Of a stretch of DNA of 64,000 nt, positions 1-64,000 are shown one piece after another. The stretch spans positions 73,532,001 through 73,596,000 of the forward strand of contig CM059430.1 in the NCBI GenBank assembly GCA_030390025.1, read 5' to 3'. The DNA comes from Squalus acanthias. Lineage: Eukaryota. Both the position numbers and the translations under genes were made by a program. Under the pieces are notes generated by a model. That model saw nothing but the letters and a program-made list of their open reading frames with translations, was not told the origin of the DNA and ran no database searches. The first letter of the stretch is position 1; each line of letters starts with the position of its first letter.

Positions 1-2545
1 TCCCACCCCTCCTCTTACTGCATGTTTACTATTTATGCGCTTACAGAAGACTTTTGGACGCCGTTTTCTGTTAGCTGCCAATCTATTCTCATATTCACTC
101 TTTGACCCTCTAATTTCCCTTTTCACTTCCCTTCTCATCTTTCTATATTCTGCCTGGATCTTACTTGTATTCTCAACCTGACATCTGTCACACGTCCCCA
201 TTTTCTGCTTCATCTTACTCTCTACCTCTTTCATTACCGAGGGAGATCTGGCTTTGGTTGCCTTACCTTTCCCCCTCGTGGGTATGTGCCTCGAATGTAA
301 CTGAACCATCTCCACTTTAAAGGGAGCCTTTTGTTCGATTACAATTTTGCCTGCCAATATTTGATTGCAATTTACCTGGGCCTGATCCATTCTCAACACA
401 CGCAAATGGCCTTCCTATAATCAAGGATTTTTACTCTAGATTGCTCCCTGTCCTTTTCCATTGCTAATCTAAATGTTATGATACTATGATCACTGTTCCC
501 TAAATAGCCCCCAGTGGCACTTGCTCCACTTGATTCACCTCATTCCCCAGAACCAGATCCAGCAATGCTTCCTTCCTCGTTGAGACGGATACATACCAAT
601 CAAAAAAAGCTCTCCTGAACGCAGTTCAGAAATTTTTCTGCCTCTCCGCACATTACACAGTTTCTATTCTGGTCTATATTAGGATAGTTGCAGTCGCCCA
701 TTATCTCTACTCCATAGTTCTTCAGCTCTCTGTAATTTCCCTGCAAATGCTCCTCTATATCCTTCCCACTAGTGGCTGGCCTATAGAATACACATAGTAG
801 TTTAATGGCACCTCTATATCTTCTTACCTCTCACCAAATGGATTCTGGACCTCACCCCTCAAGGATACCCCCTCTCTCCAGCACTTTAATATTCCCAAAA
901 TCAAAACTGCCCCCCCTCACCGATGTTCTTCCTTTCCGTCCCTATCTTTCCTAAACACTTTATATGCTGAGGTATGTAGTACCCAATCCTGACCTTTTTT
1001 GAGCCACGTCTCCATTTTCGCCACGACATCATATTCACATGTTCCTATTTGCATCTGACGCCCACGAACCCTATTTACCACGCTTCGTGCGTTTACACAC
1101 ATGCAAACCTATGTTAGACCTGCTTGTCGTCTCTCTTATTCTGACCGGACCTCATACCGTTTAATTTCTAACTCTAGTGCTATTAGTCTCTCCCAATCCT
1201 TTGTGCACCTTGTTTCTCCGTTATATTGCTGCATCCTGGTGCTCATTACCCCGCAAAATTAGTTTAATCCCTTCCCAACTGCACTATCAAGCTGCCACCC
1301 CCCGCAACCCACCCCCGCGACGACGTTCGTCCTAGCTCTGTTGAAGTGAAACCCGTCCGGACTGTACAATTCCCAACTCTCCCTGAAACGGTCCCAATGT
1401 CCCAGGAATCTAAATCCCTCTCTCCTGCAACTTCGCTCCATCAACGCATTCATCTTCTCTATCCTTCTATTTCTATATTCACACGCTCGTGGCATTTGGA
1501 GCAATCCTGAAATTACTAATTATGACAGTCCTTCTTACTAATCTCTTTCCTCGTTCCCTAAAATATGTTTGCAGTACCTCTTCCCTCTTTCTATTTATGT
1601 CATTGATGCCGATGTGGACCACGACCTCTTGCTGTTCACTATACCCCCCAGGATGTCCTGCAGCTGCTTAGTGACACTTTTGTCCCTGGCAGCAGGGAGG
1701 CAACATACCATCCCGGAATCACGTCTGCGGCCGCAGAGATGCCTGTCTGTTCCCCTAAATACTGAATACCCCATCACTATTGCTTTCACAATATTCCTTC
1801 GCCCCCCCCCCCCTCTCCCCACAAACATCCCGCTCTGTACAGCTGAGGCACCCTACGTGCCGGGGATTTGGATCTGGCTGGTGAGATGCACTCAGGAGAC
1901 TCCTACATTATCTGTCTGGTTCACCTTGTCTGTCTGGCAGTCACCCATTCTCTCTCTGCCTGCACACTGTTAAGCTACGGGGTGAGCTCCTCCTGGAACG
2001 TGCTATTCAACAGCACTCAACCTTACGGATGCATCGCAGTGACGACAGCTGCTGCTCAAGCTCCATAACCCGAAGTTCGATGTCCCCCAGCTGACGATAC
2101 TGCCGGCATATATATTTGTCCAGGACAAGGGAAGTGTCTTGGATGTCCCTCGCGGCACAAAAGGTTCATTCCACGGGACTGAGGTACCCTGTCATGCCAC
2201 TATTTAATGCGCTCTTAAGTAACTTAACAGAATTAAACTCCAGACATAAAAAAAAATTAACAGCAACTCACCAATCAGCTGATTCCCTTGTTCTGACGTC
2301 ACTTTAGTTTTTTTTAACTCTCTCCGTGGCGTTGGTACTCCCTCTGTGCACCGGATTCACGGACCTACCTTTATCTCCGGCTGTTCCTCTCTCACTCCCG
2401 CACGTCCGCTCTCGGGTCTACCTTTATCTCTGGCCGCTACTGTCGCTCTGCCCCAGGTACACTCTCGGGCCTACCTTTATCTCCAGCCGTTCCTCTCGCT
2501 CTACCGCAAGTCCCCTCTCAGGCCTATTAAATACGTGTCCCTACA
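1..2545 (-). mobile_element. CR1-clade LINE, 5' half (5' UTR, ORF1 with SGNH-esterase remnant, endonuclease), decayed
   Basis: ORF fragments AIVMGYSVFRGTDRHLCGRRRDSGMVCCLPAA, CRREGFRFLGHWDRF and YDVVAKMETWL...YKVFRKDR. 5' boundary approximate. Confidence 0.85.
2360..2525. repeat. About 53-bp tandem repeat x3 in the LINE 5' region
   Basis: ctacctttatctc recurs near 2364, 2417 and 2471. Confidence 0.7.
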
Positions 2546-4280
2546 GATGAAGGTGATAAATGAAGATTTTATTGTGCAGGCAGAGGGCATGGCTGAGGTA
2601 CAAAATGACTGGATATGCATCTGTCTTCACTGGAGAAGAGGATGCTGCTAATGCAGCTATAAAGGAGGAGGCAGAAGCGATCTTAAATAGGATGTAATTA
2701 AAGGATAGTTGTGTTCAAAATAGAATAGTTATCCTGTCTGGATGTGCTTCATCCTAGGTTACTGAGGGAATTAATGTTGGAAAATGCATTGGCACTGGCC
2801 ACCGTCTTCCAATCTTCCTTGGATATTGGTCTGATTCCAAAGGACTGTAGGGTGCTAGTGTTACACCCCTGTTTAAGAAAGGAAAATGGGATAACCGGGG
2901 CAACTGCAGACCAGTCAGCCTAACATCGGTGGTGTGGAACTTCGGAGAGACAATAATCCGGGAAAAAATAATTGTAACTTGGAAAAGTATGGGCTAATAA
3001 TTGAAAGTCAGCACGAATTTGTTAAAGGCAAATAGTGTTTAAATAACTTCATCAAGTTCAATGATAAAGTAACGGAGGGTGTCGATGAGAATAGTGCGGT
3101 GACGTTGTGCATATGGACATTCAAAAGGCATTTGACAAAGTACCACATAAAACTCTTGTTCGCAAAATTAAAGCCATTGGATTAAAACAACAGTTGCAAC
3201 ATAGATACAAAGTTGGCAAAGGGACAGGAAGGCGAGTGTAGTGGGGAATCGTTATTTTTCAGACTGGAGCGAGATATACAATGGTGTTCTCTAGCGCCCG
3301 GTATTAGGACCATTGTTCTTTAAATATATATATGAATGACCTGTACTTGGGTAAACAGTGCATAATTTCAAAATTTGCAGATGATCCGAAACACGGAAAT
3401 GTAGTAAACACTGAGGGGGATAGTAACATACTTCAGGAGGAAATAGACAAATTAGTAAAATAGGCAGACATATGGCAGATGAAATTTAACGCGGAAAACG
3501 TGAAGTAATACATTTTGTTATGAGGAATGAGGAGAGGTAATATGACGAAATGGTACAATATTAAAGGAGGTGTAGGAACAGAGATCCCTGGCGGTGCATG
3601 TAAAAACATTTTTCTTGGTGACAGGACAAGTTGAGAAGGCTGTTAAAAAGCAAATGCGATCCTCGGCTTCATCAATAGAGGAACAGAGTACAAAAGCAAG
3701 GAATGTATGCAAACGTTTTATGAAGCACTGGCTAGGCCTCAGCTGGAGTATTCTGTTCATTTCTGCGCACCACACTTTAGCAAGGATGTCAATACCATGG
3801 AGAGAGTTCAGAAAATATTTACTGCAAATTTGCCAAGGATGAGAGACTTCTGTTATTGATAAAGACTGGAGAAGCTGGGGTTCTTATGCTTGGAGCAGAT
3901 AAAGGTAAGAGGCGATTTCATAAAGCTGTGCATAATTATTAAAAGTTTTGATAGAGTAAATTAGGAGAAACTTTTCATTGTCAAGAGGGTCGGTAACAGA
4001 TTTAAGTTGATTGGCAAAAGGACCAGAGGCGACATGCGAAAACGTGTTCTTACAGAGCGAGTTGCTGTGATCTGGAATGCATTGCCTGAAAGGGTGGTGG
4101 AAGGATATTCAATATTAACGTTCTAAAGAGAATTCGACAAATGCTTGTTCGGAGAAAAAATGTACTGAGCTAAGGGAAAATAACAAGGGTGTGCGATTAT
4201 TTGATTAGCTCTACCAGATAGCCGGCACAGGCAGAGATACGATGGTCCGACTGACCTCCTGCAGTGCTCTCTCAGTGTAT
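2546..4280 (+). mobile_element. CR1 LINE, 5'-truncated RT and 3' end, decayed
   Basis: RT-type DNA motifs (ccagtcagcctaacatcggtggtg, aaatttgcagatga) and CR1 3' region; many stops. Confidence 0.85.
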
Positions 4281-4287
4281 AATTATT

Positions 4288-5045
4288 GGCCCGAAAATTA
4301 GACCTAATATGCGAGAGTACGCACTGTGTACTCTCGCGTATTAGTTCCACAATTGCCGGTTTCTTGCATGCACTGCGCATGCGCGGGAAACCGGCACTTT
4401 GTGTATTGCAAAGGGGCCGGTTCCTAAGTGAACCGCGTTGCGCGCTACAGGCTGCGCGCACGCAGTGCACTAAGTTTTTTTCAGGTTTGAACGCGCAGGT
4501 ATGTGTTGAAGATTTTACGCATAAAGAAAGCAGGCGTAGGACCCCCGTTTAACAAGGTAAGTAGTTAATTAAGTGTTATTTTTTTTCAACAGTTTTATCT
4601 TTTTTAGAGACTTTAAAGAAAGGTTAGTTTATTTTTATAACTTTTAAAAAGATATTAAATTTTTTCAAAAATTTAATTTTTTGTTTAAAGTGGTTAATTT
4701 ATTTAACAATAGTTATTTTATTAATGTGATGACTTTTTTTAAAATGTAATTGAGGTTTCGCTGTTCTTTTGGGGGCTTGCAGTATTCATAGCTTTGACAG
4801 CCCTTGCAGTCAAAACTATGAATGAACGATCGTGTGCTGCCATTAGCTCTAACTGAATCACGTGATCCCAGAGCTCGCACAAACTAATTGCGCCTCTGGG
4901 AAACGCAAGCACTGCATGCTGGCAACAGGGAGAGGCCATGAAACTGAAGTTTGTGTGGGCGCGAAACAAAAAGGTAGGCGCGGAGTGCGATATCTAGGGG
5001 AATCCTTACCCCCGCAGGAACCATTGGAGATTTAATTTCTGGGCC
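4288..5045 (+). mobile_element. Non-autonomous DNA transposon (MITE family 1, PIF/Harbinger-like)
   Basis: TIRs ggcccgaaaatt / aatttctgggcc, 3-bp TSD att, internal palindromes, AT-rich core; three copies in the window. Confidence 0.85.
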
Positions 5046-5439
5046 ATTGTCTTTTATTGCCATGCAGCCAGCACACAAACGCTGAGCTGTCTCCTATTAA
5101 AATGATTGCTGCATTCACCCAGAGCTATACTCGCCAATCAGTTCCTTGCAAGGCGAGTGCCGGATAATGGGTTTGTGCGGCGCTACTTAAAGGCAGCCAG
5201 CAACACTGCAAGTGGAGTTGCATTACTGGTAATGTTAACGATGTATGGTCTTTCTACACATGTTGCCATTCACACCGACTGTCCCTGTCTTATGCTTTTA
5301 TAATCAAATGAACCAAAGGGTTTAGACCCACGTCCTCATGTGCTTTGCAATTACACAATGCATCACTGACTTGGCCAGGTCTGGAAGCTTTCTTGATTCG
5401 ATAATAAATTCCACAAATCTGTTGAAATCTAATAGTTCG

Positions 5440-5703
5440 GCATTTGTGGCCGTGCCTTTAGCTGCCGAGGCCCTAACTCTGGAATTCCCTCCCAAATCCG
5501 CTCCGCCTCGCTACCTTTCTTTCCTCATTTAAGACGCTCCAGAAAACTGAAGTCTTTGACCAAGCATTTGGTCATCTAGTCGAATATCACCTTATCCTGC
5601 TGGATGTCAAATTTTGTTTGACAACGCTCCTGGGAAGCCTTGGGGCGTCTGATTACTTTAAAGTCACTATGTAAATCCAAGTTGTTGCTGTTGTTGTTGT
5701 TGT
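5440..5703 (+). mobile_element. L2-type LINE/SINE 3' end with (GTT)n tail
   Basis: ctctggaattccctccc...tttgaccaagc...tatgtaaatccaagttgttgctgttgttgttg; a similar fragment lies near 58530-58860. Confidence 0.6.
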
Positions 5704-8039
5704 GAAAAGTTGTAGAAAATATAAGGCTACGATATTAGCGTCAAAATGTTCTTTACTTGAGAGTGTGGGGAATTTTAAATTGCACAAAACCATTATGCAT
5801 GGTCGGTATTTAATCTTGTCAGCTTTCCATTCAATTTTATCCGTTCCCATCTGGCGCTACTAATTTCTTTCACAGCGCACTACTGTGTGATGGAATTACG
5901 GATATTAAATGAGCCCTTGCCTCTTCCAATGATTCCGCGCCCGTCCATGCTTGCTTACAAAATAAATCTGCAACTCTCAAGGTATCTGGCTCTGTAGTAA
6001 TTTCTTACCACTTGAGACTCACGCAATCCTCGATCGCTTTTGTCTCCTCCTTTTTTTCTCTCCAAAACTCTCTGGGACATTACAATATCAGCCCAAACTT
6101 TTAAGATGGGCTCAGATTCTGAGATTGCTTTACAGAGATTTATTAAGCAGAAACATTCTGAATTGCTTAAGCTTGTGTATAAAGACAGGAGTAAAAGGCC
6201 TCCCCTTTTAAATATTCGCTGTGATTTTGACAGCACTGAATGTGCACAGTCCTTTTAACACTGTGTTTTGCAGCTTGCAGCACTCACTTTCAGTTCATTT
6301 CACCAAAAAACAATTTGGATCCAGCGCTTTGCGCTCCTCTCTCTCGGTTCTGCTTTTGGATACATTTTAACTTCACTCTTTGAATTTGATGGAAAACATT
6401 GCAGATTCGTACTGATCTAAAATAAATCAGATTTATGATGCAAATTTCTGTGTGTCTTGCCATCTCCGACCAATTCATTTTATTCGACAGATCCACAATC
6501 CCGCAATTTTTTTTAAACCCAAAGCACTACCAACGATATATCCTTGGTCTCTCCTCTTCTTCTTTATCTGCAAGATACACTTTGGCAACTGCATCCACAG
6601 ACCTGGGGACAACTTCCAACCAGACACTGACAATATCCAATTCTGCTAGTCCACCCCGACGCTCCACTACCTGTATGATGTCATATCGCTTGTCCCCAAC
6701 TTCCAATCTTGAATGAATCTTAATTTCCTCCAGCTAAAGACCAATGTATATTTAGCGCTATTGGTGCAGATCAACTTGACTTCCAAATTCTTCTGTGACA
6801 TCTGTCTATCGCTGTATGATCGACTGAATTAAATAGCTCCTGGACAGTAGCGCAATATGCATACTCAAAAATCAGCAGGCGATTTCACATCCCACCAGAA
6901 ATAATTAATCATTGAATTTAAAGCTTGCAGATTAAAACATGCTACCACCTAAGGATACATTTACCACACCATTTGTATTTTAAATAGGATACCACATTCG
7001 TGTAGCTTTTCTTCTTCACGGCTGTGCAGAAAACGTCTGATTTTCATTCAAATGAATTCATCAGAATGGATATAAGACGCGTTCTATAAATGTGCGATCC
7101 CCCCCGCCAGAATTTCCGCTCTGCTGCTCCTCCCGACGATAATAAAGGCCCTCCGCCTCATTTATGTTTCCTTTCCGCGATGAAAAATGTATACCTGTAG
7201 CGCATTCCCACGATCCGTGATATGGATATGCTGATTATCTACGGTGATAATATTTGGCCGCATCTCTCGGCAGCTCTTTGATTGAACGATATATGCAGAC
7301 ATACTTGCAACAAATAAAATTGCCAGGAAATTTTCCGTAAGCTACGAAGCAAAGGCATTCCTTGCTGGCCCAAAGAAAGCTACACACAGAGCTCTTGCGA
7401 GCTCTATAGCGAGAAGTTTGCCTTTGTAATATAATGGGAAATCCCTGGATAACGCTTTTGTGACGTTATTGCAGAATTATTTTCGGAAGGTAACCAGGAA
7501 ATGAAGAAGCTGCCTTTATATGGGCTTTTAAAAATTGTTATAGAGAGCAAAACATGTTTGGGTCAATCACATGGGGAATGTTAAATCTGAAATAAATATG
7601 AACAAACTTTTCAAAATATATATATTTTCACATGTTCTTAAAAAAATATATTTGTTACGATAATGGAGAAATGTGTCACTCCACAAAATTAAAATTCATT
7701 TTTCAGGGCCATACTGTTTGTTTCGTGGTCAGTGCACTGCTAAAACCCTAATTACACCTAATGCAACAATTGCTAATTTTTAGAGGGGTAGTTAACAGAA
7801 ATATTACCGTGGAAAAGCTAACGTCTTTGTCAGATTCAATGATTACACTCATTGCCGCCTATAGAGGTGGGGGCACAGCGCAGCCAGTGTCAGAGCAGTG
7901 AAGGACTGACCGCAACTTCAGGATTTGCTTTTAGATGTGCATTCGCTACATCCAGAAGTTGCGATCAGCTTCAATAAGGTAATTACAGCGATCCCTGTTA
8001 GTTCCGCGTTATTACCCACAGCAACTCCAGGCCCTATGC

Positions 8040-10330
8040 TCCATTAACAGCCATCTCAGCTTCTGCTGCCACCTTCAAATATTTGTGTATATACATGCCA
8101 GGTCTGCCTGTTCCTGTAAACCATTTAAAATGTATCATTTATTTTGGATTGTCTCTCCTCATTCTTTGGACCAAAATGCATCACTTCACACTTGTCTGCA
8201 TGACTTTTAACCTGACATGTCTCTGCCCATTTCACTAGTCTGCTTATCTCCTTCCGAAATCGGTTACTATTATCGACATTGTCTGCTACAATTCGAAGGT
8301 TCGTTTCATTTGCAAACTTTGAAATTATGCCCGCTTTATCGAAGTCCGGGTCATTAATATATATGAAAAAGAGCAGTTTCCTAATACCGACCCCTGTGGA
8401 ACACTATTGATTTATTTACTCTTTATCATTGCTCTCCGTATCTGTCCCTTAGGAAGTTTTGTATCCACACTGTCACTGTCATTTCATTCCGTGGGCGTTT
8501 ACTTTGTTCATGCTTCTGGTATGTGGTACTTTATCAAATGACTTTTCAAAGTCCAGATGCACAACACAAACACACTAACTTCATCAACACATTCCATCAC
8601 TTCATAAAAGAAGTCGATTAAGTTCGTCAAGCATGATTTCCCTTCAATAAGCTATCCTTACTTGGAAGTACATCTTCGTTCCTTCATCGTCGCTGGGTCA
8701 AAATCCTGTTCTCCCTCCCTAACAGCACTGTGGGAGTACCTTCATCACACGGACTGCAGCGTTTCAGGAAGGCGGCTAACAACCGCATTCTCAAGGGCAA
8801 CAAGGAATGGGCAACAAATGCTGCCCTTGCCAGCGACGCCCACATACCATGAAAGAATGCAGAAAAATGAGTGCTGAATTTTATTTATTAGCCGATACCT
8901 TTTCAAACGCCAATTCAGTTTGTTCGGGATTACTGTCTTTAAAAGTTTCCCGACCAGCGAGGTTAGGCTAACTGGCCTGTAATGTCATGGTTGATACCTC
9001 TCCCCTTTTTTAAACAGTGGTGTAACGTTTGCAATACTCCAGTCCTCTGGCACTAACCTAAATCTAAGGAGACTTGCAAGATTGTGGCCAGGTCCTTCGA
9101 AATTTCCATCCTCCTTAGAATGCATCACATCCGAAACGAGTGACTTTTGTACTTTGAGGACTGCCCACCTTTTAATCCATTCTGTTTATCTCTTTTAATC
9201 CTACCCAATATCGCTGCTATTTTCTACGACAGTGCTACATTGCAGAATCCTCTTCTACAGTTAAGAAAGTTTAAAGTACTAATTTAATACCTCAGTCATG
9301 ATTTCTGCCTCCTCAGGAATATTTCCTCTTAGGCCGCTCATTTGTCTCACCCTTCCGCTGAATTACCTTTTACTACTGATATATTTATAAAATACATTCC
9401 TGTTCACTTTTAATTTAGCCGCTAATCTAAGGCCCAGAAATTAAACATCGATGGTTCCCGCAGGGGTAAGGATTCCCCGCGATATCGCACTCCGCGCTTA
9501 CCTTTTTGTTTGGGGCCCACATGAACTTTAGTTTCAGAGCCTCTCCCTGTTGCAACCATGCAGTGCTTGCGTTTCCCAGAGGCGCAATTGGTTCGTGAGA
9601 GCTCTGGGATCACGTGATTCAGTTAGAGCCAATGGCAGCACACCATCTTTAATTCAAAGTTTTGACAGCAAGGGCTGTCAAAGCTATGAATACTACAAAC
9701 CCCGAAAAGAACAGCTAAACCTCAATGAAATTTAAAATGAAACCATCACATTAATAAAATAAGTATAGTTAAATAAATTAACCACTTTATACAAAAAAAT
9801 AAATTTTTGAAAAAATTTAAAATCTTTTTAAAAGTTATAAAAATAAACTTACCTTTCTTTAACGTCTCTAAAAAAGATAAACCTGTTGAAAAAAATTTAA
9901 AATAACACTTAATTATCTACTTACCTTGTTAAAAGGGGGTCCTACGCCTGCTTTATTTATGTGTAAAATCTTCACCACTTACCTGCGCGTTCAAACCTGA
10001 AAAAAAACTAAGTGCACTGCGTGCGCACCACCTATAGCGTGCACGCGGTTCACTTAGGAACCGCTCCCTTAGCAATTCACGAAGTGCCGGTTTCCCGAGC
10101 ATGCGCAGTGCATGCAGGAAACCGGCAATTCGAGACCTAATACGCGAGAGTACACAGAGCGTACTCTCGCGTATTAGGTCTAATTTTCGTGCCATAGTCT
10201 ATTTTTTAGATCTCATCTACCCGCATCAACCCTCTCCATTTCTTCATGAAAGAACTCAGTCAAGTTAGTTAAATTCGATTTATCTTTATGAAATCCGTGC
10301 TGACTTTCATTTATTAGCCAATAGTTTTCG
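8040..10330 (-). mobile_element. Old CR1 RT fragment predating the duplication, interrupted by a short LINE tail (8660-8870) and a MITE
   Basis: Reverse-complement RT motifs; the uninterrupted paralogue is at about 59390-60700. Confidence 0.75.
9431..10193 (-). mobile_element. MITE family 1, inverted copy
   Basis: Reverse complement of 4288-5045; absent at the paralogous site near 60551. Confidence 0.85.
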
Positions 10331-10789
10331 AAAAACCAAAGAAGGTTCTTGATATGTCTTTTCTTCATGAAATGAATTAAATCAATTCAAATCGTTGCTG
10401 CACACGTGGGCCACATTGTGATATTATTCAGAGGAAAATGTTGGCTTGGTGAAGACACACGCTGGAGGAATGGTGTAACATTCTTCCATCACATAGATTG
10501 TCTAAACCCACAATGGTGGCTATTAGTGTCAGCTTTTCCGAAAAGAAGAATGATAGTTTTCCTGGTAAGAAATCATTGATGTATTACGCAGAATTCGGCC
10601 ATTGTTTTTACGATCTCCATCGTTAATTTTGGCAGGAATTTGGCAGAACCCCGAAGAAGTTAAAACCCCCTATTTACTCGTTTTTCTGGGGAATTTGCCA
10701 ATCTTCCACCAAACGTACACTGGTGGGTAAAATATCAAATCATTTAAGGTCTACAGGGACATGGTCAACAGAGGAGCAACAAGAATTAC

Positions 10790-10827
10790 CGATCACAGGG
10801 CTGCAGCTGCTGGAGATTCCGAATGAT
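10790..10827 (-). pseudogene. Candidate 38-nt cytoplasmic exon, copy A
   Basis: Acceptor ttgttccttaatAG, donor CG|GTAATT; reads IIRNLQQLQPCD in phase 0-2; conserved with 61166-61203. Confidence 0.4.
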
Positions 10828-10969
10828 CTATTAAGGAACAACAAATTAATTTGGCCCCAACAAAAAGGTCATGGCACTTGAGTCCCCTCAGACGCTGCAA
10901 TATGTGAGCGTTCTTCAGCGCGAGTTATATTGAAAACCTGAGGACATGGCGTGAAGGGCTAGAACCACT

Positions 10970-11905
10970 GCTTTTCTTGATGTATATTAATGACTTGGAC
11001 GTGCTTCTACAGGGCACAATTTCAAAATTTACAGATCACACAAAATTTGGAAGTATGGGGAAAAGTCAGGAGGAGAGTGATAGACATCTGGAAGACATAG
11101 ACAGGTTGGTGTAATTTAATGCAGAAAAGAGTAAAATGATACATTTTGTTTGAAAGAATGAGGAGAGGACATATAAACTAAATGGTACAATCCTTAAGGG
11201 GGTGCACGAACAGAGAGACAAGTGGATATGTATGCACAAATCGTTGAAGGTGGCAGGGCAGGTTGAGAAAGCAGTTAAAACGCTTCTGGAACCTGGGCTT
11301 CATAAATAGACGTATAGAGTACAAAAGTGTGGAAATTATGATGGAACTGTATGAAACACTGGTTCAGCCCCAACTGGAGTACTGTGTCCAATACTGGGCA
11401 CTACCCTTTAGGAATGATGTGAAGGCCTTAGTCAGGGTGCAGAAAAATATTCCGAGAATGATTCCAGGAATAATGGAATTCAGTTATGTTGATACTCTGG
11501 AGAAGCTAGGGTTGTTCTCCTTGGAGCAGAGAAGATTGAGAGGAGATTTGATAGAAGTGTTCAAAATCATGAGGGGCCTGGACAGAGTAAATGGAGGGAA
11601 AATACTCCCATTGGCAGAAGGATCGAGAACCAGGGGATACAGATTGAAGGTGATTAGCAAAAGAATCAAATGCGATGAAAGAAAAAACTTTTTATCACGG
11701 CCACCCGGTAAGATCGGGAATGCAGTAACTGAAAGTTAGGTAGATGCAGATTCAATCACGGTTTCCAAAAGGGATTTTGATAAATATCTGAAGGAATGAA
11801 ATTTGCAGGGTTACGGGGAAAGGGCGGGGGTGTGAGACTAGCTGCAGTACTCTTGCAGAGAGCCCGCACTTGCTCGACTGGCCGAATTCTATGATTAAAT
11901 GATTC
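10970..11905 (+). mobile_element. CR1 3' fragment specific to copy A
   Basis: ORF with LYETLVQPQLEYCVQYW...LGLFSLEQRRLRGDLIEVFKI; ends attctatgattaaatgattcta; empty site near 61338. Confidence 0.9.
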
Positions 11906-12444
11906 TAAGCAGCCGTTTACTCAATTTCTCAAATGTTTGGGCAAAAGGAAGCAGAATCGAGCAGAAATGCTCTCCCTGAGTAGATGTCAGTCTGTAATTG
12001 ATCGTTGTCCGAATTTTATGGGCGATTAGTAATTAGGAGGAGAAATTCCAATGAGTTCTCCGGACACTCCACGTAAAAATTGCAGCACCACAAGGTAAAT
12101 AGCACAAACAGCAATTTTGAGCCAGTTATGCCCTTTCTCTGTTTGTGGTTCGAGATTTTCGTTGAAGTTAGGGCGAGGGACTGGCACGATTCCCATGACA
12201 TTTCATAGCCCATCTCTCCAAGGTAAGTTACAGTAATGTATTGCGCTGATTCTATTACCTTCTCCAGAACCAGATGAGCCGGCTGCATAAATTGTCTGAT
12301 TTACAGATGAATCGGCAACTTTTCATAAATCTCATCGAATTTGTTTATCTTCACCGGTACATTGTTTTCTTCTCTTTATAGTTAATTTAACATTTTGCAG
12401 ACGCAACAAATTATGAATACACTAGAGAAAATTCGAATACTTAC

Positions 12445-12558
12445 TTCTAAATCTATGCAATTTAAAGAGTTTCACTATAGTGACCACCAACAGCAGAATT
12501 AACAGTCCAAGACCGAGCCGGAGAAACATGAACAAGAGTGGGAAGCCACGATCGATGT
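12445..12558 (-). CDS. Transmembrane exon of copy A (open, 114 nt, phase 1-1)
   Basis: Acceptor tattttgcAG, donor A|GTAAGT. Reads DIDRGFPLLFMFLRLGLGLLILLLVVTIVKLFKLHRFR: hydrophobic helix with one internal Arg followed by a basic stop-transfer segment. Confidence 0.85.
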
Positions 12559-13707
12559 CTGCAAAATACACAGAACTTTCATTAAAATCTAACCGATCAG
12601 TAGCAGGGGTTGCATTAATGATACAAGACTGGGATAATGAAAACTCACACTCGGAGTTCAAAGAGAGTGTAAGGATCCGATCGGAAAAAAAATCTATCAA
12701 ACCCGACGTGGTTGTCCTTGGTTCACGCCATTGCTTTTGCAGGGGGACAGTGAAACCCCCACAGAAATGGGAAAATGTCAAAATTGTGCCAGGCTGCGAA
12801 TGATCTTTCCCTTCAACTTCGGCGGGAGTTCGGCAGCATCCAAAGAGAATCTAGTTTAAATAGCCATGTTTAGTTCTCTACATTGTTTCTCTGATGTTTC
12901 GCTGTCTCACGTCCTACCTGCTGACACTAATCAGTGGAGCCCAATGCAAATGCAGGTCCATGGTCTGCCGATAACCTGTGTCTGTTGTCGTTGTATTAAC
13001 GTTACTCTCGCTCTTTATTTTCTTCTACTTCTGTGCCCTTCTATATCCCCTTTTGTTGTCTGTCCTGGAGATATTTTTGCTCTCACTCGGCCCTCTTCTG
13101 CATCCTTCTCTACATATATGCTCTATCAGTTGCTGTCGAATGTGATGGGTGACAGTGTATGTTGTGAAAAACATATATTAACCAGTGGATGAAGGATGCA
13201 CTTTGGATGACTTTACAGGGACACTCTGGCCCTCACGGGTTCCTTTCGCAACCTAACCCCAAATATTCATCCGCGCACATTTCAGTACTCTAACTTCTAC
13301 AATGTTTTAATTTTTCAACTACCACCTTTCCTTCTTATCACTCCTCACTCAGATCGACAATGCCCTACCTCTTCCTTATTGAAATATCCAGTCAGGCCCT
13401 AAGTAAACATGACCACTTGCTCCTCTGTCAGTTCCCTGACATATAACCCTACATCCTTTCCAGCTGTTCTGCACTCTAATTCAATCCTCCAGACTCTGCG
13501 CTGAGCGCACTGAGGCACCTTTACACTTTGCCGGTTTCCTTTCGACTACTGTGGTCTTCCTTTCCTATTCTTTCTTTCGAAGATGCTATGTTTGGTTTGA
13601 AAAGTTAAATTACTTTTGAAATAAATTAAGTCGGGAAGTGAGATGTTAAAAAATGACTTCTTCTCTCCCTATCTATGTCTCTGACACTAATTTTGACTTT
13701 CATCACT

Positions 13708-14404
13708 GGGCGTAAAATTGGCGATGGCGAATCGGGCGCCCGTTTTGCACCGCGCCCGTTCCTTTGTGCATTTGCTATTATAGTTAGCCAGGCGATTAGG
13801 TTTACAATGACGCACGGTCTCTATGACGTCGCACAAGTTAGCAGGTAGAATTTCTCTCTCGCAGATGTGAGAAATTGGCATTTACACTTCCTAACTGTTT
13901 TATTTTATATCTATGTGTATTTTGGGGGGCATTCCCATTCCTTCCCATTAATCTGCATATATGGAATCCCCACATGTATGAATGCGGATTCTCTTCTGTC
14001 ATTCGTTGGATGGCCCACGTGATGGCAGGGGAACTTGCGAACCGCGTGCCCATGAGCTATGTGGGTCTCTACCCGCGGGTACCCGGAGAGCCCCAGGACC
14101 GCGAGGCTCCGTGGACCCAACGGCCCCAGATACGTGGGCATTTTATTTTCGGATCGGAGGAATTTCCCTGCGGGAAGTCTCCGACGGAAAATTCAGGACC
14201 ATGACTTCAGTAAGTAAGGTTTTTATTAGACAGGAAATGAACAGACATGAGAGCCATGAATTACCTCGGAGCTGCCCCGCGCCCCACCCAACCTCCCGCC
14301 CGTCATCGCAACTTCCACTCTTACATCGACGAGTAATCAGTTTATTCCGAGGAGAAGCTCATAACCAGCTCTTGTCATACGCTCAAACTCAAAATTTTAC
14401 ACCG
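13708..14404. mobile_element. Decayed MITE-like element(s), possibly nested
   Basis: Outer ends gggcgtaaaatt / aattttacacc; an internal GC-rich segment ending ggaaaattcaggacc resembles the other MITE termini. Confidence 0.45.
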
Positions 14405-14796
14405 ATCTCCCACCGATGTTTCTGCACAAGACCAGGGCAACCCCTCAGAAATCCACGGCCAAACTTTTTAATAAATATGTTTATATAAAGAACTGAAGTC
14501 ACAAAATAGTTAAATGTTGAACAGCTGATTTACCAATGACTGTTAGTCATAACTTCTCATTACGTGGTGCTTCATTTCTTTCGTTGCTATTTGTATCAGT
14601 GACGGTGATCGATTCAGGCTAGTGATGGTGCATTCCCGTGACCTTAACTAAATGTTTTTATAACGGAAATGGCACATTTGGGATAGCGCGAAATTATAAT
14701 GTTACTGTATCACGTTGATTTGTTTACCATTAATCCGAGGTACCTAGAAGGTTTGGTGGGTAAACTTCCCATGCTGCAAAGCGCTAATACACAAAC

Positions 14797-15551
14797 GGGC
14801 CGCATTTTCCGATCGTAAGCTTCCTGCGTGCCGATGCATCCGATCGGCAAAAATATATGCATTACCTGCTGGCTCCGTAGGTCCCGAGAGTTGAGATCCT
14901 GGGTCTCTGCTCTACGAAATGCGCAGAGGCCCAGGTATCCCTGGGGCGCATGCGGTCCGCATGCTCCCCTGGGATCACTTGGGCCATGGGGAACCAATCA
15001 AACAAGAGAATCCTCCCTCACACTTTTGACATGTCTCTGTTCGCAGATCTGACAAAAGTATGAATGGGGATCACTTAAAAACACAGTAAAACATTAAATA
15101 TATATCTATATAGTTTCTAAATCACGTTTTTAAAATTATTTGCAATTATATTAAATTAAATATTTTAAAGCAAAACTTTACTTTTTTAAGAACATAATTA
15201 AAGTTATTTTGCGGGTCTAAAAATAAACTTACCTTTTTTAAATGTATTTTTAAATTATAAATGACTGAAAACATTGTTTTTCAAACACATATCCTGGTAA
15301 AAGCAGGCCTTATGCCTGCTTTTAACAAGCGTAAGATTTTTTAATGGTTTTCAGCTTGCGGAGGTTGTGCTGAAAGCTCAACTCTCTGCTCGCGGAAGCC
15401 CTTTGCCCGGGGAGGCGGATGATCTGTCAAGAGGATTCTTGACAGATCGCAAGTGCCGGGTTTTAGCGCATGCCTGACATCGGCACTTGCGACGCTCCTG
15501 CGGGTGAGTACAGACCTCCTACGCACCCGTGGGGGTCCGAAAATCCGACCC
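14797..15551. mobile_element. MITE family 2 (related TIRs)
   Basis: Ends gggccgcattttc / gaaaatccgaccc; homologous along its length to 52007-52734; internal hairpin ctgtcaagaggattcttgacag. Confidence 0.75.
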
Positions 15552-16054
15552 AATAATAGAATAATGTGGGCGCATGGTTGTCCCTTTCTTCTGCTTTAAC
15601 TTATGCGGACGATCCCGCAAACATCTGAGAAATGCTCGAAACCGCCGCAGACATTGTAACCTGACTTTCGCGCGGGAGTGCAGGTCTTCGCTCAGAGACT
15701 CGTAGAATATCCGTGTAGTTTCTGGAGCAGAAATTCACATTTTGGTGCATTTTCCTTATGTGCTCATTCTTTCATGGGGACGCGACGATTTAAACGCGCC
15801 TGTGCTATGGAATGGGAGAATAAAACAGCTGTTCTACTTCTAATAACTGGACAACTCTCCGTGCTATAAACTGCAGAGTGCGGTTCATCTTTTCCGTGTG
15901 TGGAAATGTCTCCCGAAACCCTTTAAGCTCGCACATGATGAATAAATACTCACAAAGCACAAACTGGGGCTGGCCGTCCATGTTGACGGATGTCAGCAGA
16001 GTCAAAACTTTCAGCAAAGACCGAGGAAAACGGAAAAACAACCATTCTAATTAC

Positions 16055-16361
16055 CTGAAATGTGCATAAGATGATGAACATTGGCTACAGTCTTGAGAGA
16101 GATGTGTGATACCTGACAAGTATAATTAGTTCCGCTCTGCAAAGGAGCTGTTTCATTGAGACTACTGGAAACTTCAAACATTTGCGCTGGATTCCGTTTT
16201 TTGATTTGTTCCGTGCCCGTCAGGATTTCCGATGCATTTTTATACCAACTGATGTTCAGCTTTTCCGCGAAAAACGAAGCCGTTTTAAACACAAGCGACA
16301 AAAAAAGACGATGACTCATTTCTAAACACGATAGTAGAAATCCGCAACGGCGTCGAAGCAA
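16055..16361 (-). pseudogene. Ig C1-set domain exon (disabled)
   Basis: Acceptor tttttcaacAG, donor CAG|GTAATT, phase 1-1. Reads (V)ASTPLRISTIVFRNESSS-[+1 T in T7 run near 16300]-LSLVFKTASFFAEKLNISWYKN...FEVSSSL...NYTCQVSHISL. Carries the C1 signature YxCxVxH; B-strand Cys position is Phe (TTT); five N-glycosylation sequons. Confidence 0.9.
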
Positions 16362-16514
16362 CTGTTGAAAAAATAGAAATCAATTGTTATTTAAACTTAA
16401 TGGGGTTGAAATTGGTCTTGAACTGTAGCGTAAAACTGTCGATAACATATCAATGGAAAGTAATTTCTGACGGGGGTGGGGGCAGGGGGATCGGATTGTT
16501 ACTTCACTGTAATT

Positions 16515-17460
16515 ACACTAGGGATGGCCGACTTCAGTTTTGTAGGGAAACTAGAGAAACTGGGATTCTTCTCCTTCGAGCAGAGAATATTAAGGGAAGG
16601 TTTAATAAAGGCGTTCAAAATTATGAAGGGTTCTGATAAAGTAAATAATGCGAAGCTGTATTTGCAGACTGGTCGGTAACCAGAAGACACAGATTTAAGG
16701 TAATTGGCAAAAGAACCAGAGGTGAGATCAGGAGGTTATTTTTAAGCAGCGTGATATTATGAACTGGAATTATTATGAAAGGAAATATGCCGCTTTATGT
16801 TGATTTCTAGAAGATTGTCATACGGAGCTTCAATTTCCGCTGAGTGTTTCTGATCTCCCATCATAATCTCGGATGAAAATCTCCTGCCCGAGAACACCTT
16901 AGAAAATCTAGAGCACTTGAGTTGGGATTCTGTTGGTTCTATCCATTTTATTCCATTTGATGGTGGATTTTTCAAATGTTTTTTTTTCTCTTTTAAATGC
17001 AAGTATGTAAATTCTCTCACCACTTTATCTGGCGATGCATTCCATAGACTAAACAGCTTCTGTATAAAAATACATCCCAATCTCGTCCGTCGGTTTTTTG
17101 GTGGTGATCTTAAATTTATTACCTCTGGATATCAACTTACTAAGCAGTGTAACTTGCATTTTCTTACTTACTTTGTCAGAACTCTTCTTCATTTAAAACA
17201 CCTGAAAAAGATCTTGTGTTAACTTTCACTGATCTGGGGAAAAGGGCCTAATTTCTATAGCCTCTTCTTATTACCTTACCCTCTCATCCCTTATACCAAT
17301 TTAGTGCTGTTTAACCCTCGCAATGACCTTGACATCCTCCCCAATGTAATGCCCCCAAACTTGTACACAGTTGACTAACTGGAGTTTATACATGCGATTT
17401 TTGTCGGATTCAGTAATATAAAAGCATTTGGTCTCAATTCTTCTGTATAAAGAAGCCTAG
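16515..17460. mobile_element. Short CR1 3' fragments (plus about 16515-16780, minus about 16960-17460)
   Basis: LEKLGFFSFEQRILREGLIKAFKIMKG and its reverse-complement equivalent. Confidence 0.6.
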
Positions 17461-18629
17461 GATCCTGAAATACTGCATGAGTTCGACTAGTTTCGTGCCT
17501 CTTCTCCAGCTGGACATGGGAAGTGAAACTTTGCAAAGGGTGAGCTTCTGTCATTTAGACCTTTCTCCAGAGGCTGAGCCGGTGCTCCTGCCGGCGTTAC
17601 TGTGGGGGAAATGGTAAATCTCCGCGATAGCTGGGGCCTACGATTTGACGTTTTTACAGCTTTGCTTATTCCTCTTGGCATATTATCAAACTTTGTATCG
17701 GAACTTTGAAATGGATCTGCTGTTCAATTTGCTTTTTATTTGTTTTTAATTCATTCGAGGGATGTGATCGTTTTGGCACATCCGGCATTTATTGTTCATC
17801 CTTAGTTAACTGAAAAAATTGAGAGTGAGCGATTCGATACTACTGAAAGGCTTTCGATCCGCTTCAGAGGGCGATTGAGATTGAATCACATTGGTAAGGG
17901 TATAGATTCACATTTAAGCAAGATCTGGCAAGGAGTCAAGTTTTCTCCCCTAACGGATATCAGTGAAGGATTAGGATTTGGCGGCAATCCACTTCCACCA
18001 GCATTTATTTCCATATGTTTCTACTAAATTCAAATTTTGAAACTGTCAAGGTGGAATTTGAGTCATTCCCTGGATTACTAGTCCAGGGTCTGGATTGCTA
18101 GACCAGTAAAATAACTGCCAACCCACTGTATCTAATGCTTTTAATCTCATTCTTCCAACCCACAAAATAAACATATATCGGCACAGTATATTTTATTTGA
18201 CTGTTTCTAATCAATCTTCTTACCTATCGATATACTCATTAAGTTATATACAGTCTTCTTGATAGTGAACCACATCTCCCGATTCTAACGGTTCTATCAA
18301 TTTTCAAAGCGTGGCCGTGCAAATGGTGTTCTCCCAATTTACACCTGGATACTTAAATTATTATTGTCTGGGCCCGGTAATTGCGCTGGCCTGCCGCAGT
18401 GTCTGACTTCAAAGAAAAGGAAACCCCAATGGGCAATGAATTGGCGGCAAAACCGCCACCGCACTTGGTGGTCTTGGGCGCGAGCGAAAAATGTTGTTTG
18501 TTAGTCGCCAGATTTGCCATTTAATTGAAGTCAATGGAAAAGTAAATGGAGCGAAGTAAATAAACATTAGCGAAGCATTGTCATGAGCTTCGAGCTGCCG
18601 CCAAGATCACATTCACAGTTATTTTAAAT

Positions 18630-19950
18630 TCGATTATGGGATGTGTGCGTCGTTGGCAAGGCCAGCATTTATTGTCCATTCCAACATGCCCTTGAGAAGG
18701 TGGTGGTGAGCCTCCTTCCTGAACCGCTGCATTCCGTGTAGTGAAGATACTCCCACAGTGCTGTTCGGTAGGGAGTTTCAGGATTTTGATCCAGTGACGA
18801 TGAAGGATCGGCGATATACTTCTAAGTCAGGTTGGTGTGTGACTTCGAGGCTAACGTGGAGGTGGTGGTGTTTTCATGCTCCTGCAGTCCTTGTCCTTCA
18901 AGGAGGAAGACGCTCGGGTTTGGGAGGTATGCCAAAGAAGCCTTGGCGAGTTGCTGCAACGCATCTTGTAGATGGTACACACTGCAGCCACAGGAGGGAG
19001 TGAATGTTTAAGGTCCTGGATGGAGTGCCAATCAAGCGGGCTGCTTTGTCATGGATGGTGTCTAGCTTCTTGAGTGTTGTTGGAGCTGCACTCATCCAGA
19101 CAAGTGGAGAGCATTTCATTACACTCCTTAATTGTGCCTTGTAGATGGTGGAAAGGGTTTGGGGAGTCAGGAGGTGAGACACTCGGCGCGGTATACCTAG
19201 CCTCTGAACTGCTCTTGTTGCCACATTATTTATGTGGCTGGTCGAGTTATGTTTCTAGACAATAGAGTCCGCCCAGGAAGTTGATGGTGGGCGATTCGGC
19301 GATGGTAATGCCGTTGAATGTCATGGGGAGGTGTTAGAGTCTCGCTTATTGGAGATAGCCATTGCCTAACACTTCTGTGGCGCGAATGTTACCTGCCGCT
19401 TATCAGTCCAAGCCTGAACGTCGTTCACGTCGTGTTGCATGCAGACATGGATTGCTTCATTATCTGAGGAGTTGTGAATGACGCTGAACACTGTGCAGTA
19501 CTCAGCGAACATCCCGATTTCTGACCGTAAGTTGGAGGGAAGGTCATTGATGAAGCAGCTGAAGATGTTTGGGCCTAGCATACTGCCCTGAGGAACTCCT
19601 ACAGCGATGTCCTGGGGCTGTGATGTTTGACCTTTAACCACCACAACCATCTTCCTTTGTGCTAGGTATGACTCCAGCCAGTGCAACGTTCTCCCCCTGG
19701 TTCCCAATGACTTCAGTTTTACTAGGGCTCCTTGATGCCACACTAGGTCAAATGCTGCCTTGATGTCAAGGACAGTCACTCTCAGCTCACCTCAGGAATT
19801 CAGCTCTTTTGTCCATGTTTGGACCAAGGCTGTAATGAGGTCTGGAGCCGGGTGGACTTGTCGGAACCCAAATTGGGCATCAGTGAACAGGTTATTTGTG
19901 ATTAAGTGCCATTTGATATCACTATAATTGACACCTTGGATCAGTTTGGT
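18630..19950 (-). mobile_element. Second LINE family (CR1/L2-like), 3' part with RT
   Basis: LDIKAAFDLVWHQG...GVPQGSMLGP...FINDL; 3' end gccagcatttattg matches 8660-8870 and 44700-44925. Confidence 0.85.
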
Positions 19951-20511
19951 GATGTTGTTACGGTAATGAATGGTTAAACAAATATTGAGAAGGAACTAGC
20001 ATTGAATGATTAAAATTGCTTTACTGATGTTACCTTTCTACCTTTCAGTGAATTGTTTTTAGTGAGTTTTTTATCATTGTGGGATCTCTCCGATTTGGCA
20101 TGTTTGGTTACGGGCACTCATTGACAGCGTGTCATGCGTTGTATGTGATCCGCAATTATCTTTAGTGGAGTGGGCGGGGGTTCTCCGTCATCCGTTTTAA
20201 ACAGCGCAGTTTGGGCCACGGTATACCCGAGAATAAAAGAACGCGTTACGTGCATCAGTTTGAGAAATCTCGTGTAATTGATTTCCTCACGTTTTTCTAT
20301 TTCAGAAGTCGGGTTCTGGAATTATTGTAATTAGATTGCACTGTAACAGGAAGCAGGGAAAATATTCATTTGATTTCCTACGACGAAACTGGAGAACTTT
20401 TCAATCTGTGACATGTGATTATAATTCTGAGTGCAGCAGCAGTTTCAGGGCGGTGTGATTTAAATCTATCCAGAATGTAACTGCGCATATATATACCGGT
20501 ACTTGAGTTTA

Positions 20512-20802
20512 NNNNNNNNNNNNNNNNNNNNNNNNNNNNNNNNNNNNNNNNNNNNNNNNNNNNNNNNNNNNNNNNNNNNNNNNNNNNNNNNNNNNNNNNN
20601 NNNNNNNNNNNNNNNNNNNNNNNNNNNNNNNNNNNNNNNNNNNNNNNNNNNNNNNNNNNNNNNNNNNNNNNNNNNNNNNNNNNNNNNNNNNNNNNNNNNN
20701 NNNNNNNNNNNNNNNNNNNNNNNNNNNNNNNNNNNNNNNNNNNNNNNNNNNNNNNNNNNNNNNNNNNNNNNNNNNNNNNNNNNNNNNNNNNNNNNNNNNN
20801 NN
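20512..20802. other. Assembly gap (291 N) in the V-C1 intron
   Basis: Run of N. Confidence 1.
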
Positions 20803-20868
20803 TGCATTTACCTATCATTATTTCTGAGTAGATAAACGACATCTAGATTTGTATGACACGCCACTTAC

Positions 20869-21115
20869 CATATACTACTAGTTATATGCCGCATCCGTCA
20901 ACAAACCCGAGTCTCCTACAATTAAATCTGCAGCGATAGACGCCAGAGTCATTGGCACTCACATTCTGAAGATGCAGAAAAAATATTCCATTCTGTAAAA
21001 TATGCAATTCGATGCGATTGTCGGAGGTTATTGCTACAATTGAAGTGGAACCTTCCTTCCTCCAATAAACATTTATATTCTCGTTCGGTTCGCTGTTCCA
21101 CTCCAGCAACTCTCA
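20869..21115 (-). pseudogene. Ig V-set domain exon with germline-joined J-like G strand (disabled)
   Basis: C-strand NINVYWRKEG, E-strand IFFLHLQNV, F-strand DSGVYRC, G-strand DGCGI*LVVY (GxGxxLxV with TAA), donor G|GTAAGT in phase 1. A-strand-like RVAGVEQR is in another frame. The exon is only 247 nt and lacks the B-strand Cys, implying a frameshifting internal deletion. 5' boundary uncertain. Confidence 0.85.
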
Positions 21116-21222
21116 CTCGGAAATTTACAAAGCACAGATTTGTTCAACGCACAGATAAAAATAAAATTGCTTTAAAATCGGCGTATATTAGTGATTTAAA
21201 TATCCTAAGAGCATCAACTCAC

Positions 21223-21277
21223 AGCTCTATAGCTCCTCTTGTTAAAAATAGATAAATATAAAAGGATATCCCCGAAT
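21223..21277 (-). pseudogene. Decayed leader (signal peptide) exon of copy A
   Basis: 55 nt reading I(ATT)RGYPFIFIYF*QEEL*S plus 1 nt, ending at donor T|GTGAGT in phase 1. A 107-nt intron separates it from the V exon, typical of Ig leader-V spacing. No ATG, two stops. Confidence 0.55.
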
Positions 21278-21409
21278 GTAAGGTCGGAAAGCGACTTCCA
21301 ACAGGCAGCTGTGAACTGCCAGCGGAAGGTAAATATGTTGTAATGGAACAAGATACGGAAATACTGTGCAAGGGAAATGTTTTGAGGAAGCTTGTAAAGG
21401 CAAAATGCC

Positions 21410-21512
21410 AGTGAGAGAGAGACAGATAGAGAATGAGAGAGGGGAGGTGGGAGAGAGAGAGCGAGAGAGAGAGGGAGGCAAGGGGAGATGGGTAGAGGCG
21501 GAGAGAAGAAGT
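21410..21512. repeat. GA-rich low-complexity tract upstream of the copy A leader
   Basis: Near-pure purine run with (GA)n stretches. Confidence 0.8.
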
Positions 21513-22559
21513 CCGGAAAAATGTATCCAGAGTTCAAGTGGGCTTCGTAGATTTTCTGTAAAGAACAATTTTAGATTACTCGTACTTTTCTGGAAGGTTT
21601 GTGTACCCTGTTTTGAAATAAGGCTACAAATTTGAAATTTAGGCGTAGCAATATCTGAAGTCCATTGGTGTGTGTTTCAGAGATAAACCAGCTTAACGTC
21701 AGTCTAAAACATAACATGAGCAGACAATTAACTATTGGTATACCTGGCACAACGTGTGTATCTTAGCGCATTATTTAATCTGAGATTAAAAACGTTAAAT
21801 GTTTGACCTGCTGGTACACAGCAAAGCTTCAATCGATTTGATCTGCTCCTTGCATGTGGCCTTTACCAGATTCATTAGCTAATCACAATTCATTTTTGCA
21901 ACAGATAGATGTGTGTGACGCAGTTCAACATCAAACATCTTTAAAGTGCATTAAATAAATTGGTTAGATTGGGATAGTGTGTTGTTCCTCACAATTTACC
22001 GAAAACACATGTCAAAAAGTAGCTGGTTAATCAGCAGAATAACTGTAGATTTTAAGTGAACAGGTTCACATGTCGCTCTGAACGCTAGGCCAGTTATCTA
22101 GACGTAAATAATAAGAAGTATATCGCAGACAGTTAAAATAATTTCAACGTTACTTTCCCTATTTTCTGTTTTTTATGCCATCTTCTGAGCACCTAATAAT
22201 TTCGCAAGCTGAATTATAATTCCACGGATAACGGAAAGTTCCTGATGCCTTGACAATGTGTCTAATTTTAGACTCCGCACTTCCAACACCCCGTGCGTCT
22301 TTGTAAACTATCCAAACGGGACTGGGCGGGGTAGAAAGAGCTTAGCCTAATTACCTATTCACGAGCGGATTTCCGGGGAGCTTCCCGGTCATGCGTCTGT
22401 CCTCAAGAAAATGAAACAGCCTAAATTTCCCTATATGCCCTTTCACCGGGATTCCCGTTCATCTTCTGCCAAACTGCTGAGGATCAAACGGATTTGGGTT
22501 TGCAGCTATTCAAACCACTAAAAGCTTGTCGAAATGTACACGTGTAATGAAAAAAATTA

Positions 22560-23255
22560 CGGAATGCTGGTCGTCCGGATTTCACTCCTGAATGGCCTAG
22601 CTCTAATTTTAAGATCGTACCCTTTAGTTCTCGATTCCTGCAGCGCAGGAAATAGTTTCTCTGCATCGACCCCATGGAATCGCTTCATAACTTTAACCAC
22701 CTGAACGATATCACCCCTCAGACATGTGAACTCAAAGGAATACAAGCCAAGTTTATGCAAAGTCTCCTCATAATTTAAGACAATAAAACATTCTGATGAA
22801 TCTACGCTGTACACCCTCCATGGCCAGTACATATCGTTCCTGGGGAGCAGTGCACAAAATTGAACGCAACACTCCAAATGGTGTCGGACCAAGGTTCTGC
22901 ACAATTGCAGCATAACTTCCGACGTTTGTTTCCCAGCCCTTGAGATAAAAAGCCAACAGTACATTAGCGTTTTTGATGACAATTTGTTTTGTTCTTTAGG
23001 TTTCATTGATTTGTGTACACGGACAACTAAATCGCTTTGCTCCTCCTCAGGTCCGAGACTCTCGACATTAAGAACATATTCTGATTCATCCTTCTTAGAT
23101 TTAAAGTGTAGGACTTCACACTTTCCCACATTTGAAGTCCACCTTCTATAGTTTTGCCCACTCACATCATCTGTTTAAGTCCTATTGTTTCATGCTCCCA
23201 TCTGTACAACATACTGTGCCTACCAACTTAATGTCACCTGCAAATTTGGATGTAC
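22560..23255 (-). mobile_element. CR1 3' fragment
   Basis: KCEVLHF...LVRHHLECCVQF...LGLYSFEFTCLRGD. Confidence 0.8.
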
Positions 23256-23261
23256 AATAAC

Positions 23262-26200
23262 ATCATAGAATCATAGAATCATAGAAAGTTACAGCACGGA
23301 AGGAGGCCATTTCGGGAGATCGTGTCCGCGCCGGCAAACACACAGCTATCCAGCCTAATCCCACTTCCCGGCTCTATATCTGTAGCCCTGCAGGTTGGAG
23401 CATCCCAAGTGCACATCCAAGTCCGTTTTAAATGTGGTTAGGGTTGCTGCCTCTGCTACCCTTTCAGGCATTGAGTTCCAGACCCCCACAACCCTCTGGG
23501 TGAAAAAATTTCCCCTCAAATCCCCTCTAAAGCTTCCAGCAATTAATTTAAATCTGTGCCCCCTGGTTTTCACCCCTCTGCTAAGGGAAATAGGCCCCTT
23601 CTATCCACTTGATCTATGACCCTCATAATTTTATACACGTCAATAAGGTCTCCACTTAGCCTCCTCTGTTCCAAGGAAAGCAGACCCAGCCTATTCAGTC
23701 TTTCCTCATAGCCAAAAAGCTCTACTCCCGGCAGCATCCTTGTAAATAACCTCTGCACCATCTCGAGTGCAATCTCATCTTTCCTGTAATATGGTTACCA
23801 GAACTGCACGCAGTACTCTAGCCGAGGCCTAACTAGTGTTTTATGCAGTTGTAGCATAACCCCCTTGCTCTTGTATTCTATGCCACGGCTAATAAAGGCA
23901 AGCATTCCCTATGCCTTCTTAACCACCTTATCTACCTGGCCGGCTACCTTCAGGGATCTGCGGACATGCACTCCAAGATCGCTTTGTTTCTCTGCACTAC
24001 TCAGTGTCCTACCATTTAATGTATATTCCCTTTCCTTGTTCCTCCCCAAATGTATTACCTCACACTTCTCGGGATTAATTTCCATTTGCCAGTGTTCTGT
24101 CCACCTGACCAATTTAATGATATCTTCCTGCACTCTACAGCTTCCTTCTTCGGTATTAAACACACAGCCGATTTTAGTATCATCTGCAAACTTCTTAATC
24201 ATACCCTCTATATTCAGTTCTAGATCATTGCTATATACCACAAAAAGCAAGGGACCCAGTACTGAGCCCTGCGGAACCCCACTGGAAACAGCCCTCCTGT
24301 CATAAAAACACCCATCAACCATTACCCACTGCTTCCTGTATCCGAGCCAGTTTTGAATGCAACTTGACAGTTTGCGCTGGATCCCATGGGCTTTTAACTT
24401 CGTGAGCAGTCTGCCATGTGGAACCTTATCAAACGACTTGCTAAAGTCCATATACACTGCATCAAACGCACTTCCCTCATCTATCCTCCTTGTAACCTCC
24501 TCAAAAAATTCAATCAAATTTGTCAGACACGACCGTCCCTTAACAAATCCGTGCTGAATATCCTTGATTAATCCGTGTCTTTCTAAATGAAGATTTATCC
24601 TTTCCTTCAGAATTCTTACCAATAATGTTCCCCCCACCGAGGTTAGGCTGACTTGCCTGTAATTACTCGGTATATCCTTTTCTCCCATTTTAAACAAGGG
24701 TACCACATTAGCAATCCTCCAGTCCTCCGGCACCACACCTGAAGCCAGAGAGGATTTAAAAATGATGGCCAGGGCCTCTGCTATTTCCTCCTTTGCTTCG
24801 CTTAATAGCTCGGGATACATTTCCACCGGCCCTGGGGAATTATGCACTTTTAAAGCTTTTAAATCCCTTAATACTTCCTCTCTCACTATGTTTATTTCAT
24901 CTAATATTTCAGACTCCTCCCCCCTGATAGCAATGTCTGCTGCGCCCCTCTCCTTTGTGAAAACAGACGCAAAGTATTCAGAAAGAACCCTACCGACGTC
25001 TTCCGCCAACACACACAGATTACCCGCATGATCTCTAATGGTCCCTACCGTTTCTTTAGTTATCCTCTCACACTTAATATATTTATAAAACATCTTTGGG
25101 TTTTCCTTGATTTTACTTGCCAAGAATTTTTCATGCTCTCTCTTTGCTTTCCTAATATCCTTTTTAATTGCACCCCTGCACTTTCTGTACTCCTCTAAAG
25201 ATTCTGGAGTATTTAGCCCTCGGTATCTGTCATACGCCTCCCTTTATTTTCTTTATCGTACCCTGTATGTCCCTAGACATCCAGGGGTTTCTGGATTTGT
25301 TAGTCCCACCTTTTTTCTTTAAGGGCACATATTTGGTCTGAACTCTCCGTATCTGCTCCGTGAATGCCTCCCACTGCTCTGACACTGATAAACCTTCAAG
25401 TAGCTGTTTCCTGTCCACTGTGGCTAAATCACGTCTGAGCGAAGCAAAATTTGGTTTTCCTCAATTTAGAATTTTTATTCCTGGTCTATCCTTGTCCTTA
25501 TACAGAACTACCTTAAATCTATCAGAATTATGGTCACTAGCACCACAATGCTCCCCCACCGATACATCTTCTACCCGCCCAGCTTCATTCCCTAAAACTA
25601 AGTCCAGAATCGCCCCCTCCCTTGTTGGGCTTGTTACATATAAGCCTTAGAAAGTTCTCCTGTATGCATTTTAGGAATTCAGCACCCTCTATACCTATCA
25701 AACTAATTTAATCGCAGTTAATATTGGGGTAGTTGAAATCCCCTACTATTAATACCCTATAGTTTTTGCACTTCTCAGAAATGTTTCCAAATATTTTTTC
25801 ATCTATCTCCCTATCACTGTTTGGGGGTCTGTAGTATACTCCTAGCAGTGTGATCGCCCCTTTTTTCTTTTCAATTCGACCCATATGGCCTCGTTTGATG
25901 ATCCCGCCAACATATCATCCCTCCTCACAGCTTTATAGTTTCTTTAATCAATACCTCGAACCCCCTCCCTCTTTACCTTCCTCTCTATCCCGTCTGAAAA
26001 TCCTGTAACCAGGAATTTTGAACTGCCATACCTTCCCCCCTTTCAGCCACGTCTCCATAATAGCTATAATATCATTGTCCCAATAACTACCTGTGCCTTC
26101 AGCTCATCTGCCTTGTTCGCTATACTCCTTGCAGCGAAGTATATATCATTTAGTGGAAGCAAACATCTTTGTTGTCTACTTTCTAGTCCTTGATTCCTCT

Positions 26201-27240
26201 GTCGTTCCAATTTACTTTCTACGTTTTTGTTTTCCAATTCCAGGTTTTGTTCCCTCCATATTGACTCTAAAATTAGGCTCCCAACAACCTGTCAAGCTAC
26301 TGAAAATCTCCCCAACAGCACTAGCAAACCCTCCGAAGAGGATATTGTTCCCGTTCACGTTGAGGTGCAACGAGTCTGGCTTTTAGAGGTCCCATTAACC
26401 CCAGAAACGATTCCAATTTCTCAGGAATCTAAAGCCCTTCCTCCTACATGATCTCGCAAGCCACGCATTCATCTGCTCAATCTTCCATTTCTGTACTCAC
26501 CGGAGATTACTACCTTTGATGTCCTGCTTTTTAACCTCTTTCCTAGCTCTCAAAACTCTGCCTGCAGGACCTCATCCCTCTTCCTACCTATGTCGTTGGT
26601 ACCGATATGGACCACGAACTCTGGCTGTTCACCTTCCCCACTCAGAATTCCCTGCAGCCGTTCCGTGACATTCCTGACCCTGTAACCAGTGAGGCAGCAT
26701 ACTATCCTGGAGTCACATCTGTGGCCGCAGAAACACCTGCCTGGTCCCCTAACTATTGAATCCCTTCTCACTATTGCTCTCCCTCTCCTCTTCCCCCCGC
26801 CCCGCGTCTGTGCAGCTGAAACTTCCATGGTACTGTGAACTTGGCTCTGGCTGCACTACCCAGAGGAACCAAAAACCCTCACCAAAAGTCAGCACCGATT
26901 ACTGCTTGGTGAGCAAGATGGGGTCAGGGGAATCCTGCACTACCTGCCTGGGCCTCCTGTGCTGTGTGATGGTCACCCATTCCCTCTCTGCCTGCACACT
27001 CTGAAGCTGCGGGGTGACCACCTCCCGAAACGTGCTATCCACGTAGGTCTGAGCCTCACGGATGCACAGCAGTGACTGCAGCCGGCTCTCAAGTTCCGTA
27101 ACTCAGCAGTGCTGGATCTTCTGTAGCTGGCGACACTTGCAGCACGTGTGGTCCTCCAGACAACGGGAGTTGTCCAGGAGATCCCACATGGCACAGGATG
27201 TGCATTCCACGGGTGTGAGCTCCCCTGCCATACCTTTAAA
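23262..27240 (-). mobile_element. Near full-length CR1 LINE
   Basis: ORF1 esterase (VVHIGTNDIG), 404-aa RT fragment at 23909-25123 (GVPQGSVLGP, FADD), (ATTCTATG)n tail at 23263-23287. Confidence 0.95.
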
Positions 27241-29709
27241 TAACAGACAACTTACCAACCTAGCTGGAATAAACTTAAAAATTATAAGAAAGCCAAGTCA
27301 ACAAAAAAATGGTGCTTACTGCATTTTGTTTTCTCGTAGGAAGCTTTCCAAGACTCCCAACGTGCTGATCAAAAATGGATGCCCGGAATAATAAATACCG
27401 CACAGAGGCCAAAGAAGATAGGGACCAAATCATAAAATGCTGGAGATATTCAGCAGCTCATGGTTGCAACAGACAAGCCAACGATTCAGATGTGAACAAT
27501 TCGTCTACTAATGACAACTATTACACACTTGTACAATTGACTAGCCTGTTCTCTCCAAAGATACTGCCTAATTTGCTGAGGCTTTACTACATTTTCTGCT
27601 TTTGCTTTAGATTTCCAGAATCTATAATATTGTTTCCGTCGATTGCGATGGGATTGAAGAAGGTTTTCGAAAATCGGGTGAGGGTGAGATGGGAAAGTGC
27701 GGTTTAGACAAAAGCACTAAAATATAGAGCCACGGTAGCTTAATTCTGACCTAAAGACAATCAAGGCAGAGCTTACAGAGGAAGCTTGAATTGGATTTGC
27801 ATAGAGCATGCGCATATACTAATATGCAGTGATGGAGCTTTCTGCAACGGTAGAGGATCGTAACCATGAAGGAATCTATAACGTCTGGTTATAAAATTGA
27901 AGATTCTGCAGGACGACAGCTCACGTATGGGGGTGACTTAATGTGGAATAAGATGCAAATGGCTAACCCTTTGGCGATTTTAAGGTTAAGTAAGTCGGAG
28001 CTCACGACATTCAAGGAGTCGAAAGTGTAAGTGTGGTAAACGTGGATGAGCGTTTTCGTGGTGATTAGGATGCAGTTTTACAACGCCGTGGCTATTGAAA
28101 ATGCAGTCCTTGTAATTGTTTTAAGGAAGAGTCTGAAATGCAGCTCATGCATCACCGAGAATGTTCACTCTTGAATTCGGTTCAAATGAACTGCCTGGTA
28201 AGAGGCTGGAATTAGAGCTAAGCCGTGGACCTTTGGTTTGGAGACCCTTCTGCAGAGCCCAAAATACTCACAGTCCCCGCATTGTGCTTTCGCAAATACA
28301 CTTCACAGTGACTTATACTGTTCGAGATAACTCATAAGATACTTAACGATCTTGAACTTCAAAACCCATTCATCAAATTAAATTAAATATTATTGATTTG
28401 ACGCAGGATATTTTTCATGCTCAACATCTTCAAATAAATAACATTGTCAAAACCCCAATGGAAAGAGGAGCGGCTTTTGACTGAAGATCACTTCTAGAAA
28501 ATTGTGCTTTTACTCTCGCTAGGTTGAGTAGGCTGTGTTGCACGACGGGCTTTTGTTCACACATCCTTTGTGGTTGGCATTCTTTGTTTGAAGCGTCAAA
28601 CAGTCGCGGATTGCTGAATGTTGCATGTTAAGTGTAAATGCTGAACTAAAGGTCGCCTATGTTAGTTAAACAGCTAGTAGAATTTCCTGGGAATTTTCCG
28701 AGCTCCGCAAGAACAGCAACGGTGGATCGGCGGAATCCCAGGAGATACAACAGTTTTTAATCTTTAACGAGGTTCTTCTTCTCTTCCACCGAAGTTACCG
28801 AGCACAATCGGGAAAGCCTTGCGGAAATTCCAGCATTGTGATAATTTTCATGTGCACGTATGTAAGATACCTGTCACAGGATGTATTTATGAGATTACAA
28901 AGAATGACATAGCATTTACAGCACAGAAACCTGCCGATCGGCCCAACTGGTTTATGCCGGTGTTAATGCTCTCCAGTCTACATAAAGGTCATCGACATGA
29001 AACGTTAACTCTGTTTCTCTCTCCACAGATGCTGCCTGATCTGCTGAGCATTGCCAGCATTTTCTGTTTATATTTTAAGATTTTCAGCATCCCCAGTATA
29101 GATTCCTGGGCTTGTTCTATCTGCCTTTTGAAATATAGGAATAATTAGCTGTCTTCAAGTCCGCTGGCACTGTTCTCTGTTCTTAATCGTCTAAGATTAT
29201 TATTATTCTTTCAACAGAGTTCCTTTTAAATAGAAATTCGATGAAATAATGTCCCGGAATTTTCCTTTCAGCCATTCTGCTCAGGTCCCGACTGCTTTTT
29301 GGACAATTCATCAAACTTAACCGCGGGTGTGAAGCTTCCCCATATGAGCCCTAAGTCTCGGCATGGAACCATTGGAATGAAAAAGCTTGGCATCCAAACA
29401 CAGAAAAGGATTTTTTGAATTATGCAGCCAACGCACAGATCTTTATGTATAATAAGTAAATTAGAAAATAAAAACATTATGTTGTTTGCATTAGAATAAT
29501 TGATAAGAATCTTGGAGATGATTGTAAATTGAACAAGGGATTGGACAGGCTACATTTGGGATATTACGTGACCTTCTGGATAGCCCATGCTAAGAAGAAT
29601 ATTACAACCAGGGAACGAACAGTGAAGATTATTTTAGCGAAGGGTTAATCAAATGGAAATGCTGTTGTTCTATCTATATATTAATGTAATTGTGTCCAGT
29701 AACTTTTCA

Positions 29710-30735
29710 TTTGGGTTCCGCAGGGCTCAGGACTAGGTCCATTGCTTTTTGTGATATATATCAATGATCTGGACTTGATTATAGGGGGTATGATTAAGAT
29801 TTCTGCAGATTATACGAAAATCGGCTGTGTGGTTGATACTGAAGAATGAAGCTGTGGACATGAGGAAGAAATCAATAAATTGATCAGGTGGGCAGAACAG
29901 TGGCAAATGGAATTCAATCCGTAAAAGCATGAGTTAATGCATTTGGGGAGGGCTAACAAGGAAAGGGAATACACATTAAATGGTAGGACCCTGAGTTGTG
30001 TAGCGGAACAAAGGGAACTTGGAGTGCATGTCCACAGATCCCTGAATGTAGCAGGCCAGGTAGATAATGTGGTTAAGAAGGCACACGAAATGCTTGACTT
30101 TATTAACCGTGGCACAGAACACAAGAGCAGGGGGGTTATGCTTCAAATGTATAAAACACTAGTTAGGCCTTAGCTAGAGTACTGCGTGCAGTTCTGGTCA
30201 CCACATTACAGGAAAGGTTGGATTGCACTTGAGAGGGTAAAGAGGAGTTTTACAAGGATGCTGCCGGGAATAGAGGATCTTCGCTCTGAGGAAAGTCTGT
30301 ATAGGTTGTGTATTTTTTCCTTGGATCAGAGGAGGCTGAGGGGAGACCTTGTTGACGTGTATAAAATTATGGGGGGCAAAGATCAAGTGGTTAGAAAGGG
30401 CCCATTTCCCTTAGCTGACGGGTCCAAAACCAGGTGGCAGAGATTTAAAGTAATTGCTGGAAGGTTTAGAGGGGATTTGAGGGGAAATTTCTTCACCCAG
30501 AGGTTTGTTGGGGTCTGGAACTCGCTGCCTGAAAGGTTGGTAGAAGCAGGAAGCCTAACCAGATTTAAAAAGTACTTGGATGCGCGCTTGGGATGCTCCA
30601 ACCTGCAGTGCTACGGAACAAGCACTGGGAAGTGGGATTAGGCTGGATAGCTCTTTGTTGGCTGGCGTTGAAATGATTTGCCGAAACGGCCTCCTTCCGT
30701 GCTGGAAGTTTCTCTGATTCGAACTATGATTCTAA
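29710..30735 (+). mobile_element. CR1 3' fragment
   Basis: MHLGRANKEREY..., QFWSPHYRK...RRLRGDL; same subfamily as 23262-27240. Confidence 0.9.
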
Positions 30736-33455
30736 ATGCATCTATATTGTTTGCCTCAACTACTCCCTGTGTTGGCGAATTCCACATTCTCATTACCCTC
30801 TGGGTAAAGAAGTTCCTTGTGAATTTCCTATTTAATTTCTTGGTGACTATCTTATATTAATTGTCTCTAGATATGCTCTTCTGTAGATACTTTACCAAAC
30901 CTTTCATAATTTTAAAGACCTCTTTTAAGTGACCCCACAATCTTCTCTTTGCAAGAGACAAGACACCCAGCCTGTTCATCCATTCCTGATAGGTATACCC
31001 TCGCATTTCTGGTATTATCCTTGCATACCTTCTCTGCACCCTCTCCAGTGCCTCTATATCTTTAGTTATAACGTGGCGACCAGAATTGTACACAGAACTC
31101 CAAGTGTGGTCTAACCAAGTTTCGATATACATTTAGCATAACTTCACTATTTTTCAATTCTATCCCTTTAGAAATAACCCCAAGGAGCTTGGTTTGCTTT
31201 TTATGGCCTTGTTAACCTGTGAAGCAACTTTTACTGATTTATGTATTTGTACTCTGAGAACCCTTTGCTCCTCTACCTCACCCAGACTCGCACCCTCCAA
31301 GTAATAAGTGACCTCCCTATTCTACATACCAAAATGTAATACCTCACATTTATCTATGTTGAAATTCAATTGCCAATTATATGCCCATTCTGCAAGCTTA
31401 TTAACTTACTTCTGTAATTTTTTGCAGTCCTTTGTGTACAAGGACTTCCAGGTCCCTCTGAATACCAATATTATCAAAAATGTCAACATTTCAAAAATAT
31501 TGTGCTTTTCTATTTTAACTTCGAAACTGGAACACTTCACATTTCTCGACGTAATATTTAATTTGCCATGTTCTTGCCCAGTCTTTTAACCTCACTATAT
31601 CCCTTTGCATCTACTTTCTGCCCTCTTCACAACTTTTTTTCCCACCTGGCTTGGTGTCGTCAGCAAATTTGGAAGCATCACCGTCGGCCTCCTCATTTAA
31701 GACATTGATATAGATTGCAAATAGCTGAGCCCAAGGACTGATCCTTGCCGTACCCCGCTAGTTACAGCCTGCCAAACTGAAAATAATCCATTTATTCATA
31801 CTCTCTCTTTTCTGTCTGTTAACCTAACGTCAATCTATGCTAATATATTACCCCCATCCCATGAACCCTAATTTTGTGTAATAACCTCTTGTGTTGTACC
31901 TTATCGAACGTGTTTTTCAAAATCTAAGTAAAATGCAACCACTTGTTCCCCCTTATCTACCCTGCTAGTTACAGCCTCAAAAAACTCTGAAAGGATTTGT
32001 CAAATACAATCTGCCTTTCATAAATCCATGTTGACTCTGCCCAATCTTAATGGGCCGAAAATTGATCCCGGGACGCGAGAGTACGCACTGCATACTCTCG
32101 CGTATTCCCACTCCAATTGCCGGTTTTCTGCATGCCCTGCGCATGCGCTGAAAACCGGCAATTGCTCTTCCGAAAAGGGGGCGGGGCCTGAGTGCATCGC
32201 GTGCGCGCTACAGGCTGCGCGCACGCTGTGCACTTCATGCTTTGGACGCGCAGGTAAGTAGGGAAGATTTTGGAAATGTAAAAAGGAGGAGTAAGACCCG
32301 CTTTTAAGAAGGTAAGTAGTGAATTAAGCATTTTTTTGAATTTTTTTTTACAGGTATATCTTTTTTTTAGACTTTAAAGACAGGTAAGTTTATTTTTATA
32401 ACTTTTTAAAAGATTTTAAATTTTTTCAAAAATTTAATTTTTTATTTAAAATGGTTAATTTAATTAACTATACTTATTTTATTAATGTGATGGTTTTTTT
32501 TTTAATTTAATTGAGGTTTAGCTGTTATTTTGGGGGGTTGTAAGATTCATAAGTCTCACAGCCATGCTGTGAGACTTATGAATGGATGATGGTGTGCTGC
32601 CATTGGCTCTAACTGAGTCACGTGATCCCACAGCTCGCACGAATTAACTACGCCGCTGGGATACGCAAGCCCAGCACACCTGATGTCTGGAACATCAAGT
32701 TCGTGCGAGCTGGATCAGAAAAAGCATAAGCGAGGTGAGACATCGCGGGGAAGGCTTACCCCCGCGGGAACAGAGCGAGATCAATTTCTGGGCCAATATC
32801 ATTTTCTAAGAGCGCTGTTACTACGTACCTAATAATGGATTCTAGCATTTTCCCTACTACTGTTGTAAGGCTAACTGGTCTATTGTTTCCTTTATTCTCT
32901 CTCCCTCCTTTATTGAATAGCGGGGTTACTTTTGCTGACTTCCACTCTGCAGGGACCGTTCTATAATCTGTTCAATTCTGGAAGATCAAAACCAATGAAT
33001 CCACTAATTCTGTAGCCATCTGTTTTAAAACCCTATGATGTAGGTTTTCGGGTCCTAGGGATTTGTCGTCTTTTAGTCCCATTTATTATTCCAGTACTAT
33101 TTATTTACTAATACTAATTGATTTAAGTTCCTCATTCTCACTAGCCACTTCGACCCTCTTTTTTTAATGTTTTTTATGTCTTCTTCCATGAAGACAGATG
33201 CAGTGTATTTGTTTAATGTCTCTGCCATTTTTTCCCCTGTTATAATTTCTCCTGTCTCTGCCTGTAAGGGACCCGCGTTTACTTTCGCTTATATCTTCTT
33301 TTTTGCATACCTAGAGAAGTGTTTACAATCTGTTTGTATTTTTCTTGCTAATTTACTCTCGTATTCCCTTTTCTCTCTCTTTATCAATTTCTTGGTCATC
33401 CTTTGCTGAATTCTAAAATCCTCCCAATCCTCAGGCCTATTATTCTTTTTCGCAG
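30736..33455 (-). mobile_element. Decayed CR1 fragments (host of the MITE at 32052)
   Basis: DIEALERVQRR...KRRLWGHL and reverse-complement RT motifs. Confidence 0.8.
32052..32794 (+). mobile_element. MITE family 1, third copy nested in a CR1 fragment
   Basis: TIRs gggccgaaaatt / aatttctgggcc, TSD aat; interrupts a LINE RT sequence. Confidence 0.85.
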
Positions 33456-34666
33456 GAGCAGGTAATGGAGAAACAGAACAGGATTCGAAATAAAAAATAT
33501 AAAAAGTAATTGCTGGGGCAGAGACCTCAGAATTGGATAACGTCTGATCAGGCTACAACTTTACTTTTAACGTGTGTAGATTATCCTGTAAACTCGTATG
33601 AATTTGCCGGAAGTTCCACTGATAATTGTAGCTAACTAATGTCGACAATAGTTATGATCAAATGCTTAATAAATCTGTGAATATTTACCTTCTATGCTTT
33701 GAACCTTGTTATTTTGAGGAACAACTTATAAGTAAGTACATTCATCCACTAAGAATTCAGTTCAATTCTCAGGAACGAAAGGGCATTTTTAGGAAGAAAT
33801 GTTTGAAATCTTACTTTCTTTATCATTGCACGAACGAAGGATCATGAGAAGTTCCCAATTGTAGACAACTTTAAGGGTGTAAACTTCGATCGAGATAGGT
33901 TTACTTTTGAGACTGAAACAGAAATAAATGGAGCTATAATTACTAGACACGAATATGTTCAGGACATTGACTCTGCTGTAAAAATGGGACGATGACTTTC
34001 ATCAATGCAAAGGATACCTGGGGGCTCACCTGATAATTTCAGCGGAGTATGCATTCAACTCATTCAATGTATGTATTCCGGGAATTGCTAAGGCCCCTCA
34101 TTTACGACCACCTGTCAACCAGAAACGACAATTTGGTGCAAAGCGATTCAGTGCAATCAGAAATTCGAAAGGGTTTCACTTTCGCTTCATTGTCATCCCG
34201 AAAAAGGCAGGAAGGTGTCAGTGCAGCGATGATCGCTAGATTATAAATTACTTCTTTAGAAGAAACGGTCAGGATCTTGACTCTATCCAAACTGCGGGTT
34301 GAATTGACAAGCATTCAAATGTGAAAATCCCAATGAAATAATATTTGGTTAAATATATATATCGTTAATTATTCAGAAAAGGTGTCTCGTAATGGCAACA
34401 GATGCAATGTGTAAGCACAGTGTTATATTATTATGTGCAATCCTACTGTTTCACAGCATTTTCATTCGAGTTTTCGAGGCACTTCACATCATGTTGTCTG
34501 GAAGGAAAACAGGCTTGGATCTAAAGCGGAAGCCGGAGCGAAACGAAATACTGCATTTCCTGAGCCCCATATATGCACTGATACCTGCATTCTAAAAGTG
34601 GACTAAGAACTGAATCTTAGGCTCGAATCGAGCATAGTTCTAAGTTCCCAAGTTTAAGCTATGTGG

Positions 34667-37600
34667 ATAGAAACATAGAAACATAGAAGATAGGTGCAGG
34701 AGTAGGTCATTCGGCCCCTCGAGCCTGCTCCGCCATTCAAGGCGATCATGCCAGATCATCCTAATTCAGTACCCTGTCGCTACTGTCTCCCCATATCCGT
34801 TGATTCCCCTTAGCCTTAAAAATATATCTAACTACTTCTTGACTATATTTAATGAATTGGACTCAACTGTCTTCTGTGGTAGAGAATTCCACAGGTTCAC
34901 CACTCTCTGGGTGAAAAAAATCCTCTTCATCTCAGTCCTAAATGGCTTAACCCTTACCTTTAGACTGTGAACACTGTTTCTGGAATACCCCGCCATCGGG
35001 ACCATCCTTCCTGCATCTAGTCTGTCTAGTCCCGTTAGAATTTTATAAGTTTTAATGACATCCCTTCTCATTCTTCTAACCTCTGGAGAATACAAGCCCA
35101 ATCGACCCAATCTCTCTTCATACGTCATTCCTGCCATCCCAGGTATCAGTCTGGTGAATCTTAGCTGCAATCCCTCCATGGCAACAACATCCTTCCTCTG
35201 ATAAGGCGAACAAAACTGCACACAATAGTAAAGGTGTGGTCCCACCAAGGCCCTGTACAACTGCAGCAAGACATCCTTGCTCGTGTACTCGAATCCTCTC
35301 GCTATAAAAGCCAACATAGCATCTGCCTTCTTAACCGCCTGCTGCACCTGCATGCTTATCTTCAGCCACTGGGCCACAAGGACACCCATGTCTCGTTGCA
35401 CTTCCCCTTTTCCCAATCTATTGTCGTTCAGAAAATAATCTGCATTCCTGTTTTTGCCACCAAAGTGGATAACCTCGCATTAATCCACATTGTACTGCAT
35501 CTGCCATGCATCTTCCCAATCACCCAATCTGTCCAAATCATACTGGAGTTTCTCTGCATCCTCCTCACAGCACATACGTCCACACAGCATTTGTGTCGAC
35601 TGCAAACTTGAAGAGAATACATCTAGTTCCCTTGTCTAGATCATTAATATATATTGTGAATAACTGGGGTCCTAGCACCGATCCCTGCAGTATCCCACTA
35701 GTCACTGCCTGCCACTCGGAAAAAGACCCGTTTATTCCAACTCTTTGCTTCCTGTCTGCCATAGAGTTTTCTATCCATGTCAGTACCTTAACCCCAATCT
35801 CATGTGCTCTAATTTTGCACGCTAATTTCTTATGCGGGACCTTATGGAAAGCCTTCTGAAACTCCAAATACACCACATCCACTGGTTCTCCCTTATCTAT
35901 TCTACCAGTTACATCATCAAAAAATTCCAGTAGATTAGTCAAGCATGATTTACCTTTTGTAAATCCATGTTGATTTGGTCTTATCCTGTCACTGTTTTCC
36001 AAGTGCTCTGCTATTACCTCTTTTATAATGAACTCTAACATTTTCCCCACTAACGATGTCAGGCTTACCTTTCTATAATTCCCCATTTTCTCTCTACCAC
36101 CATTTTTAAATAGTGGGGTTACATTAGCTACCCTGCAATTCATGGGAACTGTTCCAGAGTCTATAGAATTTTGGAAGATGACCAGCAATGCATCTACTAT
36201 TTCTAGGGCCACTTCCTTAAGTACCCTAGGATGTAGATTATCAGGCAGTGGGGATTTATCGGCCTTCAATCCCGTCAATTTCCCGAACAGCATTTCCCTA
36301 CAAATACTGATTTCATTCAGTTCCTCCCACTAATTCGACCCTATATTCCCCGACATCTCAGGGATGTTTTTTGTGTCCTCCTTTATGAAGACAGAACCAA
36401 AGTATGTATTTAATTGGTCTGCCATTTCTTTGTTCCCCATTGTAAATTCCCCTAATTCTGACTGCAAGGGACCTACGCTTCACTTCACCATTTTTTTTTC
36501 TTCACATACCTGGAGAAGCTTTTACCGTCAATTTTTATATTAACTGCAAGCTTACTCTCATACTCTATTTAATCCCGCTTAATTAATCCCTTTGTCCTCT
36601 TTTGCTGAATCCTAAACTGCTCCCAATTCTCAGGTTTGCTTCTTTTTCTGGACAATTTATATGACCTCTCCTTGGAACTTATGCTATCCCTAATTTCCCT
36701 TGTTAGCGACGGATGAGACACCTTTCCTGTTTTATTTTTATGCCAAACAGTGATGAACATATTCTGTAGTTCATCCATGTGATCTTTGATTGTTTGCCAT
36801 TACCTATCCACCGTCAACCCTTTAAGTAACGTTCCCGAATCCATCCTAGCCATCTCGCACCTCATACCATCGTAGTTTCCTTTATTTAAATGCAGGACCC
36901 TAGTCTCTGAATCAACTACTTCACTCTCCATCGTAATGAATAATTCTATGTTATGTGATCGCTCCGCCCCAATGGGCCTCACACAACAAGATTGCTAATA
37001 AATCCTTTCAAATTACATATTACCCAGTCTAAGATGGCCTGATCTCCAGTTGGTTCCTCGACATATTGGTCCAGGAAACCATGCAGTATACACTCTAGGC
37101 ATTCCTCCTCCACAGTATTGTTACTAATTTGATTAGCCCAATCTATATGAAGATTAAAGTCACCCATGATAACTGCTGTGCCCTTATTGCACGCGTCTCT
37201 AATTTCCCATTTAATGCCATCCCGAACCTGAGCAATACTGTTTGTGTGTCTGTATACAACTCCCACTAACGTTTTCAGCCCCATGATATTTCTCAGCCAT
37301 GCCCATACAGATTCCACATCATCAGTGCTAATATCCTTCCTGACTATTGTGTTAATCTCATCTTTAACCAGCAATGCTACCTCACCACCTTTTCCTTTTA
37401 GCCTGTCCTTCCTGAATATTGAATACCCCTGGTTGTTGAATTCCCAGCCTTGGTCAACCTGGAACCATGTCTCCACAATCCCAATTATATCATATCCGTT
37501 TACATCTATTTGCATAGCTAATTCATTCAACCTGTTATAAATGCTCCTTGCATTAAGACACAGAGCCTTGAGGCTTGTTTTTTGAACAGTCTTAGACCAT

Positions 37601-39160
37601 TTAGAATTATTGTTTACTGTGGCCATGTTTGATTTACCCACTTGATTTCTCTGCCTTCCACTTTTGCTTTTAACCTTCCTGTCTTGTGTTTCTATCCTTG
37701 CTTCCCTTTCCTCTGTCTCCCTGCACAGGTTCGCAACCCCCTGCCATTTTAGTTTAAACCATCCCCAACAGCACTCTCAAACACTTCCCCTAGCACATCG
37801 GTCCCGGTCCTGCCCAGGTGCAAACCGTCCAGTTTGTACTGGTCCCACCACCACCAGAACCGGTTCCAATGTCCCAGGAATTTAAATCCCTCCGCATTGC
37901 ACCATTGTTCCAAGCACGTATTAATCTGAAATATCCTTCTATTTCTACTCTAACAAGTACGTGGCATTGGTAGCAATCCTGAGATTACTACCTTTGAGGT
38001 CTTATTTTTTAATTTACCTCCTAACTCCATATTTTCAGCTTTTAGGACCTCATCCCGTTTTTTACCTATATCGTTGGTACCTATATGCACCACGACAACT
38101 GGCTGTTCACCCTTCTCCTCCAGGATGCCCTGCAGCTGCTCCGAGACATCCTTTACCCTTGCACCAGGGAGGCAACATACCACCCTGGAGTCTCGTTTGT
38201 GTCCGCAGAAACGCCTATCTATTCCCCTTATAATAGAATCCCCCATCACTATAGCTCCCCCGCTCTTTTTCCTCCCGTCCTGTGCAGCAGAACCACCCAT
38301 GGTGTCAGAAAGTTGGTTGCTGCTGCCTTCCTCCGATATGCCATCCTCCTCAACAATATCCAAAGTGGTATAACTGTTTGAGAGGGGGATGGCCACAGGG
38401 GACCCCTGCACTACCTACCTGGGCCTACTACTCTGCATGGCGGTCACCCATTCCCTTCCTGCCTGTGCAGCCTTTACCTGCGGTGTGACCAACTCACTTA
38501 ACGTGATATCCACGACGTCCTCAGCATCGCGAATGCTCCAGTATGCATCCATTCGCAGCTCCAGCGCCGCAATGCGGTCTGCCATGAGCTGCAGCTGGAT
38601 ACACTTCCTCCACACATAGTCGTCAGGGTGTCCCTGATTTCCCACTTAGCGCAGGAGGAGCATACCATGGGGCCGAGCTGGGCTGCCATGACCTACCCTT
38701 TAATTAATTTAAATTAAATTAAATCAAATGAATATCACCAATTAAACTAAAATTAAGTGATATAGTCAAGGGCCCTTGTTTACTAGCCGTCCCCGCTACA
38801 CAACAGAGACCTTACAAACTATAACCACAAGATTAAGACTATCTAAACTTTGTAAACTATTAACCTTAACTGTCAAACTATAGAGTAGTATAAATACTCA
38901 CCTGGCCATACTCACCCAATCAGCTGCTTCCTCTTGCCCGCGTCACTTTTTGAATCCTGACCTGGCTCTGGAACACGGACGCCGGTCTATGAGATTGGTC
39001 AGCCTCTGCAAAAAAGAACGCGAAAGTGAGTTGAAGTACTCACTGAACCGCCACTCTCTGCTCCTCCGGACTCCGGCCTCTGAGAAAACCTGCGAAAGTG
39101 AGTTTAAGCACTCACTGAACCGCCACTCTCTGCTGCTCCCGACACCGGCCTCTGATACAG
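34667..39160 (-). mobile_element. Full-length CR1 LINE, decayed
   Basis: ORF1 Cys motif CSSCAKWE..RKCIQLQL plus esterase (IVMGDSIIRG, VHIGTNDIG); APE endonuclease at 36979-37641 (CLNARS, IMGDFN); RT at 35565-36293; octamer tail at 34668-34690. 5' boundary approximate. Confidence 0.95.
39002..39155. repeat. 72-bp tandem repeat x2 at the LINE 5' end
   Basis: gcgaaagtgag...ctcactgaaccgccactctctg at 39020 and 39092. Confidence 0.85.
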
Positions 39161-40889
39161 CCTGGGGTCCAAGTGTTCAAGATGGTATCAGGATGTGAAG
39201 AGAGAATAGCGGCGTGCTCCTGCAGGGCTGGTAAAGGAATTTTAGCAAACGTTCGATGTGTCGGAGAAGATGTGGAAAAACAATCTACGCGAGCGGCAAG
39301 CCTACGAAGGAAATCCTAGTGAATGAATTCCAAAGAAAAGGCCATATTGCATGCTGTGGGCGTTTCTTTTCCATAGGTTTATTCCATTCTGTCTGTATGG
39401 ATTTTAATAAGATGCGTAGGAATAATAATCAATCAATTTATTCTTTATTAGTAAGTAAAGCGATAGTTTACCACATTAATTATTTATGCAGTCTTTGTCT
39501 TGGGAGCGGTAATCGAGTACGATGGGTTGACCATGTCCCGGGTCTTGGGAGTTCAGTTCTCTTTACGTCTTTTAGTCTTCTTTACCGGTGTCTTCGCTTC
39601 TTTTGTTCTGTTTAGATGATCGATGTCTCGTTTATTAATTAAAACAGTTGTCCCCGTGTACAACACTATAATTACATGTCCTTTTCATTTGCTGACAGTT
39701 CGTTGACCATCTGCCCATCCAATCTTTATTTTAAGTCTCTAAATGCATCATGTGGCATCTGATTCCTAGCCCAGACGTTGGTGCGTGGAGAACCCAAAGT
39801 TCACGTCAGTTTCTGCGGTTTGCCACTGACTTCCCTTATGTAAATACAAGAGAAAAGTTTGAACCACCAGGTATTATTATGTTAGCCGTTCCTCTTGTTT
39901 GTGGTAAACTACTCCAATACATTTCGTCTATACTGCAGTGAACCAGCTTGTCTCTTATCCATGAAGCCATGCTTCAATGCAATGAAATTCACAGCAACAC
40001 TCCTGAATACATCGCAATGGAGTGAGTGTATACGCTGGTGGGGACATTTTAAATTTTATATATTTTTGTAGTGCTGATCACTTTGATGAAAATACATTTC
40101 ACTACTTGCAGGAAAATAAATACAAAGTACACTATTCGCACATACCGTGTAAATACAAACAAAACTTTCAATATTATTAGACACGATATGTATTGAAGGT
40201 TTTTTTTTTCTGCTCCTGGCTTAGTGCAGCATGGGCTGCAACATTTTTATGTAAATTTCACGATGACTGTGTAGGGATCTGGCAAGCGGGAGCGGATCGG
40301 TCTGTACCGTCGCACTTCAGGGGGTGTTGTTGGTGCTGTTGAAGGGAATACTACTGTATTGGGATTCTGTTTTTCTATATAGTGGCTGAAATTTGTCACA
40401 GCCAAGTCTTGCCTGAATTTTAGATGGAAGTAGGCCAATGTCAAGAGCAAGAATGATCCTCTTATCTAATTCAACCTTGCAGCTTCTTTGGGAAAAGTTG
40501 TAGCAAAGGAGAGTTGTTTTCGGCGTGGCACATGGGGAATTTAATTTCGGTTAATTAATAAATCTGGAATAAAAAGCTAATATGAGTAATGTTAAACATG
40601 AAAATATCGGCTTGTCGTAAAAGCCCATCTTGTTCACTGATGTCCTTTAGGGAAGGAAATCTGCCGTCCTTACCTGGTCTGGCCTATATGTGACTCCAGA
40701 ACCACAGCATTGTTTTTGACTCTCAACTGCCCTCTGAAATGGCCAAGCAAGCCACTCAGTTCAAACAAATCATGCTTAAACATAATAAGAAGGATAAAAC
40801 CGGACGGGATCGGGCAAAATTGAATGGAGAGCTGGCGAGACTAAATGCCGCCCATGCTTTATGCTTTTTGTGTAATTTAAAATTCTCCA

Positions 40890-42580
40890 CACTCTTTGCA
40901 TCTGTATTCACAAATAGAAAGGTGAAGCAGACATTGCTCTAAGGGAGGAGTGTGAAATATTAGACGAAATAAATACAATGAGAGAGGAAGTATAAAGGGG
41001 TTTAGCAGCTTTAAAAGTGGATAATACCTGGGCCAGTTTGAAATGTATCCCAGGCTGTTAAGCGAAGCAAAAGAAGAAATAACAGAGGCCCTGAACATCA
41101 TTTTTCAATCCGCTCTGGCTTCAGGTGTGGTGCAGCAGGACTGGAGGACTGCTAATGTGATACCCTTGTTTAAAAAAGGAGAAAAGTGTAGATCGTGTAA
41201 TTACTGGCCAATTAGCCTAACCTCAGTGGTGGGAAAATTAGTGGAAGGAATGGAGAAGGACAGGATAAATCTTCGTTTCGAAAGACACGGATTAATCAAG
41301 GAGAGTCAGCACGGAATTGTTAAGGGAAGGTCGTGTCAGACAAAATTGATTGAATGTTTTCAGGAGGTAACAAGGAGGTTAGAGTAGGGTAGTGCGTTTG
41401 ATGCAGTGTATATGGACATTAGCAAGACTTTTGATAAGGTTCCACATGGCACATTGGCCCGAAGTTAAAAGCCCATGGGATCCAGTGCAAAGTGTCAAGT
41501 TGGATTCAAAACTGGCTCGGAGGCAAGTATGGTTGGTTTTGTGACTGGAAGGCTGTTTCTAATGGTGTTCCGCAGGGCTCAGTACTAGGTTCCTTACTTT
41601 TTTTGTATATATCAATGATCTGGACTTAAACATAGGGGGTATGATGAAGAAGTTTGCAGATGATACTAAAATCGGCTGCGTGTTTGATCCTGAAGAAGGA
41701 AGCTGTAAACTGCAGGAAGATATCAATAAATTGGTCAGGTGTGCAGAACAGTGGCAAATGGAATTCAATCCGGAGAAGTGTGAGGTTATGCATTTGGGGA
41801 GGGCTAACAAGGAAAGGGAATACACATTAAATTGTAGGACACGGCTAGTGTAGAGGAACAAAGGGACCTTGGAGTGCATGTCACAGATCCCTGAACGTAG
41901 CAGGCATGGTAGATAAGGTTGTTAAGAAAGCATAGGGAATGCTTGCCTTTATTAGACGTGGCATGGAATACAAGAGCAGGGGGGTTATGTTTCAAATGTA
42001 TAAAACACTAGTTAGGCCTCAGCTAGAGGACTGCGTGCATTTCTTGTCACCACATTACAGGAACGATGTGATTGCACCAGAGAAGGTACAGAGGAGATTT
42101 ACAAGGATGTTGCCGGGAATAGAGAATTTTAGCTATAAGGAAAGTCTGGATAGCCTGGGCTTGTTTCCCTTGGAACAGATGAGTTTGAGGGGAGACCGTA
42201 TTGAGCTGTATAACATTATGAGGGTCGTAGATAAAGTGGATAGAAAGGACCTATTTCCCTTTGCAGAGGGATCAAAATCCAGGGAGCACAGATTTAAAGT
42301 AATTGGTGTGCGGTTTAGTGGGGATTTGAGGGGAAATTTCTTCACCAGAGGGTGGTGGGGGTCTGGACCTCATTGCCTGAATGGGTGGTGGAGGCAGGAA
42401 CGCTAACCACATTGAAAAAGAACTTGGACTGCCCTTCGGATGCTGTAACCTGCAGGGCTACGGACCAAGAGATGGGAAGTGGGATTAGGTTGGATAGCTC
42501 TTTGTTGTCCGGCGCGGACACGATGGAGCGAAGTGGCCTCCTTCCGAGCTGTAACTTTCAGTGATTCTATGATTCTATGA
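40890..42580 (+). mobile_element. CR1 RT and 3' end, nested
   Basis: DWRTANVIPLFKKG, KKFADDTKIG, tail gattctatgattctatga. Confidence 0.9.
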
Positions 42581-43735
42581 CTACCCATCATCGAACTAGG
42601 CAGCGGCTACAGACAAAGCAGCATGCCCAGTCGACCCTGCAAGGTCCTCCTAACCAACATCTGGTGAACGCTGGGAACATTGGGAGAGGTGTGCCACAGA
42701 CTAGTCAAGCAACAGCCTGACAAATTCATAACCACAGAATCATACATTTCAGTAAATGTCCCAAACTCATCCATTACAATCCCTGGGCATGTCCTGTTCA
42801 ACCGACAGGACAGACCCACAAAGGGTGGCGGCACAGTGGTAAACAGTCGGTAAGGAGTGGCTCTGGGAGTACACAACATTGACTCCGTACCCCATGAAGT
42901 GTCATGGCTTCATGTCAATTATGGGCAAGGAAACCTCCTGCTGATTACCTCATACCGCCCTCCTTTCAGCTGAGGAATCAGTACTCCTCCATACTGAACA
43001 CCACGTGGAACAAGTACTGAGAGTAGCAAGGGCAAGGGTGGTGGACTTCAATGTCCATCACCAAGTGTGGCTCGGTAGCACTACTACTGACCTAGCTGGC
43101 CGAGTACTGAAGGACATAGCTGTCAGTCCGGGCCTGCGACAGGTGGTGAGAGAATCAACACGAAGGAAATACCAACTTGACCTCGTCCTCACCAATCTAC
43201 CTGTCGCAGATCCATCTGTCCATGACAGTGTTTGTAGAAGTGAACACGGCACAGTCATTGTGGAGACGAAGTCCCGACCTCACAATGAGGATACCCTCCA
43301 TCGTATTGTGTGGCACTACCACCGTGCGAAATGGGATAGATTCAGAACAGATCGAGCAGGTCAAAACTGGGCATCGGTGAGGAGCTGTGGGGCCATCAGC
43401 AATATCAGAATTGTATTCCACCACAATCTGTAACCTCATTTCCCGGAATATCCCTTACTCTACCATTACCATCAAGCAAGGGAGCCAACCCTGGTTCAAT
43501 AAGGAATGTAGAATAGCAAGCCAGGAGCAGCAACAGGAATACCAAAAAATGAAGTGTCAACTTGGGGAAGCTGCAACACCGGACTACATGCATGCTAAAA
43601 AGTGGAAGCAGTATGCAATAGACAGGGCTAAGCGATCCCACAAACAATGGATCAGCTCAAAGCTCGGCTGTCCTGTCACATCCACACGTCAATGGGGGTG
43701 GACCATTAAACAACTAAAGGGAGGAGGAGGCTCCA

Positions 43736-44515
43736 TGTTTAGAAGAATAGAAAAACAGAATATTTTTTAATGGTGAGAACGTTTCAAATTTTGGTGTTCA
43801 GAGATATTTGGGTGCCCTCGTGCAAGTAACACAGAAAGCTACCATGCAGGTACAGCAAGCAATAAGGACGGCAAATGGCATGTTGGTCTTTATTGCAAGG
43901 GGGTTGGAGTATAAGACTAAGGAAGTCTTGCTTTAATTGGACAGGGCCTTGGTGAGACGACACCTGGAGTACTGTGCATAGTTTTGGTCTCCTTATCTAA
44001 GGAAGGATATACTTGCCTTGGAGGCGATGCAACGAAGATTCGCTAGATTGATTCCTGGAATGAGAGGGCAGTCCTATGATGAAAGATTGTGTAGAATGGG
44101 CCTATACCCTCTGGAGTTTAGAAGAATCAAAGGTGATCTCATTGAAACATATAAGGTTCTGAAGGGGATTGACAGGGAAGGTGCTGAGAGGTTGTTTCCC
44201 TTTGCTGAAGTGTCCAGTACTAGGGGGCATTGTCTCAGGATTAGTGGTAGGCCATTTAAGAATGAGATGAGGAGGAACTTCTTCACTCAGAGGGTGGTGA
44301 ATCTTTGGAATGTTCTGCCCCAGAGAGCGTGAATGCGGTGTCTTTGAGTATATTCTAGGCTGAGGTAGATAGATTTTTAGACTCAAGGAATATGGAGATC
44401 GAACGGGAAAGTGGAGTTGAGGTCCATGATCAGCCATGATCTTATTAAATGGTGTAACATCCTCGAGGGGCCTTATGGCCTACTCTTGCTCTTATTTCTT
44501 GTGTTCTTATGTTCT
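43736..44515 (+). mobile_element. CR1 3' fragment, nested
   Basis: GLYPLEFRRIKGDLIETYK...FFTQRVVNLWN; tail ttcttatgttcttg. Confidence 0.9.
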
Positions 44516-46089
44516 TGATTGGCACATAATCCACCACATTAAACATTCACTCCCTCCACCCGCGGCGTATCAAGGCTGCAGTGTGTACCATCTACGAAAT
44601 GCACTGCAGCAACTCGTCAAGGCTTCTTCAGCATCACATCCCAAACCCGCAACCTCGTCCAACTAGATGGACAAGGGCAGCAAGCACATAGGAACACCAC
44701 CACCTCCAAGTTCCCCTCCAAGTCACACACCATACTGACTTGGAAATATATGGCGTTCCTTCATCGTCGCTGGGTTAAAATCCTGGAAATACCTAGCTAA
44801 TAGCACTGTGGGAGTACCTTCACCATACGGCTTTCATCGATTCAAGAAGGCTTCTCAAGGCCAATTAGGGATGGGCAATAAATGCTGGCTTTGCCAGCGA
44901 TGCCCACATCCCGTGAATGAATACATTTTTGGGGGAATAAGTTCATGCGAAACATTGCGGATTCGGGTTGATGTAAAATAAATCATATTTATGTTTCAAA
45001 CCTCCATATAGCTTGCTGTCTCCGATCATTTCCTTCTATTCCGCAGATCCCTAATCCCCCAATCCCCTTCAAACACAAAGTTCCACCTCTTCTGTATCTA
45101 CTAGCTGCTCCTTAGCAACTTCATCCAAAGACGTGTGGACAACATCCACTTGGACGCTGACAATAACCATCTCTGCAACTTCACCCTGTCTTTTCAGCGC
45201 TCCACTGCCTGTAACATGTCGTATTGCTTGTCCGCAACATCCAGTCTTGTCTGAATCCTAAATTCCTTGTGCTAAAGACCAATACACATTCAACGCTATT
45301 GGTGTAGATCAACATGAGTTCCAAATTCTTCCAAGACATCCGTCTATCGCTGTATGATCGACTGAATGAAATAGATGTTGGATAGGAGCGCAACATGGAC
45401 GCTCGGAAATCAGCAGGCCATTTCACATCCCACCCGAAATACTTAATCATTGAATTCAAATAGTTCGGTTTCAAATATGGTACCACTTAAGGATAAATTC
45501 ACCACTCCTCTTTTATGTTTATTAGTATAACACATTGAGGTAGATTTACTTCTTCTCGGGCTGTGCTGCTAACGCCATATTTTCATTCCAATGAATTCAT
45601 CAGAATAGATATAAGACGGGTTTTATAAAGGTGCGATCCTCCCGGCCAGATTTTGCCCCCTCCTGCATCTTCCGGCGACACTTAAGGCCCTGCGCCTCAT
45701 ATATTTTTCCTTTTTCCATGGAAAATTAAATACATCGAGCACATTCCCTCGTTCCCTGATATGGATATGTTGAATATCGTCGGTAAAAAAATATATGGCT
45801 GCTTATCTCGGCAGTTCTTTGATTGAACCATGTATGCATTAATGCAGACATACATGAATAAAATATAATAACCCGGAATTTGCGTTCAGCTGCGAAGCAA
45901 AGTCATTCCCTGCTGGACCAAAGAAAGCTGCCGACAGATTTGTTGCGATCTCCGTGGCCAGGAGTTTGCCTTTGTCACATAATGGGGAAAGGCTCGAGTA
46001 CTCAGTTGTGACGGCAAAGGGGTCTCTAAACAGTCAATCACATTGCAGAATTCTCAGAGAGATCGAACCAGGAAGTGAACCAGTTCCTT

Positions 46090-49000
46090 TCTTTTTCCAT
46101 CTCTGTCAGCTTACAGGAGAGCAGGAGCTAAAAAGTTGCACAGGAGGGGACAGAGAACCAGTGCTGAGTATTTCTACAGTATTTCTACATTCAAGTCATT
46201 AAAGTAAAAGTAAGGTCTCTAGGTTAGACTAATTAGTGATTAAAGGAAAGTAAGGTCCCTAGTGTATTTAATATATTTTAATTTAAATGGAGTAAATTAA
46301 GGGTAGGACATGGCAGGGAAGCTCGGCAGCGTGGAGTGCTCCTCCTGTGCTATGTTGGAAGTCAGGGCCATTTTAGGTGTCCAGGGCAAACACATCAGCA
46401 GAAAGTGTCTCCAGCCGCAGCTACTCGAAATCCGCGTTTCGGAGCTGGTGCTGCGGCTGGAGTCACTGTGGAGATCCGCGAAGATGAAATATTCGTGGAA
46501 AGCACGTTTAACAAGGTGGTCACACCGCAGGCAGACAGGTAATGGGTGAACATCAGACAGAGTAAAAGATCTAGAAAGGTAGTGTAGAAGTCTCCTGGGT
46601 CAATCTCCCTCTCCGACAGATTTTACGTTTTGGACAATGACGGGGGAGATGGATTCTCAGGGGAATGCAGCAAGCGCCAACTCCCTGGCACTATGAGCGG
46701 CTCAGCTGCACAGGAGGGGAGTAAAAAGAGTGGGAGAGCAATCGTGATAGGGGATTATATCGTATGGGGAACAGATATACGTTTCTGTGGACGCAGACGT
46801 GGCTCCAGAATGGTATGTTGCCTCCCTGGTGACAGGGTCAATGATGTCACTGAACGGCTTCAGGGCATTCTGAAGGGGAAGGGTGAACAGTCAGAGGTAG
46901 TGGTTCACATTGGTACCAACGACATGGGTAGAACGAGGGATGAGGTCCTGCAACAAGAATTTAGGGAGCTAGGTAGCAGGTTAAAAAACAGGACCTCAAA
47001 GTTTGTACTCCCTGGATTACTCCCGGAGCTGCCTGCGAGTGAGTATCGGAATAGGAGGATAGAGCAGATGAATGTGTGGCTAATGAGTTGGTGCAGGAGG
47101 GAGGGCTTTAGTTTCATGGATCACTGGGTCTGCTGCTGGGGAAGGTGGGACCTGTACAAGTCAGACGGTTACACCTGAACCGGAACGGGACCAACATCCT
47201 TGCGGGAGGTATGGTAGTACTGTTGGAGGGGGGTTTAAACTAACTTTGCAGGGGGATGGGATACCGAGTGGAACTATAGTAGGGGGTGATGCACAGCCAA
47301 ATATGTGGGAAAAAACAAGTCAGCCTGGAAGGCAGAGCAAATATGTAATGGCACAATGGAGTATGGCAAGGCTGGATGGCATGTATTTTAATGCAAGGAG
47401 TCTTGCGAGTAAGGCAGATTAATTGAAGGTGTTGATGAACACATGGGAGTATGATATTGTTACTATCACAGAGACATGGTTGAGGGAGGGGAAGGACTGG
47501 CAGCTCAATATTCCTGGGTATAGAATATTCAGGCATGACAGAGGTGAGTGTAAAAGAGGAGAGGGTGTCGCAATATTAATCAAGGAGTCAATTACTGCTC
47601 TAAGGAGGGATGATATCTTTGCAGGTTCCTGTAATGAGGCCATATGGGTATTATTTAAAAACAAATAGGGGGCAAGCACTTTCCTGGGAGTGTACTATAG
47701 GGGGAGATAGAGGAACATATATGTAGGCAAATCTCAGAGAAGTGTAAAAATAATAGAGAATCAATGATTGGGATATTTCAACTTCCCCAATATTAACTGG
47801 GATAGTCAGAATGTGAAAGGCTTAGAGAGTGTGGAATTCTTAAAGTGAATCCAGGAGAGCTTTTTGAGCCAGCATGTAGAAAGTCTTGCAAGAGTTGGGG
47901 CGGGACTGGACCTAATTCTAGGGAATGTAGCCGGGCAAGTGGTAGAAGTGTTAGTAGGAGAGCATTTTGATGACAGTGACCATAATTCATTGAGATATAA
48001 GGTAGTCATGCAAAAGGATAAAGTTGGACCGGAAATAAATGTTCTAAATTGTGGGAAGACCGATTTTAATATGACAAGGCAGGATCTGGCCAAAGTGGAC
48101 TGGGATCAGCTACTTGTAGGAAAATCCACATCAGAGCAGTGAGAGTCTTTCAGAAATGAAATAGAGAGAGTACAACGGCAACATATTCCCCTAAAGGACA
48201 AGGTGGGACCAACAAGCCCTGGGAACCCTGGATGTCAAGTGATATATGAGAATGGATTAGGAAATACAGGGAGGCTTTTGGCAGATACAAAGGACTAAAA
48301 ACAGTGGAAGCCCTAGAGGAGTATAGAAAGTACAGGGGGGTCCTTAAATAATAAATTACGAGAGCGAAGAGGGGGCTTGAAATAACACTGGCGGGCAAAA
48401 TAAAGGAAAATCCCAAGGTGTTTTATAAGTATATTAAGGGCAAGAGGATACCCAGTGAAGGAGTAGGGCTCATTAGGGACCAAAGTGTAAATCTGTGTGG
48501 AAAGCCAGAAGATGTAGGTGGGGTTTAAAATGAATATTTTGTATCTGTGTTTACTATGGAGTGGACGATGTCGGTATATAAATCAGGCAGGGGGATTCTG
48601 ATATACTTGAACAAATTAGTATTGAGAGGGAGGAGGTACTAGCGGTTTTAGCGGGCTTAAAAGTGGATAAATCTCTAGGAGCTGATCAGACGTATCCCAG
48701 GCTGCTGTGTGAGGCAAGGGAGGAGACTGCAGAGGATCTGACGCAAATTTTCACAACCTGTCTGGCCACAGGGGAGGTGCCAGAGGACTGGAGAACAGCT
48801 AACGTCGTACCATTATTCAAGAAGGGTAGTAGGGATATACCAGGGAATTACAGGCCAGTGAGCCTAACATCAGTGGTAGGGAAATTATTGGAAGAAATTC
48901 TGAGGGAGAGAATTAGTCTCCATCTGGAGAGGCAAGAATTAATCAAGGATAGTCAGCATGGCTTTGTCAGGGTAGATCATGTCTGACCAATTTGATATAA

Positions 49001-50220
49001 TTTTTCGAGGGGATGACTAGGTGTGTGGATGAGGGTAGTGCAGTTGATGTGGTCTACATGGACTTCAGTAATGCTTTTTACAATGTCCCGCATGGGAGAC
49101 TGGTCAACTTGGCACATTGGATCCAAAATTGGCTTAGTGGCAGGAGGCAGAGTGTGATGGTCGAAGGTTTTTTTTATGAATGGAAGACTGTGTCCAGTGG
49201 TGTACCGCAAGGATTGGTGCTTGGTCCTTTGCTGTTTGTAGTGTACATTAATGATGTAGATATGAATGTAGGAGGTATGATCAGTAAGTTCGCAGATGAC
49301 ACGAAAATTGATGGGGTGGTAAATAGCGAGCAGGGTAACCTCAGGCTGCAGGACGATATAGACGGGTTGGTCAGATGGGCAGAACAGTGGCAAATGGGAT
49401 TTAACCTTGAAAAGTGTGAGGTGATGCATTTTGGGAGGATTGACAAGGCAAGTGAATACACAATGAATGGTAGGTCCCTAGGAAGGACAGAGGATCAGAG
49501 GAACCTTGGTGTGCTTGTACATAGATACCTGAAGGCAGCTGGAGAGGTAGATAAGGTGGTTAAAAAGGTATATGGGATACTTGCCTTCATTAGCCGAGGC
49601 ATAGAATATAAGAGCAGGGAGGTTCTAATGGAGCTATGCAAAACGCTAGTTAGGCCACAGCTGGAATACTGTGTGCAGTTCTGGTAGCCACACTACAGGA
49701 AGGATGTGATTGAATTGGAGAGGGTGCAGAGGAGTTTCACCAGGATGTTATTTGGGCTTCAGCGCTTCAGCAATGAAGAGAGACTGGACAGGCTGCGGTT
49801 GTTTTCCTTAGAGCAGAGAAGTTTGAGAGGGGACCTGATTGAGGTGTACAAAATTATGTGGGGCATAGATAGGGTAGATAGAAAGGAACTTTTGCCCTTA
49901 GTTGAGGGGTCAATAACCAGGGGGCATATTTTCAAGGTAATTAGCAGGAGCTTTAGAGGGGATTTGAGGGAAAACTTTTTCACCCAGAGGGTGGTTGAAA
50001 TCTGGAACACACTGCCTGAAAGGGTGGTAGAGGCAGGAAACCACACAACATTCAAAAGCCTTTAGATGAGCACTTGAAACGCCATAGCTTACAAGGCTAC
50101 GGACCAAGTGCTGGAAAATGGGATTAGAATAGACAGGGCTTGCTGGCCGGTGCGGACACGTAGGGCCGAAGGGCCTCTTTCTGTGCTGTATAAATCTATG
50201 ACTCTGTGACTCTATGACTC
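46090..50220 (+). mobile_element. Full-length CR1 LINE specific to copy B
   Basis: ORF1 (CSSCAMLE..RKC; esterase at 46630-47178), endonuclease, RT at 49013-49687 (GVPQG, FADD), (gactctat)n tail; absent from the paralogous site near 7505. Confidence 0.95.
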
Positions 50221-51138
50221 CATGCTTTTATTCGGACGTTTAAAAATTGTTACAGACAGCAAAACATAAGTTGGGGCCCTCACATGGGCTAAGGTTAAAC
50301 CTGAAATAAATATGGACAAGAGTTTAAAAATGTATGTATTGCTAAATATTTAAAACATTATATTTGTTATTATAACGGGGAAATTTGTCACTCCAATAAA
50401 ATTAAGATTAGTTTTTCAGGATCTTAATATTTGTTGACGTATCAATACACTGTAAAACCCCAGTTGCAACTAATGCATCCAGACCTAATTTTCAGTGGGG
50501 TACTTAACAGTGATATTAAAGTGGTGAAAGCGCAAGTTTTCGTCAGTTTCACTGATATCACTGATTAAATTGATTGGCGGCTATAGCGGTATAGCGCAGC
50601 CAGTGTCGGAGCAGTGAATGACTGACCGCAATGTCAGGATTTCCGTTTAGATGCGCAGTCAGTTTCAAAAAGACAATAACAGCGAACACTGTTAGTTCCG
50701 CGTTACTACCCAACGCAAAACCCGGCCCTATGTTAAATGGCGATTTCCAAAACCTTCATGAAATGGAAATGTATGAGAACAAGTCTGCATAATGCAGTTA
50801 TAATTTTGGATTGGTGTTCCGGTAGAGACCACTGAAACAACCGGGGTAACTACAAACTTAACCCAGCTGTACAGGATGCGACTCTGCTAATTAATTAACT
50901 GCAGATGGAGTGCACAATTCAATCACGTGTACCGATCAGCTTTCGAATCGAATGGAAAACACTTTTGCTTCATCAAAGACTTTAAATTTAATTATTGTTT
51001 TATTGAAGCAATTCAATAACAAGACATAGAAGAATACTTTTCAAACAGCTGCAGAACGGTTTAGGCAAGGCTCAATAACAAGGAAAAAGATTTTCAAATT
51101 ACTCAAGTAAAATATTTAACATAATAAACTTTTTTAAC

Positions 51139-51144
51139 TTTATT
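51139..51144 (-). promoter_or_regulatory. Candidate polyadenylation signal AATAAA for copy B
   Basis: tttatt on the plus strand about 260 nt past the stop codon, in AT-rich unique sequence; a second candidate lies near 50999. Confidence 0.3.
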
Positions 51145-51403
51145 CCGGAAATTTTTTCATGAATCAAAGTATAACGTTTGGCAATATTTCAGAAAGGAGC
51201 TGGAGAAATTTTGAATGACTCGCTTCGTTCCAGTGTCCACAGCAGATTAGCGGAGATATTGTATCAACGGGAACAGATAGAGTGGCGCCTGACAACTATC
51301 TTCTACACCGATTATCACTTTTTTCTGAACCACTGGTACAGGAAATGTAAAAAAAGAGTTCTCTCTTTCCCTCGACTGACGCTCTCGATGATCAGCGACT
51401 TGC

Positions 51404-51595
51404 TCAGCGGAAGATTATATTTTCACATTTATTTGTAACATGACTGTTGGTTCCGACCACCCTTTTCTGTTTTTTGAACTGAACCTGCTCGTACACTATG
51501 GGCTCCTCTTGCCGTTTCGGTTTGGTATATGTCTTCTGACCGACGAAATCCAGCGCACAGTAAGTCAGCCTTTCTTCAGCTACCATTTGCGGAAC
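51404..51595 (-). CDS. Terminal cytoplasmic exon of copy B with two ITIMs (LTYCAL, IVYEQV)
   Basis: ctactacAG acceptor, phase 0, open to TGA: VPQMVAEERLTYCALDFVGQKTYTKPKRQEEPIVYEQVQFKKQKRVVGTNSHVTNKCENIIFR*. Both motifs match (I/V/L/S)xYxx(L/V). Confidence 0.85.
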   Translation of the reverse strand, partial: VPQMVAEERLTYCALDFVGQKTYTKPKRQEEPIVYEQVQFKKQKRVVGTNSHVTNKCENIIFR

Positions 51596-52006
51596 CTGTA
51601 GTAGTGTTCAGAAATAGCGTTAACATTCTGTCTTCAAAAGCCTGCGGATTGCTACCTCAATCAAACTGGGATATTACTGCATAGGATGAGGCAACTGCGA
51701 CCTGCGAGAACCGACCACAACTTCTCTCACCATCCTGAAGCTGCTCATGCATACACTGCTGCACCTCAAACCTGAGCCACGTTACCACATTCACCTGAAC
51801 ATACATGCCGATATATGTTATATATAGACGATTATGATAGTGAAATAACAACATAAACTTCAGCCACAAAAGATTCGTGTAAGTATGAAACACTTTCCAG
51901 CAGCAGAAGTATCGCTAAACAGATTTAAGGTAATTGGCAAAAGAGCCAGAGGTAAGGTGAGGACATTTTTTTTAACACAGTAAGTTATTATGACCTGGAA
52001 TTCATT

Positions 52007-52734
52007 GGCCCATATTTTCTGATCGCAGGTCTCCCGCGGGCGGAGGCCTGCGATCTGGAAAAATCTGAGCCCTTACCTGAGGCCTCCCGGGACGCGCACA
52101 GTTCCGATGCTGGGCCTCAACAAACGCCAAGTGCGCAGGGCCACGTATCCCAGAGGCGCATGCAGTTCGCAGCATCCCTGGGATCACGTGGGCCATGGGG
52201 AACCAATCACAGAAAGGAATCTCCCTTCATACATTTGATAGGAAGACCTGTCAAATATATGAATGGAGATCAATTAAAAAACATAGTAAAACTTGAAATA
52301 CATTTTTAGAAAAATCACATTTTTTAAATGACTTGAAATGACAATAAATTAAGTTTTATAAATAAAGTATTTTACGGGGCTAAAAATAAGCTTACCTTTT
52401 TTAAAAAGTATTTTTAAATGATAGATCAGTGTAAAAAATATTTTAAAAACTTTTATCTACTCTTATCCTGGTAAAAGCAAGCCTTACACCTGCTTTTACC
52501 AGGCGTAAACATTGTAAGGGTTTTCTGCGGGCGGAGGGTCTGCAAAAAGCTGAACTACCCACCCGCAGAAGCCCTTCTCCTTGGCAGGCGGAGGGTCTGT
52601 CAAGAGGATTCTTGACAGAGCGGAAATACCGGTTTTCAGCGTATGCGTTGTGCATGCCTGAAACCGGCATTTCCTTTGTCCTACGGGTGGGTGCACAGCG
52701 GGTAGCCACACATACTGCTCGGAATATCCGGCCC
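52007..52734. mobile_element. MITE family 2, copy nested in a CR1 3' fragment
   Basis: Ends ggcccatattttc / gaatatccggccc; splits the CR1 3' sequence at 51920-52935. Confidence 0.75.
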
Positions 52735-53364
52735 TTTATCTGAAGCAGTGGTGGAAGCAGAATGAATCGTACATTTCAAAAGGAAATTAACTATGCGCTT
52801 GAAAAGTAAAATACTATCAGGGTTGTGGAGAAAGAGAAAGGGAGTTTGAATAATTTAAAAGCTTTCCAAAGAGATGGCACAGGTACGATGGATCGAGTGG
52901 CCCACTTCTGTGTTGAAAGGTTCTATCATTCTATGATAAGCCTGTTAACAAGGAGAACATGCAGCGTCTAACATAAGTGTATTGCTCGATTGCAATACCA
53001 GTGTGAGACACCAAATAAGGTTAAGGGGATATTTAATCGCGGCTTTCAAGATCATAAAGGATTGTGTTAAAGTAAATAAGGAGATTTTCTTTCCACTGAG
53101 AGAATAATTGGTAACAGGAGGACACAGATATAAATTAATTCTCAAAAGAGCCATAGTTGAAATGATTAAAAAAACTTTTATGCAGCAAGTTATTATGATC
53201 TGGAATGCACTGCCTGAAAGAGTAGTGGGAAGAGATTCAATAGTAACTTTAAAAACGAATTTTAGTAAATACTTACTTTGGGAATATTTCAGGACTATGG
53301 GGAAACAGCAGAGTGAGACCAGTTACATCGCTCTTTCAAAGAGCCGACCAGGTAGGATGGACAA

Positions 53365-56300
53365 AATAAGAACATAGGAAATAGGAGCAGGAGTAGGCCA
53401 TTCGGCCCCTCGAGCATCCTCCGCCATTCAATAAGATCATGGCTGATCTGATCTTGGCCTCAACTGTAATTTCCTGCCTGCTCCCATAACCCTTTACTCC
53501 CCCGTTTTTCAAAAATCTGTCTATCTCCGTCTTGAATATATTCAAAGACTCAGCCTCCACAGCTTTCTGGGGTAGAGAATTCCAAAGATTCACGACCCTC
53601 TGAGAGTAGACATTCCTCTTCATCTCCGTTTTAAATGGGCTAACCTTTTTCTGAAACTATGCCCCCTCTTTCTAGAATCCTCCACGAGGGGAAACTTTCT
53701 CACAGCATGTAACCTGCCAAGCCCCCTCAGAATCTTATATGTTTCAATAAGATGATCTCATACATCTTAATTCGAATGAGTATAGGCCCAACCTGCTCAA
53801 CCTTTTCTCATACGACAACCCCATCAACTCAGGAATCGACCAAGTGAACCTTCTCTGAACTGTTTCCAATGCAAGTATATCCTTCCTTAAATAAGGAGAC
53901 CAAAACTGTATGTAGTACTCCAGGTGTGGTCTCACCAACGCCTTGTACAATTGTAGCAAGACTGTCCTACTTTTATACTCCATCGGCCTTGCAATAAAGG
54001 CCAACATTCCAATTGCCTTCCCAATTATTTGCTGTACCGGCATGCTAACTTTTTGTTTTTCATGTACGAGGACACCCAGATCCCTCTGTACCGCAGCATT
54101 CTGTAGTCTCTCACCGTTAAAATAATATTTTGATTTTTATTCTTCCTACCAAAGTGGATAACCTCACCTTTTCCCACATTACACTCCATCTGCCAGATTT
54201 TTGCCCACTCACTTAACCTATCTATATCCCTTTGCAGACTCTTTGTGTCCTCCTCACAACTTGCTTTCCCACCTATCTTTGAATAATCAGCAAAATTGGC
54301 AACAGTACGCTCGGTCCATTCATCCATGTCATTAATATAGATTGTAAATAATTAAGACACCAGCACTGATCCCTAGTTAAAGTTTGCCGACCTGAAAATG
54401 ACCCATTTATCCCGACACTCTGCTTTCTGTTAGTTGGCCATTGATCTATCCATTTTAATATATTACCCTCATTACCGTGAGCCCTTATCTTGTGCAGTAA
54501 CCTTTTGTGTGACACCTTATCGAATGCCTTCTGGAAATCGAAATAAACTGCATCTACTGGTTCCCCTTTATCCCCCACGGCTGGTTACATCCTCAACGAA
54601 CTCTAGTAGGTTTGGCAAAAAAGATTTTCATTTCATAAAACCATTTGACTCTGCTTGATTGTATTATGATTTTCTAAATGTACTGCTACTACTTCCATAA
54701 TAATGGATTCCAGCATTTTCCCAAAGACAGATGTTAGGCTTACTGTCCTATAGTTTGCTGTGTTCTGTCTCCCTCATTTCTTGAATAGAGGCGTTACAGT
54801 TGCGGTTTTTCAATCCGTTGGGACCTTTCCAGAATCCAGGGAATTTTGGTAGATTACAGCCGATGCATCCACTATCTCTGCAGCCACTTTGTTTAAGACC
54901 CTTGGATGCAGGCCTTCTGGTCCAGGGGTCTTGTCAGACTTTAGTCCGATTAGTTTGACTCGTACTTTTTCACTAGTGTTAGTGATTGTTTTAAGTTCCT
55001 CCTTCCCTTTTGCCCCTTGATTATCTACTATTATTGGGATGCTTTTAATGTCTTATACGGTGAAGAAAGATACAAAATATTTGTTCAATGTCTCTGCCAT
55101 TTCCCTGTTTTCATTATTAATTCCCCAGTCTCATGCTCTAAGGGACCAACGTTTACTTTAGCTACTCTCTTACATTTATATACATGCAGAAGCTCTAACT
55201 GTCTATTTTTTATTATTCTTGCCAGTTTACTCTCATAATCTATCTTCCTCATCTTTATTTCTTTTTAGTCATCCTTCGCTGGTTTCTAAAAATTTCCCAA
55301 TCCTCTGGCTTACCACTAATTTTTGCAACATTGTATGCCTTTTCTTTTAATTTGATACCATTCTTAACTTCCTTGGTTAGCCACGGCTGGTTCTTCCTTC
55401 TCGTAGAGTCTTTCCTTCTCACTGGAATATACCTTTGCTGAGAGTTATGAAATATGCCCTCAAATGTCTGCCACTGCTTATCTACTGTCTTACACTTTAA
55501 CATATTTCCCAGTCCTTTTTATCCAACCCTGTCTTCATACCTTTATTAATTGCCTTTATTTAAGTTTAAGACACTATTATTAGAGCCATGTTTCTCACCC
55601 TCAAACTGAATGGGAAATTCTATCATGCTATGATAACTCTTACCTAGAGGACCCTTTACTATGTGATCATTAATTAATCCTGCCTCATTACACATTCGCA
55701 GATCTAAAATAACCTGCTACCTGATTGTTTCCCGTCCACAACGTATTGTTCTAAGAAACCATCCTGAATACAGTCTATGAACTCGTACTCAATTGTACAT
55801 TTGCCAATTTGATAGTCTAAATGCAGAATAAAATCGCACATGATTATTACAGTACCTTTCTTACAAGTCCCCATTATTTCTTGATTTATACTCTGCCCTA
55901 TTGTGTAACTACTGTTTGGGGGCCTATAGAGTACTCCCACCAGTGGCTTCTTTCCCTTACTATTTCTTATTTCCACCCAAACAGATTCTCTATCTTGATC
56001 TTCCGAACCAATATAATTACTCACTACTGTACTGATGTCATCTTTTATTAACAGAGCCACCCCACTTCCTTTTCCTTGCTGCCTATTCTTCCGAAATGTT
56101 AAATACCGCTGAATATTCAGTTCCCAGCTTTGGTCTCCTTGCAAACACGTTTCTGTAATGGCTTTCAGATCATACCCATTTATATATATTTGTGCCGTCA
56201 ATTCATCTATTTTCTTACGAATGCTGCGTGCATTCAGATAAACAACCTTTAATGTTTTAAGATTATCCCCCTACTCTTAACAAATTTGCCAGTGCCGTCT

Positions 56301-56465
56301 TATTATTGTACTTTCTGTCCATTCCTGTCAGACTCTGGTTATCATTACCCCCATTCACTATCCTGCATTATTGTCTTGTCTTTCTCTTTAACTTTCGCAA
56401 TTCCCCCACCTGAATCCTACCCCTACTATTTAATTTAAAGCCCTGTCTACAGCCCTAGTTATTCG
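53365..56465 (-). mobile_element. CR1 LINE ORF2 in the intron between the two ITIM exons
   Basis: Endonuclease at 55704-56201, RT fragments, 3' end aagaacataggaa; an adjacent plus-strand 3' scrap at about 53010-53365. Confidence 0.9.
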
Positions 56466-57951
56466 ACGATTGGTCTCCTTCTGTTCTGTTAGTTTAAATG
56501 ATTCTATGTAATAATGTGATAAGTCTGTTAAAGACCACATGATGATTCTAACTGAAGTATATGTCGCGTATGCCATACCAGTGTGCAATAGCGGAGCTTG
56601 TCAGCTGTGGAATTGTTTATACATTTGGATTGATTTAATTCATTGCGCCTAGCGATTGCTTTATGAACAATATCCGGGTTACCGGCAGGGAAGATATATC
56701 ATTTAGCTCAAAATTGCGATCAAGCTGTGCTTCACACGGAGAGCTGGGAGTGTGAAAATATCAGACTTTTTCTCTCATTGGTGCCGAAGTCAACTTTCTC
56801 AAATCGGCATTAATAAGGCAATAATAGCCTCAAAATGGGGTTGGTAGTCTGACAGCCCTTATAAACAGAGTGGCTGGACAGAGCTTCTGTCTACTCAGGT
56901 GCTAGGTCCTTTTAAGATGCAAATCGTAGTCCTATAACGTACCCTTATTGTAATTTTAGGACCTAACAGTGTGGAACTTGTGCCCTGCACTCGCCAAACA
57001 CTTTTACTGGCTAAACTGCAAACGTTTCTCCAAAAAGGCCGGTAATTCTCCTGGGTCTATAAAAAGAATCTATGCCGCTGCTCCTCAAGCTTTCCGACTT
57101 CAGAATCGCAACCTCCACTCCTGGAATTACATTACTGCGCTGGGTATTTTCCGCCTACTCCTCTGATAATACACCATCCTGAATCCAGTCTAAATGCATC
57201 GAAATGTCCCTCTAGGGCGAGCAACGCGCCGCTTCTATTAAAATGAAGCGAAAGCATCAAAATGGCTCGGGGTTTAGTCCTGCCAGATTGCGCCGTCCGC
57301 TGACACAAAGGTTAAACTTTACCCCAAAGAGTGCACACACGAATATGCAGTAAATTGGTGTTGGATACAGTTGGAGAAGGCAATGTGTAATTTTTGTCTA
57401 AGTGCACGCCTGTCAGTTCAGTGTTTAAGACTCGCAAAATTATGTTAAACACACATCGGGACAAACGTAATTTAGTATTTTATCTTAACCATAGGTAAAA
57501 TGTAAATCTCACTGTGAATATACTATCCTATTCCCTTCATTATTTTACAAAAATAAAACCGGTTGGCGGTTTCCAATTGGCTTAATCTCCCTAATTGCTG
57601 ATCAGTCCATATTTTGGCATATGAGAGAGATGGTGTTTGGACACACGAACGATAACAGAATCGATGGGGGTGAACGTTGTAAAACTGTTGAAGTGTTACG
57701 ATGATATTGCGTTGTGGTGCAAGACGAATTTCAAGCTATAATTCTAAATCAACGGGGAGTAAATTGGTCTGGGGTGTACTCTTACTGTACAAGAATAGCA
57801 AGCTGTTACAACTAAGACAATCATTATTTACGTTGCAGATTGGGCGGCTACAAGCAATGTACGAAAAAAAAATACTTCAAACACACATTGGTTTACAAAT
57901 ATATGAAATTGTGTTACATATATATGGTATATATGCATGAAATAGTGTTAC

Positions 57952-58086
57952 CTTTAGATATGGAATTATCAATACCTCCGCGTGCTCTTCGTTCGTTTTC
58001 ATCTGCTTGGGGTTTGAACGCTTCTTCGGGTCAGTAAACTTCACAGTTCCATAGGTGAGTTGTTCATCTGTGACGCCTTCCTGAAC
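57952..58086 (-). CDS. Cytoplasmic exon 1 of copy B with ITIM LTYGTV
   Basis: gttgcAG acceptor, AAG|GTAACA donor, 135 nt, phase 0-0, open: VQEGVTDEQLTYGTVKFTDPKKRSNPKQMKTNEEHAEVLIIPYLK. Confidence 0.75.
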
Positions 58087-58171
58087 CTGCAACTCTACTT
58101 GCACAATGTTCATTATATTAAAGGACAGATTGAGATCGGTTGTAGAATTTAAATTGAATCGTGATTCTTAC

Positions 58172-58184
58172 CGGGGTTCCATTT
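58172..58184 (-). CDS. Candidate 13-nt micro-exon (phase 2-0, xNGTP)
   Basis: gaattttAG|AAATGGAACCCCG|GTAAGA, 85 nt upstream of the first ITIM exon; phase links the 38-nt exon to it. Confidence 0.4.
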
Positions 58185-58864
58185 CTAAAATTCAATAGTG
58201 TTTTATTTAATTGCTGTTCATAAATCGTGTTTATATACATTTGTACTTTGATACCCTCACATCGATGTAAGTTACACTTATTCTCAATGTAGAAATGCTG
58301 ATGACCCCCAACTAGAATGTTATATTTGTATTGGTAGCATAATGTAATTCAAAAATGCACATCTCTCTGTAGTGCCCGTATGTCTTTGACTATTCATTAA
58401 AAGGTCACGTTAACTCGCTCCCTGTTAGGTGCATTATTCGTCTAATTATGGAACAAACAGAAAAAGTTTTATTCTTTTGGACTGCTGCATGTAGATTATT
58501 TTCTCTGTCGCGAATTTCATTTTCAACAGTATAAGAGGAGGATTATACATCCGCACATGAAAACCCTCATCGGCCTGCCTGATTCTGTAACCTTCTCCAA
58601 CGTTGCAGCCTCTGAGTACTCTGTCTTTCTCCAACTATGACTTATTTTGCATCCCGTATTCATTAACCACATGGCTGACATCTGTGCCTTTAGCCCAATA
58701 ACCCGTAGCTCTGGAATTCAGTCATTCATCAATCGGCTTCTGCACCACCCTTTGCTCCTTTAAAACTATCCTTGAACCCGTCTCTTTGATCAAGGTTTTG
58801 GGAAGCTCTCTCATTATCTCCAACTTTTGCACCATGTCAATTCTTGACAGGCTAAGCTACTTTG

Positions 58865-60700
58865 AATCATAGAAACAAAGATTCATGCAGCACAGGATGA
58901 GGCCAGTTTGTCCATCGTGCCGGCTCTTTGGTAGAGCTATTTATTTAGTTCTACTCCCATCCTCTTTCCCATTACCCCTGTTATATTTTCCCTTTTATTG
59001 TTTGTCCAATTCCCTTTTGAAAGTTTCTGTTGAATTGGATTCCACCACCCTTTCAGTCAGTAGATTCCAGATCACAACAACTCGCTTGTTTCCTCATGGC
59101 GCCTCTGTTTCATTTGCTTATCACCATAAATCTATGCACTCTGATTACCGACCCTTCTGCCACTGGAATAGTTTCTGCTTATTTAGGGCATCAAAACCAT
59201 TCCTGACATTGAGCAGCTCTATCTTAATCTTCTCTGCTTCAAGGAGAACAACCACGCTTGTGCAGCCTCTCTAAGGCCTTGATATCCTTGCTAAAGTGTG
59301 CTGCCCAGAATTGAAAACATTACTCAGGCTGAGGCCTAACCAGTGTTTCATATAGGTTTAGCCCAACTTCCTTGCTTTTGTACTCTATGTCTTCTCAAAT
59401 TATGTTGGCACCTTCAACTATTTATCTTCAAGCACGCTAGGTCTCCACGCTCCTGTAACCATTTAAAATATATGATTTATTGTACACTACCTCTCCGCAT
59501 TCTTTGTACCAAAATATATCACTTCACACTTCTCTGCATGACATTTCATCTGCCATGTGTCTGCCCATTTCACTAGTCTGCTTATCTCCTCACGAATTCG
59601 GTTGCTATTATCGTCTTTGTTTGTTGCATTTCGGAGCTTCCTCTCATCTGCAGACTTTGAAATTATGCTCTGTTTTCGATTTCCAGGTCATTAATTTATA
59701 TCAAAAAAAGCAGTTGTCCTAATACCGACCCCTGGGGAACACCATTTTATTCTTCCCTCTGCAACTCTACCCTCTGCATTATGTCCCTTGGCCAGTTTCG
59801 TATCCACATTGCCATTGTCCCTTAAATTACATGGGCGTTAAATTTTTTAACAAGTCTAGTATGTGTTACTTTGTCAAATGCCTTTTGAAAATTCATATAC
59901 ACAACATCAACCACACAACACTCATCAATGCGTTCTATCACTTCATCAAAGAAGTCTATATATATCATCAGAAACGGTTTCCCTTTAACAAATCCGTGAT
60001 GATTTTTATTAGTCAATACATTTTTCAATGCCAATTCAGTTCGTCCGGGATTACAGTCTCTAAAAGTTTCCCCACCATAGATGTTAGGCTAACTGGCCTG
60101 TAATAACAGGGTTTATACCTCCCCCCTTTTTTAGACAGCGGTGTAACGTTTGCAATCCTCCTGTACTCTGGCACCACCCCACCTCTAAGGAGAATTTGGA
60201 GATTGTGGCCAAAGCCTTGACAATTTCCACCCTGACTAGACTGTCTCCCATCCGGACCCCGTGAATTTTCACCTGTGAGGACTGGCCACTTTTTAAGTAT
60301 CTTCTGTTTATGTATTTTAATCCTCCCCAATATCTCTGCTACATTCTCCGTTCGTGCTACATTGCAGCCTTCTCTTCTCCAGTGAAGAAACGTTAAATTT
60401 CGAATTTTATACCTCAGTCATGCCCTCTGATGGCACAGCAATTTTTCCTTTTTGGCCCCTCATCGGTCTCACCCTTCTGCTGACTTACCTATTACTACTG
60501 ATATATTTATAAACTGCATTTGTGTTCACTTTTAATTTAGCCGCTAATCTATTCACATAGTCTGTTTTTTAGTTCTCCTCTACCCTCATCAACCCTTTCC
60601 GTTTCTTCAACAAAGAACTCAGTCAAGTTAATTGGATACGATTTGCCTCTAAGAAATCAGTGCTGACTTTAATTTATTAGCCCACACTTTTCAAAAAGCT
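58865..60700 (-). mobile_element. Old CR1 RT/3' fragment (paralogue of 8040-10330)
   Basis: HGFVKGK..., VVYMNFQKAFDKV, YRPVSLTS. Confidence 0.8.
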
Positions 60701-61165
60701 AATGAAGCTTCTTGATATTTATTTTCTTCATCAAATTAATTACATTAATTCAAATTGTTGCTGCACGCGTGGGCTGCATCTTGAAATGATTCAGAGGAAA
60801 ATGTTGGCTTTGTGAAGCCAAACGATGGAGGAATGATTTAACATGAAGCCAGCACATAGATTACCTAGAGACACAGTGGAGGCCATAATTGTCAGCAATT
60901 CCGAATAGAAGTCGTATATTTTGCCTAGTAAGTTGTCTTGACGCATTACCCTGATTTCTGCCATTGTTCTACTGATTTCTAGCGTCAATTTTGGAAGGAA
61001 TCTGCTGGTATCCCACAGAAATAGACTAGTTAGTTAAAACCCCCCATTAACGCGTTTTTCTGGGCAATTTGCCAATCTTGCACTGAACGTACAGGGCATG
61101 GGTAATATATCGAAGTATTTCAGGGTCTACAGGGACATGGTCAACCGAGGAACAACAAGAACTGC

Positions 61166-61203
61166 TGACCACAGTGCTGCAGCTGCTCGAGATTCCTAAA
61201 GAC
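61166..61203 (-). pseudogene. Candidate 38-nt cytoplasmic exon, copy B
   Basis: Same acceptor as copy A; reads VFRNLEQLQHCG; the donor position reads GC rather than GT. Confidence 0.35.
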
Positions 61204-61887
61204 CTATTAAGGAACAAGAATATTCTTTTGCCCCACAACAAGGTCAGGGCACTTGAGTTAGCTCAGGTGCTGAAATATGCCAGACTCCTTCGGTGCGAGA
61301 TCTATTGAACATCTAAGGAAATGGCGTAAAGTGCGAGAAGCAGCTGTTAACTCAGATTCTCAAGGTTTTGGGCAAAAGGAAGCTGAATCAAGCAGAAATT
61401 CTCCCCCCAAGTAGCTGTCAGTTTGTAATCGAGAGTTGTCCGTCTTTTAAGGGCGATTAGTAAATTGGGAGGATAAATTCGTTTGAGTTCGCATGAGTTC
61501 TCCCGACCCTCCATATAATAATTGCAGCACCTCCCAAGGAAAATGGCATAAACAGCAATTTTGAACCAGTTCTCTGTTTGTTGATTCAGATGTCCCCTGA
61601 AGTTAAGTCGAGGGACTGGCATGATTTCCATGCAATTTCATAGCCCATCTGTCCAAAGTGAGATCCAGTTACAGTGAAACATTCCGCTGAATTTATCTCC
61701 TTCTCCAAAAGCCACATTAGCCGAATGCATAAATTGTCTAATTTACAGAAGAATCAGGAACTTTTCTTTAACCTGAACGAATCTGTTTATCTTCACAGGT
61801 GCAATTTTTTTCTTCTTTTTATTGTTGATTTAATATTTTGCAGATGCAAAGACTCATGATTACATTAAAGAAGATTTGAATTCTTAC

Positions 61888-61939
61888 CTCTAAATCTATG
61901 CAATTTAAATGTACAAGAGTGGAAAGCCACTGTCGATAT
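61888..61939 (-). pseudogene. TM exon remnant of copy B (62-nt internal deletion)
   Basis: Splice sites retained (tattttgcAG, AG|GTAAGA); 52 nt versus 114 nt in copy A; reads DIDSGFPLLYI* with the hydrophobic helix absent. Confidence 0.85.
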
Positions 61940-62152
61940 CTGCAAAATAAACAGAACTCTCAATTAAAACCTAACCGATGAGTAACAATTATTGTATTAA
62001 TGATACATGACTCGGATAATGAAAACTCTTACTCTGATTTCAAAGTAAATGTAAGATTTATACCGCAATAAAATATATTAAACCTAACTGTCTGCGGGGT
62101 TCTCCCTTGATCTCGCCATAAGATTAGCAGGAGGCCAGTGGAACCCCGACAG

Positions 62153-63582
62153 AAATCATAGAATCTTAGAAATTTACAGCACAGAAGGAGGTAATTCGAC
62201 CCATCTTGTCCGTACCGGCCGACAAGAGCTATCCAGCCTAATCCCACTTTCCAGCACTTGGTCCTTAGCATTGTAGGTTACAGCACTTCAAGTGCATATC
62301 AAATAATTTTAAAATGTGATGAGGGTTTCTGACTCTACCACCCTTTCAGGCAGTGAGTTCCAGATCTCCTCCACTCTCAGGGTGAAGACATTTCTCCTGG
62401 AATCCCATCTAAACCTCCTACCAATTAATTTAAATCTATGTTCCCTGGTTAACGTTCCCTCTGCTAAGGGAAATAGGTCCTTCCTATAGAGTCTATCCTG
62501 GCCCCCCATAATTTTATACACTTCAATTAGGACTCCCCTCAGCCTCCTCTGTTCCAAAGAATACAACCCCAGCCTATCCAATCTTTCCTCTAACTAACAT
62601 TCCCCAGCCCAGTCAACATCTTGGTAAATCTCCTCTGCACCCTTTCTGGTGCAATCACATTCTTCCTGTAATGCGGTGACCAGAACTGCACGCAGTATTC
62701 TAGCTGCGGCCTAACTAGGGACTGATACAGTTCAAGCATAAACCCCCTGCTCTTATATCCAATGCCTCGCCTAATAAAGACAAGTATTCCGTATGCCTTC
62801 TTAACGACGTTATCGAGCTGTCCTGCTACCTTCAGGGACCGGTGGACATGCATTCCAATGTCCCTCTGATCCTCTGCACTTCTCAGTCTCCTATCATTTA
62901 TTGGGTAGTGCCTTGCCTTGTTTGTCCTCCCCAAATGCATTACCTCACACTTCTCCGGATTGAATTCCATTTGCCAATGTTCTGCCCACTTGAGCAGTCC
63001 ATTGATATCTTCCTGCAGTCTACAGCTTTCTTCTTCATTATCAACCACACGACCAATTTTTTTTATCATTTGCAAACATCTTAATCATGCTTCCTACATT
63101 CAAGTCCAAATCATTGATATATACCGCAAAAATGAAAGGACCTCTACTGAGCCCTGTAGAACAACACTGCGAATAATCTTCCAGTCACAAAACATCTTTC
63201 GATTAGTATCCTTTGTTTCCTGCCTCTGAGCCAATTTTGGATCCAACTTGTTACATTGCCTTGGATCCCATGGGCTTTTACTTTCGTGACCAGTCTGCAA
63301 TGCGGGACCTTATCAAAAGCCTTGCTAAAATTCGTATAGACTACATCAAACGTACAACCCTCATCGACCCTCCTTGTTACCTCCTCAAATAATTCAATCA
63401 AGTTAACCAGACCCGACCTTCCCTTAACAAATCCATGCTGACTGTCCCTGATTTATCCGTCCCTCAGAAATGTTTCCAATAATTTTTCCACCACCGAGTT
63501 TAGACTGACTGGACTTTAATTACTCCGTCTATTCCTTTGTCCCTTTTTAAAGAACGGTACCACGTTAGCAGTCCTCCAGTCC
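62153..63582 (-). mobile_element. CR1 RT and 3' fragment specific to copy B
   Basis: WQMEFNPEKCEVMHLG...LEYCVQFWSPHY; absent at the paralogous site near 12770-12830. Confidence 0.9.
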
Positions 63583-64000
63583 GGCAGAAACGGCAGCATC
63601 CCAAGTAAAAATAGTTTAAATGTCCATTTTTAATTCTCTACATTATTTCTCTAAAGTTTCGTTGATCTCAAGTCCGAACTGGTGGTACTAATCAGTGGAG
63701 ACCAATGAAATTGCAGTTCCATGATCTCTCGATAAACTGTGTCAATTGTCTTTGTATGAATGTTTCTCTCGCTCTCTCTGCTATTCTACTTCTGTATCCT
63801 TCTATATGCCCTTTTGTTGTCTGTCCTTAAGAAACTTTTGCTCTCTCTCGACACTCTTCTGCATCCTTCTCTGCATATATGCTCTATCACTTGCTGTTGA
63901 ATGTGATGGGTGGCACAGTGTGTTTTGAACGAGAAAATTATTAACTAGTGTGTGAAGGGTTCACGTTGGATGACTTTACAGGGACACTCTGGTCCTTACT

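What the first reader, a model, noticed from the sequence alone, without database searches (positions are those of the whole stretch)
8030..8060. Copy A lacks about 8.6 kb containing both ITIM exons
Seen: copy A matches copy B up to ggccctatg (8031-8039 vs 50724-50732) and resumes within a few tens of bases at the equivalent of about 59390, inside an old CR1. The missing interval holds exons 57952-58086 and 51404-51595. Inference: a single deletion stripped the inhibitory tail, a known route by which paired receptors switch sign. It may instead postdate pseudogenisation.
Basis: partly seen in the sequence, partly recalled or inferred. Interest (0 to 1): 0.7.

Follow-up and report, generated by a model that had tools for sequence, protein, structure and literature searches.

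The report
Tail deletion in dead shark receptor
One broken copy in a shark immune-receptor gene cluster has lost the two exons for its "off-signal" tail, but that tail was likely already disabled in its ancestors, so this is likely ordinary gene decay; the likely "off-to-on" switch is older and was made by point mutations.

Summary
The deletion is real, private to copy A (1 junction match in the genome) and bridged by short-read contigs of one sample. It is a clean join at a shared TATG. Its size is about 4.8 kb, not 8.6 kb: B carries 3.8 kb of later insertions. It did not likely switch the receptor's sign. Both flanks place A inside an Arg-transmembrane subclade whose other copies already share a stop before the last-exon ITIMs (4 of 4 readable) and lack the first ITIM tyrosine (3 of 3). 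A is also dead by three other lesions (leader/V deletion, V stop, C1 frameshift), and B lacks 62 bp of its membrane exon. The more interesting lead is older: an Arg-plus-stop signalling half sits on three different ectodomains, as in activating KIR, but all 6 such copies are broken and selection tests are uninformative. The genes are non-rearranging V(J)-C1 receptors of cartilaginous fish. The scan noted a similar Arg/dead-copy pattern in another genome (e1-9541193), on DNA not matched to this.

The parts
8030..8053 (.). Deletion junction of copy A; last left base 8038; shared TATG (8035-8038), imperfectly CCC-TATG / CCCATATG; no filler
   Evidence: three sisters give the same two donors; 1 match in genome; bridging contigs
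7470..8035 (.). Dispersed repeat whose end lies 0-4 bases from the left break
   Evidence: 2287 candidates, 40 scored; 16 of 16 fetched copies end their match at 8033-8038
8039..8650 (-). Old LINE reverse-transcriptase fragment holding the right break, shared with the paralogues
12445..12558 (-). Copy A membrane exon, open, AG/GT, Arg (CGG) where the Cys clade and P0019 have Cys; unspliced read-through would give a 7-residue end
13500..13900 (.). Approximate recombination point: identity of A to the intact inhibitory copy C6:73397-73416 kb rises from 75-81% to 90-93%
16055..16361 (-). Copy A C1-set exon, 307 nt against 306, frameshifted
   Evidence: Pfam C1-set on the intact sister
20870..21087 (-). 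Remnant of copy A V(J) exon, stop codon at 20882-20884
21083..21088 (.). Second deletion in A, 496 bp, removes the leader exon with the start codon and the 5' third of V; short shared CGAA(C)
50733..59392 (.). Interval of copy B absent from A (8.66 kb, of which about 3.8 kb are insertions of B's lineage at 52008-52739 and 53362-56470)
51404..51595 (-). Copy B last exon, two ITIM-like motifs, open
57976..58094 (-). Copy B first tail exon (corrected limits), one ITIM-like motif, open
61888..61939 (-). Copy B membrane exon remnant, 52 of 114 nt, frameshifted: B is not an intact inhibitory receptor either

Best explanation
Copy A is a broken shark immune-receptor gene that lost about 4.8 kb, with both tail exons, in one deletion joined at a four-base shared sequence; those exons were likely already signal-dead in its lineage, so the deletion likely did not switch the receptor from off to on. 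Shown: junction, size, privacy to A, A's other lesions, the shared tail lesions of its sisters, A's nesting among them. Inferred: repair of a double-strand break by microhomology-mediated end joining; inheritance of the tail lesions by A's ancestor (the interval itself is gone, so this rests on the two flanks); neutrality of the loss. Whether A was already dead when it happened is not resolved.
For: Same two donors ending in TATG in three sisters, no filler. One junction match in 3.7 Gb with 2 mismatches allowed. Left-flank and right-flank trees put A inside the Arg clade with lesion-bearing copies on both sides of its root (supports 98-100). Last-exon codon 7 is TAA in 4 of 4 Arg-clade copies where it survives and in 0 of 9 others; the first ITIM Tyr is lost in 3 of 3 against 1 of 9. 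A lacks leader and start codon, has a V stop and a C1 frameshift. Exon-removing deletions are common here: B membrane exon, C1 of the 73767-kb copy, first tail exon of the 73657-kb copy, part of the last exon of the 74160-kb copy. Only 2 of 15 membrane-exon-bearing copies have all six exons intact.
Against: A's own tail exons cannot be read, and these genes are mosaics, so a conversion tract could have given A a working tail. A's membrane exon is the one exon left intact, with Arg and both splice sites, and would end 7 residues after the exon if unspliced, which is what a trimmed activating receptor looks like. The left break sits within 4 bases of a repeat end, which microhomology alone does not explain. 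Four shared bases are a short signal.
Confidence: 0.8

Rival explanations
1. The deletion converted a working inhibitory receptor into an activating one.
For: A keeps an open Arg membrane exon; in 70 database relatives Arg at or next to this column goes with short tails (15 of 15 at most 56 residues; 39 of 55 others at least 65; Fisher p 4e-7, proteins not independent).
Against: Sisters' tails were already disabled; junction not found in any other copy; ectodomain dead.
Confidence: 0.04
2. The deletion fell while A was still a working Arg-type receptor and trimmed an already silent tail to a short read-through end; A died later.
For: Membrane exon intact; read-through gives a stop after 7 residues; AATAAA motifs exist in the remaining intron (first 2.1 kb on; such motifs are common by chance).
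Against: All four lesions are private to A's terminal branch (about 0.045 substitutions per site) and cannot be ordered; pN/pS of A's C1 against its intact sister is 1.25, but intact pairs also give 0.84-0.95, so the test has no power.
Confidence: 0.1
3. The deletion was made by a transposase acting on the end of the repeat at 7470-8035 (adjacent deletion) rather than by microhomology repair.
For: Break within 4 bases of the repeat end; a related-looking 763-bp element inserted in A alone at about 9430-10193, so such elements moved on this branch.
Against: The repeat is 76-79% like its family members, so old; the bases after the element end in the right donor are ATG, not the TTA/TAA seen after several family copies; the second deletion in A also shows a short shared sequence with no repeat end noted.
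Confidence: 0.05
4. The junction is an assembly mis-join.
For: The bridging contigs come from one sample that may be the assembly's source; a second sample gave no bridging contig (about 55% of the run read).
Against: Separately assembled short-read contigs cross it: 7962-8072 with 0 differences (X1, X2) and 7955-8136 with 2 (X3, X4); both flanks are equally diverged from the same sisters (91-93% left, 92% right); two junction-adjacent bases differ from all sisters.
Confidence: 0.01

Closest known systems
Activating short-tailed KIR (KIR2DS/3DS) and Ly49; Abi-Rached and Parham 2005, PMC2213150 (abstract and sections 5, 6 read)
   Same: Charged membrane residue plus a stop in the tail arise on one stem branch; the signalling half is then recombined onto different ectodomains; activating forms are short-lived.
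   Different: Here Arg replaces Cys near the outer end of the membrane segment (KIR: Lys, DAP12); V-C1 ectodomain; no intact activating copy in this assembly; no purifying selection shown; the deletion in A is not the switch.
Non-rearranging VJ-C1 IgSF genes (PRARP, UrIg, NKp30) as discussed in PMC10751288 (passages read; Fu 2019 and Ohta 2019 seen only in its reference list)
   Same: Unsplit V exon ending in a J-like G-x-G strand, followed by a C1-set exon.
   Different: Large tandem family with ITIM tails; V lacks the usual first cysteine; orthology and synteny not tested.
NCBI-annotated cartilaginous-fish 'SIRP-alpha-like / SIRP-beta-1-like / tapasin-related-like' proteins, nearest XP_067905014.1 (Heterodontus francisci, P0019)
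   Same: Leader, C1, membrane exon and both tail exons match in order and frame (64-68% identity on tail exons of one copy).
   Different: Names are automatic; P0019's model has no V; one C1 domain rather than the two recalled for mammalian SIRP.
Paired-receptor ectodomain homogenisation (KLRC, KLRI, PIR); PMC3210942 (passages read)
   Same: Ectodomains shared across forms with opposite signalling halves; membrane Arg marks the activating forms.
   Different: In this cluster the Arg forms are all broken, so a functioning pair is not shown.

Membership tests
Functional activating receptor (copy A) | Open reading frame from leader to membrane segment | tested here: not met
   496-bp leader/V deletion, V stop, C1 frameshift
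Functional activating receptor (copy A) | Charged residue in the membrane segment | tested here: met
   Arg, CGG, in an open exon
Functional activating receptor (copy A) | No ITIM | tested here: met
   Both tail exons absent
Sign switch by tail deletion | Tail was functional before the deletion | tested here: not met
   Shared stop (4 of 4) and Tyr loss (3 of 3) in the clade that contains A; inferred from flanks
Paired inhibitory/activating receptor family | Intact ITIM-bearing members | tested here: met
   2 of 15 copies, C6:73397-73416 kb and 73858-73883 kb
Paired inhibitory/activating receptor family | Intact charged-residue, ITIM-less member in the same subfamily | tested here: not met
   0 of 6 Arg-clade membrane-exon copies intact; such proteins exist in the wider family of other sharks and rays
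Paired inhibitory/activating receptor family | Near-identical ectodomains on opposite signalling halves | tested here: met
   A groups with the intact Ser/ITIM copy on C1 (support 100); two other Arg copies group with Cys/ITIM copies
Paired inhibitory/activating receptor family | ITAM adaptor of the FcR-gamma/CD3-zeta type encoded in the genome | tested here: met
   2 matches to PF11628 over the cut-off
Paired inhibitory/activating receptor family | Adaptor binding and opposite signalling | not testable with these tools
   needs cell assays
Non-rearranging VJ-C1 genes (PRARP/UrIg type) | Unsplit V exon with J-like strand, then C1-set | tested here: met
   Pfam V-set 30.1 bits (cut-off 26) and C1-set 44.1 bits (cut-off 21); G-x-G strand in the V exon (J-likeness of the motif is recalled)
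Non-rearranging VJ-C1 genes (PRARP/UrIg type) | Orthology or synteny with PRARP or UrIg | not tested
   primary papers not held
SIRP | V plus two C1 domains (recalled) | tested here: not met
   one C1 exon per gene found in all copies examined
Microhomology-mediated deletion | Short shared sequence at both donors, kept once, no filler | tested here: met
   TATG in three sisters

The most novel reading that the evidence does not exclude
In this shark an inhibitory V(J)-C1 receptor switched sign by point mutation (membrane Cys to Arg, ITIM Tyr to Cys, stop early in the last exon), its activating half was spread by recombination onto at least three ectodomains, and every such copy was then lost: the full birth, spread and death cycle proposed for activating KIR and Ly49, recorded in an undescribed cartilaginous-fish family of more than a hundred V/C1 exons on one chromosome. 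Copy A's deletion is a late scar in that cycle.
Probability: 0.4. Interest if true: 0.55.

Novelty: new member of a known kind. Interest (0 to 1): 0.3.

Why it matters
The deletion itself is ordinary decay in a birth-and-death gene cluster and should not be cited as a sign switch. The surrounding pattern matters more: if the Arg clade's ancestor worked, the KIR-type route from inhibitory to activating receptor (charged residue plus tail stop, then recombination, then loss) also ran in sharks, on an antigen-receptor-like V(J)-C1 scaffold. Six literature searches listed no paper whose title or abstract start describes this cluster, but most subscription journals are outside the library and two key papers could not be read.

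Tried and rejected
1) A 32-nt third tail exon near window 58475-58510, proposed to fix a frame mismatch: rejected; its donor is GT in only 5 of 12 copies and P0019 shows the mismatch came from wrong exon limits. 2) 'Lost donors' of the first tail exon in A-like copies: an artefact of the same wrong limit. 3) pN/pS as a test of function: uninformative; Arg-clade membrane exon 1.00, intact-versus-intact pairs 0.84-0.95. Branch-wise counts on A's own lineage were not obtained, so the time of A's death stays open. 4) First count of membrane charge was too crude; a single alignment column caught 1 Arg protein because most sit one column earlier; the count used both columns, a choice made after seeing the alignment; P0009 (isoform) and P0147 (antibody-like) and proteins over 520 residues or without a detected membrane segment were left out. 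5) No RNA holder listed; RNA-labelled run X11 laid nothing: no evidence on expression. 6) Second DNA sample X5 did not bridge the junction (partial read): no evidence either way. 7) Pfam found nothing in the short frame at 8128-8403; the LINE call rests on tblastn with RVT_1-positive frames. 8) Ohta 2019 was not held. 9) Earlier findings by place and by sequence: none. No supplements were opened.

Full report
Setting. The window is G000:C6:73532001-73596000 of a 3.7-Gb genome. That it is a shark is inferred from the nearest proteins, all from cartilaginous fish. It holds two minus-strand copies of a gene built leader, V(J), C1, membrane exon, two tail exons. Pfam gives V-set and C1-set for an intact neighbour. 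A protein search found 136 V or C1 matches, 131 of them on C6 between 57 and 77 Mb (136 of 629 candidates scored). The subfamily of A and B has 15 membrane-exon-bearing copies in the stretches fetched.

The observation. The self-comparison shows A 7511-8038 against B 50223-50732 and A 8054-8650 against B 59393-59991. Neither tail exon has a homologue in A's intron, between A and B, or in 28 kb downstream. Twelve copies including B keep the first tail exon, as does the Heterodontus protein P0019, so the event is a loss in A. Against its three nearest sisters with the interval intact the gap is 5761, 6475 and 6714 bp, of which 4.6-4.9 kb is shared; B's 8.66 kb includes two insertions absent from those sisters. 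In all three sisters the left donor ends in ATG (TATG in two, AATG in one) and the right donor in CCCATATG, and A keeps TATG once with no filler. A junction pattern with two mismatches allowed matches once in the genome. Contigs of four runs from one sample cross it with 0 or 2 differences; a second sample, partly read, does not cover it. P0019 also corrects the first tail exon to 57976-58094, which restores the frame from the membrane exon and has AG/GT in 11 of 12 copies.

State of the two genes. A has lost 496 bp holding the leader exon and the first third of V, has a stop in the V remnant and one extra base in C1. Its membrane exon is intact and carries Arg. B has open tail exons but only 52 of 114 nt of its membrane exon. 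So the pair in the window is two broken genes. Only 2 of 15 copies have all six exons intact, and both carry ITIMs.

What the deletion removed. Trees of the left flank (1541 columns) and right flank (2778 columns) both put A inside a clade apart from B's, nested with lesion-bearing copies on both sides of the clade's root (supports 98-100). In that clade the membrane codon is CGG where readable, codon 7 of the last exon is a stop in 4 of 4 copies where it survives (0 of 9 elsewhere), and the first ITIM tyrosine is Cys, Ser or Cys in 3 of 3 (lost in 1 of 9 elsewhere). One of the four (74042 kb) is placed in the clade by its flank only. The simplest reading is that A inherited a tail of about 55 residues with no ITIM, and that the deletion removed exons that no longer signalled. 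This is an inference from flanks in a mosaic cluster.

Mechanism. Best: end joining at a four-base microhomology after a break; A's second deletion has a similar short shared sequence, and at least four other copies show exon-removing deletions. Against a purely random break, the left end lies within 4 bases of the end of a dispersed repeat; I could not tie this to a transposase, as the repeat is old and the new neighbour does not look like its usual flanks.

The older signal. The Arg signalling half is joined to three ectodomain types: A groups on C1 with the intact Ser/ITIM gene (support 100), two Arg copies group with the Cys/ITIM genes, and one stands apart; identity switches in the intron between membrane exon and C1. 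Among 70 database relatives, all 15 with Arg at or next to this column have tails of at most 56 residues and none has two ITIMs, while 39 of the other 55 have tails of 65 or more (proteins not independent, some models may be truncated, alignment ambiguous by one column). An FcR-gamma/CD3-zeta-type adaptor family matches twice in the genome. This is the pattern Abi-Rached and Parham describe for activating KIR: charged residue and tail stop on one branch, spread by recombination, short life (PMC2213150, abstract and sections 5 and 6 read). Against it: all 6 Arg-clade copies are broken, though 7 of the 9 others are too; pN/pS on their membrane exon is 1.00; a distant broken copy has Arg (CGT) with intact ITIMs while its near twin has Cys, so Arg can arise by one transition; and unequal crossing-over makes chimeras without selection. 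I put the working-ancestor reading at 0.4.

Comparison with known systems. It works like a decayed member of a paired-receptor cluster. Copy A is not an activating receptor (no open frame). The family is a non-rearranging VJ-C1 type in the sense used in PMC10751288 (passages read); membership in PRARP or UrIg was not tested, and the SIRP-like names are automatic NCBI labels. PMC3210942 (passages) documents shared ectodomains and membrane Arg in mammalian pairs. PMC12227049 (passages) concerns UrIg2 and did not bear on this. Searches listed no description of this cluster.

Verdict. Real, private, about 4.8 kb, likely neutral; not the sign switch. Interest 0.3, carried mostly by the older Arg-plus-stop clade.

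Noticed in passing
window 61888-61939 (-): Copy B's membrane exon lacks 62 bp (shared AT at the ends) and runs into a stop; leader, V and C1 read open, so a secreted V-C1 product is conceivable.
   Followed up: partly
window 21083-21088: Second deletion in A, 496 bp, removes leader and 5' V; private among the four closest V sisters.
   Followed up: yes
window 7470-8035: Left break coincides with the end of an abundant dispersed repeat with GGCCC-type ends (resemblance to Harbinger-type MITEs is recalled, not tested).
   Followed up: partly
window 9430-10193: A 763-bp element with inverted ends present in A and absent at this site in its sisters.
   Followed up: partly
G000:C6 57.5-76.9 Mb: 131 of 136 V/C1 matches to a family protein lie on this one chromosome region: a very large V(J)-C1 receptor family, known here only by automatic names.
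   Followed up: no
L003:3463-3780 (-) and all V exons: V domains lack the usual first cysteine; most have an extra Cys in the J-like strand, and the distant copies lack the second Cys as well.
   Followed up: no
window about 58475-58510: A 32-nt intronic patch conserved even in the most distant copies; not an exon (donor not conserved); role unknown.
   Followed up: partly
G000:C6:73720-73780 kb (L013-L018): Interleaved half-genes: an Arg-type 3' half, a Cys-type 3' half, then an Arg-type gene lacking C1 and its own tail exons through a different break.
   Followed up: partly
G000:C6:72.48, 72.55 and 73.00 Mb (L052, L055, L058): Leader-V-C1 units, two of them open, with no matching membrane exon found in the 12-13 kb fetched downstream.
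   Followed up: no

What the first reader, a model, noticed from the sequence alone, without database searches (positions are those of the whole stretch)
10790..61939. Tandem cluster of non-rearranging V(J)-C1-TM-ITIM immune receptors hidden among LINEs
Seen: splice-compatible exons for leader, V, C1 and TM in copy A, and homologous TM plus ITIM exons in copy B. Together they reconstruct an ancestral V-C1-TM-multi-ITIM receptor. Known: C1-set domains are largely confined to Ig, TCR, MHC, beta2m, tapasin and SIRP; germline-joined VJ-C1 genes (PRARP and VJC1 types) are discussed as relics of the antigen-receptor precursor. Inference: this is part of a larger, likely poorly described multigene family of antigen-receptor-like inhibitory receptors.
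Basis: partly seen in the sequence, partly recalled or inferred. Interest (0 to 1): 0.85.

Follow-up and report, generated by a model that had tools for sequence, protein, structure and literature searches.

The report
Two decayed shark SIRP-like receptor genes
The window holds two old, broken tandem copies of a V-C1-transmembrane-ITIM immune receptor gene from a large cartilaginous-fish family that public annotations already predict under inconsistent names and that looks like a relative of the SIRP receptors.

Summary
The exons exist, on the minus strand, far beyond chance. Copy A has a V(J-like) exon remnant (20869-21150), a C1 exon (16055-16361) and a TM exon (12445-12558). Copy B has a TM remnant (61888-61939) and two ITIM exons (57976-58097, 51404-51595).

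Both copies are broken. A's V has lost its 5' part, changes frame and carries an in-frame stop. A's C1 has a frameshift and Phe in place of the canonical Cys. A lacks the 8.66 kb that holds both ITIM exons in B. B's TM exon is 52 nt instead of 114 and runs into a stop. No leader exon was found.

The N gap lies in the V-C1 intron, 66 nt from the V exon. No contig bridged it, so the V-C1 linkage rests on scaffolding only.

The inferred family is real. A 77-aa C1 piece found 125 relatives. RefSeq predicts many intact V-C1-TM-ITIM models in sharks, rays and chimaera, named SIRP-alpha-like, Ig-lambda-like, NCR3LG1-like or tapasin-related-like. In a C1 tree the family is sister to the first C1 domain of coelacanth and lungfish SIRPs (96/85).

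Verdict: decayed members of a SIRP-related paired-receptor family. Other readers of this scan noted similar genes elsewhere in this genome.

The parts
20869..21150 (-). Copy A V(J-like) exon remnant. Canonical Cys codon at 21127-21129. The frame changes between about 21127 and 21075. In-frame TAA at 20882-20884 inside the J-like G-x-G-x-x-L-V-V motif. Donor GT at 20867-20868, phase 1. The first strands of the domain are missing and stops lie just upstream.
   Evidence: sequence and frames; Pfam V-set 9.6e-6; tblastn: 54 HSPs from 105 family proteins; at most 33% identity to any family V, long branch.
20512..20802 (.). Assembly gap inside the V-C1 intron of copy A, 66 nt downstream of the V exon. 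Continuity was not shown.
   Evidence: the only N run; no X1 or X2 contig lies on both sides; one X2 contig ends at 20511 with unplaced letters, which were not read or used.
16055..16361 (-). Copy A C1-set exon (acceptor AG 16362-16363, donor GT 16053-16054, phase 1 at both ends). A 1-nt frameshift lies in the T-run 16300-16306. TTT (Phe) at 16287-16289 replaces the canonical Cys. The Y-x-C-x-V-x-H motif is kept.
   Evidence: (107 HSPs); the X1 contig is identical. The X2 contig has one T fewer and TGT, so it is in frame with Cys.
12445..12558 (-). Copy A TM exon, 114 nt, intact, with AG acceptor and GTAAGT donor. One Arg sits in the hydrophobic helix.
   Evidence: (48% identity to the TM region of P0002).
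8038..8054 (.). Junction in copy A where the 8.66 kb of copy B (50733-59392) that carries both ITIM exons has no counterpart.
   Evidence: A 7511-8038 matches B 50223-50732, and A 8054-8650 matches B 59393-59991.
61888..61939 (-). Copy B TM exon remnant, 52 nt against 114 in A. The helix is deleted and the phase-1 reading runs into TAA at 61905-61907.
57976..58097 (-). Copy B cytoplasmic exon 1 with the ITIM L-T-Y-G-T-V. Open, with AG acceptor and GT donor, entered in phase 1 and ending in phase 0.
   Evidence: (P0002, 49% identity, E 2e-6).
51404..51595 (-). Copy B last coding exon with the ITIM L-T-Y-C-A-L and a second motif I-V-Y-E-Q-V. Stop TGA at 51404-51406.
   Evidence: (P0002, 65% identity over 54 aa, E 5e-18).
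7511..13236 (-). Copy A arm of the segmental duplication (the 3' half of the gene), interrupted by a repeat at 9431-10194.
50223..64000 (-). Copy B arm of the duplication. It runs off the window end, with a LINE insert at 62156-63591 and LINE material inside 53355-56249.

Best explanation
The window holds two head-to-tail copies, about 51 kb apart on the minus strand, of a germline-joined V(J-like)-C1-TM-ITIM receptor gene. Both have decayed among LINE insertions.

They belong to a large family found throughout cartilaginous fishes. Intact members have one V domain ending in a J-like strand, one C1 domain and one TM helix. The tail is either long with one to four ITIM-like tyrosines, or short with an Arg in the helix.

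By analogy with SIRP-alpha and SIRP-beta (inferred, not shown), the ITIM forms would recruit SHP-type phosphatases after tyrosine phosphorylation. The Arg-TM forms would pair with an ITAM adaptor. That would make it a paired inhibitory and activating receptor family with an unknown ligand.

The copies here do not work:
- Copy A has a broken V, a broken C1 in the reference haplotype, and no ITIM exons.
- Copy B has lost its TM helix and terminates before its still-open ITIM exons.

The family's C1 domain is the sister of the first C1 domain of lobe-finned-fish SIRPs, so the family is best read as SIRP-related.
For: Exons and lesions come directly from the sequence.

Domain identity: Pfam V-set and C1-set.

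Family size: 125 hits at E<=1e-3 and 28 at E<=1e-10 for a 77-aa C1 piece.

Intact relatives and their names, from Heterodontus, Heptranchias, Callorhinchus, Chiloscyllium, Mobula, Leucoraja, Carcharodon, Scyliorhinus and others: 15 hits; 37 hits, of which the 35 strong ones are all chondrichthyan.

Architecture: of 50 representatives with V+C1+TM, 49 have one C1, 26 have ITIM-like motifs and 24 have none. By my reading of that output, at least 7 of the 24 have an Arg in the helix.

tblastn of 105 family proteins hits only these four exons. The other 13 single HSPs (12 from P0055, 1 from P0082) fall on LINE fragments.

Careful C1 tree: family clade 100/97; window C1 with P0002 100/97; family plus fish SIRP d2 96/85. 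Coelacanth P0100 is a true SIRP: PDB SIRP-alpha 1e-52 and SIRP-gamma 3.8e-49, next hit 1.3e-35.

Duplication: 79.9% identity, K2P 0.234.

The C1 frameshift is not an assembly slip. An independent short contig of run X1 is identical over 16051-16460.
Against: - Run X2 carries the same species label but differs by about 3% throughout. It has a version of the copy A C1 exon that is in frame and has the Cys. The C1 lesions are therefore not fixed, or X2 shows a near paralogue.
- Whether the V stop and frame change are fully covered in X1 and X2 is not certain. No indel was listed there, but 26 substitution rows were not shown.
- The V exon is joined to the rest only across an unbridged gap. It is far more diverged (at most 33-37% identity) than the C1 (61%), so it might belong to another gene.
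- The SIRP link rests on one domain, on fish SIRPs only, and on comparators that were themselves hits of the query. No named IgL, TCR, MHC class II, beta-2-microglobulin or PRARP sequences were in the tree.
- The family profile against PDB ranks Ig chains and UrIg2 above SIRP-alpha.
- Fold searches did not discriminate.
- Expression was not detected, but the two RNA-guess runs are small.
Confidence: 0.78

Rival explanations
1. One reading: the family is a separate, undescribed lineage of antigen-receptor-like VJ-C1 genes, a relic of the Ig/TCR precursor comparable to PRARP or UrIg, and not a SIRP relative.
For: - V and the J-like motif are in one exon followed by a C1 exon.
- The V domain of P0004 hits Ig light-chain V-J regions and amphioxus IgVJ-C2 in PDB, and not SIRP among the best 60.
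- The window C1 piece's best PDB hit is UrIg2, weakly at 1.2e-5.
- The family profile scores UrIg2 at 1.1e-35 against SIRP-alpha at 4.2e-29.
- Other first-reader notes place such genes inside IgL arrays (unchecked).
Against: - The C1 tree puts the family with fish SIRP d2 (96/85) and apart from IgNAR, IgH-like and UrIg2-like multi-C1 proteins.
- Coelacanth SIRP V domains fall inside the family's V clade.
- PDB whole-chain scores are inflated for chains with several C1 domains.
- Tails with paired tyrosine motifs and Arg-TM partners are the SIRP pattern (partly recalled).
Confidence: 0.15
2. Copy A is a working or recently working activating-type member (Arg in the TM, no ITIM exons) in some haplotypes, and the reference merely carries a null allele.
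For: - The TM exon is intact with consensus splice sites and an Arg in the helix, as in ITIM-less family members.
- X2 has an in-frame, Cys-bearing C1 exon.
Against: - The V remnant lacks its first strands, changes frame and has a stop. No indel or change at the stop was listed for X1 or X2.
- No leader was found.
- The TM exon ends in phase 1 at a donor with no downstream coding exon left.
- The exons have no RNA coverage in X7 and X8.
Confidence: 0.08
3. Copy B encodes a secreted V-C1 decoy, because the shortened TM exon stops translation before the membrane anchor.
For: - The 52-nt exon keeps both splice sites and reads into a stop after 11 codons.
- A first-reader note reports leader, VJ and C1 exons just beyond the window end (unchecked).
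Against: - The stop lies upstream of two further spliced exons, a layout that usually triggers nonsense-mediated decay (general knowledge).
- A 61-62-nt loss is a typical pseudogene lesion.
- The state of copy B's V and C1 could not be examined.
Confidence: 0.1
4. The exons are chance open frames or repeat-derived sequence.
For: ITIM-like hexamers are common by chance: dozens of matches in the six-frame scan. The region is full of LINEs.
Against: - phmmer E 2.6e-26 against 1.84 billion proteins.
- tblastn E 1e-31 (C1) and 5e-18 (last exon).
- Splice sites and phases match the family.
- Read depth over the exons is single-copy.
Confidence: 0.01

Closest known systems
SIRP family (SIRP-alpha, -beta, -gamma; PTPNS1)
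   Same: - V domain with a J-like last strand, followed by C1-set domain(s), one TM and a tail with several ITIM tyrosines.
- ITIM-less partners carry a basic residue in the TM.
- RefSeq calls many family members 'tyrosine-protein phosphatase non-receptor type substrate 1-like'.
- The family's C1 is sister to the first C1 of coelacanth and lungfish SIRPs (96/85).
   Different: - One C1 domain instead of two (49 of 50 representatives).
- Identity to fish SIRP C1 domains is low (23-25% for the lungfish models).
- Against PDB, SIRP-alpha is not the best match.
- The ligand is unknown.
- The family is strongly expanded in cartilaginous fishes.
- Tetrapod SIRP sequences could not be brought into the tree.
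UrIg / UrIg2 of elasmobranchs (PMC12227049: abstract and passages seen)
   Same: Non-rearranging VJ exon followed by C1-type domains in sharks. Weak best PDB hit of the window's C1 piece (9dmx, 1.2e-5).
   Different: - UrIg has three C domains and only a secreted form. Nurse-shark UrIg2 has nine C1-type domains plus a TM and cytoplasmic region. The words ITIM and inhibitory do not occur in that paper's main text.
- The multi-C1 shark proteins that I take to be UrIg2-like (P0005, P0017) fall on the other side of the C1 tree.
PRARP (non-rearranging VJ-C1 genes of chicken and other bony vertebrates; Fu et al. 2019)
   Same: [quoted passage not shown] I saw only the citation and one sentence in PMC10751288; the details are recalled.
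   Different: Could not be compared. The paper is not held and no PRARP sequence was available from any tool.
Immunoglobulin light chains
   Same: Two-domain V-C1 ectodomain. Foldseek's best matches to the AlphaFold model of P0004 are Fab light chains. RefSeq names some members 'immunoglobulin lambda-1 light chain-like'.
   Different: V and the J-like part are in one exon with no rearrangement signal. There is a TM and a signalling tail. The C1 does not group with the Ig-type C domains in the tree.
NITR of bony fishes (recalled)
   Same: Multigene families of V(J-like) receptors with ITIM or charged-TM variants.
   Different: As I recall, NITRs have no C1-set domain. Not tested here.

Membership tests
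Chondrichthyan V(J)-C1-TM-ITIM receptor family (RefSeq 'SIRP-alpha-like' and other names) | V-set domain whose J-like G-x-G-x-x-L-x-V strand is in the same exon | tested here: met
   The motif is present in copy A but interrupted by a stop.
Chondrichthyan V(J)-C1-TM-ITIM receptor family (RefSeq 'SIRP-alpha-like' and other names) | A single C1-set domain that falls inside the family clade | tested here: met
   (C1-set 1.3e-7); family clade 100/97, and the window C1 pairs with P0002 at 100/97.
Chondrichthyan V(J)-C1-TM-ITIM receptor family (RefSeq 'SIRP-alpha-like' and other names) | TM exon followed by cytoplasmic exons with ITIM-like tyrosines (or a short tail with Arg in the TM) | tested here: met
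   TM exon in A. Two ITIM exons in B. No single copy has both.
Chondrichthyan V(J)-C1-TM-ITIM receptor family (RefSeq 'SIRP-alpha-like' and other names) | Open reading frame through all exons (a working member) | tested here: not met
   A: V frame change and stop, C1 frameshift, ITIM exons absent. B: TM exon truncated with a stop.
SIRP family | Ectodomain of one V and two C1-set domains | tested here: not met
   49 of 50 family representatives have one C1. The single two-C1 model is an exact tandem repeat.
SIRP family | Domains group with SIRP domains in trees | tested here: inconclusive
   C1 is sister to fish SIRP d2 at 96/85, and V is in one clade with coelacanth SIRP V (91, quick tree). 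No tetrapod SIRP, IgL, TCR, MHC II or PRARP rows were in the trees.
SIRP family | Binding of CD47 and recruitment of SHP-1/SHP-2 | not testable with these tools
   Needs experiments.
UrIg / UrIg2 | VJ domain followed by three or more C1-type domains | tested here: not met
   One C1 exon lies between the V and TM exons.
Rearranging antigen receptors (Ig, TCR) | V exon split from J by recombination signals | tested here: not met
   The V frame runs straight from the Y-x-C motif through the J-like motif to the splice donor in one exon.
PRARP | Orthology to the chicken PRARP pair | not tested
   No PRARP sequence or paper was available.

The most novel reading that the evidence does not exclude
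The family as a whole, not these two dead copies, may be an undescribed lineage found throughout cartilaginous fishes. It would be the sister group of SIRPs and would keep the ancestral one-V, one-C1 layout from before the second SIRP C1 domain arose. On this reading it has expanded into paired ITIM and Arg-TM receptors, partly embedded in Ig light-chain arrays. That would give a living model of the VJ-C1 signalling receptor from which both SIRPs and antigen receptors are thought to descend.
Probability: 0.3. Interest if true: 0.6.

Novelty: new member of a known kind. Interest (0 to 1): 0.3.

Why it matters
For this window, little: it documents two pseudogenes and shows how LINE-rich immune clusters shed exons.

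For the family, more:
- A consistent name and a proper phylogeny are missing. RefSeq calls its members SIRP-alpha-like, Ig-lambda-like, NCR3LG1-like, tapasin-related-like, CD276 homolog or uncharacterized.
- A single-C1, J-bearing, ITIM or Arg-TM paired receptor family in the oldest jawed vertebrates bears on the origin of SIRPs and on the V-C1 core of antigen receptors.
- The apparent presence or absence of the C1 lesions between two samples suggests haplotypic gene-content variation, as in other paired-receptor clusters.

Tried and rejected
- **Leader exon.** Two scans of the minus strand upstream of the V remnant (21100-24000, then 21100-26000) looked for ATG plus a hydrophobic run plus GT. 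The first found nothing. The only good-looking candidate of the second (25512-25567) lies in the endonuclease part of a LINE, so I rejected it.
I saw nothing resembling a receptor exon in the six-frame translations around 10790, and no family protein hits there.
- **Third copy.** None in the window.
- **Structure.** The AlphaFold model of P0004 from alignment A1 has block-mean pLDDT of 83-96 over residues 21-220, apart from one block at 75. Foldseek against PDB gave only Fab light chains at the top. VIA-align wide gave ties at Z 13-16 among many two-domain IgSF proteins (Rst, B7-H6, Neph1, PD-L2, butyrophilin, UrIg2 14.3, SIRP-gamma 13.2). Neither discriminates.
- **ESM Atlas** with the V piece returned generic V-set clusters only.
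- **Fetching tetrapod SIRPs.** The search with coelacanth P0167 returned 4 coelacanth proteins only. The word-index searches never scored tetrapod SIRPs, so their absence means nothing.
- **Literature.** Seven completed full-text searches found no paper on this family. Two further attempts failed on term format. Fu 2019 and Flajnik 2023 are not held. Supplements are closed. The supplementary gene lists of PMC10751288 and PMC12227049 might name these genes, and I could not see them.
- **Gap.** No contig bridges it.
- **Expression.** X7 and X8 cover only the LINE parts.

Full report
**What the window is.** It is 64 kb, about 39-45% G+C, with a single N run at 20512-20802. It is crowded with LINE reverse-transcriptase and endonuclease open frames on both strands. 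Family relatives all come from cartilaginous fishes, so the source is a shark-like genome. The species label of the matching sequencing runs is coded.

**Observation, copy A (minus strand).**
- *C1 exon.* A six-frame scan found a C1-type Y-x-C-x-V-x-H frame at 16050-16379 and a V-type frame at 20885-21112. Pfam gives C1-set E 1.3e-7 (32.3 bits, cut-off 21) and V-set E 9.6e-6 (26.2 bits, cut-off 26). The C1 exon runs 16055-16361 between an AG acceptor and a GT donor, in phase 1 at both ends.
- *C1 lesions.* The exon's first 24 codons are in another frame from the rest. The shift lies in a run of seven T (16300-16306). The codon aligned with the family's canonical Cys is TTT (16287-16289).
- *V exon.* It ends ...G-x-G-x-(stop)-L-V-V-Y G|GTAAGT, with the donor at 20867-20868. 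TAA at 20882-20884 lies inside the J-like strand. The frame differs between the Cys codon (21127-21129) and the W-R-K...Y-R-C part. There is no recognisable first strand, only stops upstream.
- *No rearrangement.* V and the J-like part are one exon, so the gene type does not rearrange.
- *TM exon.* The TM exon is 12445-12558 (114 nt). It is intact with consensus splice sites and has an Arg in the helix.
- *Phases.* The phases of V, C1 and TM fit each other.
- *Search procedure.* I did not build or search a joined model. Each exon, and each piece of a broken exon, was searched separately.

**The gap.** The N run lies in the V-C1 intron, 66 nt from the V exon. The question of 'in frame' therefore does not arise, but linkage does. 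Logan contigs of two DNA runs and two RNA-guess runs were laid on 15900-21300. No listed contig lies on both sides. One X2 contig stops at 20511 with unplaced letters, which I did not read.
- The link between A's V exon and its C1 and TM exons therefore rests on scaffolding, exon order, orientation and matching phases only.
- The V piece reaches at most 33-37% identity to any family V and sits on a long unresolved branch.
- The C1 is 58-61% identical to its nearest relative.
- That contrast is what a decayed or fast-evolving V would give. It does nothing to confirm linkage.

**Copy B and the duplication.** Self-comparison shows A 7511-13236 and B 50223-64000 as co-linear, same-strand segments. 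They are 79.9% identical over 3614 aligned bases (K2P 0.234), so the duplication is old.
- B holds 8.66 kb (50733-59392) with no counterpart in A (junction 8038/8054).
- B has a LINE insert at 62156-63591.
- tblastn with family proteins places two cytoplasmic exons inside the B-only stretch. The first is 57976-58097 with L-T-Y-G-T-V. The second is 51404-51595 with L-T-Y-C-A-L and I-V-Y-E-Q-V, and it is 65% identical to the tail of P0002 (E 5e-18). Both are open, with good splice sites.
- B's TM exon is only 52 nt (61888-61939). The helix is gone and the reading stops at 61905-61907.
- B's V and C1 lie beyond the window, according to an unchecked first-reader note.
- tblastn with 105 family proteins gave 180 HSPs: 107 on the C1 exon, 54 on the V exon, 4 and 2 on the two tail exons. 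The other 13 were single HSPs on LINE fragments, from two models with what look like LINE-derived N-termini. There is no third copy.

**Are the lesions real?** A 410-nt contig of run X1 matches 16051-16460 without a difference, so the seven-T run is not an assembly slip. X1 may, however, be the assembled individual.
- Run X2 comes from another sample and study under the same species label. It differs by about 3% all along the stretch.
- Its 267-nt contig over 16088-16355 lacks one letter at 16300 and has changes at 16288, 16296 and 16298. On the minus strand these restore the frame and turn TTT into TGT (Cys).
- The C1 lesions are therefore haplotype-specific, or X2 shows a very close paralogue.
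- In the V exon only substitutions were listed (20918 in both runs; 21054, 21072 and 21141 in X2) and no indels. Twenty-six substitution rows were not shown, and exact coverage of the stop codon is not documented.
- The RNA-guess runs X7 and X8 covered only the high-copy LINE parts.

**The family.** phmmer of the 77-aa in-frame C1 piece against 1.84 billion representatives gave 125 proteins at E<=1e-3 and 28 at E<=1e-10.
- The best hits are 250-400-aa proteins with leader, V ending in G-T-G-[ST]-x-L-x-V, one C1, a TM and tails with repeated [LV]-x-Y-A-x-L and x-x-Y-A-x-[IVL] motifs.
- Their sources are RefSeq and UniProt predictions from Heterodontus francisci, Heptranchias perlo, Callorhinchus milii and Chiloscyllium punctatum. 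Further searches added Mobula, Hemitrygon, Leucoraja, Hypanus, Hemiscyllium, Stegostoma, Carcharodon, Scyliorhinus, Mustelus, Pristiophorus and Amblyraja.
- The names are inconsistent: SIRP-alpha-like, SIRP-beta-like, Ig lambda-1-like, NCR3LG1-like, tapasin-related-like, CD276 homolog, class II beta-like and uncharacterized.
- Of 105 family proteins in hand, 50 have V+C1+TM. Of these, 49 have one C1, 26 have at least one ITIM-like motif, and 24 have none. By my reading of that output, at least 7 of the 24 carry an Arg in the helix. This is the layout of paired inhibitory and activating receptors.
- The window's nearest relative, P0002 (XP_067905014), and the Arg-TM model P0055 (XP_067905015) have consecutive accessions on one Heterodontus chromosome.

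**Relation to known families.**
- *C1 piece against PDB.* The window's C1 piece hits UrIg2 weakly (1.2e-5), then MHC class II beta, IgNAR and IgM C domains.
- *Family profile against PDB.* It ranks an Ig chain (2.5e-38), UrIg2 (1.1e-35), further Ig chains, SIRP-alpha (4.2e-29) and SIRP-gamma (2.2e-25). Whole-chain scores favour chains with several C1 domains.
- *Hits outside cartilaginous fishes.* The better hits of the C1 piece are lungfish and coelacanth SIRP-like proteins. Coelacanth P0100 is a true SIRP by PDB comparison: SIRP-alpha 1e-52, SIRP-gamma 3.8e-49, next hit 1.3e-35.
- *C1 tree.* A careful IQ-TREE of 100 C1 domains was run (a quick tree of all 167 rows agrees). It used 40 family rows chosen to span the 108-row clade, the window piece, and all 59 non-family rows.
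  - The family is a clade at 100/97, and fish SIRP first-C1 domains are a clade at 99/95.
  - The two together form a clade at 96/85.
  - They exclude the second SIRP C1, Triakis IgNAR, tortoise IgH-like, multi-C1 shark proteins that I take to be UrIg2-like, and NCR3LG1-like domains.
  - Caveats: about 100 columns, comparators that were all hits of the query, and no named IgL, TCR, MHC II, beta-2-microglobulin, PRARP or tetrapod SIRP-alpha rows.
- *V tree.* In the V tree the coelacanth SIRP V domains sit inside the family's clade.
- *Fold searches.* They did not discriminate.

**Mechanism.**
- *Shown:* domain types, exon structure, motifs and lesions.
- *Inferred by analogy with SIRP-alpha and -beta and other ITIM receptors:* intact ITIM members inhibit through SHP-type phosphatases, Arg-TM members signal through an ITAM adaptor, and the V domain binds an unknown ligand.
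- The two copies here cannot do this. A has no usable V, no tail exons, and a broken C1 in the reference. B stops before the membrane anchor.

**Literature.**
- I saw the abstract, outline and passages of PMC12227049 (UrIg2; no occurrence of SIRP, PRARP, ITIM or inhibitory).
- I saw passages of PMC10751288, which cites PRARP, NKp30 and UrIg as non-rearranging VJ genes.
- Fu et al. 2019 and Flajnik et al. 2023 are not held. What I say of PRARP and NITR is recalled.
- Seven full-text searches found no paper on a chondrichthyan V-C1-TM-ITIM or SIRP-like family. Supplements were closed.

**Verdict.** The loci themselves are pseudogenes. The family is already in sequence databases and reads as SIRP-related. 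Interest is modest for the window and moderate for the family. Other first-stage readers of this scan noted similar genes elsewhere in this genome. I did not check those notes.

Noticed in passing
window 15900-21300: Run X2 (same species label, other sample and study) differs from the window by about 3% over unique sequence throughout. That is high for alleles, so it may be a diverged haplotype of an immune cluster, a close paralogue or a mislabelled relative.
   Followed up: partly
window 16443-16804 and 18615-19881: Very high-copy LINE parts (summed contig depth up to about 1.4 million). They are also present in the two RNA-guess runs, so the repeat family is probably transcribed or the runs contain DNA.
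   Followed up: no
window 21214-21568: CT-rich low-complexity tract giving long Leu/Ser/Pro frames just upstream of the V remnant, where a leader and promoter would be expected.
   Followed up: no
window 9431-10194; copies at 4287-5045 and 32050-32794: A roughly 760-nt repeat is inserted in copy A but not in copy B. One copy is 90% identical and one is 79% identical, both in opposite orientation.
   Followed up: no
protein P0055 (Heterodontus francisci XP_067905015), residues 1-190: The N-terminus of this RefSeq model matches LINE fragments all over the window (12 single tblastn HSPs). The model probably fuses repeat sequence to a V-C1-TM gene.
   Followed up: partly
proteins P0002 and P0055: Consecutive RefSeq accessions on one 99.65-Mb Heterodontus chromosome. 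One is an ITIM-type model without a V domain and the other is Arg-TM type. They may be a neighbouring inhibitory and activating pair orthologous to this locus.
   Followed up: no
protein P0066 (Amblyraja radiata), residues 112-312: This is the only family model with two C1 domains, and the two are near-identical tandem repeats. It is either a recent exon duplication or an assembly or model artefact.
   Followed up: no
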